Shown: piece by piece, positions 1 through 64,000 of the stretch
Layout of the letters: each line of letters starts with the position of its first letter
How positions within the stretch are numbered: the first letter of the stretch is position 1
Assembly (NCBI GenBank): GCA_965178125.1
Contig: OZ237751.1
Coordinates: 806,001-870,000 of the forward strand
Length of the DNA: 64,000 bases
Source of the DNA: Bilabrum cf. latius
Lineage: Eukaryota
Direction of reading: 5' to 3'
Notes under the pieces: generated by a model
What the model saw: only the letters and a program-made list of their open reading frames with translations
What the model was told of the DNA's origin: nothing
Database searches by the model: none
Position numbers and translations under genes: made by a program

Positions 1-55
1 ACTGCTGGTCGGGAATATCAAACCTTGCAGTCCCCTCGCCGAGATAGCCGGAATC

Positions 56-1737
56 ATGAGCAGAAACTCGCGGCAGTGGCCTGTGACAAGTTTTGGGTGT
101 TCGCCTAGGTTTGAGCCGACCAGTTATCAGCGCTCTGGCGACACGGAACCGGGACCAGAAACACGAGGCCACCTCGACTTGACTCGGTCCTCCCACAATC
201 GCGCTGTTCAAGTCGGCATGGTAAGATCATCTCGATACGTGAAACAGAACTAACATGAAGTTTCTGTGGTTCGTAGTATGTGTCGAAGGCCCATGGAAAC
301 TAGCGTGTGCCTACCATCTCCTTGTTTTTGCAGCAAGCGTTCGGCTCTTTCCAGCAAAGAGAAGTTTCTGACTACGACAAGGCGTTCCCCAAAATGCGAG
401 CTACTAGTAGGGCAGTGCATCCTTCTGATGTCATGGGCGTGCCGCAGAAGTTTGTCCAATCCATTCAACGCGGCATGGAAGCAGCCACAACCACAACCTT
501 GCGACCGCAGTCAACTTCGGCTACCGCCGCGCGGCACAGCCCGACTCACTTGCAACCAACAGTGTCGAGTGCGAGACGCCGCCAGCTCGCTGTCTCCAGG
601 CGAAGGTTCCTTGAGAGCACAGGGAGGGTGCGCCCGTCCTCGGCAGCGACCAATGCCGCCACCGCCACCGCCGGGACGAGGAGCCCGTCGTCCAGGGCCT
701 CTTCGGCCGCGGGTGACGCGGGGAGGCTGAGCTCTAGCAGCGCGTGGTTGTCGCCTGCCACGGTGCAGGGAGATGCCGGCGCTGTACCGGAACTGGAGCC
801 GAGCGAGCAGCTGCAAAGGTCGGTCTACGCCACGCAGTCAGGCGCCAACCGCCCCCACCCTCACTCGTCACACACCTTTGGCAGGATGGCGGTGGACCTG
901 GCGGCCCCCGAGGCTGAAGAGCCGGGCCCCGGGGCGTACTACCCCGAGTGGGCCGTCCCCGGGGGTGGTGGGGTGGCCACTCTGGCAGCCGACTGCTTCT
1001 CCTCTACCAGCCGAAGGTACGCCATGCGGGGCACCATTGGGTTCGGCAAGAGGTGGTGCACGGACGGAGCGAGAAATGCAGCCGTGCCTGCGGGGACTTA
1101 CGTCAGTAATGACGCAAGGGCGCATCCGAGTCCCCACAACTATGACGTCATGGGAAGTGAAGCGGCAATGAAAGCCAGGAAGGGCTGGAGGCCGCCGCCA
1201 CCAGACGCCATGCAGGCCACCAGAGCCAGGGCCAGGGTCTCAGCAATCGCCAGGAAGGCGATCGGGCTGGGGCCTGTCGCTACGGAACATGCTCCGCGCG
1301 GCGCCGCGGCTGCAGTGGTGGCAGCGCTCCCAGCCTCGCCCCTCGGCTGCATATCGCAGGATGGTGACCCGATGGAAGGCGCAGGCGGTGGGGCGGCGGG
1401 CCTTGTCACAGACACAGGCACCGGGACAGGCACAGGCACAGGCAGCGGGCGCGCCCTTGTTGATGATAAGCTGCCTGGCAAGCTGCAAGGACAGGGGGCC
1501 TGGGCGAGGCTTGGGGTGCCGGAACTGTCTTTGGCTGCAGAGAGTGATAGCAGGGGTACAGGGCCTACAAGAGTCCGCGAGACCGCTGGGAAGGGGGATG
1601 CAGCGCGTGCTGCGGCCGTTCCGGTTCCGGCCGACTCGAAGCAGGAGGAGCTGCGGCGCGTGCAGGCGGAGCTCGACCGAGCCAGGCGCGAGGTAGCGGC
1701 TTTGGAGAAGGCTATGAAGTAGAATTCGCGGTATTGA
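56..1737 (+). CDS. SHIPPO-repeat/ODF3-like (probable flagellar) protein; exons 56-220 and 277-1737
   Basis: Intron 221-276 (GTAAGA...CTAAC...TAG) joins ORF 56 to the frame of ORF 307..1722. TAGs at 301 and 1720 are read through; ends TGA 1735-1737, followed by TAA. Motifs FGCSPRF..EPGP, EPGPGAYYP and PSPHNYDV resemble SHIPPO PGPGxY repeats. Confidence 0.6.
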
Positions 1738-1839
1738 TAAGGTTATCGCGTTTCGTCATCGATTGCCCAGAATGAGCGAACCGCTGGAACGAACCTTCAT
1801 CGAATTCTTGGAAATTGCCAAAATCACATATTTGACACC

Positions 1840-2647
1840 ATGGGGTTCCTCTTCTCCAAGCCAAAGCCCCCGCCGCCTCCTGAACCATCTCCCAAAGAAA
1901 AAGCCGAGCTGGAGTTGCGACGTCAGATGGTCAAGGTTGAGAGAATAGCTAGAAAGGTAAGCAAAGTGTTACTTGGCAAATTGCAAACAGCACTGATGAG
2001 GAGCTCTAGATCGCTATGTGTTTTGCTACTGCATTCTTTGTTCACTGTAGATGGAACATGAAAGGGACAGGTTCGACGCAAAGGCGCGAGAGATGCTTCG
2101 AGCTGGCAAGCGAGACGAAGCGAAACGAGTGTTGAAGCTGAAGCAAGTTCGAGTCAAAGCAGTGAATGTGGCGCGGGAGAGTATCCACAAAATGCAATTG
2201 CTCGTAGTCAATATTGAGACGAAGCAACAACAGATTGATATGATGAAAGGCATGGAGGCTGGCACGAGTCTGCTAGAACGGCTTAACTCCGAGCTGCCAC
2301 CTGAACGGGTGGAGGAAATATTGGGTGCCAGCGAAGATGCCGTTGCTGAAGCGTGGCAAACAGCAGAAATGATCGCTTCTTCGAGTTCGGGGGAGCCTCC
2401 AATCGACGAAGCAGCGCTCAATGCTGAACTCGATGCTCTCGTCGGCGGCGTGAGCGCCGCCCCGCCTGCGGCTGCGCCGGTGGCTGCCGGTGCAGCGGCA
2501 GAAGCAGGCTCAAGAGCAGGTCAAGATGATAGTGTGGACGTTTCCAAGCTGCCCGATGCGCCAACAGAGCCTGCACAAGTCGCGGAGGCAGCAGGGGGTG
2601 CTGCGGCAGCCGAGGCAAGCAGGAGGGTCGCAGTGCCAGCCTCCTGA
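1840..2647 (+). CDS. VPS20: ESCRT-III Snf7-family protein, Vps20/CHMP6-like; exons 1840-1956 and 2051-2647
   Basis: MGFLFSK myristoylation-type N-terminus; AELELRRQ..K..R..KR.LKLK helical Snf7 pattern; acidic tail with LPDAPT. Intron 1957-2050 (GTAAGC...TGTAG, phase 0). Ends TGA. Confidence 0.85.
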
Positions 2648-2762
2648 AGAGACGCTGGGGTGCGCTTGGGTCATGAATCTATAGACAATTTGATATTAAC
2701 CAATTCATACACCATGAGATCGGTGAAATTGCACTGTCGACCTATACATTCTCACGCGCAAG

Positions 2763-5700
2763 TCAGGTGGCCAAGACTGCAGTGCCGCTGTCTGACTCAG
2801 CGGTCGCACCGACGCGCATGAGCTCGACTAGCCCTGCCTCCATCAAGCGAATCCTGCTGGATCGGAACTGGCCAGAGACTGAGAGTCTACTGGGTACCAG
2901 AACTGGTGCTTTGGATCCGGCCTCTGTCTTGGCAGCAGTAGCAGCAGCAGCAGCTGAGTGCTCTGCCACCACTTCTGCGGCACGGTTCATCTCTTTCTGG
3001 TTTTCGATCAACCGTCGGATGGCTGGGATTAGCCTGCGCGCATCTGCGGGTCTGGTGATCCGTTCATATGCAATCTCCGTCCCGTCCTCATCATATTCGT
3101 CTTCTAGGTCGTGATCTTGGTGGTGGTGGTGTTCGTGCTCGCTTCCACTGCTGCACCCCGTAGATGCCTGTGATGGTGTGCAGCAGGCCTTGTCACCGCA
3201 GGCCTTATCGCCACAGGCCTTGTCACCGCAGGCCCTATCGCCACATGCCTTGTCACCGCAGGCCTTGTCGCCACAGGCCTTGTCACCGCAGGCCTTATCG
3301 CCACAGGCCCTATCGCCACAGGCCCTATCGCCACAGGCCCTATCGCCACAGGCCCTATCGCCACAGGCCCTATCGCCACAGGCCTTGTCACCGCAGGCCT
3401 TGTCGCCACAGGCCTTGTCACCGCAGGCCTTATCGCCACAGGCCCTATCGCCACAGGCCCTATCGCCACAGGCCCTATCGCCACAGGCCCTATCGCCACA
3501 GGCCTTGTCACCGCAGGCCTTGTCGCCACAGGCCTTGTCACCGATCTCACCGCAGCAAGCCCCAGAGACAGTAACTTCTGTTTCAGATGGCAATTCAGCT
3601 GGCTTTGTGACTACCATCAGATCAACAGCAGCAGGAGGCTGGGAATACAAGGGGCACACGGTACACGCCGCTCGATCGTACCTGATTCGGCAGCCCACAA
3701 TACCATACTGGCCACCATCTGCTGAGCTGCACACAGTGCTGGCCCCGCCGGCCTCGCTGGCCCCTCCCGTGGCGATGCTTCCCAGCTCCGTGGCAGAGTC
3801 AGGCTGTTCCCCAGCGGACAATGCAACGGCTGTTCCAAACGGGACGCCTGCCGCGGCTCGCCTCAAGAGGTCTCTGTACCGGCTCTCAGCTGAGTCCATT
3901 GTCTCCAGTGCGCGTCCCAGCGGACCACCGGCGGACAGGCGGGTCTGCAGGGTCTATCGATCAAATTCATTGCCGTCATTTCCACCGCCATCACCGTCTT
4001 TCAATTGACCCGCTGTCTCATCTCCAGCCCCAGCGCCAATAGCCGCAGAACCGTCCTGATCACCGAGCACAGTCGGTAAGAAGGGCTCGAGTGCCTCCAG
4101 CACGGTGGAGCCCATGAACATGTCAACCGCCTCAGGGGGCAGCTCGGGGAGACGGGCGAGGGCATCCTCGGGGTGAAGGGAGTCCACGCCCGCGCTAAGC
4201 TCGGTGCTAGGTGCGGTGCTGCTGCCCGTGTCTGATGCCGTGGTAGCCAACGGGTCCTGCTGCCCATCATCGCCATTAAGTACCTCCTCCGGCAGCTGCA
4301 CCGCGACGAGCGAGATGAGCACGTCCTTGGGATTGCGTTCCCTTGGTACGTAACCGTACGACTCGAGGATTTCGGCCGTCGTGCGACTCCCGTAACAATG
4401 GAATACCTCTTCCTCTTCTTCTTCCTCCTGCCGGCACCCTGCTTGATCGCCTGCACCAGTGGCTGCAGAGCGACCCCCGTCTGCCAATTCATCACCCGTG
4501 CTACAAGCTGCAAGGCCGCCGGTGGTCGGATAGTCCCGCTTGCTGATCAGGTGGAACTCCCACGGGGATAGAACTGACCCTGATTTAGATTCAGCCAACT
4601 ACTCCCCAGCTCCCGTCCTCCTGTCCACGGCAGCCTGTATCTCTCGCATGCGCGCTTCCACGGTGTTTAGATGGACCAGCTTTCCGTCCTCGCCTCGCGC
4701 TACTGCGGCGTACTCGGCAGCCGCAGAGCGCGGGGGGGCAGGACCCGACCGCGCCAGTGCCTCCAGGTCATGGGGTGGGGCCTGGCCGTCGTTCCAGGGA
4801 ACTGCCTGGTCTTCATCCTCATCATCGTGCTGCTACGCCCTGGCGCGGTCCACACCAAGCTCAACGTCATCGTCATCGTCGCTGTCGTCTCCTGGGGGCG
4901 GGCACTCGTGGTTCAGGAAATCCACCAGTGGAGCCATCGCGATGCGGGGCACGTGCCTACCGAACGCCCTGGCGCCCTGCATACAGTATGCCCACATAAA
5001 ATCGGAGTGCAGCAAGTCGTCAGCCGCCTGCTGAAGGATTTCATGAACGAGAGAAAGCCCGGCAGGGACATCACCGTGCTCGCCTTTGGCCTGGCCGACG
5101 AGTTCGTCGCAGACTGCAACGGATTCTGCCATGATTGCAGCGAGTCCAATCTATTCATGAACTGCACTTCGAGTGATAGTACCGTTCGCTAGTGTCGCCA
5201 ATTCGAGTGGCGACCAAGAAACCGGGGCATCGCCGGAAGGCCAACCTGTCGGCTTCCTATCCGCCCCGGCCTCTGCAAGCCGCTCCGCGAAGTGTTTCGC
5301 AACGGCGGCACCACATTCACTCTATGTAAACCGAGCTTGCAATGCATCGCACTAGAACGGGCCGCACCCGAGCCGTATACTGGCCACAAAAGGTTGCTGG
5401 TCCAGTGTCGAGCAGCTGCACGGGATACCGGCATCCCTCTCTACAGGTGAACACTTGCCGGCAGAGGAAAGCAAAAACTACAGCGAAAGAATGGAATCTC
5501 GGTCCTCCGTGAGAGACTCGCAAAGGCTTGCAACCTTCTGCAAGGCGACGTGGGGGCACACGAGCTCTGTTGCCGAAGCTGCTGAAGCCAGCTCCATGCT
5601 GTCATCGGTGTGCGCCTCGAGCAGGCAAGCCTTTGGCAAAGCAAATATACTGTCGTTCTTCATGATTCGACGAGGACTATGAGCGGTCACAACTTTCCAC

Positions 5701-5834
5701 CCGGAAGCGTCCGAGAACTAGAAACGAATTGACGGGTGCAACGAGCCCCCGCCCTCGACCAAGCAGGAGACTAATCGATTGCCAATCAATTCAGCTGCTG
5801 GTGGTCCAATAACCATATTCGTTGAGTCGCCCAT
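2763..5834 (-). CDS. SET-domain methyltransferase (SETD3/Rubisco-LSMT-like) with C-terminal Cys pentapeptide repeat
   Basis: ORFs 5478..5690, 4833..5132, 3954..4598 and 2763..3899 share one frame and are separated only by TAG (8 in total). Motifs GGSLHPSI, IFALPKACLL, MAPLVDFLNH, EEVFHCYGSRTTAEILESYGYV. Ends TGA. Start uncertain (in-frame ATGs at 5816, 5834 and about 5912). Confidence 0.8.
3184..3543 (-). repeat. 15-bp coding minisatellite, about 24 units, encoding ACGD[K/R]
   Basis: Tandem units such as CAGGCCTTGTCACCG / CAGGCCCTATCGCCA are directly visible. Confidence 0.97.
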
Positions 5835-6037
5835 TGCCCCCTGTTTGCGCAAGACCTGGGTCAGAGTGGGCCGGAGAAGATGCCGACCTGCAGAAGTCTA
5901 CAGCGTCATCATCTTCAAAATTGGCCCAGGCCCCGAGTTTAGGAGACGGGCCCCAAGTCTGAGGGAAGTGCTGGTTTGTCGAATCTAGCAGTTTGGCAGG
6001 TGCTGACAGCACTGACACGAACGAAATCATGCACACA

Positions 6038-7444
6038 TCATGACACACCCGCACGAACCCCAGCCCCAGCCCCCGCTGCACTGGCAGGTCGCCACCTCGG
6101 AGGCACCCGAAAGTACCGCAGCCCGTGGAGCCCTTCATCCCTGCATACAACTCCAAGCTTCTCAGCGTGGAGGAGGTGGGCCTGCGCGATGGCGATGGAT
6201 ACCTTCAGCTGCATGGCCAGCATCGGCGCGGACACGTACACCTCTGTGTTGTCGCCCATCCACTCCACCAGCTGCTTGGCCACGCCGTCCTCGTCCCGTT
6301 TCGAGTCCTGCAGCACCTGCACGCCAGACGCGAGCCGCCGCAGCCGCAACCCCCGACTGCCGCCCTCCATCAGCTGGCAGGCCTTCAGCAGATCCTCCGG
6401 GGACACGAGATCTGTCCCTCTCGCCCTGTTATACAGGCAGTAGAGGTCGGTCAGCGGGAGCAGCCCACCAGATCCATCCATGAGCGGCAGCGCGAACTCC
6501 GCCACCTGGGTCGACAGCTCCCTGTGGAACCGATCGCCTGCAACCTCGCGAGTGACTGGATTCACGAGGCAGAGCCCCTCCACTGCGGTTGCAACCTTGT
6601 CGTCGTGCGCGCTCGAGGCTTCCCCAGCGATCTGGGACGCTGCGCCCGACCGCCCGGCCCCTGCCGCCGCGGCTTTGGTGCTTCGCCTCGTCCTAGCGTA
6701 CTGCTGGGCCAGCACTGCCACCTCTTTTGCCATGCGCATGAGGCTCGAAAGGTCTCTGAACGCTTCACCTGCAACGCTAGATTCTAGCTGCAGCCTGGCA
6801 CGGTGCTGGTGGCGGATGCGGCCCATCCCCACGGCGGCGCCTTCGGCTTCGCCTGCAGCGATCGCTGCGGCCTCCGCCTCCGAGGCTAAGTCTTCGCGAG
6901 ACACAGTGATCCACGCCTTGCGTTCAACGGCAGTCATGAGGAAACCGAGAAACTCTTCGACGTCGCCCTCAACAAAGCTTATCTTCATGTCGAGTGGCAC
7001 GGTAAGATGCTTCGGGAGGCTTGTGAAGACGTGAGATTGATTCGGATGGACTGCGCTGGACGCAGCAGCGTCGGCAGCGACACTGCTGCTTGCCATAAGC
7101 TCGGCCTCCATTGCTTTCTTGAGTTCGTCACTGGCCCTTGCTCTGAATCGAAGGCGTGGGTGGCTGAACAGCGCCAAGAAACTGGGCCGTTCCGATTCAA
7201 ACTTGTCCAAGGTGGCTAGCTACCAAGCCATCGACACGTCTTTCAAGGATTCATTCACATAAACGATTCGGTGGGTAGTCAGCAGCAGCCATCCTCCCCG
7301 TCGGGAAGGATCTTTCACGCCCTTCAGGTATAGGTGCACCGTCGGGGCTTTGCAATACGCCGTCTCTCCATCGAGATAAATGAGCCCACCACTATCATCA
7401 AATTGAACACTTTCTGCCTGATAGAAATGACCAGGTGTTGACAT
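6038..7444 (-). CDS. VPS36: ESCRT-II subunit Vps36/EAP45
   Basis: The GLUE domain (G.LLLTTHRIVY ... FSHPRL) is interrupted by one TAG at 7220-7222. The C-terminal half has GMGRI, EAFRDLSSLMRMAKEV, NPVTRE, GGLLPLTDLYCLYNRARGTDLVSPEDLLKAC and CRDEGLHGLRYF. Ends TGA. Confidence 0.95.
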
Positions 7445-7556
7445 GCCACGGCTAAATTGAATCTGTCAGCCGAGTACGACCTGGAACTGTGGAACGTTCG
7501 GTACCGCGGTTCGGTGGGATCGTCTGTGTGGGGCGTTTTCATAGTTTTCTCTTGCA

Positions 7557-8426
7557 ATGGGGTGTGGTACTTCCACTGCCGCGACGCAGCGAAACATGAA
7601 TTCAGCTGATATTGATCGCATGCTTAAGGGCACTAGGACGCATGGGGGTCTGAACGTTGCGGGGTGCGGGTTGGAAGCCCTTCCACCGCAGCTTGTGGAG
7701 ACTTCGGTCACGTCTAGAATGAAAATCGTTGATGTCAGCAACAACATGCTAGAACAAATTCCCGATGAATTCGTTCAGGCCCCAAGAATGACGAGGCTGA
7801 ACGCCTCGACAAATCGACTGGAGGCCTTGCCGATTCTGCTCGGCAAGGAAGCACCGAAACTTGAGGTGCTGGACCTCCACTCGAACGCGCTTCTGAGAAG
7901 CCTGCCTAGAGAACTGCCTCCCATGCTTCGCGAGATCAACATTTCGGGCTGCCCTTTGACGGAGATGCCCGGGTGCGTCCTGGCGTGCACTCGCCTTCGC
8001 CATCTGAGTGCAAACAACTGCGGGATCTCTGGCCTGCCAGCAGGTTTAGAACGACTTGGAAAGCTCGAGCAGTTGCATCTCGACGACAATAACATTCAAT
8101 CGCTTGCTGGCATAAAGAGCTGGAAGACCCTCAAGGGCCTCTAGGTGGTGTCTCTGCGATACAACCGGATCGGATCTGCAGACGGTGGTGCAGCGGCGGT
8201 TGGTGGAGGTGCCACCAAATCATCCCTCCGAGTCGCTCTGCCTTCTGGGCTCTTCCTCGACACGGCGCTGCACATGCTGAGGCTGGATGGGAACGGGCTG
8301 CAGTCCGGGCAGCTGCTTGATTTGGAGGGTTTTGATGCGTTCCTACAGCGCCGCAAGTAGCGGATCGACAAGTCGATCGGGGCCGGAGGGGCGGCGGATG
8401 CTGAGGCGATTTGCGGGGTGGAGTGA
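7557..8426 (+). CDS. Leucine-rich repeat protein, LRRC57-like
   Basis: MGCGTS acylation motif, tandem LRRs, C-terminal LEGFDAFLQRRK*RIDK like the LRRC57 family. TAGs at 8142 (inside an LRR) and 8358 are read through. Ends TGA 8424-8426. Confidence 0.8.
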
Positions 8427-8499
8427 CGGCTGGGCGGTTGAAATTGTTTCAATCATCAACAGGGTAACCTTGAATTCACGCAACCCTTACTTTCAATAT

Positions 8500-11400
8500 T
8501 CAATGATATCCCCACTGGTCATGTCGAACCCACTTTACTTGCTAGCTAGTGCCTCCCGCACGAAATGTAGACGAATGTGTTGCCGTCCTGGTTGCCATAC
8601 CCTGCATCGAATGCGACGGGTACCCCATCGCCCCAGGTGGTACCATCCTTGGCACTGGCATACCACCCAGTGGCATTCCAGAGGACATGCGTTGCCCCGG
8701 CATACCACCCATTGGCATTCCAGAGGACATGCGTTGCCCCGGCATACCACCCGTTGGAAAACCAGAGGCCATGCGTGGCCCCGGCATACCACCCAGTGGC
8801 ATTCCAGAGGACATGCGTTGCCCCGGCATACCACCCATTGGAAAACCAGAGGCCATGCGTTGCCCCGGCATACCACCCAGTGGCATGTCAGAGGCCATGC
8901 GTTGCCCCGGCATACCACCCAGTGGCATGTCAGAGGACATGCGTGGCCCCGGCATACCACCCAGTGGCATTCCAGAGGACATGCGTTGCCCCGGCATACC
9001 ACCCATTGGAAAACCAGAGGCCATGCGTTGCCCCGGCATACCACCCATTGGAAAACCAGAGACCATGCGTTGCCCCGGCATACCACCCGTTGGAAAACCA
9101 GAGACCATGCGTTGCCCCGGCATACCACCCGTTGGAAAACCAGAGACCATGCGTTGCCCACCCATTGGAAAACCCGATACCATGCGTTGCCCCTGCGGCT
9201 TGAACCAACTAGTGCGCAGCCTGCGAAGGTCTAGATTCGTGGTATGCTGATGACTGGAGGATGCGCTGTGAGCACCAGCACTTTGCCGCGTTACACCTGG
9301 AATTGAAAAGGAAGTGGATGCCGTAGGACCCTTCGTTGGGCTTGGGCTGGTAGCGGCAGGTTCAAGCAGTCGGCGTGTTCCATCGTCAATGGTGTCTTTG
9401 AATGCAGGATCCTCAAGGCAGGCCTCCGCGTATTCTTGAACCATACAGGCAATTGCCACCACGCTGTCATGCTCTCCACCCAGCCTAATCGCTTCCTTCG
9501 CTACTTCAACAGCCGCTTGGAATCTGCTGTTCTTGAAGTACGCCTTGGCAAGATCAGAGAGTCCCTCTGAAGTCAGTTGATGCCTCGGACCAAGCATTTC
9601 TTTGCAGGTTGCCACGTGCTTCTCCATTGCTTCCACGTACTCGTCAAGTTGCCCCATTGCCAAATGGCACTTGGCGGCTTGCTTCAGCGCACCGACAAAC
9701 CCGTCAATATCAAAGACCCGAGGCGCTGTGCTAACTGTCGCAGCTTGAAACCAGTGTAGGGCATCCTTGTGCTTGCCCTGTTCCAGCAACTCCTACCCAA
9801 GGATCCAACAAATCCAACAGTACAGCCCATGATCCTTGCCAAGCGCGGCCCCGGTGGTAGCTGCCAGCTGCTCGAGGGCACGCAAGCCACGTTCCCATGT
9901 ATCTTTTGATGAGCATAGCGAGGCGCATCGGTACCGCTGTACGTATACGTAGGAGAGCCACTCAGACTCACTCTACGGCAAGGCTTGGTCTCGCGCCAGT
10001 CTCTGTACCTCCTGGTCCATGCCTAGGTCCAGGCAGCTCTTGGTGTACATGATTAAGGCGCGCCTCTTGACGTCGCCACACCCTGAGCGAAGGATGAGCT
10101 CCGATAGGGCCATGCACGGCCCTGGAAGCTCCAGGAGATCAAACTGTTCGCAGCAGCTCTATATCATGAAATCACGAGCGGTAGAGTCTGTTTGGTCACG
10201 TGAAGGCACTGTGAGCACACTTGCTAGCCTAGCCAGTGCCTGCCTGGTTTCAGATTTCAACACCCCCTAATTTTGCTGACCAGCCGATGCTAACTGCATG
10301 AGCAGGTCCTGTTCGGCTGTACCATTGACCCGCTGCATATGTGCCAGCTCTGCAAGCAGAGACCTGTAGGCCTGCATGGCTTCAACCTCGTTGAAATCCT
10401 CCCCTGCTGTGAACATGCTCGAGCCTGCCTCTATAGCGTGACGCAGTCCAACAATATCGTTCGTCAAAGCCCAATTCGCATCCCTCGGCTCGGTTTCGTC
10501 CAACCAAAAGATCTAGCTCCATCGGAATGCCTGGCTGCGGCTCGGCTGCGAGATACCCCATTCAACAAGATCGTGTATGCCTCGGGCTGCGAAGCTCCTG
10601 GCGTTGACGCAGGCATCTTCCAGCGCTCGCCGCACGTTCGGAGGGATGAATGGCCTGTCGCCGCTTGGAGGAGAAACCCTGAGATTATCGCAAGCTGCCT
10701 CAGTCGCTGTCCACAGTGAGGAAGCCGACGTTGAGCGAAGAGAAGGCAAGCAGCACGCAAGGAGCATAGGCTTAGGGATCCTAGCCTTACCTGCCTGACG
10801 TGCCTCCCGATCAATTGCTCCGATAGTACGCAAGCCGAGCCCGAATCGCTTGAGAACTGCCTTTGCTGCCACGCGCAACGATCGAATGAATTTCGTGTCG
10901 AATGGCTGCTCAACCTGCTCAACATTTGATCGCTTCGACGCAAGAGTCACATAGGCTGCCTCCAATTGTTGGTGTACCTCAAGCAGTCGATCTGGCGCCA
11001 TGATGGCGAGATTTACGCTTAACACGCGTCTCTTAAATTCGTCATCGGGGTCATGACCAGCAGCTAAGGTGCAGTCAGGGCTGACCCGGGGTAGCGGATG
11101 CCCATCCAGGCCCTTCAACTATCTTGCCACGCTGGCTGCTTCCGGCGGCATCATGCACGTCAGCGACGGCAAATCGCCCCAATACCACTGCGGGCACGAC
11201 ACCACGTACACCACCTTACCCTTGGTGGGATAGTCCGAGGTCAGCAGCACGATGCCGGCCCCGCGATGGAGGGAACCGATCTTGAAGGACGCAGCTGCAT
11301 CAGCAAGTTCGGCTGCAGTCGCCCATTCTCGTATAGATTCAATCAGCAGGTCAGCTGCGGGTATCTCCTCCCGCCTGCTCGATCCGCTGGTCGGCCATAG

Positions 11401-14400
11401 CAACCACGCACTGAGTTGACTAGCGATGACATGCGCGTCTTGGCTACAATGTTCTGCATCCGCAACAGCCGATTCCGAGCTCACAGTGTCTGCTAGTTTT
11501 GTGCCTGCAGAAATTGCCCAGACCCTGGGCTTGGCTTCATCAATCTATCGCATCCATCCGATCCACGCTAAGTCTGGCATGAGCAGCCTATGCGTATCCA
11601 GCACAATACGCCTACCGCTAGGCAGCTGATGGATCTCCACATCGAACGGGAGCTTATGCTGCACGATTCCGTCTGTCATTGATAAGCCAGGTACAGGTCC
11701 GTCTGAAACGTCATACTCGCGGCGATCGTGAGGATCTCCCCGGTCGAAGTATACCGGGCTCAAATTCGCGCCAGTCTCTGCAACAGCGACTGCAATCCGA
11801 AAATCGGCCGACGATTTCTAGCAGGCTTCTTCAAGCTCGTCCACGTCGATCTCCTGTCTCTTGCATTCAGAGAGCCAGTTGTGTGCCGTGCTCCTGGCAG
11901 GAATCTCGTCATCGTAGCAGTGCACCACCACTCGCTTGCATTCCGCCTACCCTATGGGTGCCAGCCAGAAGTGATCCGCCAGTTTATCTACTACGTCTGC
12001 TTCCTGCTCCCTGTCGACGTGTATCGTCACACCACCATCCGATGACCCGTAGCGGAGCGTGGCGTCGCTCACCGGCACACGGGCCTGCACCTGCACACGC
12101 TGCACGCCCCTGCCTCTCCCATCCTTTCGCTCGTACGGCACATCCACCACGGTGGTCAGAACGCCATTGGCGTGGATCGAGTCCATTTCGTGCACCCACC
12201 TGGCTGCCTTCATCTCCAACTTCATGACCTTTGCCGCCATGACATCGCTGCCGTAGATGCTGTCAGACTCGGGTGTCTTGAGGAAGAGGCCGTGCTTGGC
12301 GTGGATGGCCTTGGCACCGCCTGCGATTCCACCAGCATCGTGAAGATGCAGACCATCAGAAACAATGGGAGCTGCTGCAGCTGCGCCACCGGTTACTGCC
12401 GATGCAACTGCATGGCAGCCCTTGGGGTCTTCACGCACGGCGGACCCAAGACCAAGTAGAGCTGGCATGTCATGCGCTGCCTCGATCGAATGCTTGTAAA
12501 ACGTGCGACCTGTGTCTTGCAAGCTCCGTCTACGTGCAGCTTGACCCTCTAGCGTGGGAGCCACGGTTAGTCGAGCCTGAAACAGTAATGCTTGCGGATC
12601 GGAGTTTTCAACCAAAGGCTGACCAGCGCCACCTGCCGCTCCAGATCCATCAAATGGCTCAGAATGTGGTATTGTAACGGCTGAATACCCCGCTGAACGG
12701 TCTGCCGCATATACACTTCTACCACCTCCATTACCATGAGATCGACTGCCTGCATACCCTAGCATGCTGGTCTAGTCTGTCATTGAGGCAGTCGCTGTCG
12801 CTGCATGCCTAGAGCTGGTGCTATCACTGCGTACGTCTTCAACAAGCGCATTATCAGAACGAGTGGGTTCATGTAGTTGCTACACAAGCCCTTCGCTCTA
12901 AGACCGCTGTGCCGCGTCCTACTGCATGCGGCGTATGGCTGCGGTATCGTCCTGTATCAACTATGCGAGTAGTGCGGCACTGGCTGGATCCACGCTGCCC
13001 CTCGCAGCACTCCCGGCGCCTCCTTCACGCGGCACAGCTGGATCTAGTTTACCTCTCTGCATTGTGGTCTAGCCTGGCTACCGTGCAACGACATTGCCTG
13101 AAGCGTTGGTAGGCCCAGTGCCTTGAATACAGTCGCTCGTGCTGAGACTCTCTTGGCCAAGGGCGCTCTATCGCGTGGGTTCACTGAAGCTTGCTGGCAC
13201 TGTGTGACCTGTATTCGATCGACTGCGCATAACTTCATCATACGACGGCAGGGCAATGCTCTGATCGCTTGCTTGGTCGCAGGACCTCGATGTCGTGGCG
13301 GAGTAGGCTCCAGCACCCGCCACTGCCCCAGACGCCTCTGGTCTCATATTTGCTGACACTGCCTGGCCATGCTTACTCGTGGCAGAAACACTATCTCGAT
13401 CCCTAGTCCCTGGAGCTGCCGTCTAGGATGCGGCCACATCGGGCGCGCGTCGATGTGGGGTGGTGAATCGAGCCTCAGCCACCGGCTTGGTTGCTCCCTC
13501 TGCCCCCAGCACAATCAAGATGTGCTCAGCGATGTCTCTAGGGGCCACTGCCCTGGAGCCACTGCTGCCCTCTCCATCCCTGCCAAATGATTTGCTCATT
13601 GTGATACTACGCAGGGCCTCGACAAATCTTCCGTGATTGCGAAAATGCCTCACTGTTTGGGGAAGTTGCTGTGCGATCGTGCTGCTCGCCAGCAGTAGAA
13701 TCTTGCACTCGGCCGTGGAGGCCTAGTCAACGCAACTGACACGGCCTGATGCCAATTCATTGCATACAGCCTCTAAAATGATGACACCTACACGATCTAC
13801 TCCGCTTTCCAGGCTGGCAAGACTCGAAGGCAATTTTATAGTGCACCAAGCTGCAGTGCCCAAGAGCATCGCAGCTGCTAGTCGCAACTTTCTGCTAGCC
13901 TTTTCATTACCTGGCGTACTTGCTAGCAGCGCACTAGCCGAATCAGCAAGTGAGCAAGCGATCACTTCCGAACTGCGGCCAGTCCTGACAGCTGCAGTTG
14001 GTGACGGATCTGTGTGGCTCGCTGCTGGACTGAAAACAGTCGCCCCACAACTGCTAGTAGTAGCTCTTTGAAGTAGACTCCCTTCGACCCGAGCTTCTGA
14101 AAACAGCTTGCGCTTGTCGCACACGCGGGCGACTAGGCAGCTTGACAGCTCGCAAGCAACCCTGCGCGGGCCATGGCCAGCATCACGATCAGCCATGAGA
14201 TTCATACAGGCGCGTAACAGATCGTTGGAATAGGTCTGTAAGGAGGCTGCAGCGCTCGGGATGAGCGAAACAGCTCGAATCATGTCAAGCACGAGGACAA
14301 TCGGACACCGAGCAATCCCAGCGAGTTTCTTGCAAAGCAGATCTATCTATCTACGATGAACCACAGCGGTCAAGTAGAGTGAAGTATGTTGTATAGAATC

Positions 14401-14535
14401 TGATAGGCGGTGTAGGTCTGCGCGATCCTCAGCCGACAGATTCGATGCCCCGACAGCAGAAACGATCTTCGACAGCACAGTGTCCATCGGCGGCACCCGC
14501 CTCTAGAGCAGCGGCTCACGCAACACTAATTCCAT
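8500..14535 (-). CDS. About 2000-aa CLU-domain + TPR protein (clustered-mitochondria/Clu1-like) with Gly/Met/Pro repeat tail
   Basis: Nine listed ORFs from 8542 to 14292 are in one frame and separated only by TAG (about 22). CLU-like motifs: LEMKAARWV, VQARVPVSDATLRYGSSDGGVTIH, DVEIHQLPSGRRIVLDTHRLLMPD. TPR: EMLGPRHQLTSEGLSDLAKAY. Ends TGA 8500-8502. Start 14535 or 14487. Confidence 0.75.
8657..9193 (-). repeat. 42-bp coding tandem repeat, about 13 units, consensus GQRM[AVS]SG[FM]P[MLT]GGMP
   Basis: Repeat is directly visible in the DNA and in ORF 8542..9789. Confidence 0.95.
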
Positions 14536-14674
14536 ATCGTCAACAGGATCTTATGCAAGGAAGAGACACAGTCCCCTTGTACTATAGTATTGAGATACGC
14601 AAGCTAGACAGTCAAGAAACATCGCAGGTTCCGCAAGAGCAGCAGCAGCCACGGCGTGGGCAGAGGCGCCGCGC

Positions 14675-17600
14675 TCATTGCAGAGCCCCAAAATTCAAAG
14701 CTGGCACACGAGATCCAGCAGACCCCCCTCCCTGGTCATTCCCCTGCCCCTCCTCGCCAACATCCCCAACGGCATCGGTAGCAGTGATAGAGTGCTGCTG
14801 GGCCGCGGCAGGCACCGGCGGAGGGTCCACGGCCTCACCAGCGCTCACGATTGCAGCGTCCTGCGTACCACGGTGTGACGAGGACACCTCTACTGCATGC
14901 CCCCCTTCGCTTCCCCTAGACCCCTCTACAGGCACCGTCTGCCCCCTTCCATCCGGAGGCCTCTGAAGCGCGTGCTCGTAGCTGGAGCCGTACTGTCCAA
15001 CCCGCCCGATGGGCACCTCCTCGCTCTCCATCCCGCGACGCGACCCCACTGTGGGGTCACTGTCGTGCGATGCACCTGGGTTATCCCTCCTGAGCGTCGC
15101 TACTCCCCCACCAGTGCCACTCCGCCCAGCTCTTCGGCCCATTCCATTGATGCCATCGGCTGACACCAGGTCACCCACACCGTCCTCCTCGCCGTCCAGA
15201 GGAGAAAGCCTTGCCCCACTCCCACTCCCCAGAATCAGCCCCACGTCGCCTGCCTCCAGATCTTCATTGCTGCTGTGGGCACCCTCCCGGCCCGCCAGCT
15301 CGCCCTCCATGTCCATCTCGCTGCCTCCAGCCACAGCACCGTCATCATCAACCGGCTGCACCCTGGGGGATACATGCCTCGCAGAGCCCACGGAGCCTCC
15401 AGCGCGGCTGCTGGTCTCGTCCATCGAACGCATGCGGCTCTCCTCCCGCGCCCCGTGCCCCCCGGCATCGCCTTGGCTGTGTACCCTGGCGCCACCCCTG
15501 CTCTCGTGCAGACTGCCCCCCTCGGCATCTCGCCTCACCAGCCGATGCCTCCTGGACTGTGGCACGAAGGATGACCCTGGCCTGGACGCGTGCTGCTCGG
15601 GGCGTCGTCCAGCGGCAGCGCCAAGATTTTCGCTTGCTGCTGCAGCGCCAGAGCGAGGAGGATGGCCGGTTCCATCCGCATGCTCGTCGAGCCAATCTGT
15701 GTCAGTGGGAGGCCCGCCTGCAGATCTCGAGAGGCTTCTGCTTGTGCCCTCACTACCACTCGCACTTTCACCAATTGTCCCGGCGGGCCGGTTCAGAGCC
15801 ACTCTCGCCCGCGAGTGCCTCCGCTGAGAGCTAGCCACTCCCGCCCGTCCAGACGCAGTCAAGCCCTGCTGCACACGACGCTCGACTCCGTTATCGCTCG
15901 TGCTAGACGCGGTTCGGGTCCCGGCGCCATCGATGCCGCGGCTCCACCCAGTAGTGGACTTGTCCCGGCGACTGCCACTCATGCCATCCTCCTCCTCAGC
16001 GTCTTCGTCCTCTTCCCCGGGCAGCTCGTCCATCGACCCAGTGGCTGGCGGCAGCCGCACGGTGCCGCGGTCGCCCTGCCAGCGGTCCGTCGATCGTCCG
16101 CGGGACCTAGATGGCCGGCTCACGCCGCCGTCATTCCAGGTCTATCCAGCACTGCTGCTCCCACCCCCTCCTCGTGATCTCAGCCGGCCCGCCCGGCCAG
16201 CAGTCGGCGAGGGGACTGCAGATTGTTGCCCTGCAGGCCCGTCGCCCTCCCCATCCTCCTCCTCATACAGTGCATCCAGACTAGCAGCATAGCTGTGCGC
16301 CCTCACGATGTGCTAGTCATCACTGCTGGCTCCAGCCAAGTTCGACCGAGCGCTGCCCAGTTGTTGGTGCTGTGGCTGCTGCAACTGACGCTGCTTGGCC
16401 CCTTTGGGAGACCCTGCCTGCCTGGCAGACCACGTCGCGGCATGGCGTTCCGCACTGCTAAGAGTCCTCGCCCGATCCCGCGGGCTCAAATCGACGCCCA
16501 GTCCCGCCCCCATTGCACCAGACACGGCATCGCCAGCCTCTGACGCGTCGAGAGAAGCGGCTGGGTTGGGGCCGGGCTCGCCTGCAGTTGGAATGCGACG
16601 GGCGGGTCGCAGCTTGCGTCGCTTGGCCGCGCCTCCTGCAACATCTGGATTTCTGGGAGACCGCGGAGATCTGGGCGACTTCGCATCGTGCTGGCCTTCA
16701 CCGCTGGATCTAGGTGTCCGCACCTCGCTCGACCCAGCACGAGCCACGCGAGATGCGCCCCTGTCTTGCGCATCTACATCGCGGTCTCTGTCACCTGTGA
16801 GGCTGAGCTCAATCCCAACCACGTCATTGCTGACGTCACCATACTAGTCCTGCGTGGCATCGCCCAGGTTATCAGGTAGTGAGTCCATAGATCGTCTGGC
16901 GCTCAACAAGCGATCTCGTCCCCTGGCGTCACCTGCATCCTCGTTCATGTCGCCGCCCTCCAGAGCCGCAGCGAGTCTGATAGGCGGATCGCGTACTTTC
17001 GTTGGCGAACCACCGCGACGCAATGGCGATGGAGTCGGCAGGGGCGCGCTTCCAAAGCCATGAGTCCCACGTTGGTGTAGGTGTCGAGTGGGAGATGACC
17101 CCGAGGCGACAGAGGGATCCACGCTGGCACCCGCGTCATCCTAGGACATGCCGCCCACGCGAAAGTCAGGCGCCGTCGAGTCGCCGTCGCCAACGTCCAT
17201 CGAGGAGAAGCGCCGTCCAGGGTGCAACCGGAAGATCCCACCAGCACTAGCGCTGCCATGAAGCTTGCTGCTGCTATCTTTGCCTGCTCCTTCATCATCC
17301 AGGTCCTGCCCCGCCGAACGGCCTAGTGAGTGTGCACTGGCCTCCTGCCCGTCATGTTCTTGCGCTCTCCTGTCCGGCTGTGACGGGGCCTCAACGTCGA
17401 CCTCACTGTGCCCCACCTCGCCCGAAGGACCCTCGGAGAGCCTGCTGCCGGCATCGTGCGCCGAGCTTGGTATGAGCCTGTTGCGCCTGAACCGTTGCAC
17501 CGCGCGCGGTGGCATGGCCCCTGATGGTGGGCCCAGGAGACCCCTGAGGCCGAGCCCTCGACCGGAGGTGCTTGGGCTGCGGGTCACCTAGCTCGGTCCC

Positions 17601-18769
17601 CTGGGGTCTGGCACGATCCTGATCTGTAGATCACCAGCGCTGGCGGCCCTCGGGACCGGTAGTTGGCCTTCCGTCGGAATTGGGGTAGATGCATCCTGGG
17701 TATTGCTGCCGGGACCCTGGTCTGGTGCTGGTCTGGTCTGGTGGGTGCGTTCCTGCCCCACGCCGCAGCCATCGGGAGCTGCCGCGAGACCAGGTCCAGC
17801 TCGATCACTAGCTGGACCGAGTTGCGTTGGAGCCTCCGATGATGCAACAACGATTGCAACCAGGGGTTGCGGCTCCTCTTCGTCTCTTTTATCTCCTCCT
17901 CCTCTCACTGCAGGGCTTTCAACTTGGTGCTCTGCTTGCGGTTGGGAGGACCGCCGGTTCGCTGCAGCACGGTGACCGCCCGATGCATCCGCACTACTGG
18001 TCGCGAGACTATGTACAGGCAATCGTGGGGTTTCAAAGTCGTCACTGAGGGGTTTGCTGCCCGGAGCCGCGCCTCGACCGACACGGCCTGACTCTGGCGG
18101 GCTACCAGAATTTGCCTCGATCGTTCCAGTTTCAGTCAAAAGCGCTCCAAGTGCTTCTCGCTACATATCAGAGTCATTACTAGCAGATTTGGTTGCTACT
18201 GACTGCTACATAGGAATGGTCCTGGCGCCGATGTTTGCCTCCCGCTCAATTGGAATAGTTGCAGATTGTCCTGGCGGCGCCATGTCAAGCAGATCCTCAC
18301 CAGCTGGTGGGGGAGGCAGCTCATCCAAACTTGAGTACTCGCTTACCATGGAACCGTCTATCCTTCCGTCGGCGCCGCTTCCTTCGCGTGCACTTCGCCG
18401 TGCCAGCATGTGCCGCCTCGCGTGGTGCTCGGTACCTTGCACAGGTTCGTCATGCTACTGCCTGTCGGTTTGCTAGGGAGTTGCGTTGGATTTGGCGCAT
18501 AGGAATGCCACGAAAATTGCTGCTGCCAGACAAATGAGGATCACTGCTAGAGTGTGATCGAAACCGACAAATCTATTGACTCCAATTGTTGAGCGAACAG
18601 GATCTACAGCGCATTCCCCCAGGTCATCAGTGGCAACACCTTGACAATTTTCGCCATCAGCAAGAGCGCCATAGACTGGCATGGCCAGCTGGTTCCGCCA
18701 GTCGTATCTGATCGCTAAAGCAACTGGTGGACGGCGCCGCGCCGAACCGAATCCTGCATGCGGAACCAT
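14675..18769 (-). CDS. Large single-pass membrane protein with long disordered Ser/Arg/Gly-rich tail, function unknown
   Basis: Seven ORFs in one frame joined by 9 TAGs. Hydrophobic segment LAVILICLAAAIFVAFLC near the N-terminus. Ends TGA. Start 18769 or 18682. Confidence 0.7.
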
Positions 18770-18880
18770 TTTTCCAGCTCAACTGCAGACAATTGGTCGC
18801 CGCAACAAGAAAACAAGATTCGGGATCAGAATAGAAATACGGCATACGATTTGGCTGGACAGTATTCTGTCTTCAATATA

Positions 18881-20659
18881 ATGGTGCGCGATATTTCCTC
18901 ATAGAATAACGGAGCCTGCACTGACTTTACGGAAGCAGTCATACGAAGCAACAAGCTATGCCCTGGAATCCTGAGTTACTCAACTGCACCGTCCCATTTT
19001 TCGTTGGGTGGCGTTAGTATTGTTTGGATTGCAATGTCGTGTGTGGAGGCGGTACTGCAGATTTGTCTGGGTGTTGCTGTGATCGCTTTCCCCGGAGACA
19101 GCGATCCTTCTTCAACGGCAATCTATGCTGGGCTCAGCATCCTAGCATCAATAATGGTTGTGTATTTCTCAACGGATTCTGTTATGGGCGAGAATTGGTT
19201 CTAGCTTGTCGCGACTCTTGTCGCTAATGCGGCGGCCACTGCGTTTGTCCTGTTCTAGTTTGTGGCAACCTTGCCGCAGGACCACGCTCACGATTTCGGC
19301 CCAATCTGGTACCAGTTGAGGTATTCCGTGGTCAGCATTAAGTCTTTGTTTTTCTTGGGCTACTGCGGCATGGTGTACTTCGTGTACACTTCGTTTGCGT
19401 ACCTGGCCTACCACGCGATTGGCTCAACTCCAGAGGCGCAGAGAGCGTACTTTGCGATGCTAGGCTTCACCGCGCTCCTTCGAATTGATCTATGCCTCTT
19501 CTTTTTGCTGCTGATTTGCCAGGGATTCTTTCTGCTAAATGTCCAAACGCTCGAATTTGGGCTCGGGTGCGCCGCTTTCGCGGTGTCGTGCGTTGTGGCC
19601 TTTACAGGCTGGCTCGCAGTCACGAACGAGCGTCTGGTCGAGACGATCGTCTTCATGATTGTTTCTCTGTTCGTGCCGGCATATGTGGGGTGGTCCCTCT
19701 GGAACGTCTGGACGCACCCTCAGCAGCTGCCACCGACAGTCTCTTTCAGCCTCTTCGGCTCCTTTGGGGGCCTGTTCGTGGCAGCAAGGGTCGCCATGCT
19801 CTGGCAGGCGGCTGTGTGCACGCGCGACTTCAACAAGGGCATCTTCAAGATGCTATGGGCGGACTTTGAACGCAGCCGAAGGAGCCAGCAGGCTGCGTCA
19901 TCGAGGTCGCCCTTCCTCGGTGCGAGCGATCGCGTGCACCACCACCACGGCGGCGGCGGCGGCGGCAGGACGATGCACGGGCAGGCGGGCCAGTACGGAG
20001 GCCGATAGACGGGCCAAGGCTACGGCGGGCAGTTCCTGCAGTACGACGGGGCCATGGGTGGGCGCAGCTGGGAGAGAGAAGTGGCGGGGGGTCGCGTGGC
20101 GGGGTATTCTGCTGAGGCGGATGGGCCGGGAGCCAGGAGGGCAGGAGGAGGAGGAGGCAGAGGAGGACACCAGCCGTTATTGCGGGGAGGGGTGGGGCGG
20201 GGTGTGAGGATCCCAGGGGTGGCTGTCTCACGGGGCCGAATGGTGGGCAGCGGGGGAGGCTCTGGCGCCGCCGCACCCGGGCCATCGGGGCAGGCTGGCG
20301 GGCTGCGGTCGATTGGGTCGTCGCGAGAAACCCCAGCGCCCAGGGGTCTCAAGGAGATTGGCTCTGTGGGCAGCCAGGGCCGCAAGCCAGGCCGCTTGCG
20401 GAGGATGGGCGAGTCGAGAGCGAGCCGTGGGGGAAGCGGGACAGAGGGCATGGAGACGGCCACATCGGCCGCATCAGACAGCACCAGGGGGCCGCGGGCG
20501 GCGCTTGCTGCAAGGAGTCACGAGCATGCGTATGGCGAGTCCCCCGAATCGCCGGCTGGGACCACCGGTCAGGGGGGGAGGGCCTCGGGGTCGGCAGAGC
20601 AGGGCATCTCCTTGAAGGCGCCGACATCTGGCGGCTAGAGCCTTCAATCCGGATCCTGA
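18881..20659 (+). CDS. Multi-pass membrane protein (possibly UPF0658-like) with low-complexity C-tail
   Basis: ATG 18881 is in frame with ORFs 19004, 19262 and 20054; 5 TAGs; several hydrophobic helices; internally repeated SVMGENWF*L / AVTNERLVET motif. Ends TGA 20657-20659. Family call is tentative. Confidence 0.65.
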
Positions 20660-20941
20660 TGGTGTTTATTTCGGTGACTTGCGGAGGTCTTGGCGTCCAG
20701 GTATGTTGTTGAGTTTCGCTAGACAGTTGCTTGCTTATACTTTCATTCAGACGAGTGCCTTGGAACCGGAATAGCACCAGCTCCAAGAGACTGCAGGACT
20801 CTGCGGTCCAAACTTTAGCGATCCGAGTGGGATCATCCGATCCGGATTCCGGATCCTACCGAACGAGGTCCGGACATCGGCTTCTGGGATGTCATCCCCA
20901 GAAGGAGCTCCGGCAAGTGCCGCCTGCGGCCGCTTCGGAGG

Positions 20942-21093
20942 TTCACACCGCCTGCGCAGCCGCGGCGCCAGACTCCTTGCTGCTAGCCGAAGCCTTGGCG
21001 CTGTCCTTGTCGGGGACTTCACACCGCCTGCGCAGCCGCGGCGCCAGACTCCTTGCTGCTAGCCGAAGCCTTGGCGCTGTCCTTGTCGGGGAC
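20942..21093. repeat. Perfect 76-bp tandem duplication (20942-21017 = 21018-21093) of the protease gene 3' end
   Basis: TTCACACCGCCTGCGCAGCC...CCTTGTCGGGGAC occurs twice, head to tail. Confidence 0.95.
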
Positions 21094-24045
21094 ACCCGCC
21101 CCCTTCCCAGCGGCAGCCACCGAGTCGAACTCGCCCTTGTCCGCCTTGCCCTGCGCGCTGGAAGCTCCTGACCGCCTCCTGACCAGCCAGACGCCGACGA
21201 CGGCGCCCAAAATCACCACGAGCCCCGCCAGAGACCCGTAGGCGATCGCGGGATCCACCTGGTTACGATCGTCAGAGCCACCGCTGTCGGGCTGCTCCGG
21301 AGGAGGCAGGGAGCCGCTGAACGTGCCGCTCGTGGCGGGAACTGTCGCCGTCGCCCCCGCAAACACGGCCTGATTCTCCACGGCGAGCTCGGTCACCAGG
21401 GTGCCAGTGCTCACGCTCGTCACCAGCGCGGTCGCCATCTGCTGCGCCTCCTCCGCGCTGTCGGCTGCCACGGCCACGGTAACCTCTTGCGTGCCCAGGC
21501 CTTGCAGGCGGCGGCGGCTGGCTCCAGCGGCGCCCGGCACCTTGACGGCCACCCGGTGGGCCTCCACGTCCAGCACCCTGGCGCACGCCGCCTGCATGTC
21601 AGGAGCGGAGTCGCAGGTCAGGGGGTCTCCCAGCCCGGCGAGGCTCACACGGGCGCCCGCCACAGAGGGGTAGTCGCCCGAGGCGTGCGAGTCGGCGGTG
21701 CCCGGGCAATAGTCCTGGGCCAGCTCCTCAAGCTCGATGGCGACTGGTGCCATCGACGTGCTGGGGCTGGGGGAAGCGCCAGACGACGGGCTTGTCGAAG
21801 GTGAAGCGGCGGCGGGAGACTGCGCCGGTGCCTCCGAAGGCGACTCGTCTGGGCCTGTTCCGCCTTCCTAGGCAGCCGCAGGCGAAGAGGACGGGGACGG
21901 GGACGGGGACGGCGACGCTGGGATCTTGCCGCCTCCATCACCGGGCAGCTCTGTGTCGCTCGATGGGGATGGGAGAGATGCTGCCGGTGTAGTGCTGGGT
22001 GTAGTGCTCGGTGAGGGCGACGGAATGGTGCCAGCCTGGCCGCACAGCACCTCTGGCTCAGTGCACGTGATGCTTCCGGTCATGCCAGTCACGGTCTTGG
22101 TGTCCCCTCCCTCTCCCTTGGCGCACGACACCTCGCCCTGCACCCCCGTCCCGTCGTCGTTCATGACCTTGACCTTGAGCACGGGGTTGTTCACGTCGGT
22201 GCGGTCGCACTCGTAGCGGTAGCAGCCCGCGGGGCTGGTGGCAAAGTGTTTGTCGTGCCTCAGCGAGGTCACGAAGCACGCGGACTCGTGCTGCTTGCCG
22301 AAGTAGGCTCCGATCTCCTCCCACACGCCAGACCGCAGGGCGTCGTTGCTCGGCCCCCTGTTGCAAAAGTCGCGGTATTCGATGTGGGGTGCGAAGTCCA
22401 TCGTTGTGACGGTACCCTTCACAGTGTTGTCCTGGAAATAGCGGTACTGGTCGGAGACTGCAGTATCGCTGGTGGAGAATCGACACCGGCCAACTGCACG
22501 GAGGTCGGGCGTGCACAGCTTCCTGCCGTCATTCACTGCGCAATAGAACTGCTCGTTGTTCCGGTAGGTTGAAGATGTCCGCACTACCTGCAGATTTTCG
22601 TACGGCTTGGCTGGATCGGCGGGGTAGATCGGCCGCTTGAGGTGCAAGTCGCAGCCCGCGAGGTGGCCCCACTCCCTGCCAGGGTTAAACTCCAGCCTGT
22701 CGTAGTGCACCTGGTACCAGCCGCTGGCCTCGAACACTGCGAGGGTGTACGGCGTTATGAACTTGACTCCCATAGAGATGGGCGACATGACGTCTGCATT
22801 CGTGGACCGCTGCTCCCAGTGGGAGGAAATGAAGCCGGCCGACGTGGCCTGATTTTCCAGCTCGGGCCCGTTGATGAGGTTGCAGCCGAAATAGTCCCTG
22901 GCCTTTTCTTTGATGGCCGGCAGTACAAAGCGCTGGGTGCACTTCTCCTTGCCGATCCGCCCCGCGTCCTCGATGCTGTTGCAGCCCGACTGGCCCCTCT
23001 CCGACGAGAACTCAATCATGCTGGTGGGGAACTTGAGCTGATCGTCAAAATTCTTGTCCATGAAGGTTTCCCGATCCCCCCGGATGTCAGTCGGGAACAG
23101 GGGCTCAAGTGAAGCAGGGTCGCGGAACAGCTCAAACGAGTCGGATGCGAAAACCAGCGCGTGTATCCTGCGAAAAGGAGTGGGCATGCAATGGGCAACA
23201 AACATGACTTGCAGCAGGTGACAGCAGTGGTGGGTAGGCTCGAGAACACTCCCGAGATGGGCGGCTCCAGTAGCTTGAAAGGGGTGCTTTTGGCTCTCTT
23301 ACGCTTCGTGCACAGCAGTCATGACCAGATCATCGATCCGGTCCTCGCTAGTGGAGAAGCTACCGGGGCACTGGTTGTAGCGGCCTGCGATGGGACGATC
23401 AATGTCGTCACGCATACAGGTTGAGGCATACGCCTTGCCGCTGCCGAGGCACAGACCGACGTTCTGAGAGACGACAACAAGCAGGAAATCCGCGTCTTTG
23501 ATGCCCGGTCCGCCCTTGAATGTCTCCATCTCCCTGCCGTTGTAGATCTGCCCGTCTCCCTTGAAGGACTCAGGGATGGTGACCCCACCGCACGTCGCGT
23601 TCCCTGACGCGAACTGGGAGCACACGAACCTCCCATTGAACGCTCGCTGGCTCGTGCACGTCTGCGGCAGGTACAGGGCAGAATCGTCGGTCCGCTGGCG
23701 AACCATGATTAGATTCTCGAGGATATCAACAGCTGGCTGCATGATCCTCGTCTTGAAGTGCTCCTGCTCCGCTGCCGAGAGGGCTGCTACGTCATCGAAG
23801 TAGAGTTGAATCCGAAGCGGGCGCCACTGCTGGGCCTAAAGTGATCTCGCGTCTCGCGGGTGGGGAGGATGTCTGTTTGGATCTAAGTTCTTGTAAACAT
23901 CCGGGTGGAGTCCGCGCGCTCTACGCTCAGCTCGCTGCTACGCCGCATCGTCATCGTGGCGGCACGCTCCACCATCCGCGTGTTGATGAGCTAATGCGCA
24001 AGCATGGAGCGCTGCTAGCGCTACAACTGCGCTTAAAATTTTCAT
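21019..24045 (-). CDS. Leishmanolysin/GP63-like M8 zinc metalloprotease, type I membrane protein; intron 23168-23302
   Basis: Signal peptide MKILSAVVALAALHACALA, CRHD pro-peptide, WRPLRIQ, DRPIAG. Splicing restores HEAIHALVF (HExxH). Also ELEN..SHWEQR, ADVMSP Met-turn, Cys-rich domain, Ser/Pro stalk and TM helix. 3 TAGs; ends TGA. Confidence 0.92.
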
Positions 24046-24939
24046 TCTGTGGGGTTGATAAGCGAAGGTCGTTTACAAATAGGTGTGGTAAGTCGGTGCA
24101 TGAAATAGGAAATCGGATTCTGTGGTGCTCCTACCACGCCACAGGCCACTATTCTAGCTGACGCAGCTTGAGCGTCCAGCCAAAACTTTGAATCAATCAA
24201 TATACTTTGCACTTCTGGACTAATACTCGTGTCGTCGCGCACAAATGGTTGTGGTCCGAGGAGAGTGGCCCATGAAAATCTACATTCTGCTCGCATCGAC
24301 TTGAAGCTTCCAGCTTCCACCGAGATGCTGCGCAATACAGTGATTGGATAGAGCATATCTTACATGTGATAGGAGCTATACAACGATCGTACCAGGATAT
24401 TTCCTAGAGGTTGAAATACAGGGTTGTGGAGCCACCACGACTCGGCAGCAAACATTGCGGAACCAACCACACACGTGATGCGCGGCGATATTCGTCGTCA
24501 TCATGCAGCCACCGCACGAATGCCTGTGCACCAATATGGCGATCATGTCCGTCGGCCACTGACGGTAGGGACGAATGTGGCTTATCCAGGAGCTGCAGCT
24601 ATGTTCTACGGTTGAGACTACGCGATAGTACCAGTGGGGCCACTGGCAGCCGTTGGCTTTGCTAGCGATACTTGTCATGCCAAGGCCTCCGGGCATGCCC
24701 TTGCATAGACGAATGGATGCTCCAGCCCTCGGCTACCGTCATGTATAAACACAAGTCTAATGGGTTGACCTGCATCTATGAACGCGTCGTCTGGGGCACG
24801 GGGGGAACCTACTCTGGTGTTGCACAAGCGCTGCGACCACTGGCACCGGCGCGGCGCCGGCGGCGGCGATATTGGCCAAACCGGAACAACATCCAAGCGG
24901 TTCACTTTCAAATTCACTGAATTGCTAGTGACAGGACGA

Positions 24940-27168
24940 ATGGACGACCCAAACCACCCTGCAGTCGACGACGATGAATAGGAAGAAGTATGCTGTCTTG
25001 GCTGCTGCACGAAGCGCCAGTGCGAGGAGTATGATTACACCTGGCTGTATCAAGACGTCGCTCTGTTGGTGCTCGGCGGTTTGATGGCACTTGCAAGCTT
25101 TGGCGCATGGCTAAACGATGCAACCTAGATATCAGGAGGTGTCGAGACGTGGAGGATCCCTGCTTTGCTCGCGATCGTGATCATTGCCGCGCCATTTGCC
25201 AGGCTGGTGCAAGCGGCGGTGTTTCGGGTGCTGCAGCTGTGCACGTGTACAAAAGCCTGCCGAGACCTGAATTTCATAATCAGCTCCATGGAAGGCATTC
25301 CCGCAATGTTTTGCCTGACTGCCGTGGTTGGCTGGGCCGCGTCTGGGCCGGTGCTAGATCTGCCAACTAGCGGGCTGTCCGACGCTTAGCGGGACACGCA
25401 AGCCTGGATCAGTCGAGCGTTCGGCTGCGTGCTAACAGTGTCATTAGTTCTTGGGGCAAGACGCGCACTCGTCCGATACGCGCTGTGGGGTGTCCTGCAG
25501 CGAACCGCCCAGGAGCAGGCGCAGCAACTCGACAGGCTTCAGGCAGTCGCCATGCAGCTCACGTCGTCGCTCCGGCCGGGGTGGCACTGGCCGAGCCTTG
25601 CCGTCGCAGCAACGGGAAATGGGGCAGGCAGCCAGAGCAGCGATGCCTCCGCACCCTCGGGAAACACAGGGGGCCCAGCAGCGAACAGCATCACGCCCCT
25701 GCCCTCCTTGTCCTCGTCCTCGTCCTCGTCAACCGGCCATCGCAGGAGCTACGGACCGGGAGGAGTCGCGGTGGATCTAGACCCCAGCAGCGGAACCGGC
25801 GCCGCGGAAAAGGAGGACCCGGAGGTGGCCCAGGCGCGCCTGAAGCGCATCAAGCTCCGACTGCACGACGCCAGGGGGCGCCCCCACTCGGTGCAGAGGG
25901 AGGATCTGGTCCGATCCATTGCCCGCAAGGCTTTCAGGGCATTGGCAAGATCAAAACAAGCGGTCATGCCTGCGGCTTTCAACGGTGATGGTGACGGTGG
26001 CGGTGACGAGGAAGGCAGCCTTGGTGGTGGCGGGCCCGTCTGTCGGCCCGCGGCGCACACGCGCAATACCGAGGCATCAACGACCGCGACCAGCGGGGCG
26101 GGTGCATCAAACGACGGTGCAAGCGGCCCGGCACCCTCCAAAAACCCCGTAGCTGCCGTGACGAGTGCACTGGGGGTGGGCCAGAGCCTGCTGTCCCGCG
26201 GGATCCACCTCATGGCCGGGACGGAGAACTCCCGCGGCAAGCACGATGACGTCGAAGAGGGCGACGAGGAGCTCGAGCTGGTGGAGGGGGATTTCCGGCT
26301 GGTGCTGCAGGACCCCGACCTCGCAGATGAAGCCTTTCCCTACTTTGATGCATCCGAAGACGGGAACGTGAACATCGATGAATTTGAGGCGGGTTTCGCG
26401 CAGATCTTCAAGGCGTTCCAGGCGGCGAAATCGTCCGTGGCTGGGGGAGGGGCTGTATCTGGGGCCATGGACACGGTCGCAGACATTCTGTTTTACCTGG
26501 TGGCTGCGGTCCTGATCCTGACGTACGCTGGCGTGTCTGTGAACAGCATCTTCGTGCCCATCGCCTCGATCATTCTGGCTTCGTCCTTTGCCCTGGAATC
26601 GGTCATATCGGACACGGTGGCGTCGTTCGTGTTCGTGGTGGTAGTGCGGGCATATGATGTGGGCGACAGGATCGTGGCAGAGGGAGTGAGAGACGAGCAG
26701 GTGCTCGTGGTGGAGGCAGTGGACATCCTCACCACCACCTTCACCATCCCGGCCTCGGGCCGCAGGGTCTCCGTCCCCAACCACGTGCTGGCTGGGACGC
26801 CCATCGAGAACCTGAAGAGGTCGCCGAAGGTGACTCTGACGTCACACGTGCAGGTAGCGCACGACGCGACGGCGCAGCAGCTCGATGCTGTGCGGGCCGA
26901 CGTCGAGCGATTCGTGGGGGACCCCTCCCGCGGCCAGGAGTGGAAGCCGGGGGCGAAGCTCTTCGTAGAGAGCGTGGAGGGCGCCGGGGAGGGGTCGTCT
27001 CAGTTGCGGCTCCGGATCCAGGCGAGGCCCCGGCGCGCGTGGCAGGAGCTACAGAAGGTGCGCAAGCTTCGGTCCGAGCTGCTGATGGCCTTTGTGGACA
27101 GCACCCGGGCCCACGGGGTCAAGTTCATCACCGAGGACGAGGGCGGGCAGCAGCCCACTAGCACATGA
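24940..27168 (+). CDS. MscS-family mechanosensitive channel with EF-hand-like motif (paralog 1)
   Basis: N-terminal TM region joined through 3 TAGs. FDASEDGNVNIDEF; SFVFVVVVRAYDVGDRI; VPNHVLAGTPIENLKRS. Ends TGA. Confidence 0.9.
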
Positions 27169-27356
27169 ATGCATAAATACGATACCTGCGCGCCTCTTTT
27201 TTTCTTTGTCGCGCAACCTAGATGATGTCTGCGCTTGGTCTATATTATATGCTTCATCTTCATAATTAGGAACGGTTGCAACCTTACCACAATTTGGAAC
27301 CCGTCGCGACAATCCATCGTTTCTTGTAGCCTTATGGCTCTTATTTCCGAGTAAAA

Positions 27357-30300
27357 ATGATTCAGTACTTAATAATTGCTGTAGTTGTGCTCTGTGTAGC
27401 GCTAGCAGTCGTGGCAACGGCCCTGGTACAGGTGGTGCTGAAGTAGAAGAGTGAAGATGGTGCGCATCGCAGGAAACACGGCAGGCACAAGCGGAAGTCG
27501 TCAACGAGCAGCAATGGCAGCGAATCCGATGATTCCACCAAGGAGCATGAGAATCTGGTGTCATTGCGCTAGAGGAAGAAAGATCTGTCGCAAACTAGCA
27601 CGGCTTCTGACGTTGAACGAAGCGTCGATGCATCGCCGCACGATGTTGTCAAGAGCTCCGAAAAGCCTGAAGGTGCCAGCAGCAAAATCAACGTTCACTC
27701 CCAAACACCGACAGAACTGTCCGCTTCAGCCGACATTCACGGTGGCTAGAACAGCCATGATGAGGCACCGCACCACAACGTTGTTCCGCCCGAACCAGGT
27801 GCGGAAGCCACAGGAGATGTGCCGGGATCAGCAACTGAGCCACTTGCGAGCATTCATAAGTCTGCGACTCGGGCTGAAGAGTCGCTTGCAGGTGTTCCTA
27901 CTGGTACTTGCGAGATTGGCAGTCTGAGTTCGCCAGACAGCGAGGTGCCGACTGGTGCCCCGGAGCAGCAGGAAATGGATACGCCGCCCGGTGGCGCCAA
28001 AGTACCCGAAGCACATTCTACAATGCTTGCACATCCTTAGAGCGACGATGGTGACGCGGCAATCGCTGCCAGCGATGCGAGCCCAGCCCACGCCAGACTC
28101 GTCACGGGGGCACGCGACGATTCCCGCGTGCAGTCCCGCGGCGAGCTGGGCCGGACTGAAGGGCGCAATGCAAGCAAGGACGATGAACTTTCTGGATCTG
28201 CCCCCGAGGAACACGGGCATGGAATTGCGCGAGTGACGAGTGACGGTACTGAGCTGGCTACATGGGCCGTTTCCGCCGCAAGCGGTGCCATCGAGCAGGA
28301 ACAGGAACAAGGACAGGAGACCCAAGAGCAAGCAGTGGCGCCGGCTGCAAGCAGCGGAGCAGAGGTCGAATAGAGCGCTGATGTGGCTGACGATGCGCCG
28401 CCGCAGCAGCACAGTCTGGATACACACGAGGAGCATGATATTACAGGTGTGCCGGAGACTGCTGGTGGCTCCCCGCCGGGACAGTGCGCCGAAGAACAAA
28501 GCGATGAGCCAGAACAGGCCGTGCAGATGGCTAGTGTGGGGAGTGGACCAGCGGAAGCAAGGGCGGCGCCAGGTGCAGCAGGTGATGTAGCAGTTGGGGT
28601 CTCGGGAGCGATGGAAACAACGGGAACTGCTTCACCTGGATCAAATAGTGCAGCCGCTGCTGGGCAACTATTCACCGTTTCTACTACCGCGGATGCCGCG
28701 CCGCCAGCAGAGGCATCTGCGTTTCAGCCAGCCGAGGAAGCGTCTCCAACCAGCATGGCGACGCAGCAAGCATCGGAGCAGCCACAATCGCGACTGCCTA
28801 GAGCAGAGCAGGCCGTGCATGCCACTCCTACAGCCACCGATGCATCCGCTACAACCAGCGGCGTGTCCACATTGGAGTCCACGACAGCAATGGGCCGAGG
28901 CCGAGGCCTAGACGGTCCAGGTGCATCAGCTGCAGCAGTCCCCGGTCTGGCTCTGCACGCCGCAGGGACCGAACCACCGGCCCCTGCCCCTGCCTCTGGC
29001 CCCGCTCCTGTCTCCGCGCGCACTGGCGGCAGCCACACGTGGGCAAGCGCGCTCCCGCTGCCCTCGGGACAGTCCTCTGCCTCGTCTGGTGCCTCCTGGG
29101 CATCAGACGCGGGGGCAGGCAGGGGCTGCGTGAGTGGCACACGCGGGGTACAAGAAGAAGGAGGACGTGGCGGACCTGTTACCGCGGATGCAAGCGAGTC
29201 ATACGCAGGCTCGCTCACCCGCGGAATCACGCCGACTAGGGATCTGGCGTGGGCGGATCTGGGGCAGGCTGGTGCATCTGGGAGGCACATGGAGGCCAGT
29301 CGGTGGGGCAGCGCCGAGGCCTCCCCTCACCTGACCTTCCAGTATGGTGGATCTGCTGCTGATGGTACGTCTGCTGCTGCTGTGTCTGCTGTGTCTGCTG
29401 TGTCTTGCACCAGTCCCTCCCCCAGTGGTGGTGAGGGCACGTTCACGCTCCCGGCTGCAGTGCATGGGGGTGCACCGCAGGTCCTGGGGCATGGCGTCGC
29501 GTACGCGGGGCCGCAGCAGTCTGCCTCGCAGGATGGCAGGCGTGGGAACGGACTGGGGTTCGGGGGCACGACTGGGGCTATCCGAGGCGTGGGTGGTGAG
29601 CAAGCATCGGCTGACCCCCTGCCAGCCACAGCCCTGGATGGAGTGAACGCGTTTGTCCCAGGCGCCGCGGCCTCAGCCAGGCCTGCCATGCTGGGCGCGT
29701 CCACGGGATAGGGCCGCAGCGGCACTGCAAGCGCTGCCATGAATGGACCCCACGTGCTAGTGCAGCACGCCGTGCAGCACGCCCCCCCGCCCCCGCCCCC
29801 GCCTCCGCCGCCACCGCCAACTGGGCTTGCGCCGCATCAGCAGCAGCCCCAGTCGCAGGGCGGAGAGGACGGCCCGCAGCTGTCAGCAGACCACGATTGG
29901 GTTGACCTCTCGTCCTTCGGGGTGACCGGCCTGGTCTCAGCTGATGCCCTGCCGCAGTTCCAAGCCGTTGCAGGTGTCAGTGGTGGGCAAACCGTCGCGC
30001 ATTACCAGCTAGCCGGCGCCATGCAGGCTCCACGTATCACTGTCCCTTTGCATCGGCCCGCCGCCAGCTTGCCCATGCCAGTAACCCAGGCGCAGAGCGT
30101 GGGGGAGCAGCAAAACTCCACCGGGGGCGGCGGCGGCCTCTCGCCCCGAGCAGTGGCGAAGCGGGCAGCGGCGATGACCAGGGCTGTTTCACGGGAGAAC
30201 CTCGCAGCCATGCACCCGACCCGGCTGCCTTCGCAGCCCCCATTGCCTAGGGAGCCCCTGCCCCGTACGCTGGCTGAGGCAAGGGGCCTCAAGCAGCAGC

Positions 30301-32750
30301 AGCAGCAGTAGCAGCAGCAGCCGCAGTCGGGTCCCGGCGGGTAGGCACTCGGACGGCCCGCAAGTCTCCCCGTTCGCGCGGATGCACGTGGAGCTCCCGG
30401 TTCAGCTGCAGCTGCAGCTGCTGCAGAACTCGGTCAAGATGGGGAGACTGAGATCGTGCCCGCTCCGGCGGTGGCAGACTTCCCGCGCGAGCGTGGCATG
30501 GTGCGGCACGTGAAGGACAACTTCGGGTTCATCGTCAGAGGGGTGCAGGCGCTGGCGGGGGGTAACCTGCCCGGCAGTTCAAAAGGAGGCAGGGGAGCGA
30601 TCTTCTTCCTCACCGACCAGGCCAGGCGCAACGTGGCCTTGCAGAGGGGAGACTACGTGGACTACGCGGTCAAGCCGGGCCGCGGCGGGGGCAGGAACCA
30701 CAAGAAGCCGATGGCGGTCGACATCGTGCTGCTAGCCAGGCGCGGCGGACTCATCCGTGACCAGACACCGGAGACTGGGGACGTTCCGTGGAGGAGGCCC
30801 CGCGCGGATTCGTTCCGACGCAACTCTGTACCCGAGGCCGGGACGCTGCAGGGCCCCAGGCATGAGGGCGAGGTGGATCCTCAGCTGGTGGCGCTCGCGC
30901 ACGCAGACGCAGCCATGCCGCTTATCACGCCTGCTCAGCTAGCCGCGGCAGCTCAAGCCACCGGACTGAGTCCCCAGGTGCTGGCATAGGCCCACCCCAC
31001 GGTCAGGGCGCTCTTCCTGCGACGGGCTGCCGCCTCTATGCATCAGCAGCAGCAGCTGCAGCAGCAAGGCGGCGGTGGCGGTGGGAGTGCAGCGGGGTCT
31101 GAGGCTGCAGTGCCAGCGGGTGGTGCTGGCGCTGGAGCAGCAGGTCCGGTGGAATCCCGGCCAAGATCGATGGCGGAGGTTTCGTCCACGTGGCGCGCGC
31201 GGTCCAGGGAACAAGGAGAGAAGGCAGTTCCTGATGCGCCACCGCCCACTCTGGGCCGCCCCATCGCACCGGGCGAGAGGACGGGCCGCGTGTACCGCTC
31301 CAGTGCGCTGAGGCAGTCGGCAGCGAAAGGCCAGGTTGAAGCGGCGAAGTCTGGCCCTACCACGAGCGGATCCACGCCTCAGCCTGGGTCATAGTTCTCG
31401 GGCAAATCCTCCTCCTCTAGCAACGCCGCCGCTGATGGAGGCCCCTCGCAACCCGTAGCGGAGCCGCACCCACACGGGGTGATCGGAGAGGACATGGGGC
31501 GGCTGCGGCAGTGGCTGCACGACGAAGTGCCGGTGCGGCGGAGGGGGGATTCGTTCCGTCGCAACTCGCTGCCGGACGCGATGCTTTCCAGCTTCACGGA
31601 CGGGGGCGGGGAGCAGGACCAGGAGTGGCGGGCGCTCCGGGCGCAAGGCTACCAGTATGCCTGGAACGGGGACCTGCTGGACGACCAGTCTCCTGCACCT
31701 TCGGGCCCTGGGGCCAGTGCCGAGTACGGTTCGTACAAGCATCGGATCATGGCTGCTGCGGCGGGGGCCGAGCCATCGATGCTGCTCTCTCCCCTCGAGC
31801 CCCCTGAGAGCCCCAGGCGAGTTCGGCTGGGATCCATGGCCTCCCGCCGCAGGTCCACGTCCGGCGCGACGGACGGCAGCGACTCTGGCGGGAAGATGTT
31901 CACCTTCAGCTCCATCCGCGCCCTCCTGCCGGGGCTTGACGAGGGCCCAGGGCTGGGCCTCGGGGGCGAGGAGGACGGGGCTCAGGGGTCGCTGGGCGCG
32001 GGCGGTGCCGACTGGCCCAAAGGCGTCGATGCCGGACACTCCCGCTCGGAAGTTGCGTCGGGCCGGGGCTCGGGAAGTCGCTATTAGCGAGAGCCTTTGC
32101 CTGAGCATCAACGTGACGTGCAGCGCACGACCCATCAACTAGGGGACGCGTCGTTCTAGCAGCTAGGCAGCGCGACTGCCACACGGGAGTAGCAAGAGCA
32201 TGTGCTCGGAAGCCATGACGCAGCCACCGGCAGCGCCGATGGCTCCAGCTGCAGCAGCTGGGCTGGCGAGCAATCTTCACCAAGCCCACCACCTCAAAAA
32301 TCAGGGATCGGCCCGACCGATTCGGGTTCATTGCCTGCCTCCCGGGCACGTGACCGGCTCGCGACAGATGAAGACATGCAGCAGGCATCCCTGGCTGTGA
32401 CTGCTGCGCGTGCGTCTGCACGAGGACGCGGTGGTACCGCGACCGTGGGGCTGAATAATGGGGTGATGTCTCCAACTAGTGCGCGAGCGGCCGAGTGCAA
32501 GCAGCTGGCAGCGGTTCGAGAAGGTCTGGGAATGCTCATGGACGAAGATTTTGATGGACCCGTGTCTGAATCAGGCAGCTCAGGCCAAGTAGCACCCAAG
32601 CGCAAGAAGACTCGTCGTGGAGGTCGAAAGTTGTCAGCCCGCAGGAAAAGAAAGTTGCTTGAGGCACAGCAGCTGGACGAGAGCAATCCACAAGGACGTG
32701 CAGCAGCAGATCAGCAAGCTCCGGAAACTGTTGCTTCTGACAATAGCTGA
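27357..32750 (+). CDS. About 1800-aa protein: N-terminal TM anchor, long disordered regions, one cold-shock (OB-fold) domain
   Basis: Eight listed ORFs share one frame, joined by about 13 TAGs, from ATG 27357 (MIQYLIIAVVVLCVALAVVATALVQVVL). CSD motifs ERGMVRHVKDNFGFI..IFF..LQRGDYVDY..AVDI at about 30486-30735. Ends TGA. Confidence 0.75.
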
Positions 32751-34100
32751 TATTCAAGGATACTGTTTATTTTATTTCGAAATGGAAGCGCGATAGAGAA
32801 GATGTGATTGAGCGCTCCTGATAGGAGCGCAGCCGCGATTCCGTAGCTCAATAGTGATTTGAGAGCTTGATTTTTATCAAAAGTTATGAATGGCTCAAAT
32901 TTAAGAATAAGTTTGGCACAAAATCGAAGCACAGCATCAGAATGAAATGCTTGGGATACCGCATGAGATCATCAATGAAAACAATGGTGAGTACTTAAGA
33001 ACTTATTTTAGTATCATGGTGCGTTACGAAATACTGTAAATCACATTTCAACCGAACAAAACTCAAATTTTGAGATCCAATTCGATCTTGAGTCCAGGCA
33101 CCGAATCCCTAAACCTTACAGCCCAGTATCACATCCTCGACCCACATCATTGTTAACCACTTGCCGATTCCCTACGATCAATACAATAATCAACCCATTT
33201 TAATCAAAATTAGACAGCCAACGAAGCCAGATTTTCGTTCTGTTAGCTCAAAATCAGCCCAAAAAAATCCTTTGTAGTTTTGCGACGTTGTTCCAAAATT
33301 GAAGTAACATTCAATGTCAATGCATCAGACATATCGAAGCATTGAACCCATCACTCATGCCAACAATATCTTGCAATCGTCTAAAGACACTAAGTATAAT
33401 GCAAAGATCTCCTGTGTCCTTTGATAAGAGTAGTAAGACAGTATCATTCTATCGTTTTCTCACTTTTCGACCAATGGGATTCTACGAAGTCATCAACTTG
33501 TCACATCCAATTGGCAGCTCTTGTAAAATAGCAAGTCTACAATGTGTCGATCTTTCGTTCATTTCAATCGTTTCATCAACAATTAGCTTAACGCAATATG
33601 GATGTTCAAAAATATAGAAGTATGAGCAAAAATTGAAAGCAGTTTTCGAATAGGGGAAAAATAGGCAGATACAACGGGAACGCACAGGCTCTTGCTCTGC
33701 AAGTGTAATTCTAAGCAACTCCGCAATTTGAATTATCAACCCAACCCGAAGCGAACCGGGAGCTAAGTCGGATTCGATGTGTGCGCTTTCTACAAAATGT
33801 GACAGTTACGTCTTTATTATTGAACACGGAAGGGTTGATTAATTAGTCTGTGACTGCTGCATAATAATTCAAACCGACAGCTGATGTATAGCTGCAGTGT
33901 GGAAATCAAGCAATCTCCATGTCACTGTTGCAGGGAAATAATTAGAGTAGTTAAAAGGGCCGCCTATTATACTCAATCACAAAATGCAAAGCAGGCATTG
34001 AACGAGTGGGCCTTTGCGAATTATATGAAGTGCCGAATATTAAAGTTGCTGTGTAAAGTGCAGGCCTGCACCAATCGCCATATGAGTATAAATGTATGGC
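32751..34100. other. AT-rich gene-poor island
   Basis: Sample lines 33181-33240 and 33601-33660 have 20/60 and 18/60 G+C, far below the flanking genes. No recognisable protein. Confidence 0.8.
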
Positions 34101-34101
34101 G

Positions 34102-34786
34102 CCAGCACCAGCACCAGCACCAGCACCAGCACCCCAGCACCAGCACCAGCACCAGCACCAGCACCAGCACCAGCACCAGCACCAGCACCAGCACCAGCAC
34201 CAGCACCAGCACCAGCACCAGCACCAGCACCAGCACCAGCACCAGCACCAGCACCAGCACCCCAGCACCAGCACCAGCACCAGCACCAGCACCAGCACCA
34301 GCACCAGCACCAGCACCAGCACCAGCACCAGCACCAGCACCAGCACCAGCACCAGCACCAGCACCAGCACCAGCACCAGCACCAGCACCAGCACCAGCAC
34401 CAGCACCAGCACCAGCACCAGCACCAGCACCAGCACCAGCACCAGCACCAGCACCAGCACCAGCACCAGCACCAGCACCAGCACCAGCACCAGCACCAGC
34501 ACCAGCACCAGCACCAGCACCGGCACCAGCACCAGCACCGGCACCAGCCCCAGCACCAGCACCAGCACCAGCACCAGCACCAGCACCAGCACCAGCACCA
34601 GCACCAGCACCAGCACCAGCACCAGCACCAGCACCAGCACCAGCACCAGCACCAGCACCAGCACCAGCACCAGCACCAGCACCAGCACCCCAGCACCCCA
34701 GCACCACAGCACCAGCACCAGCACCAGCACCAGCACCCCAGCACCCCAGCACCCCAGCACCCCAGCACCAGCACCAGCACCAGCAC
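34102..34786. repeat. (CCAGCA)n microsatellite, about 685 bp, with CCCCAGCA and CCGGCA variants
   Basis: Directly visible. Confidence 0.99.
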
Positions 34787-35203
34787 TGCTACCACAGACC
34801 CAAACTGTCAAGCGGACTGCATGTTTTTAGTTTAGAGCGCAGTGCTGGTCGCAGTTGCAAAGCAAGGCTGCTCGGTGCGCTCGGTGATTCGCTGACGGGT
34901 TCCTCGATGGACCACCATTGATCCGATCCGATCCACCGGCCGTGCAGGCAGAATAGTGGCATTGTTCGAAGGTTTTTAGAGTGGAATTAGTATTCTAATC
35001 CCGCCAGTCCAACTTTGATTTGTCCATTACTTGCGTCAGCCATATCGATTTAGTCTTCAGTGCTAGAGGCACGACGCTAGCCTCTGAAGTGGAGTTTTCG
35101 TCCTGTTGACATCGTTGTGGAGCAGAACAAAGGCGCGGTAGATCGCCACCAGGGTTCTGTCCGGGTGAATCCACACAATTACTACTACGAATAGGCAGCA
35201 GGT

Positions 35204-37840
35204 ATGCGTGATGCGGTAGGAAGATCAGGACACCGAGAAAAGGACTCTGAGACTCGAAGTCCTCCGATCAACGCCGATGCAGAACAAAGCGTGCACTCGT
35301 CCAGCGGAGCGACCTGCTTGTGTTGTTGCGATGGCATGGTAAAATGGTATGCAGATCGCGACTGGTCTTGGGTTTGGGAGGACATCGCAGTGCTTCTGTT
35401 CGCCGGGATCGGGGCAGGAGCCGCCGGCTTGATATGGTGGCGAGACGACGATTGGATGGCGGGAAGTCCCGGCATCGCTGTTTGGCGTATTGCAGCCCTA
35501 GCATCAGCATTCATCGCGCTGCTTCCCCCGGTTCGCATCGCGCTGTCGTTCGCGTTCTGGCTCGTCGGGTTCATCGACTGCACACAGACTTGCAGATCCT
35601 CCGTGTTCCTGCTGTCCGCCTTTGACGGCCGACCAGCGACGTATGCGCTCGTATCAATTCTTGCGTGGAGCTTTTCGTACCAGATTTTGAGCATACTGGG
35701 CACGTACCCCGACGGGGAGGGCGGAACCACAACCCGCGTGCGGCCGGGCCAAGAAGACAACCGGCTTCTGATCGACCAGACCTTTGGGTGCCTCCTCACG
35801 ATCGCAATCCTGCTCGGTGCAAGAAACTCTCTCGTTCGTTACGTTCTGTGGGGCGTCCTGCAGCGCCAGGCCCAGGAGCAGGCCCAGCAGCTCGACAGGC
35901 TCTCCACCGTGGCTCGCCGCCTGACTGCGCCAATGCGGAACGGCTGGCTCTGGCCAAATGCAGGAGGCAATGACCCGGCCGGACCGGTCGCGGGGGAGGG
36001 CATGGTGCAAGATCGCACGGGCACACAGCTCCCCGCGCATTCCGCAGCCACCCCCAACACGCCCAATCCGCCCGTCCGTCACCACTCCGTGCGCCGCACC
36101 AGCCGCGCGGGCGGCACCTCACCAGGTGGCGGTGGTGCTGCCGGTGAGCAGGACCGCAGCGACGGCATGACGATGCTGAAGGACATGCAGCGAGCCAACG
36201 CAGCCCGCCTGCGGATGTACGACGAGACGGGAGCGTTGCACTCGGTGCGGCGGGAGGACAGGGCCAGGTACCTCGCTCGACTGGCGTTCCGGAGGGCCTG
36301 CAGGGCCAGGGAACAAGCGGGGGTGCGGGAGGGTCGGCTGGATCGTGGTCGCCCCGGGGTGCAGTTTGGCCCCCAGCTGCCGGGGAACACCCGACCCCTG
36401 TCTCGGGGGTCACCCCCAGCGGAGGGTGTCCCCGACAGGGGGTCAGGTGCCGGGCAGGGGCAGGGCCAGGGCCAGAACGGTCCCGGGCTGCGGCTGCGGC
36501 GTGGCGCCGGCAAGCAGGAGCACGAGCATGAGCAGGAGCAAGAGCAATAGCAGGCGGTCGCCGAAACGGGCGCGGGCACAGGCAGTGTGGAGGTGAGCTT
36601 GGGTATGGCCCCGGGCAGGGCGGCCAGGATCAGGCCCAGGGGACCGGGGGATGGGGAGATGGGCAGCGAGGAGCGGGGCTCCAGTCGCGGCGGTGGCGGT
36701 GGATCCGACCGCGACGAGACCGAAGATGAAGATGACGACGAGAGCACCACACCGTCGGTGGGCAGCAGGGGCATGCAGGCGGTGGTGGGCCAGCCCTACC
36801 GCTGGATCAAGGGGCTCTTTGCGCCGGTGAAGAAGGAGCACAAGGACTCGCAGCCCGGCGATGAGGACTTGGAGCTCTTGCAGGAGGATTTCGAAGCGCT
36901 GGTTCGAGACCCGGAGGCGTCTGAGGAGGCCTTCCGGTTTTTCGACACGAGCGAGGACGGGAGTGTGAGTATGGGGGAGTTCCAGGCGGGCTTTGCCAAG
37001 CTTCTGCAGGCATTCGCTGCTGCCAAGAGCGCGCTCGTTGGGCAAGGCACGGTGTCCCACGCGATGGACCGGTTCGCCGACTTTGTGTACGGGCTGGCTG
37101 CGGCCATCGTGATCCTGAGCTTCTACCGAGTGCCTGTGGCGTCCCTTTTCGTTCCCATCAGCAGCGTGCTGCTGTCCATGTCCTTTGCCTTGGGCCCTGC
37201 GATTTCCAATGCGGTGACCTCCTTCGTGTTCGTGGTGATGGTGCGGGCGTACGACGTGGGGGACAGGGTGTCCATCGCTACCATCAACCAGGGCGGCACT
37301 TTGCTCGTGGAGGAGATCGACGTGCTGACCACCACGTTCGGGCAGCCGGTGACTGGCAAGCAGCTCAACATCGCCAACCACGTGCTTGCCCAGGCACCCA
37401 TCGAGAACCTCAAGCGGTCTCCGAATGTGACCTTCACCATCGACGTGGACGTCGGCCGAGACACCACGGCCCAGCAGCTCTCGCAACTGAAGGAAGCGAT
37501 GCTCACTTACCTCGCAGCGTTTCCCAAGGAGTGGAAGCCCGACCTGACTCTGTCCGCGCTGGATGCCCTGGCTGGGGAGGGGTGCATGCTGCGGATCCGG
37601 TTCTGGGTGCGGCCGCGCAAGGGATGGCAGGAAGGCGCGAAGATCTACAGGGCTCGGTCAGCGTTTGTGGTGGCGCTTCTGGCCGAGATGAAGCGCCAGA
37701 ACGTGGAATACGTGATGCCCACGCGGCCGGTGCGACTGGACGCGGGCGCCAGCGCGATGGGCGGGCACCTGGCTGCCAGCAGGGCGCGGGGACAATCACA
37801 GGCGCAGATGCAGGGCGCCAACGGCGAGTAGTGGTAGTGA
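35204..37840 (+). CDS. MscS-family channel with EF-hand-like motif (paralog 2)
   Basis: ORFs 35204 and 36587 are joined at TAG 36548. FDTSEDGSVSMGEF; RAYDVGDRV; IENLKRS. Ends TAG-TGG-TAG-TGA (TGA 37838-37840). Confidence 0.9.
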
Positions 37841-38091
37841 GTGCTGAAGACTCCTTTTTTCTGTTGGGGTTCGCTTGCTGTAGTCCGCGCGGAATGATCT
37901 GTGCGGTTCGCGAAGGTTCCGGAACCTTCGGTTCTTCCGTTCAGCGTGTTTGGAGACATCATATTCTATTCCTTCCTTCCTTCCTTCCTTCTAGATTTTG
38001 TACTTTATTGGCAGAACGGAGTGGGGTTTGCGGGCACAGTTTGCCGTAAATATATAGTTTGGTAGTAGTAGCAGGCAATATTGCTCTCAGT

Positions 38092-40983
38092 ATGGAGCAA
38101 TTTCCGGCTGGTTCAACCTCGAGCACGGGCACCGCGCACCCATCACGTGGCGGCGACACGCAAAGAAGCGACACGGCCGCTGCTGGGGCATCTCCAGGGC
38201 GCACTCTGCATAGAAAATCAACATCTACAAGCGCGATGATGGTTCTGCGCACTAAACAGGAAAAGTGCTGCTCCTGCTGCGGGGAGTACTCGTGGGATTG
38301 GTGGCTGGACGCTGAAATGCTGGTGATGGCTGCCCTGGTCGGCATCGCAGCCGCAATCCTGTGGTGGCAGGGTCACGATGAAAGAGTTGGTGGCATTGAG
38401 TGGTGGCGAATAGTCAGCCTATTTGCCGCTTCGTTCGCTCTTCTTTCACCCGCGAGGCTCGTAACAAGTCTCGGGTTCTAGCTTGTGGCGCTGTGCGACT
38501 GTACCGAGGGATGTCGCTCGGCAGTATTCCTTCTTTTTGCATTTCAAGGTTATTCTTCCATGCTCACTTTGGTTGGGATCCTGGCATGGCGATTCTCGTA
38601 CAGCGTGCTGGGCATTGCCGGAAGGAATAGCAGGACTCCAGGCGAAGGCCACGAGGATACCGCGAACCTTATCGACCAATGGTTGGGATGCATCATCACA
38701 ATTGCTGTTTTACTGGGTTTTCGCAACGCGATGGTCCGCTACATTCTTTGGGGCGTGCTGCAGCGGGCAGCAAGCGAGCAGCGCCAGCAGCTGGCTCGAT
38801 TACAGGGTATCGCCGCATGTGTGACTGCACCCATGAGACCCGACTGGAGCTGGCCCGATGAAGAAGAGGCAATAGAACCAACCAATACAGACCCAATTTC
38901 GGGAACTCAGGCCGCCGAAACGGGACAGGAAAACGAGAGAAGCGCGTCGTCCGACGCGAGCTCCAAGGAAAAACAGCTGAAGCAGCAGCCCGTGGCACGG
39001 GCCCGGCAAGAGACAGAGAGTTCAGTGTCCGGTGCCCCCGGACGCGCGGCTGAGCCCGCGTCCCCCGCCGCAGTCAGCTTCCGCGTGGCTACTGATGGGG
39101 CAACGCCTTCCCCCGCAGCCCCCAGTGCAGGAGGGGGCCCCAGTGCAGCGATGCCTCCCTCTCCTTCGGCCCGCATGGCGACGATGCGGCGGCGGCTCAG
39201 AGCCTTTGGGCTGAGCAAGGGCACGCGGCCTGTTCTGGGCTTGGGGAACACGAGCTTCTCCGCTGCGAGCCCGTCGGGCCTCGCGCCGAGCAGCCTCGGT
39301 AGCATAGGCATAGATGAATCAGACGCAGAGGGCTTGCACCCCTGGGGGGAGGGCGAGGGGGAGGGGGAGGGGGAGTGGCCACCGGGGATTGGCGGCGTTG
39401 CAGATGGCAGTGTGATCATTGACGACGCAGTTGAAGCCGAGGATGAAGTTGCTGAGGCAGTGGCTCGGGATGGCGAACACGAGCTGGGGCTGCACCAGCA
39501 GCTGCAGCTGGCGAGGAGTGCTCGTCTGCGCATGTATGATGAGACCGGCGAGCTGCGGCCCGTCAGGCGAGCGGACACGGCTCAGCTGCTCGCCAGGCTG
39601 GCCTTCAAGAGGGCGTGCAGGGCCAGGGACAGCAAGCGCGGGCGGGTGCAGGGCAATGCAGCGGTGCAGCCCGGGCCAGGGAACACATAGGACTCCAGGG
39701 GGAGCTCCCGGGCCTCTTCCAGCGCACCTGCTGATGCTGATGGGGCTTCCAAGGAGCCGCTCGTGCAGCCATAGCCGCCCAACGGCAAGGCGAGCGGCAG
39801 CGGACCACTCACGACTACGACTGCAGCCAACGTGGGTGGACCGCAGTCCCATTTGCCCGCAGCCAAAGTGCCCAGCCCCGGTCCGCTGGATGCCGCCGTG
39901 CCAGCTTTGGTCGGCCCATTGTACGCGGGCGTGCACAGCCTGTTTGACCAGCCGGGGCCTCACCGTGGGCTCGGCGCGCGGGTGCCTGGCTAGGGTCGGG
40001 CACCCGGGGGTGTGCTTCTGGAGATGACAGGTGACGATTTCGCCGCCCTTGTGTGGGACCAGGAGGCGGCCGAAGAGGCCTTCGCTTTCTTCGACGTGAG
40101 CGAGGACGGTGTGGTGACCCAGGACGAGTTCGAGGATGGATTCGTGCGATTGCTGCAGGCGTTCTCCAATGCCCAGAGCGTGCTGGCGGGGCACAACACG
40201 GTGTCACACGCGATGGACCGGTTCGCCGACTTTGTGTATGGGATGGTCGCCATCGCTGTCTTCATGATGTTCTTCAACATCCCGGCCACGACCCTGTTTG
40301 TCCCCCTGGGCAGCGTGCTGCTGCCCCTGTCCTTCGCCCTCAGCAGCGCGATCTCCAACGCGCTGACCTCCTTCGTGTACGTTGTGGCCCAGCGACCATA
40401 CGACGTGGGCGACAGGGTGCACTGCGAAAAGATAGCGGAGGACGAGGTGCTCGAGGTGGAGCACATCGCGATCCTGCAGACAGTCTTCCGCAAGGTGCAC
40501 TCAGGGAAGGAGGTCACCGTGCCAAACCAGGTGCTGGCATTCACGCCCATTGAGAACCTCAAGCGGTCCCCTGACGTGACCTTCACCATCGACGTGGACG
40601 TCGGCCGAGACACCACGGCCCAGCAGCTCTCCGAGCTGAAGCGGGTCATGCTCGGGTATCTGGCAGAGCACCCGCGCGAGTGGAAGCCCGACCTGACTCT
40701 GTCCGCGCTGGATGCCCTGCCTGGGGAGGGGTGCATGCTGCGGATCCGGTTCTGGGTGCGGCCGCGCAAGGGCTGGCAGGACTGGAACAAGATCTACAAG
40801 GTGCGGTCTGGATTCGTGGTGGCGATGCTAGCGGCCATGCAAGAAGCCGGCCTGGAATTCAAGCTGCCCACGCAGCCCGTGCGGCTGGACCGCGCGGTGA
40901 GCCTGGCGGCGGCCGAGGCAGCGGGCCAGGGACCCAAAGGATGGTCAGGGGCAGGCATTGGGGCCGGACGCAAGTCAGATTGA
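38092..40983 (+). CDS. MscS-family channel with EF-hand-like motif (paralog 3)
   Basis: 4 in-frame TAGs. FDVSEDGVVTQDEF; RPYDVGDRV; IENLKRS. Collinear with paralogs 1 and 2. Ends TGA. Confidence 0.9.
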
Positions 40984-41100
40984 CCCGATCCTTGCCTCCT
41001 ATGGAACTTCCGGTTTTCCAGCGCCGATGACGTGTGTCGTTCCAAATTTTATTTTATTTGTCGTGTGGGTTATTATCAAATGGAATCAAAATCACATTGA

Positions 41101-42453
41101 ATGGTGGACATGCATCTTCAGCTGAGCCCTGGATCAGAGTCTGCTGAGGCCTTGGAAGCCGTGTACGGAGACGCAGTATCCTATCCACTGCGGCAGCACA
41201 TGCAAATCCAAGTTTCCTCTCGTGTTGCTCTGCGAGTCGGCCCAAAGGATCAGCTAAGTCAGGGCGTCTCTTTTTCAAGATCTGCTCCACCCGTTGCTTG
41301 TACGGTGCACGTGAATGGGAAGGTTTGCGATACGATGCAAAGCGTTCCGCAAGCTGCACTCGATGAGTCCCTGGAGGCAGACGCGTCAGACGTAGCTGGA
41401 GCATTAATTGCAGCTGCCAGCGCTGCTGCATCAATCGATGCTTCGGCGTCGGCAGCTGTTGAAACACCGCACCCCGCCGCAGCTGCTTCCAGCACAACAG
41501 CCTGTGGCGCTTCAGAGTGCGAACCCAGCTAGTAGCTGCGTTTCGCCGTAGTGCGAATCGATCACATGCGGCGACCAGGCCCCTACAAGGACAGTGTGCT
41601 GAATTTCGTTCGGTCCAGCGGGGTGCACGGCGCTCTGGTGCAGCAAGGCAGGCACATTCTGGTGCTGCTGTGCGGCTCTAGAGCGAGCATCTCGAGATAT
41701 CTCCGGATGCACCGCACCACGCCGGTCGATGTGGACAGCAAGGGCCGCAGATGCAAGGAGAAGAAAATGGACGTCTTGTGGGAGGGGGACAAGGACGATG
41801 AACGAGGCGTGCTCGGCCCCACTGCCCTCGCCCTTGCCCTCACCTCGAAGGGAGAGGCCAGCGGAGGTGCCTCCGGTCCTGTCACTGCCAGCGGAGGTGC
41901 CTCCGGTCCTGCCACTGCCAGTGGTGCTGCGGCTGGTGCTGATGCGCGGAACCCGCTGGCTGCATCATTGGGCGCTGGGGCCCCGCGCGGCAGCAGTAGT
42001 GGCAGCAGCACCTCCCCATCGATGACACTACAGTGCGATGCACCCGCACGGCCGAGCCTGCCTCTGGCAGTATGCGCCGAGGTGTCCAGTCCAGCCCACC
42101 TGCTGGCCCTGATGCGGTGGTGGACGGGGCGGGACGCAACGAGCGGAGACGGCGGCAGGAAGTTCAGGTCTGTAAAGTGTGACGAGTGCGCCGCAGTTCT
42201 GTCCCGATTGCTCTGCTGCGGCCCGGCGGACCTTGCACGCATCGAGGCGGAGGCGGAGGCACTGGTGCATGGGCGGGAAGCGGGTGATGGAGGGCACTGC
42301 AGCTCGGGGAAGGGTGTGCCTGCAAGTAAATGCCAAGCAAAAGGTGCAGGAAAGGGGAGGAAGGTCGATACAGCTCACAGGACACGCAAGACGGGGTGGG
42401 AGGTGCAGGAGGCTGCGTGCCTGCGCATACTCGGAGTCTTGCCCGACACGTGA
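41101..42453 (+). CDS. RWDD3: RWD domain-containing protein 3 (RSUME)-like
   Basis: RWD start EALEAVYGD. C-terminal IDHMR..Y..G....G.HILVLL.G....I..YL....T.PVDVDSKGRRCKEK matches RWDD3. The two parts are joined through TAG-TAG at 41530-41535. Ends TGA. Confidence 0.85.
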
Positions 42454-42508
42454 CACACGAATGCACGGATGCAATCGCATGCTAGACCTGACAACACCAT
42501 TGAACATG

Positions 42509-44454
42509 TCATACCATGCCTAGTTTCCCCCTCTCCTTCTTGCCCTCCTCTGCTTCCCTCCTCCACGCCCTCGCCTCCCCCTCCTCTACCAGGGGAAATC
42601 CCCTGTCCTCTTCCATGTCCCTCCTGTGCGCCTCCAGCTGGTCCCAGATCAGAGCCCAATCTTTCTCGGGGTGCACCAGCACCGGCCCCGGGAACTGCCT
42701 CACTGCATCGATGGCCACAGAGGCATAGTCCAAGTCAGCACCTTCGTCCATGTCTCCATGTGATCCGAATCCTTCACCCGAGTCAAGCCTGCCAGGAGAA
42801 TAGCTACCTCGTGCACCCAGCTCCACATCACCGTCCCTCTCCTTCTCCCTCTCGCTCCCGCCGTCGGTGATCCCGTACCCCTCATTCACTGCCAGAGGGC
42901 TCCTCAGCTGCATCAGCAGCCCGTTGAATTGCAGCAGCTCCAGCCCCTTCGGCCACTCACGGGGCGGGACCGCCATTAGATCAGGGAGATGCCTCACCAG
43001 CGCCCGCAGCTCGGACCCCCACAGCTTGTTGAGCAGCCACACGAGCTCGAGGCACCCCGGGTCCGACTCGTGGGCGCAGTAGTCGAGCTTGTACTTGATG
43101 CTCAACGGCGGGTCATGCTCTCCCCAGCTGGACCGCAGGAAGCACGGCGACGCCGGGTTGGTCAGGTTGTATTTGCACATCCCCAGTAGAGGAGGCATGC
43201 CCAGCTCTCTTGCCTCCCTCAGCCGGACCCAGTCGTCCTCGTCCGTCGCGCCCTTGGAGTCGTGGCCCACCGGCCCGCCGGGCTCCTTGTCCGTCGCGAA
43301 TGAGTATTCGTCCATGCGCTCCCGTGGGTCGGTGCATTCCTCCGCGGCGGCTCGCGGGGCCTCACCGGAGGAAGCGAGCACGAACTGCTCGTTGGCTTCG
43401 AGCAGCTGCGCGAACGGGTCCTGCAGGCCCTGCAGCTTGGCCCACGTGGCGTTGGTGCCGTCCGTCCACGGCATGGACTTCCACCACATTGTCACCGCCT
43501 GGTTGCGTCCTGGGTGCGAATAGACCCAGTGCCACCAGTACTGCGGGAGATACAGGCAGTCTCCAGCCGACACCGTCACCGCGATGGTGCTCGCTTCCAG
43601 GGCGTCCGGGTGTGCCTGCGTGTCAACGTCCAGCGGATTGATCGGACTGACGCCGATGCTCTTGCCTTCGTCTGCATACAGCTTCTTCGATTCGCTGGGC
43701 GGCAGCAGCACGACTGTCTTGGTGCCTTGCACGACGCACAGCATGCTGCGAGATGGCGGACGGTGGAATGAATCGCAGCAACTGCGGGGTGTTTCGTATC
43801 TGTGATGGCCGTATCCGAGTGCTGGCCATATTTGGCGTCTCACTTTTCATCCGTGTCGATGTGAATCTTAGAGGCAGTGGCCCCTGAGCTCTGCCACATG
43901 TAAGAGACGAAAAACTTGCTCGTAATGGCGGGGCACGTCATGTGCCTGGGCATGCGAACGTCTTTCATCAACGGAGGAGCTATTTCATCCACAAGGTATA
44001 TATCGGAGTTGTTGTAACGGTCGAGAAAATCGGCAATCGTGACATCTGGAAGAAGCGTGTCCTTGTCGTCGTCCTTTGTCTCGAGGTGGCGAACCGTGGA
44101 GCCTACCGTGGTTTTGAGGTACGCATCAGTCCACCTGTGCCTCGCGGGCCACTCCTACGATCCATTTACAAATAAAACGGGCTGATGCTGGAGCACGTAT
44201 TCATTTAGGAACGTCTCCGGTGGCATCGTCCGGTCTACTTCAACCACACCACGGACTGGTGGGCGGTGACAGCCTAGAACGTGGTCTCCTTTGGACAGCA
44301 CAATATTTTGCAGATGCTATACAGAAGCCTTGGAGTTGTCTGAGTCGGGTCCGAGCGGTGGAAGCGGGTGTAGCCCGACGCTCGCCGCAAGAATCCCATC
44401 CACGGCTGGCAAAAGCAACCCGCAAAACATAAAGCTAGTTCCGCGGTACCTCAT
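42509..44454 (-). CDS. JmjC/cupin-like 2OG oxygenase, probably with signal peptide; intron 43746-43843
   Basis: FLNEYVLQHQPVLF..EWPARHRWTDAYL. Splicing gives SKIHIDTDENMLCVVQGTK (HxD). GDCLYLPQYWWHWV. 2 TAGs; ends TGA. Confidence 0.9.
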
Positions 44455-44861
44455 GAAAACGATTCTAGATGACAACACGAAAATGGATTCGTTTCGCAGC
44501 GAGGCGAGCACCCGTGTGAGAACGACGAACCCTACTTATTGGGGTTCGCGAACGTTCGCTGTGGTAGTAGCGCTCGCTTCTGTTGGGCTCGATACAAACA
44601 CTAGAAGAATAAAAAAAATCCCTCAAGTTATACAATCTAAGCGAGAGTTTGTTCTCTCCATTGTTCGTAAGATTTCACGGGACCGACTCAGCATCAACTC
44701 TGCCAGGGCGTAGGTACTCATGGCACGGCGGCCTCCATATGCTTGGCACTCACCACGAGGGGAGCGTTCGGTTGGTTACGTAATACAACACCAATGCGTG
44801 TACGGCCCCCGTATCAGTTGCTCAAGTTTCAGAGTAGAGCGCACTTGCCCCTGCTCTCCTT

Positions 44862-45650
44862 TCACACGAGCTCACCGGCGGGGCCACTGGCACCACTGGC
44901 AGTTTCGTTCGAGGGGAAAGCGACAACCACCCTCCCGCTAGATAAAGCGGCGCTGAGTTGCCGTCGATTCATCCATACATACATGCAAGGATCTACAAAC
45001 AATGTCACAATAAATGTGGCAATCGTAGCGATGATGGGACCGCGCTCCCAGCCGCATCCATTAAGACTGTCTATCATGTTGGCACCTGCCACCATGAAAA
45101 CGAAAAGCCCTACACATATTCTAATTTTCGTCGCTCTGTTGTTGCCACAGTTCTACCCTGCGGACCGGCATACCCATTCCTCCATCACGTGCAGCGGCTT
45201 GCCGGGCAAAGCCAGGACACGAAGGACGCCCGACTCCCTGCCCTGCCGAAACGACTCAGAATTTACCCCCAAATCCTTCTCTACTACAACTTGTGTTGAA
45301 TTACTTGCAGAAGTGTCAACTCGAATGGTCAGGTAGTACTCTTTATGGTCGAAACAAGCCGACGTCTCTTCGCGGTGTCCGACAACACTGGCTAATTTCG
45401 GTATCCCATCGTCTCGCAGGCGAATAAGGTCCGGCTCATGGTCTGCCAGATAAAGCGGCAGTGTTGTAAATAGGCTCATTGCCACAAACAACGCCCAAAG
45501 CGGGGCAAAATAGCCTGAGGAAGGTATGGTGTACCGCAAGAAGTCTATTGAGTCATCACTATCATCCATATCGGCGTCGTCTGTCTGCTCGGCGATACCA
45601 TGAGCAGAAACGCAAAAGCAAACGAAAAGCAAGAGGCTTTTTCCTACCAT
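44862..45650 (-). CDS. Small membrane protein (signal peptide, TM, beta-rich domain, 2 TM); paralog A
   Basis: ORFs 45153..45737 and 44862..45095 are joined at TAG 45153. Clear similarity to 47140..47964 (RLRDDG, RESG.LRV.ALP..PLHVMEE..CRS). Ends TGA. Confidence 0.75.
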
Positions 45651-45960
45651 TGTACTACTTCCTTTTGAGTGCAGTGGACATCCCATCGATTCTGCACCAA
45701 GAGAGAGAGAGAGAGAAAATAGAGTTTTCGCACGCAATTCAATACCAGAGACAATCCGAGGACTGCCACCAAAGTAACGCGCACCTTAACAGGGGACCCA
45801 GCTGTACCCGCGTTGGCGGAGCCAGTCAGGACCTGAAAAGGCCTCTGAAGAAATAGTTGGTCTGGTTAAGACCGATACATGCCTAGGACCCGTGTCCTAA
45901 GCGCATCGCGTTGAGATCTCCTGGGAGTCAGACCCAGTCGAACGTCCGCAGTGAGGGAGC

Positions 45961-46617
45961 ATGCGCGAGGAAGGCCTGGCGAGGCGTGGGGGGGTCAACA
46001 CCAAGAACCGCAAGCAGCTGAAACGAACGTTCACCTCGTGGCTGTGCCCGTATATCCTACGGGACGCGACTGCACTGCTGAAGTCGAGCTCCAGCACGCA
46101 CGCTGCCGGTATACTGCGCGAAGCAGAAACGATGCACCCGGTAGCGACAGACGCCTGGGCAAAGTTTGACGAGGACTCTGTAGGCATGAAATACCTACAG
46201 AGCTGCATCGGTTTGGACAATTCCCGGATCCTCGGCCCTTCGGCCATGCCGGCGATAGCACGGAGCACCTGGCGAGGCCGAGACGGCCGCCTCATCCTAC
46301 GATGGCTCACTGGGCGTTACCCTCGGGAAGGGACCATGCACCACAGAGGAGAACGCTCGGTACAGGCCGAGATGATGCGCGCGGAAGCCACGCACACGGA
46401 CGTACCCTGGGCACCCACGGCAGTGGGGAGAGCACTATGGATGGAACACGTCAAAACGGAGCAGGTGCTGACACAGGAACACCGAGGGGACGCAGACTCC
46501 TTGGAGCTCTCTATCGTCCAAGGCACCCTCGAACAACTCCAAGAACGGTGCCGACGTGCAATCCGACGCTTGTAGCAGAGGGCCAATGAGAGCTTCGGCC
46601 AAGCATCTGAGCCGTGA
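45961..46617 (+). CDS. Hypothetical 218-aa ORF, possibly a 3' fragment of a non-LTR retroelement ORF
   Basis: 204-aa ORF extended through TAG 46573 to TGA 46615-46617. RLILRWLTGRYP weakly recalls post-RT regions of LINE-like ORFs. No RT motif seen. Confidence 0.35.
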
Positions 46618-47139
46618 AACCGGAATACTACTAGCACAAGCAAAGCACGCGCCGCATGCAGAGTCCCAAATGGTGCCACCAGATGCATTGCAAATCCAAG
46701 TCCAGAACATGCACTGCTGAAGCATGAGTACATTTCGCTGCTGGTGTATTGGAGGGCATCAGAGCTGAGCCAGCCCATGCCATGGCGACAGGGGGCACAA
46801 TACCAGGCCCGGGGGCTGCATGACGGCCTCGAGTGACAGCGGCAACGAGGCATGCAGGGCATCTATAGGACAACTGTACATTGCGCAACAAGATTATGTG
46901 CAATCATGGCACATGCGACTTCCTGCCTAGTATACCCGTGCCATCCCATGGCTCCTGATGGCGTCATCCTGGATGGCACCCGCTGGCCACGGGCACTGCT
47001 ACTAGTAGTAGTAGTAGTGGCGGGGCTGTGCGTTCCTCGATGCCAGTAGACGACATGCCGCGAGCACAGTCGTACGCAAGTCCTCGATTTTGGGATGGCT
47101 GCGCTTGCCACTCCATTTCACCGACGGTCTCTCTCGCCG

Positions 47140-47964
47140 TCACAGTATGGCTGCTGGCGTGCTGCTGGCAGCCAAAGCATCCGCCGCTGGCATTGACCCC
47201 TCTGTCTATGGACCGCTGCCAGAGGCAGTGGCGCTGCTCGCAGCGGGCAAGATTTTGCCACTGCTTAGCTCCTTGCGGGCAGACACTGTAACGGATCCCT
47301 TGACGAGAGTGGGGAGCCCGAGCAGCGTCATAACCTGCGTGATGGCTACGCCTAGGGTGGGTCCGAGCTTCCAGCCCCGGCTGTGCAGTACGAGCAGCAC
47401 CGCCGAGTTGAAGAAAACCCACATTAGACCTGCAGTTACTATAGTACTTGTGGTTTTCCAGTTGAAACCAAAATTGGAGCCTATCGACCGGCATTCTTTT
47501 TCCTCCATCACGTGTAGCGGGTGTTCTGGAAGAGCAACAACTCTGAGTTGGCCCGACTCCCTCGCCCGCTCGAACGTCTCAGCATCCACCATAATCTCCT
47601 TCTCCACGGTCACTCTGTTTGCAGTCTACTCTGAATACGCGACCTGGACCGTCAGGTGGTATGTATCGGGTGGACTATTCGACACGCCATGCTCACGAAC
47701 GACTAGGTGATTGACGACTCTTGCTACTTTGGTCAATCCATCGTCACGCAGGCGTAAGAGATCTTCCTGGCGATCATGATAGTACATTCCTAGCGGGTAG
47801 CAATTGTTAAAGGCTGCCAGGAGTAGCAGCATCACAATTGCGAACCCCATCCCTGTCTGGTCTACCGCGGTGTAGTCTTCCTCTGCATCTCCCGCATTCT
47901 CGGCAACAGTTTGAGAGGCAAAACATGCATTCAATACAATAATTAAGTAGGTTTTTGGTGTCAT
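47140..47964 (-). CDS. Small membrane protein; paralog B
   Basis: ORFs 47626..47964 and 47206..47613 are joined at a TAG; second TAG at 47206. Ends TGA 47140-47142. Homologous to 44862..45650. Confidence 0.75.
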
Positions 47965-48218
47965 TTCGTCGCTCTATCCTTGCAGGTGCGGACTCGGTGC
48001 CATCGATCGAAATAACCGGAACCCTGTAGGAAGCGAGCGCGACGGTCACCACGAGTGCACCACAGGAAGTAGAGCGCCCAATTGCGCCTTGCAATCCCCG
48101 TTCCCTAGCCTGCAAACATTTCTTATGTCTTCTCTTACCTCAGCCGCCCGCAGGTCCTCCCTCCGCACATCCGCCCCCGGAATCAAGCACTCACCACACG
48201 AGGGCCTGCAGCGGCCCA

Positions 48219-50620
48219 TCACCCTTGCCCGCCATCACCGTTCCCTTGCCTCCCCCCTTCCTCACCATCCTCTCGCGCTTCAGCCGCCCGCAGGTCCTCC
48301 CCGCTCACGTGCTCCCCCGGAATCAGGCAACCGAAAAGCACCACAGCCACCACCACTCCCACCACTGCCACCCCGCCGCAGGTCGCAGCCACGACCACCA
48401 CGAACCAAGTCTGGTCCTCCTCCAGCCCTGACCTCAGATTCATACCAAACACCCCAGCCACTGCAGCCGCCGCCCCCATCAGCACCGCCAGCAGCGACAT
48501 CCCCACGTCCAGCCGCAGCAGCAGGTTCCGCTGGCTCGCCAAGACGAGGGACAGCTGGCTCTCGGCTGCCTCCAGCTCCTGTAGCAGACCCCTGGCCTGT
48601 CTGGCCACCCCCTCCCCCATGGACAAATAGGACTCCACCACCAGCTCGGAGGCCTCTCTAGCGGCCGCCCGGGCTCGCGCAGCCGAGCCCACCTCCATCT
48701 CAGCTGCGTGCAGCAGCGCTAGCTTCGTGGGTCGCGGGTGCACTGCACTGCTGCGCGATCCCCTCCTCGTCGGACTCGCCACATCATCGCCCACCGCACT
48801 GGTGCTCTGTTCCCCTTCGCCCCCTCCGTACCTGGCCCCCCTTCCTTCTCCTCCTCCTTCTACTTGCTCCTGATCCTGCTCCTGCTGCTACCCCCCCTTT
48901 GGATCATCTTGTGCACTACCTGCCGCCCTGACGACGTCATCGCCGGCACCAGCACAACCTGCTCTGCCATCCGCTTTCGCCTCTGCCTGCCCCGACACCA
49001 CGGAAGCTGCATCCGAATCGGCCCGCGCCATCGTGCGCTGCGCCTCCGCCACCGACGGGTCACCACCCCCACCCCCACCCCCACCACCCCCACCACCACC
49101 ATGACCCGGGTCATCCTCGGGCAGACCCAAGACCCTCCTCCTCACGGTCAGCGCAGCCTCCAGCCGAGCGTGACCCGAGAAGGCCAGCCTGTCCACGTCC
49201 TGATCGTCCTCCAGCAGCTGGTCGAGGGAATCCACGATGCTCTTGGCTCGGCTGAGGAACATCTCCACGCTGCGCTTGGCAGCTGCCAGCGCGGCCAGCG
49301 CAGAAGCCGACGGCGCGCTCGGCATCTCCAGTCCGTCTCCCTGCTTGGGCCCCGGCCCCGCGTCATCACCCCCTCCATCCAGCGCACCGCTCGTAGCCCC
49401 CACTCCCTGCAGCCAGGCGAACTGGGCGCCAGACGCGGACGAGCGGATCCCACCGCTCGCACCAGCGCCAGCACCCGCCCCGGCAGCCGAGGCGGCAGCC
49501 ACGAGTCGTCGCGAGACCGCTTTCCGATTCCCAGTCCCCCTGGCTGGAGCGAGCCGGCCGGTAATCTCAACGGATACATCCCCTGCGCCTGCCTCTTCCC
49601 CCACATCGTCCAGGTCGTCCTTGCTTTCCTCGCCTTCGACACTGCCGCTCCTACCACCATCGCCTCTCTCCCCCTGTCCCGGCTGCTCCTGTTGCTGCTC
49701 CTAGTGCCTGCCCACGAACTCCGCAGCCCCCGCGGCAGCTAGTTCCCTGGCCATGGCTCGCTCCATCTCCTCCTGTGCTGCAGCCGCACGCGCGAGGGCA
49801 CGCGCCCGCCGACCCAGCCCGATCTTGGCGAACGCCCCAGCACACTTCCGCATCAGCTGGCTCAGCTTCCCCCTCTGCTCAGACATTGCGGTGGCCAGCA
49901 AGGCCTCCAGCGCCCGCAACTCGAACGGCATCGCGGACGACCCGGAGAAGTGCCCCCCGTCTCCTCCCCCCATGCCCGCCCCCCCAGGCGTCCACTCGCC
50001 CATTGGCCCACCTGCGCCACCCGCACCCCCCTGCTCCTCGGCACTCGTCTCTCCTTCCGCCAGCAGCTGCTGCAGGCCACCCTCCTCACTCATCACACTC
50101 TAATGTCGACTCCTTGATTTCCCATCCTCGATTGCCACGCCACCTTCCTCGTCCTCCTCCCGCTCCTCTTCGTGCTCCTGCTCCTGCTGCTCATCTTCCT
50201 AGTGTGCCGTGCCAGCAACCGGACTGACCTGCGCCCGCCCTGCCCCCCCATCGCCCGCTTGTCCCCCCCCGACCCCTGCCAGTGATTGCTCCTCCCTCTC
50301 TCTCAGCTCTGCCTGCACGGCCAGCGCCAGCCGCTCCTGCGCCGCAATGCGATACTCCAGCAAGAGCAGCATCCCGTCCGCCCCCGGCTCAGAGAACAGC
50401 AGCACCCGGTCATGCATGACGAGTGCCCTCACAGACCGTAGGCTCACCACGAGGCAGTTGGCTCGTACCAGGAGGGCGGGCTCCTTGGCCTGGGAGAAGG
50501 CCAGGTCGATGGACCGCAGGTCACGGGGCTGCAGCACGAGGCCGGGGGCGGGGACCGCGTCAGGGGTCGAGGCAGCCTCGATAAGCGAACGTTCGTTGGC
50601 CTGGAGACCCTCCGGCATCG

Positions 50621-50654
<34 letters not shown>

Positions 50655-51287
50655 GAGCCCGAAGGCTCCTCCCTGCGGGCCTGCTGCCTGCGCCTCGAGC
50701 TGCGCGCCCCTTCCCCCCGTGACATCCCGCGTGCTGCCCATGGTACTCGCCAGGCCCAAGCTGGCCCCGAGGTCCAGGCGAGCAGGGAGGCCCGCCCTTT
50801 CTCCTCGCTAGTAGTTGCCAATGGGAGCTACTAGTCCACCGGTGGGACGAGGGAGGGGAGAGTGAAACGGGGAGGTCAGCGAATGCATGCTGCCCGAGCG
50901 GTGAATTCTTGCGAGATTCACCTAATCTGAATGGGTTGCGCCACGCAAAGGTGTGCTGGGGGCCAGCTGTCCGCCTGCTTGAGCAGCAGCATCGGCTGGC
51001 TCGGCATGCCCTTGCCGTGCGCCATCTCGCACAAATTGAGCGCGTAACTGTTCCAGATAAGCGATTCGATGGGACAGCTTGGTTCCTCGTTTTTCAACTT
51101 TTGAAGCACATTCGCTTCGAAGCTCTCGTCGGGCCATCGTCCTAGCTTGCATGGACTCTCGCAACACGTCCCGACGGGACGCTTGCCCCTGCTGCATGGG
51201 GAGCATTCCGCTCTCATCGCGTGACAAGCGCATAAAAAATATACTGTCACTTGCAGCAACGCTTTTACGTAGCCATCCGGCCGACAT
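48219..51287 (-). CDS. MRS2: MRS2/CorA-family magnesium transporter with large low-complexity insertions
   Basis: LQPRDLRSID..ALLVRANCLVVSL..VRALV..DRVLLF; MPFELRALEALL; LLEDDQDV; ELVVESY; L.SQRNLLLRLD; GVFGMNLRSGLEE (GMN motif). Five ORFs in one frame, 6 TAGs. Ends TGA. Start approximate. Confidence 0.9.
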
Positions 51288-51459
51288 GTCGGCTACAGCA
51301 GGCCAGTATTCTGCTCGCAGGATACCGTGACCGAACCTGCAACGACACTTGACGAACCTTCGATTCGGATGCACTGCACTGAGGCTCAAGTTGCCGATTC
51401 TTCGCAGCTTGCGTTCTCGGAGAGGCACTTGGAGATTTACGCAAAGTTGACCAGTTAAC

Positions 51460-52899
51460 ATGGGCGCCCAGATAGGAAGTGTGCCGTCTGCACCCTCAAA
51501 AGGGGTCGAAACCCCACGGAAGTACGGCCATCCGTCGGAGCCGCAGGCCGAATCAAAGACGCTGCTGTCTGAGACAGTGGAAGGGTCCAAACCTGGCGAG
51601 CCCGTTGCGGAATGGGTGTACGTCGACGATGGGGACCCCGTCTTTAGATAGAAAGCTTTGTTGATCCACAACTTGCTCAGTGATGAGGAGTGCGGCGCTA
51701 TTGTGGATATGCTCGAATCGAGAGGTATGGAGGCTTGCTACGGCTATCGTGCCGAATATCGAAACAATGGGCGGATCAAAATTGATGACAAATCCTTTGC
51801 TTCGGTTCTATGGGAACGTTGCCGCGGCATCATTGAGAAAGACCTCCCTTGTGATGCGGACGAGCACCCGCAGGACTCCCTGCCGACCGCGGAGAGCATC
51901 GCGAAGCGAGGGGTCGGGCTGCGGGACAGCGGCAGCCCCGAGCGGGACGATTCGTCTGACGACAAGTCCAAAAGGCGGCTTGAGCTTAAGTTTGGCCGCA
52001 TCTGCCGCGGCAGCGAATCGTACCGGTGGGCTGGCCCCGCCAGCATGGGGCTGTGGAAGCCGATCGGTCTCAATGAGATGTTCCGGGCCTGCCAGTACAT
52101 GCCTGGCGGGCACTTCAGTCCCCACGCGGATGGTTTCTTCGAGCGATCGTCCAACGAGCAGAGCCTTCTCACCTTCATGATGTACCTGAACGACGTGCCA
52201 GAGGGCCAGGGCGGCTGCACGCGGTTCTTCAAGTTCGCCCCCATGCGCCCTACGGACGTGGACGGGCAGGGTAGGGTGGTGGGCAGCGCCACCGATGTGG
52301 TCATGAAGGTTCGCCCGCGGCGCGGCACCGCGATCGTGTTCCCCCAAGGTATGATGAAGCACGACGGAGAGCCCCTTGGGGGAGGGGGCGCTGCGTTCGT
52401 CAGGTTTGCAGAGGCGTCCAAGAGAAAGATGACGAGTGGCACCGGCAGCAAGACCGATGCATGCGCAGGAGGCTCGGGCTCAGGCGCAGACAAGACGTCA
52501 AAGGAGGCCAAGGAAGACGAAGTGAAGACTGCCAGCGCAGATCGAGCGATAGCCGACGGAGAAAGTGACGGTGCAGACACAAGGGGTGCTGGTGCCGGTG
52601 CTGTATCCGGACCCGCAACAGGGGATGCCGGCGCAGACGCTCCACCAGATGCCAAGTCCGCGGGCGGTGCGGCTGGCAAGACCCCTGTCGCCAAGGGCCT
52701 CACCAAGTACATACTGCGCAGCGACGTGATGTACACTCGCGAGCCCGGCGGCACCGTTGAGATGGACGACGAAAAGTCTGAGGCACTGAGGTTCACGCGG
52801 CTTGCCAGGCGCCTGGAGGGCAATTCAGACTTTGAGGGGGCGAGGCGCGCCTATTCCAGAGCCTTCAAGCTTTGGCCCGACCTGGAGAAGTACATCTGA
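51460..52899 (+). CDS. Prolyl-4-hydroxylase-like 2OG-Fe(II) oxygenase
   Basis: LIHNLLSDEEC, YRNNGR, GLNEMFR..Y.PGGHFSPHADG, LTFMMYLND..GGCT.F, KHDG, KYILRSDVMY. N-terminal MGAQIGS joined through TAG 51649. Ends TGA. Confidence 0.9.
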
Positions 52900-53071
52900 T
52901 AGTACAGGGGGGGGGGGACTCGTTGTGGGGTGTCGCGAGTGTCATGTGCTCTGCCGAGCCAATGCATTTGTTGTGTGTCGATGCAGCTAGAAGTTTGACC
53001 TACCAGCCACACGAGTCTTAGTGCAACCACTGCAGTACGGGGCGCATCGATCCCAAGTTGCAATTCGGGAG

Positions 53072-56000
53072 TCACGGCTGCCCCTATCCCTTGGTCTGCT
53101 CCTGTCCATGTCCCGTATGCTCCACGACAGCCACCATTGCGCACAAGAGCTCCCGCAGCCTCGCGAGCGCCAGTTCCCCCACCGGCCAGACCTCCGCTGC
53201 AGGGTCGGGCACGTACTCCCATGGCTACCTGTCACTGCCACTGCCACTGCCTCGAGGACGACCGGGCCTCCTTGCTGCGCACCCGAGTGCCTGGTGGGAA
53301 TGGGATTCTTGCTCCTACCCTACATCGTGCTCACTGATAGCTTTATTTCCGCTATTTAGCCGAGCTAAGCGTCTCGCTGCGGCTTGCAGCATCGCAGTCG
53401 CCGGATGCTTCCCGACCTGCGGACTGCCTCGTGCTGCGGTGCTGGCCCTCAAACCAGCCTCACCCGCTAGCACGTGCATCTCCTGTCGTAAGCTCCGGTC
53501 GATCATGGCCTGGGCCACCTCTGTCTCCGCTTGAGCCACAGTCAGCCCCAGCGCCTGCATGGAGCGGGTCATCATGCCCAGCTCCAGCCGGACCTGCCAG
53601 CCTGCCATCTCAGCCGCCAGTCGTTCCAGCTGTCCTTGCAGCTCCTGAACTATGGGCTCAGGCGGGTGAGCACGGGCCTTGAACGACTCTATGGCCTCCA
53701 GCTCCCTCTCACCCTGCACCTCCTTGAGTGCACCAGGTCCGTGCACACGCAGTGGGGCACCTGGTCGTGTCCCACCCTCGCTCCCATCTGCAGTCCGTTT
53801 CAATCGGTTCAAATCCTGCATCATGAGCTCGTCGGATGGCGTGACTCGGCTCTTGATGGCATCGACCCTGGCGAGAAGGGAGTACGCAGCGGCTTGCGCC
53901 TTTCGAATGTCTCGCAGACAGTCCTGGCGGCGAGCGGCTTCAGCTTCAGCGGATGCAAGAAGGGGACGGCCATCGCTGCGTGCCTACGGGTCACCGCTCC
54001 CTTCCGCTATTTGATGCGATTGCTCTTCGGCCTCTCCAACACCCTCCCGCGCGCGTTCCTCCAGCTCATCCACCGCCTCTGCGAGCCCATGCGCCTGGCT
54101 GAAGAGCACCTTGCTGCGGGCCGCCAGCGGGCTGGCCGAGAGCTTGACCGCGAACGTGAAGCGAGTGCCCTGCACGGTGCTGGCAGGAGGTCGCGCGGAG
54201 TGCGGGATGTTACCATTGAACAGGGCCGCTCTTCCAAAGCGCGGGCTGACAGTTGCGATCACCTCCAAGCTCGGTCTGCTACCCCGGGTGCCTCCCTCGG
54301 CGCGCTGGTGTCCTGGCCTGCCGATATCCTCGTCTTCATCTTCCTCGGCCCCGCCCTCGTCCTCTTCATCCTCGTCATCCTCGTCATCCTCGTCATCCTC
54401 GTCTTCATACTCATTTGGATCGCCGCTTCTTTCTGTTATTGGATTCTCGACAGCGTCGTCCCAGAACATGGTCTCGCCGCCGTCGCCGTCCCCTAGGTCC
54501 TCGTTCAGGTAGATCAGCAGCGTGCGCTCCACCTCGTTCTCGCTCGAATCCGTGTGGTCTCTCGTGTGATCCCAGGCGCGTATGATGTTGCAGCTCACGT
54601 CATACGGGTGAAATCCCTCCCAAGGAGCTGCCGCGTCCACTAGGCCCTGCAGCGCGCCCCCCCATAGCCTGCTCCCCACGAGCGCAGCCACCTCTGCCCC
54701 GATGATCCACTGCACGTTGTCCGAACTCGGGCTCTCCGAGTCGTCAAACGATAGGGTGGCATTTTGTGCAAAGTACGCTCGCAGAGCACGCAGCATTCGC
54801 CCAGTCTCTGATCCTGCCATTGCGCCGTCCACCACCGCCAGCCGGCGGCCTACGGAGGTCCATCGCAACACGGCTGTCAGGTTGCCCTGCTGCTCACTCC
54901 GCTGCTGCGAATTGCTATCAGACTAGTTCGCACGGCTGTAAGTGCCAAATTCTGTCTCAGGGAGGTGGAAGACGCCCCTGGGGAAAGTCTCCCATGGCGA
55001 GGGAGCGAGCGCCATCGACACCATGAACTGCTCCACTGGACGCAGAGGGGAGAGCAGCGACTGCTGCGTCTCTCCGCCGGGTCGATCTACTTCCGGCCCA
55101 CGGGTCGACCGCGAAGATTGAAAAGCCGACACCAGGTCTTCATTTTTGCCAAACTCAGGGGTTTCCGCAAATCGGTCTGGGTGCAATTCGCCAGGCGGCT
55201 CGGTGTCTCGCTCTACCGGCGGCAAGGCGGCAGCCGACGCACGCGCCGCCAGGGCAACCGGGCGAGCCATCGCGTGCATGATCGTTTCCATGCAAGAGTG
55301 GATAGAACCCGCGCTGCATGCTGCAGCGTGATCTTCTCGTGGCTACTGCGCCGCCGAGTTGGTCGCAAGCCGCGAGGAGGCGAGCTCGGGCTGCTAGGAA
55401 GCGAGCACGGCAGTCGACAGGAACACGCTGCTCTTGCCGTGCTTGATCGACGGCGGTGTCACTCTAACCCCTGCTTGTCGCCCTGCATCAGAGCCGCAGT
55501 CCACGACCAGTGCTCTCCCAGCCGTCGGGCGAACGGCCGTGATTGCCTCCCAGCTGCCCGCAGGTGCGCTGCTCCGTTGGTGCACCACCAACTCGCCATA
55601 CCCGTCGTGGCCGTCGCCCCCACCAGAGCCAAGCGACATCAAAACTTGATAACGCAAAGGTGCATCTCCCATGGTCTTTTTGTCGGGACAGACGGGGGCT
55701 GTGCGGGTGGGGTCGCCCCGGCGAGCTACGACTGCGAAGGATTCTGCAAATTTGCTTGGTGGTGCCCATGTTCCAGATCCAGCGTTGCCGGCCAATTCGG
55801 CAACAATGGAATTGATTTCTTGCCCCAAGCTAGACTATGACAGCAAGCTGCTTCGAATTTTAGAGCCAAACTTCATGCCTGGAAGGTACGTCGCGCTGGA
55901 GCCGCGATACTACGAGCCCTGTATGTTTGCACGACTGCGCACAGGCATATTTTCCCAATCTCCTCCCAAGGACAAGTACTCCCTCCATTCAGCAGCATGC

Positions 56001-56149
56001 TAATGAGCGGCCGGTATATCGCAGTACCATCCCAGCGGCTCGTCGGAGTCTGCGCTTCGAAGCTCCTCGCACACAGCGCGGTGCCCTGAGTTTGGTTCCG
56101 TTCCAAGGCTGAGCTCAGTCAAGAAAGCAGCAAATGCGAGCACCTGCAT
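53072..56149 (-). CDS. About 1025-aa protein with putative signal peptide and 2OG-Fe(II) oxygenase domain(s)
   Basis: Five ORFs in one frame, about 10 TAGs. DHTD..TLLIYLN..GGETMFW..VSPRFGRAALFNGNIPHSARPP..RFTFAVK. An upstream degenerate copy (GELVV..VRPTAGRALVVD..PPS). Ends TGA 53072-53074. Confidence 0.8.
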
Positions 56150-56340
56150 GCTATGGTGTTTTGGCAGGATGGCGGTCGCTTGTGCTGAAAAAGGACCTGT
56201 GGTGACTTTAAATTCCGAGTAACTGCACTCGTCACACCGTCCATGACACGTGCTCCGCTCCACGGACGAGCAACGGAGTCATACCCCTTGTCTCGTCCAC
56301 GAAACCCCAAAGGACCCCCAACATCTAGAAATACAGAATC

Positions 56341-58176
56341 ATGTTTCTTCTGGTAGCGGCAGCAATCGTAGCGGTGTCGCACGCGCGGCGCGAAGTTAGG
56401 TTACCTCCGATTAATAAGCCGATGAGTGTCGCAGAGCTCAAAGCGAGCATTTTGCGAGAGTTTGAGGAGCCTCGTGAGGAATATCAAGCGAACCACGATG
56501 AAGTATCTTCTACGCCCGACCATGAACCTCCTCACGAGGTTCTGTTTACGAATGTCATCGGCGGGGACGAGGTTGAAGAGGAAGCTCGGGTTGCGATCGT
56601 GTCCGTGCCGCGCTCCGAGCTTGACTACGCAATGCTCCACCCGGCAGGATCTCATCTGCACGGATATGCATCGACTGAAGACATCGAAAGAGCGGGGCAC
56701 ATGCTTGTGAGGTGACTCAATCGTCTTTTGCCCGCGACAACCAAAGACTCGCCCACCAGTCAGCACGCACCACGCATCATGCTTCTTTGCACTTGACCGC
56801 AGGTAGTCAACTTGAACAAAGCTGGAATGCACGTGCACAACATGCAAGATAACCTCTTGTACTACTGCTAGTCGAGGAGGGGCCGTGAGACTATCGTAAA
56901 CGCAAGTCACAACCACCTGGAGTACGCATTCGAGGGAAGCCAGTGGCAGCTCACCGCAGACGAGAAGGCGCTGCTCTCTGAAGAGTACAAGGAAGAGGTG
57001 CTCCAGCGGCTGGGATGCCACGAACTCATGGAAATTCTGGTCAAGCGCCCCAGGATCGTGCTGCAGAAAGCCAAGCGCCCGGAGCTGGGCCAGGCCCTGG
57101 ACATCGCGCGCATCGAAACCAGACCGGTGTTCAAGAACATGTTCACGCGGCAGCACCTCCTGCCCACTCCTGCCGGCATCGTGGTTGGACGAGCAGCGCA
57201 CCCCTCGCTCGCCGACAGCCAGGAGCAGCTGCTCCTCGGCCTGCACATCGCGGGCGGGGAGCCGTTCGCCAAGGCAGGCGAGGACATCACGTTGGAAGGG
57301 GGCGACTATTTTTGCCTCAAGGCATCCAGAGACCTGACTCTGATCGGAACCGGGCGCCGCACCACGGAGGCAGCGGTGCGCTGGCTCATGCGGATCGGGG
57401 CGCCGCGCACTCGCAGGATTGCCGTCGTGCGGAACCTCGACGACGCTGCCCCGGAGCGCGCCCACCTGGACACCGTCTTCAACGTGTTCACCTCGCAGAA
57501 GGCCATCTTGCTGGACCGGACGGACGACGGTGATGAGGGCTACAAGCGCGTGGTCGACCTCTGGGAGCGGCCTGAGGGAACAACGGACCCCGAGGGGCCG
57601 GGGGATGCCCCCACCTCGGGGACGGGGTCCTATACAAAGACCCCCGGCAAGCAGGGGATCCCCCTGGGGAAGTACCTCAGGGAACAAGAGGGGTACGAAG
57701 TCATCCGGATGTCCCTGGGGCAGCAGGAGAACTTCTTCTCCACCTTTGCCCACCTAGGGGGGAAGACGATCCTCACCGGGTCACAGGAGCTGGAGGCGTT
57801 TGCCAGGGAACACGGGGTGTCGGAGTAGGAGGCGCAGTTCCAGTACCTCCCTGTGGAGGCCGTGCATGCACTGCACGGTGGTGTCCGCCACGCCGTCCTG
57901 CTTGGCCGCCAGCTCCCGTTCGGTACGGAGGAGGGCTTCCCCTAGTCGCAGGAGGAGCACGAGGCCCTGGTGAGGCAGGTGTTGGGGGTCAGGTTCGTGC
58001 CGGAGGATGGGGCCAGTGGGGAGGAGGAGCAGGAGGAGGAGGAGTGGAGGAGGTAGGATTCGGGCGGGGTGCCGTTCGATGAGATAGAGATGGCAGGGGC
58101 ACAAGGCGATGAAGACCACGGGCTCGGGCTTGGAGGTGGAGATGGGGAGGTGGGCACGGGCCGCGATTCGCTATGA
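56341..58176 (+). CDS. Arginine deiminase-like (amidinotransferase fold) protein with signal peptide, probably catalytically altered; intron 56707-56802
   Basis: LHPAGS, SEEYKEEVL, NMFTRQH..TPAGIVVG, LEGGDYF, LIGTGRRT, HLDTVFN, LHGGVRH. 4 TAGs; ends TGA. Confidence 0.8.
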
Positions 58177-58481
58177 CGAGTGAGTAGTGGTGATGGAGGC
58201 TGGGGGTGAGGGTGTGCTGCGTGATGCGGTGGTTCACTGCACGGAGACCCCGGGAGCAGAAAGGCCGGTCTTGCTCCGGATCCGGATGCATCTGCGCTGT
58301 CTGCAACCGACCGATTCGAGCGCTTGCTGCAAACCAATGGACCGGCGCAAGGGAGCATTGCATAGCCAGAGAATACACAGTAATATTCTAGACCAGAACA
58401 CGTTAAGGCGTGGCCAAGACACAATCTGTAGCAGCAGCCCATGCTGGCGCCCCTCTTTCCTGAATCAGTCGTCACTCGATA

Positions 58482-59258
58482 TCACGTTGCTGCACCTCCA
58501 GCCGCTTTCGACCTTGATTCCTCCTCTTTCTCCTTCTTGATCTCCTCTTCCTCGTCGCTGTCCAAGGGCGGGATCTCGTCGTTCCGCACGGCGAGCGCGG
58601 GACACTCGAAATTCGCGTAGGTCTCGTACTGGTACACGAGGTTGGGGATGCTCGGCCGGAACTTGCAGGTCGAAACTCCCAGCAGCTCGCGCAGTTTGGT
58701 CTCGTTCTCTCGTATTGTTGTTCCCAGGACCTTGCCGATCGGTTTGCCTTCGTCCGATTTGCCGCTCTTCAGCAGCAGTGCAGAGGCCTCAGCGTACTTG
58801 GCCCACACCTCGTGCGTAATGAAGGGCGGATCGATTACCACCAAATCAAAGGTTCCGTGCAAATCTGGGCTGATGTCCTCCGGCTTATTGAAGTCATAGA
58901 AAACAAATCCTGGGTCCTTTCCGAAGGCAGTAGAGTCAAAGTCGAAGCACTTGCAGCTTCGTCTAAGGTCTGCCGAGACTGAGTAATACAGCGATGGAGT
59001 GGACAAGAATGCCACGTTGCCCCCACATTCTTCGATAGCTTGCACAAAAACATCAATCGTGTGCTGCGAGTACCAGTACTGGTTCATGTCCTCCTTCTGC
59101 GAAGCTCATTGGGGAGTTGCAGTTGGGTCTCGACCAATGTGACACGCATTCAAATCGTGGACAGAATCCGGCTACTAGTCTCCAACGATGTCACTCACTT
59201 CTTCAACATCTTTCAGAAAATTTGCTTTGGAGACATCAGCCTCCGCAGATGCAGCCAT
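58482..59258 (-). CDS. EEF1AKMT1: EEF1A lysine methyltransferase 1 (N6AMT2/Efm5); intron 59097-59198
   Basis: EDMNQYWYS..T, VAFLSTPSLY, FVFYDFNKP, FDLVVIDPPF, CKFRP..Y.NF. Intron GTGAGT...CGCAG. Ends TGA. Confidence 0.92.
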
Positions 59259-59553
59259 GATATGCTTGGCAATTCTTGTGGTGTTGCATGTGAAGCGGTT
59301 CTAACCTCGCAGCGCCCTCAAATGTCCCAGGACCCATCAGTTGCCGTGTCTCAGAGGCCAAGGGGTCCCTCCGGCCTACTTGCGACCAGCCGAAGGCGTG
59401 CTTCGTAAGACCGCTACTCTGCAAGAGAAGCCGTGTCGAAGCGTATCGGCGAATCGCTAAACGCTCTGCGAAAGAATCTTGGCCTCTGGCTTAGCCGCGA
59501 GCAAGACTCTCTGGTTAAGCTTCCAAGTTGTGTTCTGTATTCCATCAAAGACC

Positions 59554-62500
59554 ATGCCTACGAGGGAAGCAGTGTCAGTTGTCAAGGGCACATCTGCTGG
59601 AGCTGCTGCGAGGTTGATGAAGTCTCCTGTCGAAGCTGCGGCACCCAACCCGGTCGGAAGCAAGCCGAGCAACGCCGATGAATCCCCGTATGGCGGTAAT
59701 GCTTCGTCAAAATCGCCATGGAACACGGACGGGTTGAGCGTTGCTGCTCTCGCAGCGCTGCACGGCGAGCTCGAGCTGGCTACCGAGTTGGTGTCGAACA
59801 GACACTTCGTCCAGTCACCCGACGGCATGATGGAGGAAGCGAAGCCCGACATCCCCGTGCCGAAATGGCTGCTTCGCGATCGCTCCGGCGCAGCGATCGC
59901 CGCCAGGGTGCGCAGGAGGCAGCAGCTCCTGCAGCCGCTGCTCCATGGAGACATGCAGCCGGCACCCGCCCTGGCAGTGGCACCCGCGCCTGCTGTACAG
60001 CTAGCCTCGGCCTCCCCCGTGCGTCCACGTGCAGGCGGCGGAGCCACTCGCAACGGCGAGACAGGCGGCGCCGCGCACTCTGTGTTCCGCTAGGCCAGGG
60101 GCTGGGCGCTGCTGCGGCGGGCCGTGCTGCAGCCCGGGTGGCTGGCGGAACACGCGGACGGCCTGTGGCCCGGCGCTGTTCCCCGCCCCCCGCGCGGGGG
60201 ACTGGAGCTAACCCTGGAGGTGCCCAAGCGGCTCGCGCCCCCGAAGCCTGCGGAACCGACGGGCGCCGAGGCGGCGCCGCGCAGGCACGGGTCTGGTCCG
60301 GAGGGGTGGCAGGGCACGGCCTGGCTGCAGGTAGGCGGGGGGGACGCAGCCGGCGCATCGCCCACCGCGGGTGGGGACGAGGAGGATGACGATGACGATG
60401 GTGCGGACCTGACGGGGGAGGAGACCCTCTGGACGCCGGAGTCTTGTTCCCCGGAGCATGGCTGGGTGCGGATGCCGCTACGGGTGAGGCGGGGCAAGCG
60501 CCTGCCGGGGGGGCGCGTGGAGCTGAGGCTGTACTCGCCCCCAGGAGGCACGCCCGCCGACGAGCACTGTGCGATTCCCGTCCACTGGCAGGCGCAGGAG
60601 GCGGCGGGCTCCACGGTGGGGCCGAAGGGTGTGACGAGTGCGCAGGACGGGGTCCGCCCGGGGACGGCTGGTTCTGCGGGGTCTGTGCGAGGGTCGTCTG
60701 CGTCTGCCGGCAGGGGCGGGGGCGGGGGCGGCTCCACGGGGCGGGGCGGGGGCGGGTCCGTGCGCGCGGATCCTGACGAGTGGGCGACTGAAGGTGGGTA
60801 CGAGAGCGGGGCCAGCGAGGAGGAGGAGGTGGCGGTGCCCGTGCGGGTGCTGCTGCAGGCGGGTCCGGCGGGCAGAGCTCCGCTGCTGCGCTGCCGCATG
60901 AACGGGCGCGTGGGCGTGGAGGAGCTGGAGGCCTGTCTCGAGGCCAAGGGGAAGGACAGCCTGGCGGGGACGTGGAGGGAACAACAGGCGGGGGCCGTGG
61001 AATCGGAGCTGAAAACCGGCGGGAGAGACAGCAGCCACAGCAACGGCAGCAGCAGCAGCGCCGGCCCGTGGGGAGGCAAGGTGGACGAGGACCAGGGTGA
61101 CACCGACGATGTGACGAGTGTCAGGGAACACATCCAGGGGTCGCGCTCGCTGGTAGGCACCACCCGCGTGGTGGACGTGCTTCAGGTGGGGACGGCACGG
61201 GGTTCATTCCGCTGGCGCGGCTTCCTTCTGGCACCGCCTGTACACGAGGAGTCTCCGGCGGATGCGGCAGCCGCGGCCAATCCCCGGATCCAGTGGCCGT
61301 CCTTCATCCTGAATGACGAGTGGCCCAGCGCCAGGGTGTTGCTGGGGCACAGGGGCAGCGGGCAGGACTCGGCTGCCAGGGTGGCCGCGGGGAGTCCTCC
61401 CCTCGGGTCGATTGCTTCCTCTGCTGCTGGTGCTGATGGCGGGACAGGGACAGGGACAGGGACAGGGGCAGGGGCAGGGATAGGGATAGGGACAGTGACA
61501 GATGCCGCTGCCACTCCCCCGCTGCAGCTCCCCGGGGCAGGCACTGCTGGTCGCAAGGACGTCCCAGCGGGCGTAGAGGCGGAACCGGGGGAATTGCGAT
61601 CCGGTGATGGACACACCGCAGCCGCGGCTGCTGCGGTTCGTGCGAGCCAGAGCCAGAGCATGAGCCACCCCCTCACCGATTCGTCGGGTTTGGTCCAGCG
61701 ACCCTCCCACGCGAAATCGGCCCGCTGGAGGACCCATTTCGCGGAGAATACGCTCACGTCAATCCTGCAGGCAGGTCTTGCGGGCGCCCACGGCGTCGAG
61801 TTCGACGTGCAGCTGACCAAGGACGGCCTGCCCGTGCTCTTCCACGACTCAACGGTACTATTGGAGGGCGGCAGGGTGGTGCCGCTCTCCCACCTCACCG
61901 CCGCAGACCTCGGGATCCGCACTCGTCACACCCAGGGAACAGCGTCCCAGGCGGGGCTGGGGATCGGCAGGCAGGGCAGCAGCCGACTGGCCCTGCCGCT
62001 GCCCAAGCCGGACGCCGCCTGGCTGGCTGCGGGCGGGGCCTCCTGGACCGAGTCGACTAGGCGGGCTGGGGTGGGGCGGCACGGGGGGGACTGGGCCGTG
62101 CCTGCTGCGCCGGGAGTATCGGGTCACGGTGAGGTGCCGCGCGGCGCCAGCGGAACCGGCGGGAGGGCGCGGAGCAAGGGCTCAACGGCGGGATCCTCGG
62201 AGGGCGGGCCGGGGTCCGTGGGGGACAGCGGCAGCGGGGGGGCGGCGGCGGGGGCGGTGCACCAGCGGGGCGTGTCTGGTACGAGCGCCGCGGGGGATAG
62301 CGTGGGCGATGCGCTGGCCGTGGCGGCGCGCGCAGCCGCGTCTCCGGCCTCCCCCGCTGGATCGACGGTTGGCTCGGCATCGGCAACTGGTTCCGAAGGT
62401 GGGGATCCGCCCAGGATCGCGGGGACGGACACAGGAAGGGGTGGCGAAAGTGGCACATCCAGGGAACAGCAGCAGCAGGTCGGAAAGGTCCTGTTCGAGC

Positions 62501-63453
62501 GCCGGGGCAGGGCGGCCACGGCCCCCACGGCAGAGGGCCCGGGACTGAACCGGGACTTGCTGGAGGCGGAGGCCAGGGGGCTGGATACCTCGCTGGCCGA
62601 GGCGGTGGGGGTGCACAGGGGCAGCGAGGGGGAGGTCATGGGAGTCACTTCCTTGGGAGTCACTTCTGGAGGCGGTGCTTCTGCCGAGTTTGGGGGCGGG
62701 GACGATGAGACGGGCAGCGTTGGTGGCCGGTCCACCCGTGGATCGGTGCGGTCCATCTCGCCGCCCCCCGCTACGGGGGCGAGGGCCAGGGGCGTTGGGG
62801 GATCCACCGGTGGATTGGAGCACGCCCACGCGAGCGCCCCTGGCCCGTCCCCCCTGCTGCACGACGGGGGTGTGCCCACCCTCCGCAAGGTCCTCCGCAA
62901 GGTGAGCAAGGAGCAGCTGCTGGACGTAGAGCTAAAGTACCCCACCCACCTCGAGAGCAGCATAGGGTCCGGCAAGGCCGTCGGGGCGCGCCCATGGCCC
63001 AGGGCTGCATACCTCGCCCGGGTGCTGGCGGTGCTGCGGACGCACTGTTCCCCGACGCAGCCCGTGTTCCTCAGCTCGTTCGACTGGAAGCTGTGTGCCC
63101 TTGCGGTGGCCGCGCAGAGGGCGGGGGGGCGCAGACGGTTTCCGGTTTTGCTGCTCACGGAGGCGGGCACGGAGGTGGCCCGTGAGCCCGAGGGGCGGTC
63201 GCTGATGGCGGCGTGCGAGTTCGCCAGCGCGTGGGGCCTGCAGGGCGTGGTGACGCACTGCCGGCCGCTGCTGGCCTTCCCGGAGCTGGCTCGATGGATC
63301 CGTGGGCTGGGGCTGCGGCTGGCCTCGTTCGGCAGCCCCAACAACGGGGCGGCGGCGGTGCGAAAGCAGTTCGAGGCCGGCGTGAGCGTGGTGTGCTGCG
63401 ACCACGTGAGGGAGGTGGTGAGGCGGCTGGCGAGGGACGAGAAACGGGAGTGA
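59554..63453 (+). CDS. Glycerophosphodiester phosphodiesterase (GDE1/GPCPD1-like) with long insertions
   Basis: LGHRGSG, ENTLTS, VEFDVQLTKDGLPVLFHD, VPTL..VL, DVELKYP, FLSSFD, GVSVVCCDHV. N-terminal part joined through TAG 60091. Ends TGA. Confidence 0.9.
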
Positions 63454-63645
63454 GCGGCGCGCCGCGTGGGATCTTCCCCGCCCCAGGAGGTGCGATAGAA
63501 TTGGTTGCGCTTCTAGCATTTGCCAACATGCGTTGTATCGCGTGCTTGAAGAAAACGGAGATTTGTTTGAAGGTTTCAGCCGCAAGGTTCCGCTGGCGGC
63601 GCCAGGCACCTGCTCGCGGCGATTGAGGTGAATCCATTCTGCCAA

Positions 63646-64000
63646 ATGCAGGCATGCTCGTAGAACCACGCAACCTATCGATCCGGTACATCGATTGGTC
63701 AGGATGGTTTTGTGACTAGCAGCGAGTTCGAATATGCATCTGTAGGCTTCGAGAACCAGCTCGAACCTCCGATTCCCGCGGTTGCATCTTTGAATTCCAG
63801 CGTGGGGATCTGCAGCGCAGACCTCTTTGAAGACGGAAGCACCTTGCTGGGTGATTCAAATGCATTTCAAGCAATAGTAAGTCGAGCAAGGAGCGGTGCT
63901 GGAGTCCGCGGGTTTGTCGTGTAGCGGCAACCTAGTCTTGCAACGCGAATCGAACGGTACGCGCGCCCCCCTCCTCTCTCTGTCCGGTCACCGCAGAAGC
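63646..64000 (+). CDS. Possible 5' part of a gene running off the window
   Basis: The frame from ATG 63646 stays open to the window end if 2 TAGs are read through. No recognisable motif. Confidence 0.3.

What the first reader, a model, noticed from the sequence alone, without database searches (positions are those of the whole stretch)
1..64000. Nuclear genetic code variant: TAG is a sense codon, most likely glutamine
Seen: about 100 in-frame TAGs (hand count) interrupt 22 of 24 gene models, including conserved ones. Examples are the VPS36 GLUE domain (7220), an LRR (8142), RWDD3 (TAG-TAG at 41530), the protease pro-region, MRS2 and MscS. The frame always resumes unchanged, and up to nine supplied ORFs fuse into one 6-kb frame. 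Gln is indicated by context: CAGx5-TAG-CAGx3 at 30294-30320, QEQEQ*Q at 36548, *QQEQDQEQ at 48888, *EQQQEQ at 49701, and RSL*AQQW at 23836 (compare RRLQ later in the same protein). Established: nuclear UAG-only reassignment to Gln (table-15-like) is rare, reported for example in the fornicate Iotanema and some ciliates. Inference: the genome style suggests a Cafeteria-like stramenopile, where I do not know of this code, so it may be an independent origin.
Basis: partly seen in the sequence, partly recalled or inferred. Interest (0 to 1): 0.97.

Follow-up and report, generated by a model that had tools for sequence, protein, structure and literature searches.

The report
TAG codon read as glutamine
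This stretch of a GC-rich microbial eukaryote's nuclear genome, like related DNA in environmental samples, uses the stop codon TAG as a codon for glutamine, a rare kind of genetic-code change that is known from only a few other lineages.

Summary
I built 25 ORF pieces, which make about 23 genes. They carry 108 in-frame TAGs and no in-frame TAA or TGA, and 22 of the 23 genes have at least one TAG.

In 15 Pfam-supported frames, reading TAG as sense doubles the total ORF length, from 5,905 to 12,195 aa. Reading TAA or TGA as sense adds almost nothing.

The same TAGs appear unchanged in contigs from runs of four separate studies.

A metagenome scan found 27 related loci. All 27 open up only when TAG is read as sense.

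I aligned the window's CLU-like protein with 20 of the locus ORFs. Gln is 3.8-fold enriched opposite TAG. Of 30 TAG cells in conserved columns, 18 sit on Gln-majority columns, compared with 83 of 124 for genuine Gln. Gln also has the best likelihood.

In the relatives, both TAA and TGA close ORFs. In the window, TGA closes 23 of 23 genes.

Not shown: a tRNA with a CUA anticodon, any change in eRF1, retention of TAG in RNA, and which lineage this is.

Verdict: a UAG-only reassignment to Gln (like NCBI table 15), and so a new member of a known kind. It may be an independent origin.

The parts
8500..14535 (-). CLU-like/TPR protein gene, 2011 codons, 22 in-frame TAGs, ends in TGA. It is the '6-kb frame' and the query for all searches for relatives.
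   Evidence: (Pfam CLU 8.2e-7, TPR_12 1.6e-10). The TAG at residue 63 lies opposite Q in a 77%-identical relative. The TAG at residue 863 lies in a Q-majority family column.
6038..7444 (-). VPS36 (ESCRT-II) gene. One TAG at 7220-7222, inside the region matching the GLUE/Vps36_ESCRT-II domain.
   Evidence: (EAP30 1.9e-42; Vps36_ESCRT-II covers residues 25-101). A 96%-identical Logan protein starts only after the TAG, at Met117.
7557..8426 (+). Leucine-rich-repeat protein gene with 2 TAGs, one at 8142-8144 inside an LRR.
2018..2647 (+). Snf7 (ESCRT-III) gene, 1 TAG, ends in TGA.
2763..5912 (-). Gene for a 1049-aa protein with no Pfam match, 9 TAGs, ends in TGA.
14675..18769 (-). Gene for a 1364-aa low-complexity protein, 9 TAGs, ends in TGA.
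18758..20659 (+). Gene for a 633-aa multi-pass membrane protein, 5 TAGs. One TAG is 7 codons before the terminal TGA.
21019..24045 (-). Leishmanolysin (M8) gene in two exons, 3 TAGs in all. The inferred GT..AG intron at 23168-23302 splits the HEAIH motif. The TAA at 23299-23301 is part of the 5' splice site, not a codon.
   Evidence: The intron is inferred from the sequence and is not confirmed by RNA.
24778..27168 (+). MscS-like channel paralog 1, 3 TAGs.
27222..32750 (+). Gene for an 1842-aa low-complexity protein, 15 TAGs, including CAGx5-TAG-CAGx3 at 30294-30320.
35204..37840 (+). MscS-like channel paralog 2 (with EF-hand), 3 TAGs. The gene ends ...GAG TAG TGG TAG TGA.
38092..40983 (+). 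MscS-like channel paralog 3, 4 TAGs.
41101..42453 (+). It has tandem TAG-TAG at 41530-41535.
42509..44511 (-). Cupin_8/JmjC-like gene in two pieces in different frames. The upstream piece, 43840-44511, has 2 TAGs.
   Evidence: That the two pieces form one gene is inferred from the Pfam profile positions they match (3-63 and 155-248).
44862..45737 (-). Gene for a membrane protein, paralogous to 47140-48003. 1 TAG, ends in TGA.
47140..48003 (-). Gene for a membrane protein, paralogous to 44862-45737. 3 TAGs, ends in TGA.
48219..51200 (-). MRS2-like Mg2+ transporter gene, at least 6 TAGs. The 5' limit is not fixed: the open frame runs on, antisense, into the next gene.
51460..52899 (+). 2OG-Fe(II) oxygenase gene, 1 TAG.
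53072..56149 (-). Gene for a 1025-aa protein with a 2OG-Fe(II) oxygenase domain, 10 TAGs. One TAG is 4 codons before the terminal TGA.
56827..58176 (+). Gene for an arginine-deiminase/amidinotransferase-like protein, 4 TAGs.
58482..59087 (-). N6-adenine-methyltransferase-like gene. This is the only gene model with no TAG. Ends in TGA.
59554..63453 (+). GDPD-domain protein gene, 1 TAG.

Best explanation
In this organism's nuclear code, UAG is an ordinary sense codon read as glutamine. It makes up about 13% of Gln codons in the window. UGA terminates every gene seen here, and UAA is not a sense codon. This matches NCBI table 15 (UAG-only to Gln).

The trait is shared by a group of relatives found in environmental assemblies, where UAG is about 23% of Gln codons and both UAA and UGA close ORFs.

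The mechanism is inferred, not shown. The likely route is a tRNA-Gln whose anticodon changed from CUG to CUA and which is still charged by GlnRS, together with an eRF1 that no longer recognises UAG efficiently but still recognises UGA (and UAA). This is the scenario proposed for Iotanema in PMC5304391. TAG codons then arise from CAG by single C-to-T changes at Gln sites and at tolerant sites.
For: TAG is sense, shown in the window:
- 108 in-frame TAGs and no TAA or TGA in about 23 genes.
- Only reading TAG as sense extends the 15 Pfam-anchored frames, from 5,905 to 12,195 aa.
- TAGs lie inside regions that match Pfam domains, in VPS36 and in the LRR protein.
- These are not assembly errors. 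Contig pieces with 0 differing letters cover 43, 38, 31 and 12 of the 43 TAG codons in 5900-25899, in runs X3, X5, X6 and X7 from four studies.

The trait is shared:
- All 27 of 27 related metagenome loci reach a longest ORF of 332-2178 aa with TAG as sense, against 165-505 aa under the standard code. They never exceed 505 aa with TAA or TGA as sense.
- Other genes on those loci also carry TAGs: GH3+WSC has 9, penicillin amidase has 3, and Pan3 has 5.
- The close relative P0018 (70% identical) ends exactly where the window has the TAG at residue 371, which points to a shared TAG.

The residue is Gln:
- Alignment of 21 rows with 187 TAG cells: the residues opposite TAG are enriched for Q 3.82-fold, K 1.61, E 1.59 and R 1.42, while L is 0.53 and W 0.68.
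- In columns where at least 60% of the other rows agree, 18 of 30 TAG cells sit on Q-majority columns. The same test gives 83 of 124 for real Q, and its likelihood version recovers the correct residue for all 20 amino acids. The likelihood for TAG is Q +18.8, K +0.2, E -13.6.
- Counted by column, 7 of the 19 conserved columns that hold a TAG are Q-majority, against 8 of 328 conserved columns overall (binomial P=2e-7). One column has 16 Q of 17 residues plus 4 TAGs, and another has 10 of 10 Q plus 5 TAGs.
- Window-specific evidence: TAG at residue 63 is opposite Q in a 77% relative. TAG at residue 863 is in a column with 9 Q of 13 residues plus 3 other TAGs. A TAG in MscS paralog 1 is opposite Q and H in the two paralogs. 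There is also CAGx5-TAG-CAGx3.

Stop codons: TGA closes 23 of 23 window genes. In the loci, TGA closes 11 and TAA closes 6 of the 17 ORFs of at least 400 aa.
Against: - Most of the evidence for Gln comes from one gene family in the relatives. Only four or five of the window's own TAGs are informative.
- Some single sites point elsewhere. The window TAG at residue 271 is opposite E in a 70% relative. Two MscS TAGs are opposite W/R and W/E in the paralogs.
- In PDB alignments of the locus genes, TAG lies opposite G,G; E,T; M,N (amidase) and P,P; S,N; Q,K (GH3).
- Against more distant homologs, the window TAGs at residues 997 and 1139 lie mostly opposite S/T/E.
- No tRNA was found in the window or in the 27 loci, and there were no Rfam matches. 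No eRF1 or GlnRS gene is in hand.
- No run is on record as RNA, so it is not shown that TAG is kept in mRNA.
- TAG is over-represented just before the terminal TGA: 6 observed against 1.7 expected in the last 15 codons, P=0.008. This would also fit some remaining use of TAG as a stop.
Confidence: 0.85

Rival explanations
1. UAG has two meanings depending on context. It is read as Gln inside genes but still terminates translation at some gene ends, as described for Condylostoma, Parduczia and Blastocrithidia. On this view, several of the 'terminal TGAs' would be just the next stop in the 3' UTR.
For: In the window, TAG is enriched in the last 5, 10 and 15 codons before the terminal TGA: 4, 5 and 6 observed against 0.57, 1.13 and 1.70 expected (P=0.003-0.008). 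Five of the 19 genes are affected. One example is MscS paralog 2, which ends GAG TAG TGG TAG TGA.
Against: The same pattern is expected if genes that once ended in TAG now read on to the next stop. Five of 19 is about the share of TAG stops one would expect in a GC-rich genome (my estimate from general knowledge, not a tool result). In the related loci the enrichment is not significant: 5 observed against 2.7 expected, P=0.14. According to the passage read in PMC11687900, dual-meaning codons are depleted, not enriched, near true stops. The sample is only 19 genes.
Confidence: 0.12
2. UAG is a sense codon but stands for a residue other than Gln, for example Glu, Lys, Trp, Ser or Leu. UAG to Leu, Ser and Glu codes are already known.
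For: E, K and R are also mildly enriched opposite TAG, at 1.4-1.6-fold. One TAG is opposite E in a 70% relative. Two MscS TAGs are opposite W in a paralog. EQEQEQ-TAG-Q would fit E by alternation.
Against: The likelihood puts Q at +18.8, against K +0.2, E -13.6, S -28.5, L -98.6 and W -163.1. Q-majority columns account for 18 of 30 TAG cells, against 2 for E, 1 for K and 1 for W. L and W are depleted opposite TAG, at 0.53 and 0.68. The residues that are enriched (K, E, R) are the usual substitution partners of Q.
Confidence: 0.05
3. The TAGs are not translated at all. They would be assembly errors, pseudogene decay, or sites edited or spliced out of the mRNA.
For: No run on record as RNA was available, so editing cannot be excluded directly.
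Against: The same TAGs occur with no differing letters in contigs from runs of four studies. 22 of 23 genes are affected, yet none has a TAA, a TGA or a frameshift. The pattern recurs in 27 of 27 related loci, and TAG falls specifically on conserved Gln columns. Runs X5 and X7, which are only guessed to be RNA (the tool itself marks X5 'probably DNA'), keep 38 and 12 of the 43 TAGs.
Confidence: 0.02
4. Both UAA and UAG are reassigned to Gln, as in NCBI table 6 (many ciliates, hexamitids, ulvophytes), and TAA is merely rare because the genome is GC-rich.
For: No gene in the window ends in TAA (0 of 23), so TAA is not shown to terminate in this organism.
Against: Reading TAA as sense extends none of the 15 Pfam-anchored frames except M8, where the TAA is the GTAAG of an intron. 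CAA is a third as common as CAG (166 against 507), so if TAA meant Gln, about 30 in-frame TAAs would be expected alongside the 99 TAGs. None joins two coding pieces. In the relatives, TAA closes 6 of 17 long ORFs.
Confidence: 0.02

Closest known systems
Iotanema spirale (Fornicata), with UAG to Gln and UAA/UGA kept as stops (PMC5304391; passages read)
   Same: Only UAG is reassigned, and to Gln. UAG is a minority Gln codon: about 8% in Iotanema, and 13% here or 23% in the relatives. The proposed route, a tRNA-Gln changing from CUG to CUA plus an altered eRF1, is the one I infer here.
   Different: Iotanema is described as an anaerobic flagellate. This window encodes two 2OG-Fe(II) oxygenases, a JmjC-type cupin, and MRS2-like and CLU-like proteins, which suggests an aerobe with ordinary mitochondria (inference). 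Here the genome is 60% G+C and TGA closes 23 of 23 genes. The eRF1 T32G change reported for Iotanema could not be checked.
The ciliates Hartmannula sinica, Trochilia petrani and Protocruzia tuzeti, with UAG to Gln (PMC11687900; passages read)
   Same: The code is the same (table 15). The share of TAG on conserved Gln columns is similar: 58-70% there and 60% here. Most genes carry at least one TAG.
   Different: Those ciliates use UAA for 87-98% of their stops and have 27-54% G+C. Here UGA is the only terminator seen and G+C is 60%. The window is a 64-kb multi-gene stretch with a canonical intron of about 135 nt. That this organism is not a ciliate is inferred, not tested.
UAG-only reassignments to other residues: the rhizarian exLh and TARA phyllopharyngean ciliates (Leu), Scotinosphaera (Ser), and Oligohymenophorea sp. 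PL0344 (UAG=Glu, UAA=Lys) (as cited in PMC11687900 and PMC5304391)
   Same: UAG is uncoupled from UAA.
   Different: The residue differs. Here Leu is depleted opposite TAG (0.53-fold), Ser is neutral (0.96), and Glu scores well below Gln.
Codes with context-dependent stop or sense meaning (Condylostoma, Parduczia, Blastocrithidia; as summarised in PMC5304391)
   Same: An excess of TAG close to gene ends leaves room for a residual stop function.
   Different: In those organisms the reassigned codon is also the regular terminator. Here a dedicated terminator (TGA) follows every gene.

Membership tests
NCBI translation table 15 type (UAG=Gln; UAA and UGA stop) | In-frame UAG within conserved protein-coding genes, with the reading frame continuing | tested here: met
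   108 TAGs in about 23 genes. Pfam-anchored ORF length doubles only when TAG is read as sense.
NCBI translation table 15 type (UAG=Gln; UAA and UGA stop) | UAG aligns with conserved Gln | tested here: met
   18 of 30 TAG cells, and 7 of 19 TAG-holding conserved columns, are Q-majority (baseline 8 of 328). Q is enriched 3.82-fold and has the best likelihood. This rests mostly on the relatives. Window TAGs at residues 63 and 863 agree.
NCBI translation table 15 type (UAG=Gln; UAA and UGA stop) | UGA still terminates | tested here: met
   TGA closes 23 of 23 window genes and 11 of 17 long locus ORFs. Reading TGA as sense only adds 3' tails.
NCBI translation table 15 type (UAG=Gln; UAA and UGA stop) | UAA still terminates and is not a sense codon | tested here: inconclusive
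   TAA is not a sense codon in the window. It closes 6 of 17 long ORFs in the relatives. But no window gene ends in TAA (0 of 23).
NCBI translation table 15 type (UAG=Gln; UAA and UGA stop) | UAG no longer used as a terminator | tested here: inconclusive
   There is an excess of TAG in the last 15 codons, 6 observed against 1.7 expected. This fits either leftover former stops or residual termination.
NCBI translation table 15 type (UAG=Gln; UAA and UGA stop) | A tRNA with a CUA anticodon and Gln identity | not testable with these tools
   There is no tRNA gene in the window or in the 27 loci, and no whole genome is held.
NCBI translation table 15 type (UAG=Gln; UAA and UGA stop) | eRF1 N-domain changes that weaken recognition of UAG | not testable with these tools
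   No eRF1 gene is present in the window or in the loci examined.
NCBI table 6 type (UAA and UAG = Gln) | In-frame UAA in coding genes | tested here: not met
   No TAA joins two coding pieces. The one apparent case is an intron 5' splice site.
UAG=Leu codes (the rhizarian exLh type; table 16 meaning) | UAG at conserved Leu columns | tested here: not met
   0 of 30 TAG cells fall on L-majority columns, although L-majority columns are the most numerous. L is 0.53-fold opposite TAG and its likelihood is -98.6.

The most novel reading that the evidence does not exclude
This is an independent and fairly recent UAG-to-Gln reassignment in a GC-rich, probably aerobic protist clade that lies outside the ciliates and fornicates and is so far visible only in unnamed environmental assemblies. 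In the window's organism TGA has become the only terminator in use. Former TAG stops survive as read-through relics a few codons upstream of the new stop, or they still terminate in that context.
Probability: 0.4. Interest if true: 0.8.

Novelty: new member of a known kind. Interest (0 to 1): 0.68.

Why it matters
According to the 2024 survey passages I read (PMC11687900), nuclear codes in which UAG is split from UAA are known from fewer than ten lineages. Each new case tests ideas about why UAA and UAG usually change together and how eRF1 can lose recognition of one purine-ending stop only.

This case differs from the known ones in two ways. The genome is GC-rich and terminates with UGA, whereas the others are AT-rich and terminate with UAA. 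It also comes with a set of relatives that use TAG and TAA to different degrees, which could allow the steps of a reassignment to be ordered.

There is a practical consequence too. Standard-code gene calling breaks nearly every gene of these organisms into fragments. The public protein collections already hold such fragments (P0001, P0016, P0018 and many of the 109 hits).

Tried and rejected
- Whole genome: none is held for this window.
- tRNA and Rfam scans of the window, and a tRNA scan of the 27 loci, found nothing.
- RNA evidence: no listed holder is on record as RNA. Contigs of X5 and X7 (RNA status is only a guess) stop near gene borders, and their per-contig depth differs between genes while X3 is flat. 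I treat this as a hint only. No contig joined across the inferred M8 intron.
- The first CLU search with near lengths found nothing. The search for shorter proteins found one fragment.
- Neighbour-composition classification of TAG was not discriminating.
- A PDB search with the ADI-like protein gave no match. The VPS36 GLUE alignment to yeast was too weak to read a residue. PDB alignments of the locus amidase and GH3 gave mixed residues.
- Looking at which window residue follows the C-terminal ends of the hit fragments gave no signal.
- A 30-row alignment was too diverse for the locus scan, so I used a 9-row block instead.
- Cluster look-ups gave no organism names for any close relative.
- The protein-atlas search did not accept the TAG=Q translation of VPS36, so I obtained no atlas neighbours and no lead on taxonomy.
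- Five literature searches found no report of a GC-rich non-ciliate with UAG=Gln. Papers outside the held library, and supplementary files (not consulted), may hold one.
- Rejected readings: TAA as sense, TGA as sense, UAG=Leu, pseudogenes.

Full report
**What is there**

The window is 60% G+C. It is eukaryotic nuclear DNA. Pfam finds the following:
- VPS36 and Snf7
- a CLU-like/TPR protein
- leishmanolysin
- three MscS-like channels
- an MRS2-like transporter
- two 2OG-Fe(II) oxygenases
- a Cupin_8/JmjC protein
- an arginine-deiminase-like protein
- a GDPD protein
- an LRR protein
- an N6-adenine-methyltransferase-like protein

Under the standard code these genes are broken into pieces. With TAG read through they become single frames of up to 2011 codons.

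My 19 main gene models cover 16,593 codons and hold 99 in-frame TAGs. Six more ORF pieces add 9 TAGs. Of about 23 genes, 22 carry TAG.

**Is it more than chance?**

- In the two off-frames of the same genes, TAG:TAA:TGA is 210:79:641. The coding frames have TAG only.
- I anchored on a residue inside each of 15 Pfam matches. The enclosing ORFs sum to 5,905 aa under the standard code, 12,195 aa with TAG as sense, 6,084 aa with TAA as sense and 6,515 aa with TGA as sense.
- The single gain from TAA as sense is in the leishmanolysin gene. There the TAA is the GTAAG of a GT..AG intron at 23168-23302, which splits the HEAIH zinc motif.
- Two cautions apply. Unanchored, TGA as sense opens even more long frames across the window, because TGA is the commonest stop triplet in GC-rich DNA. 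TAG as sense also produces false antisense frames rich in TAG, such as 21401-22852 (+) and the upstream part of 48219-53222 (-).

**Are the TAGs real?**

Contigs from four coded runs of four studies were laid on 5900-25899. The listed pieces carry no differing letters. They cover 43, 38, 31 and 12 of the 43 in-frame TAG codons in that region. The nine variant positions reported in that region do not touch a TAG codon.

None of the runs is on record as RNA. X5 and X7 are only guesses, and the tool itself marks X5 'probably DNA'. Retention of TAG in mRNA is therefore not shown.

**Relatives**

- A 96%-identical VPS36 fragment in a public collection begins only after the window's TAG.
- A phmmer search of 1.84 billion representative proteins with residues 1-1200 of the CLU-like protein gave 109 hits, most of them short fragments.
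- Two of these are close relatives. P0016 (77% identical) reads Q opposite the window TAG at residue 63. P0018 (70% identical) reads E opposite the TAG at residue 271, and it ends exactly before the TAG at residue 371, which points to a shared TAG.
- A scan of metagenome contigs with a conserved block of this family matched 73 stretches, of which 27 were confirmed as loci.
- All 27 loci (52-59% G+C) have a longest ORF of 165-505 aa under the standard code and 332-2178 aa with TAG as sense. None exceeds 505 aa with TAA or TGA as sense.
- Unrelated genes on these loci also hold TAGs: GH3+WSC, penicillin amidase and Pan3.

The trait therefore belongs to a group of organisms, not to a single assembly.

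**Which residue?**

The window protein hit 26 locus ORFs. I left out one 115-aa fragment and five near-identical copies. I aligned the remaining 20 with the window protein, giving 21 rows.

- 150 columns with at least 8 other residues hold 187 TAG cells.
- The residues opposite TAG are enriched for Q 3.82-fold. Next come K 1.61, E 1.59 and R 1.42, which are Gln's usual substitution partners. L is 0.53 and W is 0.68.
- In columns where at least 60% of the other rows agree, 18 of 30 TAG cells lie on Q-majority columns. The rest are R 3, V 2, G 2, E 2, K 1, W 1 and A 1. The same procedure applied to true Gln gives 83 of 124.
- A BLOSUM-based likelihood recovers the right residue for all 20 amino acids. 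It ranks TAG as Q +18.8, K +0.2, E -13.6.
- Counted by column rather than by cell, 7 of the 19 conserved columns with a TAG are Q-majority, against 8 of 328 conserved columns overall (P=2e-7). Seven of those eight Q columns contain a TAG.
- TAG cells fall in conserved columns about as often as Gln cells do: 30 of 187 against 124 of 645.

**Evidence that does not point to Gln**

- The neighbour composition around the window's TAGs is only weakly Q-enriched (1.59-fold) and does not classify TAG as Gln.
- In the three MscS paralogs, TAG lies opposite Q/H, W/R and W/E.
- Against distant homologs, the window TAGs at residues 997 and 1139 lie mostly opposite S/T/E.
- In PDB alignments of two locus genes, TAG lies opposite G,G; E,T; M,N; P,P; S,N; Q,K.

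These are single, mostly variable sites. They do not outweigh the controlled family statistics. They do show that the window's own TAGs sit largely at poorly conserved positions, and that the Gln call leans on the relatives.

**Stop codons**

TGA closes 23 of 23 genes in the window, and TAA closes none. In the relatives, TGA closes 11 and TAA closes 6 of the 17 ORFs of at least 400 aa. TAG makes up 12.8% of Gln codons in the window and 23% in the loci.

TAG is over-represented in the last 15 codons before the terminal TGA in the window: 6 observed against 1.7 expected, P=0.008, in five genes. In the loci it is not significant: 5 against 2.7. I read this as former TAG stops that are now read through to the next stop. 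Residual termination at such TAGs cannot be excluded.

**Mechanism (inferred)**

The likely mechanism is a tRNA-Gln(CUA) derived from tRNA-Gln(CUG), together with an eRF1 that has lost recognition of UAG. This is what PMC5304391 argues for Iotanema (passages read). Neither component could be looked for. There is no tRNA gene in the window or the loci, no eRF1 gene, and no whole genome.

**Comparison and novelty**

According to passages read in PMC11687900, UAG-only reassignment to Gln is known in Iotanema spirale, Protocruzia tuzeti, Hartmannula sinica and Trochilia petrani. UAG to Leu or Ser is known in a few other lineages. The ciliate cases described there (27.4-53.6% G+C) stop mainly at UAA.

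This case has the same code in a 60% G+C genome that stops at UGA. Its genes suggest an aerobic lifestyle (inference). Five literature searches found no matching report, but the library is incomplete and I did not consult supplementary files.

The lineage is unknown. The 'Cafeteria-like stramenopile' suggestion was not testable, and all close relatives are unnamed.

I class the finding as a new member of a known kind, with a fair chance of being an independent origin.

Noticed in passing
whole window; terminal codons of 23 genes: TGA is the only terminator seen (23 of 23) and TAA closes no gene. In the related metagenome loci, TAA closes 6 of 17 long ORFs. TAA may be nearly unused in this organism.
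   Followed up: partly
394-1737, 8500-14535, 18758-20659, 35204-37840, 53072-56149 (3' ends): A TAG lies 1-14 codons before the terminal TGA in five genes: 6 TAGs against 1.7 expected, P=0.008. These are either former TAG stops that are now read through, or TAGs that still terminate.
   Followed up: partly
all in-frame TAGs of the 19 main gene models: The base after an in-frame TAG is A in 29 of 99 cases. After CAG it is A in 45 of 507 cases. TAG therefore has a different 3' context from the main Gln codon. Unexplained.
   Followed up: no
23168-23302 (-): An inferred 135-nt GT..AG intron (GTAAGA...CAG) splits the HEAIH zinc-binding motif of the leishmanolysin gene. The Cupin_8 gene (42509-44511) also seems to be split, with its two pieces in different frames.
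   Followed up: partly
L001-L027 (metagenome loci): The CLU-like/TPR family is greatly expanded in the relative. There are at least 20 distinct paralogs, 25-55% identical to the window protein, on contigs of a few metagenomes. Near-identical copies (99.6-100%) recur across different metagenomes.
   Followed up: partly
24778-27168, 35204-37840, 38092-40983; 44862-45737 and 47140-48003: There are three MscS-like channel paralogs, two of them adjacent, and a pair of paralogous membrane proteins with no Pfam match.
   Followed up: no
33884-34921; about 3200-3500 within 2763-5912 (-); about 8560-9100 within 8500-14535 (-): Long in-frame tandem repeats are present: a (Pro-Ala)n and (Ser-Thr)n tract, GDKAC/GDRAC repeats, and GGMPGQRMSSG-like repeats at the C-terminus of the CLU-like protein.
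   Followed up: no
11231, 12011-12058: Variant letters occur at about half depth in run X3 (42 of 84) and also in X6. This looks like two alleles or haplotypes. None of them touches a TAG codon.
   Followed up: no
21401-22852 (+), 48219-53222 (-): Reading TAG as sense also opens false frames antisense to real genes, with 11 TAGs in 483 codons in the first case. The MRS2 frame runs on, antisense, through the neighbouring oxygenase gene. Gene callers set to table 15 will over-extend such frames.
   Followed up: partly

What the first reader, a model, noticed from the sequence alone, without database searches (positions are those of the whole stretch)
1735..63453. UAG and UAA are uncoupled, and all 24 complete gene models terminate at TGA
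Seen: no in-frame TAA in any reconstructed exon, although CAA is used freely for Gln, and every gene model ends at TGA (the first has TGA-TAA). Established: in most nuclear variants (ciliate table 6) UAA and UAG change meaning together. Inference: here TAA is either a rare stop or nearly unused. That would need an eRF1 that ignores UAG and a CUA tRNA that does not read UAA.
Basis: partly seen in the sequence, partly recalled or inferred. Interest (0 to 1): 0.85.

Follow-up and report, generated by a model that had tools for sequence, protein, structure and literature searches.

The report
Protist reads UAG as glutamine
This stretch of a GC-rich protist genome reads the stop codon UAG as glutamine, never reads UAA as an amino acid, and ends every gene here with UGA; that kind of code is known from a few other protists, but I found no report of it for an organism like this one.

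Summary
The window is intron-poor eukaryotic DNA (GC 60%). Reading frames of 1000-2016 codons open only if TAG is read. In 17,977 codons of 23 genes I count 106 in-frame TAG, 0 TAA and 0 TGA. All 23 of 23 terminal frames end at TGA.

The only apparent in-frame TAA is an intron donor. RNA-like contigs keep the TAGs unchanged.

TAG means Gln. One TAG sits inside a (CAG)5-TAG-(CAG)3 run. In a syntenic metagenome relative that also reads TAG, 5 of 7 well-aligned TAG sites face Gln in the window's orthologue.

TAA is not a hidden Gln codon: 17-35 would be expected if it were synonymous with TAG, and none is seen. Whether UAA still terminates cannot be settled here. The count of 0 of 23 only bounds its share below about 12%. 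The relative's orthologue ends at TAA within one codon of the window's TGA, so UAA is probably still a stop in this clade.

This is a UAG-only, table-15-like code, already known in Iotanema, Protocruzia and some phyllopharyngean ciliates. The lineage is unplaced and I found no report of it. eRF1 and tRNAs could not be examined.

The parts
394..1737 (+). gene g0 (no family); TGA stop at 1735-1737, followed at once by TAA 1738-1740; a TAG lies 5 codons before the stop
1840..2647 (+). Snf7/Vps20-like gene, two exons (1840-1956, 2051-2647); TGA stop
   Evidence: Pfam Snf7; a 94-base GT..AG joint in the RNA-like contigs of X5 and X7
2763..5912 (-). gene g2 (no family); 9 in-frame TAG after the first ATG; TGA stop at 2763-2765
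6038..7444 (-). Vps36 (ESCRT-II) gene; 1 in-frame TAG in the GLUE domain; TGA stop
   Evidence: Pfam EAP30 2e-42; an X5 contig covers 6087-7443 with 0 differences
7557..8426 (+). leucine-rich-repeat gene; 2 in-frame TAG; TGA stop
8500..14535 (-). CLU/TPR-like gene of about 2011 codons; 22 in-frame TAG; TGA stop
14675..18769 (-). gene g14 (no family); 9 in-frame TAG; TGA stop
18758..20659 (+). gene g18 (membrane protein, no family); 5 in-frame TAG, one of them 7 codons before the TGA stop
21019..24045 (-). leishmanolysin (M8) gene, two exons; the intron of about 23164-23301 begins GC|GTAAGAG and holds the only TAA that abuts two coding frames; TGA stop
24778..27168 (+). MscS-like channel gene 1; 3 in-frame TAG; TGA stop
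27222..32750 (+). gene g27 (no family); 15 in-frame TAG, one inside (CAG)5-TAG-(CAG)3 at 30294-30320; TGA stop
35204..37840 (+). MscS-like channel gene 2; ends GAG-TAG-TGG-TAG-TGA
38092..40983 (+). MscS-like channel gene 3; 4 in-frame TAG; TGA stop. Its metagenome orthologue ends at TAA
41101..42453 (+). gene g41 (no family); 2 adjacent TAG; TGA stop; syntenic orthologue in L001
42509..44454 (-). Cupin_8/JmjC-like gene in at least two frames (42509-43846 and 43843-44535); the exon junction was not mapped; TGA stop
44862..45686 (-). gene p1 (paralogue of p2); TGA stop
47140..48003 (-). gene p2; 3 in-frame TAG; TGA stop
48219..51206 (-). MRS2-like magnesium transporter gene (start is approximate); 6 in-frame TAG; TGA stop
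51460..52899 (+). 2OG-Fe(II) oxygenase gene g51; 1 in-frame TAG; ends TGA-TAG
53072..56149 (-). 2OG-Fe(II) oxygenase-domain gene; 10 in-frame TAG, one of them 4 codons before the TGA stop
56827..58176 (+). amidinotransferase/ADI-like gene (probably with an upstream exon); 4 in-frame TAG; TGA stop
58482..59087 (-). EFM5/N6-adenine-methyltransferase-like gene (probably with an upstream exon); no TAG; TGA stop
59554..63453 (+). GDPD-domain gene; 1 in-frame TAG; TGA stop at 63451-63453

Best explanation
The organism uses a UAG-only variant nuclear code of the NCBI table-15 type. UAG is decoded as glutamine throughout gene bodies. UAA is not decoded as an amino acid. UGA is the working terminator of every gene in this window.

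Inferred mechanism, by analogy with published UAG-only codes and not shown here:
- A tRNA-Gln with anticodon CUA pairs with UAG but not with UAA.
- An eRF1 has lost recognition of UAG but keeps UGA and probably UAA.

The run of TGA stops most likely reflects a strong preference in GC-rich genes rather than loss of UAA as a stop, because a related organism with the same TAG reading ends the orthologous channel gene at TAA.
For: TAG is a sense codon:
- Frames of 2016, 1857, 1670, 1367, 1330, 1087, 1068, 977 and 972 codons exist only when TAG is read. The longest standard frame is 1119 codons, and reading TAA alone gives no such gain.
- These frames carry real eukaryotic families: Vps36, Snf7, M8, MscS, MRS2, GDPD, LRR, 2OG and Cupin_8.
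- There are 106 TAG in 17,977 codons.
- Contigs of runs X5 and X7 behave as RNA. They carry the spliced Snf7 form, which is absent from X3 and X6, and they cover TAG-bearing genes with 0 differences. So there is no editing.

TAG means Gln:
- A (CAG)5-TAG-(CAG)3 run.
- Gln is the most enriched residue near TAG, 1.6-fold.
- Pfam scores at 3 domain-located TAG sites sum to Q 128.4, E 129.4, S 125.3, Y 122.0 and L 119.6 bits.
- In the syntenic relative L001/L002 (14 in-frame TAG in 772 codons), 5 of 7 well-aligned TAG sites face Q in window MscS3. These include columns invariant in all three window paralogues; the other two face R and A.

TAA is not a sense codon:
- 0 seen against 17-35 expected.
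- The lone candidate is an intron donor.

UGA is the stop: 23 of 23.

UAA is probably still a stop: the relative's MscS3 orthologue ends at TAA within one codon of the window's TGA.
Against: - No TAA terminator is seen in the window itself (0 of 23). That is fewer than at unselected flanking boundaries (8/21 and 2/12), so UAA may be disfavoured or inactive here.
- The relative's TAA is a single case, and a TGA follows 10 codons later. Read-through of that TAA cannot be excluded.
- The Gln assignment in the window organism itself rests on context and weak profile scores. The strong alignment evidence comes from the relative.
- Glu scores as well as Gln in the Pfam test.
- Two TAG sites in the p1/p2 paralogues face Ser by eye, and window TAG sites aligned to distant homologues face E, S, G, R, A and N. 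All of these are in variable regions.
- TAG is over-represented in the last 5 codons before TGA: 4 seen against 0.66 expected, P = 0.005, a post hoc test. This could mean UAG keeps some stop function near 3' ends.
- tRNA-Gln(CUA) and eRF1 were not seen.
Confidence: 0.78

Rival explanations
1. UGA is the only terminator. UAG is Gln, and UAA is unassigned or a very poor stop in this organism, because its eRF1 is narrowed towards UGA. This would be a possible way-station between the standard code and table 6.
For: - 0 of 23 genes end at TAA, although TAA makes up 8 of 21 upstream and 2 of 12 downstream in-frame boundary stops (Fisher p = 0.0011 and 0.0034).
- The NNA share at comparable codon pairs is 0.14-0.46, so a neutral A/G choice at the second stop position would give some TAA.
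Against: - With 23 genes, the TAA share can still be up to 12%.
- Against composition alone, p is only about 0.01.
- A relative with the same TAG reading ends the orthologous gene at TAA, at the homologous position.
- The first gene carries TGA-TAA in tandem, which is compatible with TAA serving as a back-up stop.
Confidence: 0.12
2. Ordinary table 6. Both UAA and UAG are Gln, and UAA is merely rare because of GC bias.
For: - TAA is the rarest of the three triplets everywhere (178 and 170 per strand).
- All genes end at TGA, as in table-6 organisms.
Against: - 0 in-frame TAA against 17-35 expected from the TAG count and the NNA share of NNR pairs (CAA 0.25, TTA 0.15, CTA 0.14); P0 between 3e-8 and 5e-16.
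- TAA occurs 45 and 52 times in the shifted frames of the same genes.
- The relative's gene ends at TAA at the homologous C-terminus.
Confidence: 0.03
3. Context-dependent UAG. It is Gln inside genes but still a terminator close to the 3' end, as in ambiguous stop/sense codes. Under this reading some genes here really end at TAG.
For: TAG is enriched just before the TGA stops: 4 in the last 5 codons against 0.66 expected, and 6 in the last 15 against 1.96 expected. Examples are GAG-TAG-TGG-TAG-TGA in MscS2, and g0, the 2OG gene and g18.
Against: - The test is post hoc, on 23 genes.
- The same pattern is expected from 'fossil' TAG stops now read through to a nearby back-up TGA.
- In published ambiguous codes the reassigned codons are depleted, not enriched, before true stops. 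This is recalled, together with the test described in PMC11687900 (passages read).
- Contigs cannot show where translation ends.
Confidence: 0.07

Closest known systems
UAG-to-Gln-only nuclear codes (NCBI table 15 type): the fornicate Iotanema spirale (PMC5304391), the ciliate Protocruzia tuzeti, and the phyllopharyngean ciliates Hartmannula sinica and Trochilia petrani (PMC11687900)
   Same: UAG is read as Gln while UAA is not. UAA and UAG are uncoupled. The mechanism proposed in those papers is a CUA-anticodon tRNA plus an eRF1 that has lost UAG recognition (passages read).
   Different: - In the ciliate cases 93.5-100% of mapped C-termini use UAA. Here 23 of 23 use UGA.
- This genome is GC-rich (60%) and intron-poor.
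- The single EFM5 tree, with no fornicate row, leaves it outside the ciliate/Colponema group.
- The best named hits are stramenopiles, at only 35-56% identity.
Other UAG-only reassignments: rhizarian exLh (UAG = Leu, PMC5304391) and the green alga Scotinosphaera (UAG = Ser, PMC8271138)
   Same: Only UAG is reassigned, and UAA is kept as a stop.
   Different: The amino acid differs. Here Leu scores worst and Ser below Gln/Glu in the profile tests. The relative's TAG sites face Gln at 5 of 7 positions.
Table 6 (UAR = Gln): many ciliates, hexamitin diplomonads, some Ulvophyceae, and Amoeboaphelidium (described as UAR = Gln in PMC5304391 and PMC11687900)
   Same: UAG is Gln and UGA is the terminator of every gene.
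   Different: UAA is not used as a sense codon: 0 seen against 17-35 expected.

Membership tests
UAG-only Gln code (NCBI table 15 type) | In-frame UAG within conserved genes, retained in RNA | tested here: met
   106 TAG in 17,977 codons of Pfam-supported genes. RNA-like contigs show 0 differences.
UAG-only Gln code (NCBI table 15 type) | UAG sits at positions that are Gln in homologues | tested here: met
   5 of 7 well-aligned TAG sites of the syntenic relative face Q in window MscS3. In the window itself there is a (CAG)5-TAG-(CAG)3 run. Profile scores give Q about equal to E, then S, Y and L. Direct alignment evidence for the window's own TAG sites is weak.
UAG-only Gln code (NCBI table 15 type) | UAA is not used as a sense codon | tested here: met
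   0 in-frame TAA against 17-35 expected. The lone candidate is an intron donor.
UAG-only Gln code (NCBI table 15 type) | UAA functions as a terminator | tested here: inconclusive
   0 of 23 genes in the window. One orthologue in a relative ends at TAA at the homologous position, but a TGA lies 10 codons further on.
UAG-only Gln code (NCBI table 15 type) | UGA functions as a terminator | tested here: met
   23 of 23 terminal frames. The C-terminus of Vps36 is identical in a 96% relative.
UAG-only Gln code (NCBI table 15 type) | tRNA-Gln with anticodon CUA, and none with UUA | not testable with these tools
   No tRNA in the window, no Rfam match, and no genome held.
UAG-only Gln code (NCBI table 15 type) | eRF1 N-domain changed at UAG-contacting positions (GTS, NIKS, YxCxxxF region) | not testable with these tools
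Table 6 (UAA and UAG = Gln) | Both UAA and UAG occur in frame at Gln positions | tested here: not met
   TAA 0 against TAG 106 in the same codon set.
Ambiguous stop/sense codes (Condylostoma or karyorelict type) | The reassigned codon also terminates near 3' ends, and is depleted just upstream of true stops | tested here: inconclusive
   TAG is enriched, not depleted, in the last 5-15 codons. Where translation ends cannot be seen from DNA or contigs.

The most novel reading that the evidence does not exclude
This unplaced GC-rich protist clade has a code with a single working terminator. The clade holds the window organism, a 96-97% relative in public runs, and a relative at 56-71% (possibly the 80% fragment too) in environmental metagenomes. 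Under this reading UAG is captured by Gln, UAA is left vacant or barely functional in the window organism, and UGA does all termination. The TAG codons stranded a few codons before TGA would be the remains of former TAG stops. That would be a living intermediate on the path from the standard code to table 6, and it arose in a GC-rich genome where TAG stops should have been common.
Probability: 0.12. Interest if true: 0.85.

Novelty: new member of a known kind. Interest (0 to 1): 0.6.

Why it matters
UAA and UAG almost always change meaning together, and each independent exception tests why.

The published UAG-to-Gln cases named here are ciliates, which terminate almost only at UAA, and the fornicate Iotanema. 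This would be a case outside the ciliates, in a GC-rich genome, with the opposite stop usage (all UGA). It separates the effect of base composition from the effect of the decoding machinery.

A GC-rich ancestor should have had many TAG stops. The TAG codons just upstream of TGA stops may therefore record how genes survived the change, that is, read-through to a nearby back-up stop. This bears on the choice between codon capture and an ambiguous intermediate.

There is also a practical point. Public gene calls for this clade are cut at TAG: fragments P0002 and P0163 begin or end at the window's TAG sites. Its proteins are therefore truncated in databases.

Five literature searches found no report of a UAG-to-Gln nuclear code in a stramenopile or in any GC-rich protist of this kind. 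The library lacks most subscription journals, and supplementary files could not be opened.

Tried and rejected
- Whole genome: none is held. Genome-wide stop counts, eRF1 and tRNA checks were therefore impossible.
- tRNA and Rfam scans of the window (Rfam also of L001) found nothing.
- More DNA of the clade was not found. Scans of genome contigs and viral contigs with the MscS alignment gave no relative. An exact 45-base window string was found in neither collection. The single metagenome scan gave only two short contigs of one relative.
- Sequencing runs: no listed holder is on record as RNA. X5 and X7 were treated as RNA-like only because they carry the spliced Snf7 contig. All four runs laid were identical to the window outside one variable patch, so they gave no comparative data.
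- The CLU search found one distant hit only.
- The representative search with the 2OG protein gave no informative residue at TAG sites: E, S, G, R, A and N, all in variable regions.
- The paralogue alignment of the three MscS genes gave one Q and otherwise R/W/H at TAG sites.
- Lineage: the atlas look-up gave only 'Eukaryota'. The EFM5 tree leaves the clade unplaced, with no supported sister. Best named hits are stramenopiles for two proteins but marine invertebrates for a third.
- Slips:
  - One search listed 4 spurious TAG contexts from a mis-framed MRS2 segment.
  - One search used a wrong frame for MscS2 and was redone.
  - One search used 9/21 instead of 8/21 and was redone.
- Earlier notes of this scan held nothing on this genome or this kind of organism.

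Full report
**What the window is.** The 64-kb window is GC-rich DNA (0.54-0.70 per 4 kb, mean about 0.61). It has no tRNA gene and no Rfam match, and no whole genome is held for it. Read by the standard stops, the longest frame is 1119 codons. If TAG is read through, frames of 2016, 1857, 1670, 1367, 1330, 1087, 1068, 977 and 972 codons appear. Reading TAA alone gives no comparable gain. These frames encode ordinary eukaryotic proteins:
- a CLU/TPR protein, Vps36, a Snf7/Vps20 protein and a leishmanolysin;
- three tandem MscS-like channels with an EF-hand region (Pfam EF-hand match in one of them);
- an MRS2 transporter, a GDPD protein and an LRR protein;
- two 2OG oxygenases and a Cupin_8/JmjC protein;
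- an ADI-like enzyme and an EFM5-like methyltransferase.

Genes are nearly intron-free. I mapped two introns. The spacers are AT-richer, with GC 0.53 outside genes against 0.62 inside.

**The observation.**
- I could define 23 genes with a 3' end. All 23 end at TGA.
- In 17,977 codons, taken from the first ATG or from exon bounds, there are 106 TAG, 0 TAA, 0 TGA, 533 CAG and 182 CAA.
- Frames were cut at TAA and TGA, so the zero needs controls.
  - None of the genes is cut by TAA at its 3' end.
  - The 8 of 21 frames bounded upstream by TAA run on into short or non-coding-looking segments, or into the wrong frame or strand of a neighbouring gene.
  - The one case where two coding frames abut at a TAA is the leishmanolysin intron. 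The sequence GC|GTAAGAG...CAG|G restores HEAIHALVF, the zinc-binding HExxH motif.
- No TAA-ended frame in the unannotated 8.7 kb has a convincing coding score. The only positive ones are artefacts of a CACCAG microsatellite.

**Is it more than chance?**
- TAA is rare but present: 45 and 52 copies in the two shifted frames of the same genes, and 14 per kb outside genes.
- At positions under no selection for termination TAA is common: 8 of 21 upstream frame boundaries and 2 of 12 next downstream in-frame stops.
- Against these, 0 of 23 true stops gives Fisher p = 0.0011 and 0.0034 (which corrects a miscount).
- Against bare trinucleotide composition (TGA:TAA about 82:18), p is about 0.01.
- The 95% upper bound on the TAA share of stops is 12%.
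- The run of TGA is therefore real but only moderately informative.

**TAG is translated, and as glutamine.**
- Contigs of two runs (X5, X7) carry the Snf7 gene with its 94-base GT..AG intron removed, while X3 and X6 do not. The listed long pieces of X5 mostly lie within single genes. They behave as RNA, although the tool only guesses so.
- Over Vps36, CLU, g2 and g14 these contigs show 0 differences from the DNA. TAG is therefore not edited away.
- For the amino acid, the window offers three lines of evidence:
  - a TAG inside (CAG)5-TAG-(CAG)3;
  - Gln as the most enriched neighbour of TAG, 1.6-fold (4 of the 113 listed sites came from a mis-framed segment);
  - Pfam scores at three domain-located TAG sites that sum to Q 128.4, E 129.4, S 125.3, Y 122.0 and L 119.6 bits.
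- The stronger evidence comes from a relative. A metagenome scan with the conserved C-terminal half of the three MscS paralogues returned two contigs from different samples, 99.97% alike and of GC 0.55-0.57. They carry the orthologue of MscS3 (56% identity), followed, as in the window, by the orthologue of g41.
- That MscS frame has 14 in-frame TAG in 772 codons. Of its 7 TAG sites in well-aligned blocks, 5 face Q in window MscS3. Two of these columns are Q in all three window paralogues (EQ and TAQQL). The other two face R and A.
- Leu (as in rhizarian exLh) and Ser (as in Scotinosphaera) are therefore unlikely.
- Counter-observations: two TAG sites in the p1/p2 paralogues face Ser by eye, and window TAG sites aligned to distant homologues face E, S, G, R, A and N. 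All of these lie in variable regions.

**TAA is not a hidden Gln codon.** The A-ending member makes up 0.14-0.46 of the NNR codon pairs (CAA 0.25, TTA 0.15, CTA 0.14). If TAA were synonymous with TAG, 17-35 in-frame TAA would be expected. None is seen (P0 between 3e-8 and 5e-16).

**Is UAA still a stop?** The window cannot say. The relative helps. Its MscS3 orthologue ends at TAA, the protein alignment ends at the same column as the window's protein, and in the DNA alignment the TAA lies within one codon of the window's TGA. A TGA follows 10 codons later, so read-through is not excluded, and this is one gene. I take it as moderate evidence that UAA terminates in this clade. On that view the window's TGA run is a preference of GC-rich genes rather than a loss.

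**Who is it?**
- Two window proteins have 96-97% identical fragments in public run assemblies, and relatives at 71-80% in metagenome or run assemblies.
- These database proteins are cut where the window has TAG. P0163 spans exactly the stretch between two TAG sites.
- Beyond this clade, the best named hits are stramenopiles: Cafeteria for Vps36 at 35%, and Tribonema and Paraphysomonas for EFM5 at 55-56%.
- For a third protein the best named hits are marine invertebrates.
- A tree of EFM5 groups the window with its two relatives (99/98 support) but gives no supported sister.
- The lineage is therefore unplaced. The single EFM5 tree leaves it outside the ciliate/Colponema group, and no fungus or animal is named among the 120 listed EFM5 hits, most of them unnamed, so an aphelid is unlikely; no fornicate sequence was compared.

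**Comparison with what is known.**
- I read passages, not whole texts, of three papers.
- PMC5304391 describes the first UAG-only nuclear codes (Iotanema Gln, exLh Leu).
- PMC11687900 adds Protocruzia and phyllopharyngean ciliates. In those, 93.5-100% of mapped C-termini are UAA.
- PMC8271138 reports UAG = Ser in Scotinosphaera.
- The present case is the same kind of code. It differs in three ways: the stop usage is inverted, the genome is GC-rich, and the lineage is apparently different.
- Five searches found no report for such an organism.

**A side observation.** TAG is over-represented just before the TGA stops. There are 4 in the last 5 codons against 0.66 expected (P = 0.005), and 6 in the last 15 against 1.96 expected (P = 0.015). 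The clearest case is GAG-TAG-TGG-TAG-TGA. The test is post hoc. It fits former TAG terminators now read through to a nearby back-up stop, or a residual stop function of UAG near 3' ends.

**Verdict.** The uncoupling is real. The code is a UAG-to-Gln-only variant with UGA as the terminator in use. The status of UAA in this organism, the tRNA and the eRF1 all remain to be tested on the whole genome.

Noticed in passing
ends of g0 (1720-1737), MscS2 (37826-37840), the 2OG gene (53072-53089), g18 (20636-20659) and CLU (8500-8544): TAG codons cluster just upstream of the TGA stops: 4 in the last 5 codons against 0.66 expected, and 6 in the last 15 against 1.96 expected (a post hoc test). They may be former TAG terminators now read through to a nearby back-up stop.
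   Followed up: partly
24778-27168, 35204-37840, 38092-40983: Three paralogous MscS-like channel genes with an EF-hand-like region lie on the same strand, 37-47% alike. The third is followed by g41, as in the metagenome relative L001 (conserved synteny).
   Followed up: partly
32751-34080 and 34090-34790: An AT-rich spacer of about 1.3 kb holds many TAA. It is followed by a microsatellite of about 700 bases, (CACCAG)n with a few variants, upstream of MscS2. The microsatellite creates open frames on all six frames.
   Followed up: no
11170-12210 (inside the CLU gene): Runs X3, X5 and X6 hold a second set of contigs here with clustered differences, a 1-base shift and odd joints. The rest of the 20 kb laid is identical. 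This may be a divergent allele or a repeated segment.
   Followed up: no
3170-3540 (-) and 8535-9250 (-): Long tandem peptide repeats lie inside genes. Gene g2 has about 24 copies of GDKAC/GDRAC. The C-terminus of the CLU-like protein has about 15 copies of a GQRM(V/A/S)SGFP(T/M)GGMP-like unit.
   Followed up: no
18719-18778: The open frames of g14 (-) and g18 (+) overlap by 60 bases, and their first ATGs by 12 (18758-18769), head to head. Elsewhere gene spacing is very tight too, for example 9 bases between the MscS1 stop and the g27 frame, and 117 bases between MscS3 and g41.
   Followed up: no
L001 1-4523 and L002 1-3815: Two metagenome contigs from different samples are 99.97% identical over 3206 bases. 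They belong to a relative that also reads TAG as sense, so the clade occurs in the environment and not only in the runs that hold the window.
   Followed up: partly
56212-56715 (+) and 59106-59336 (-): These are short frames with positive coding scores: a signal-peptide-like start upstream of the ADI-like gene, and MAASAEADVSKANFLK... upstream of the EFM5-like gene. They are probably first exons, so more introns exist than the two mapped.
   Followed up: no
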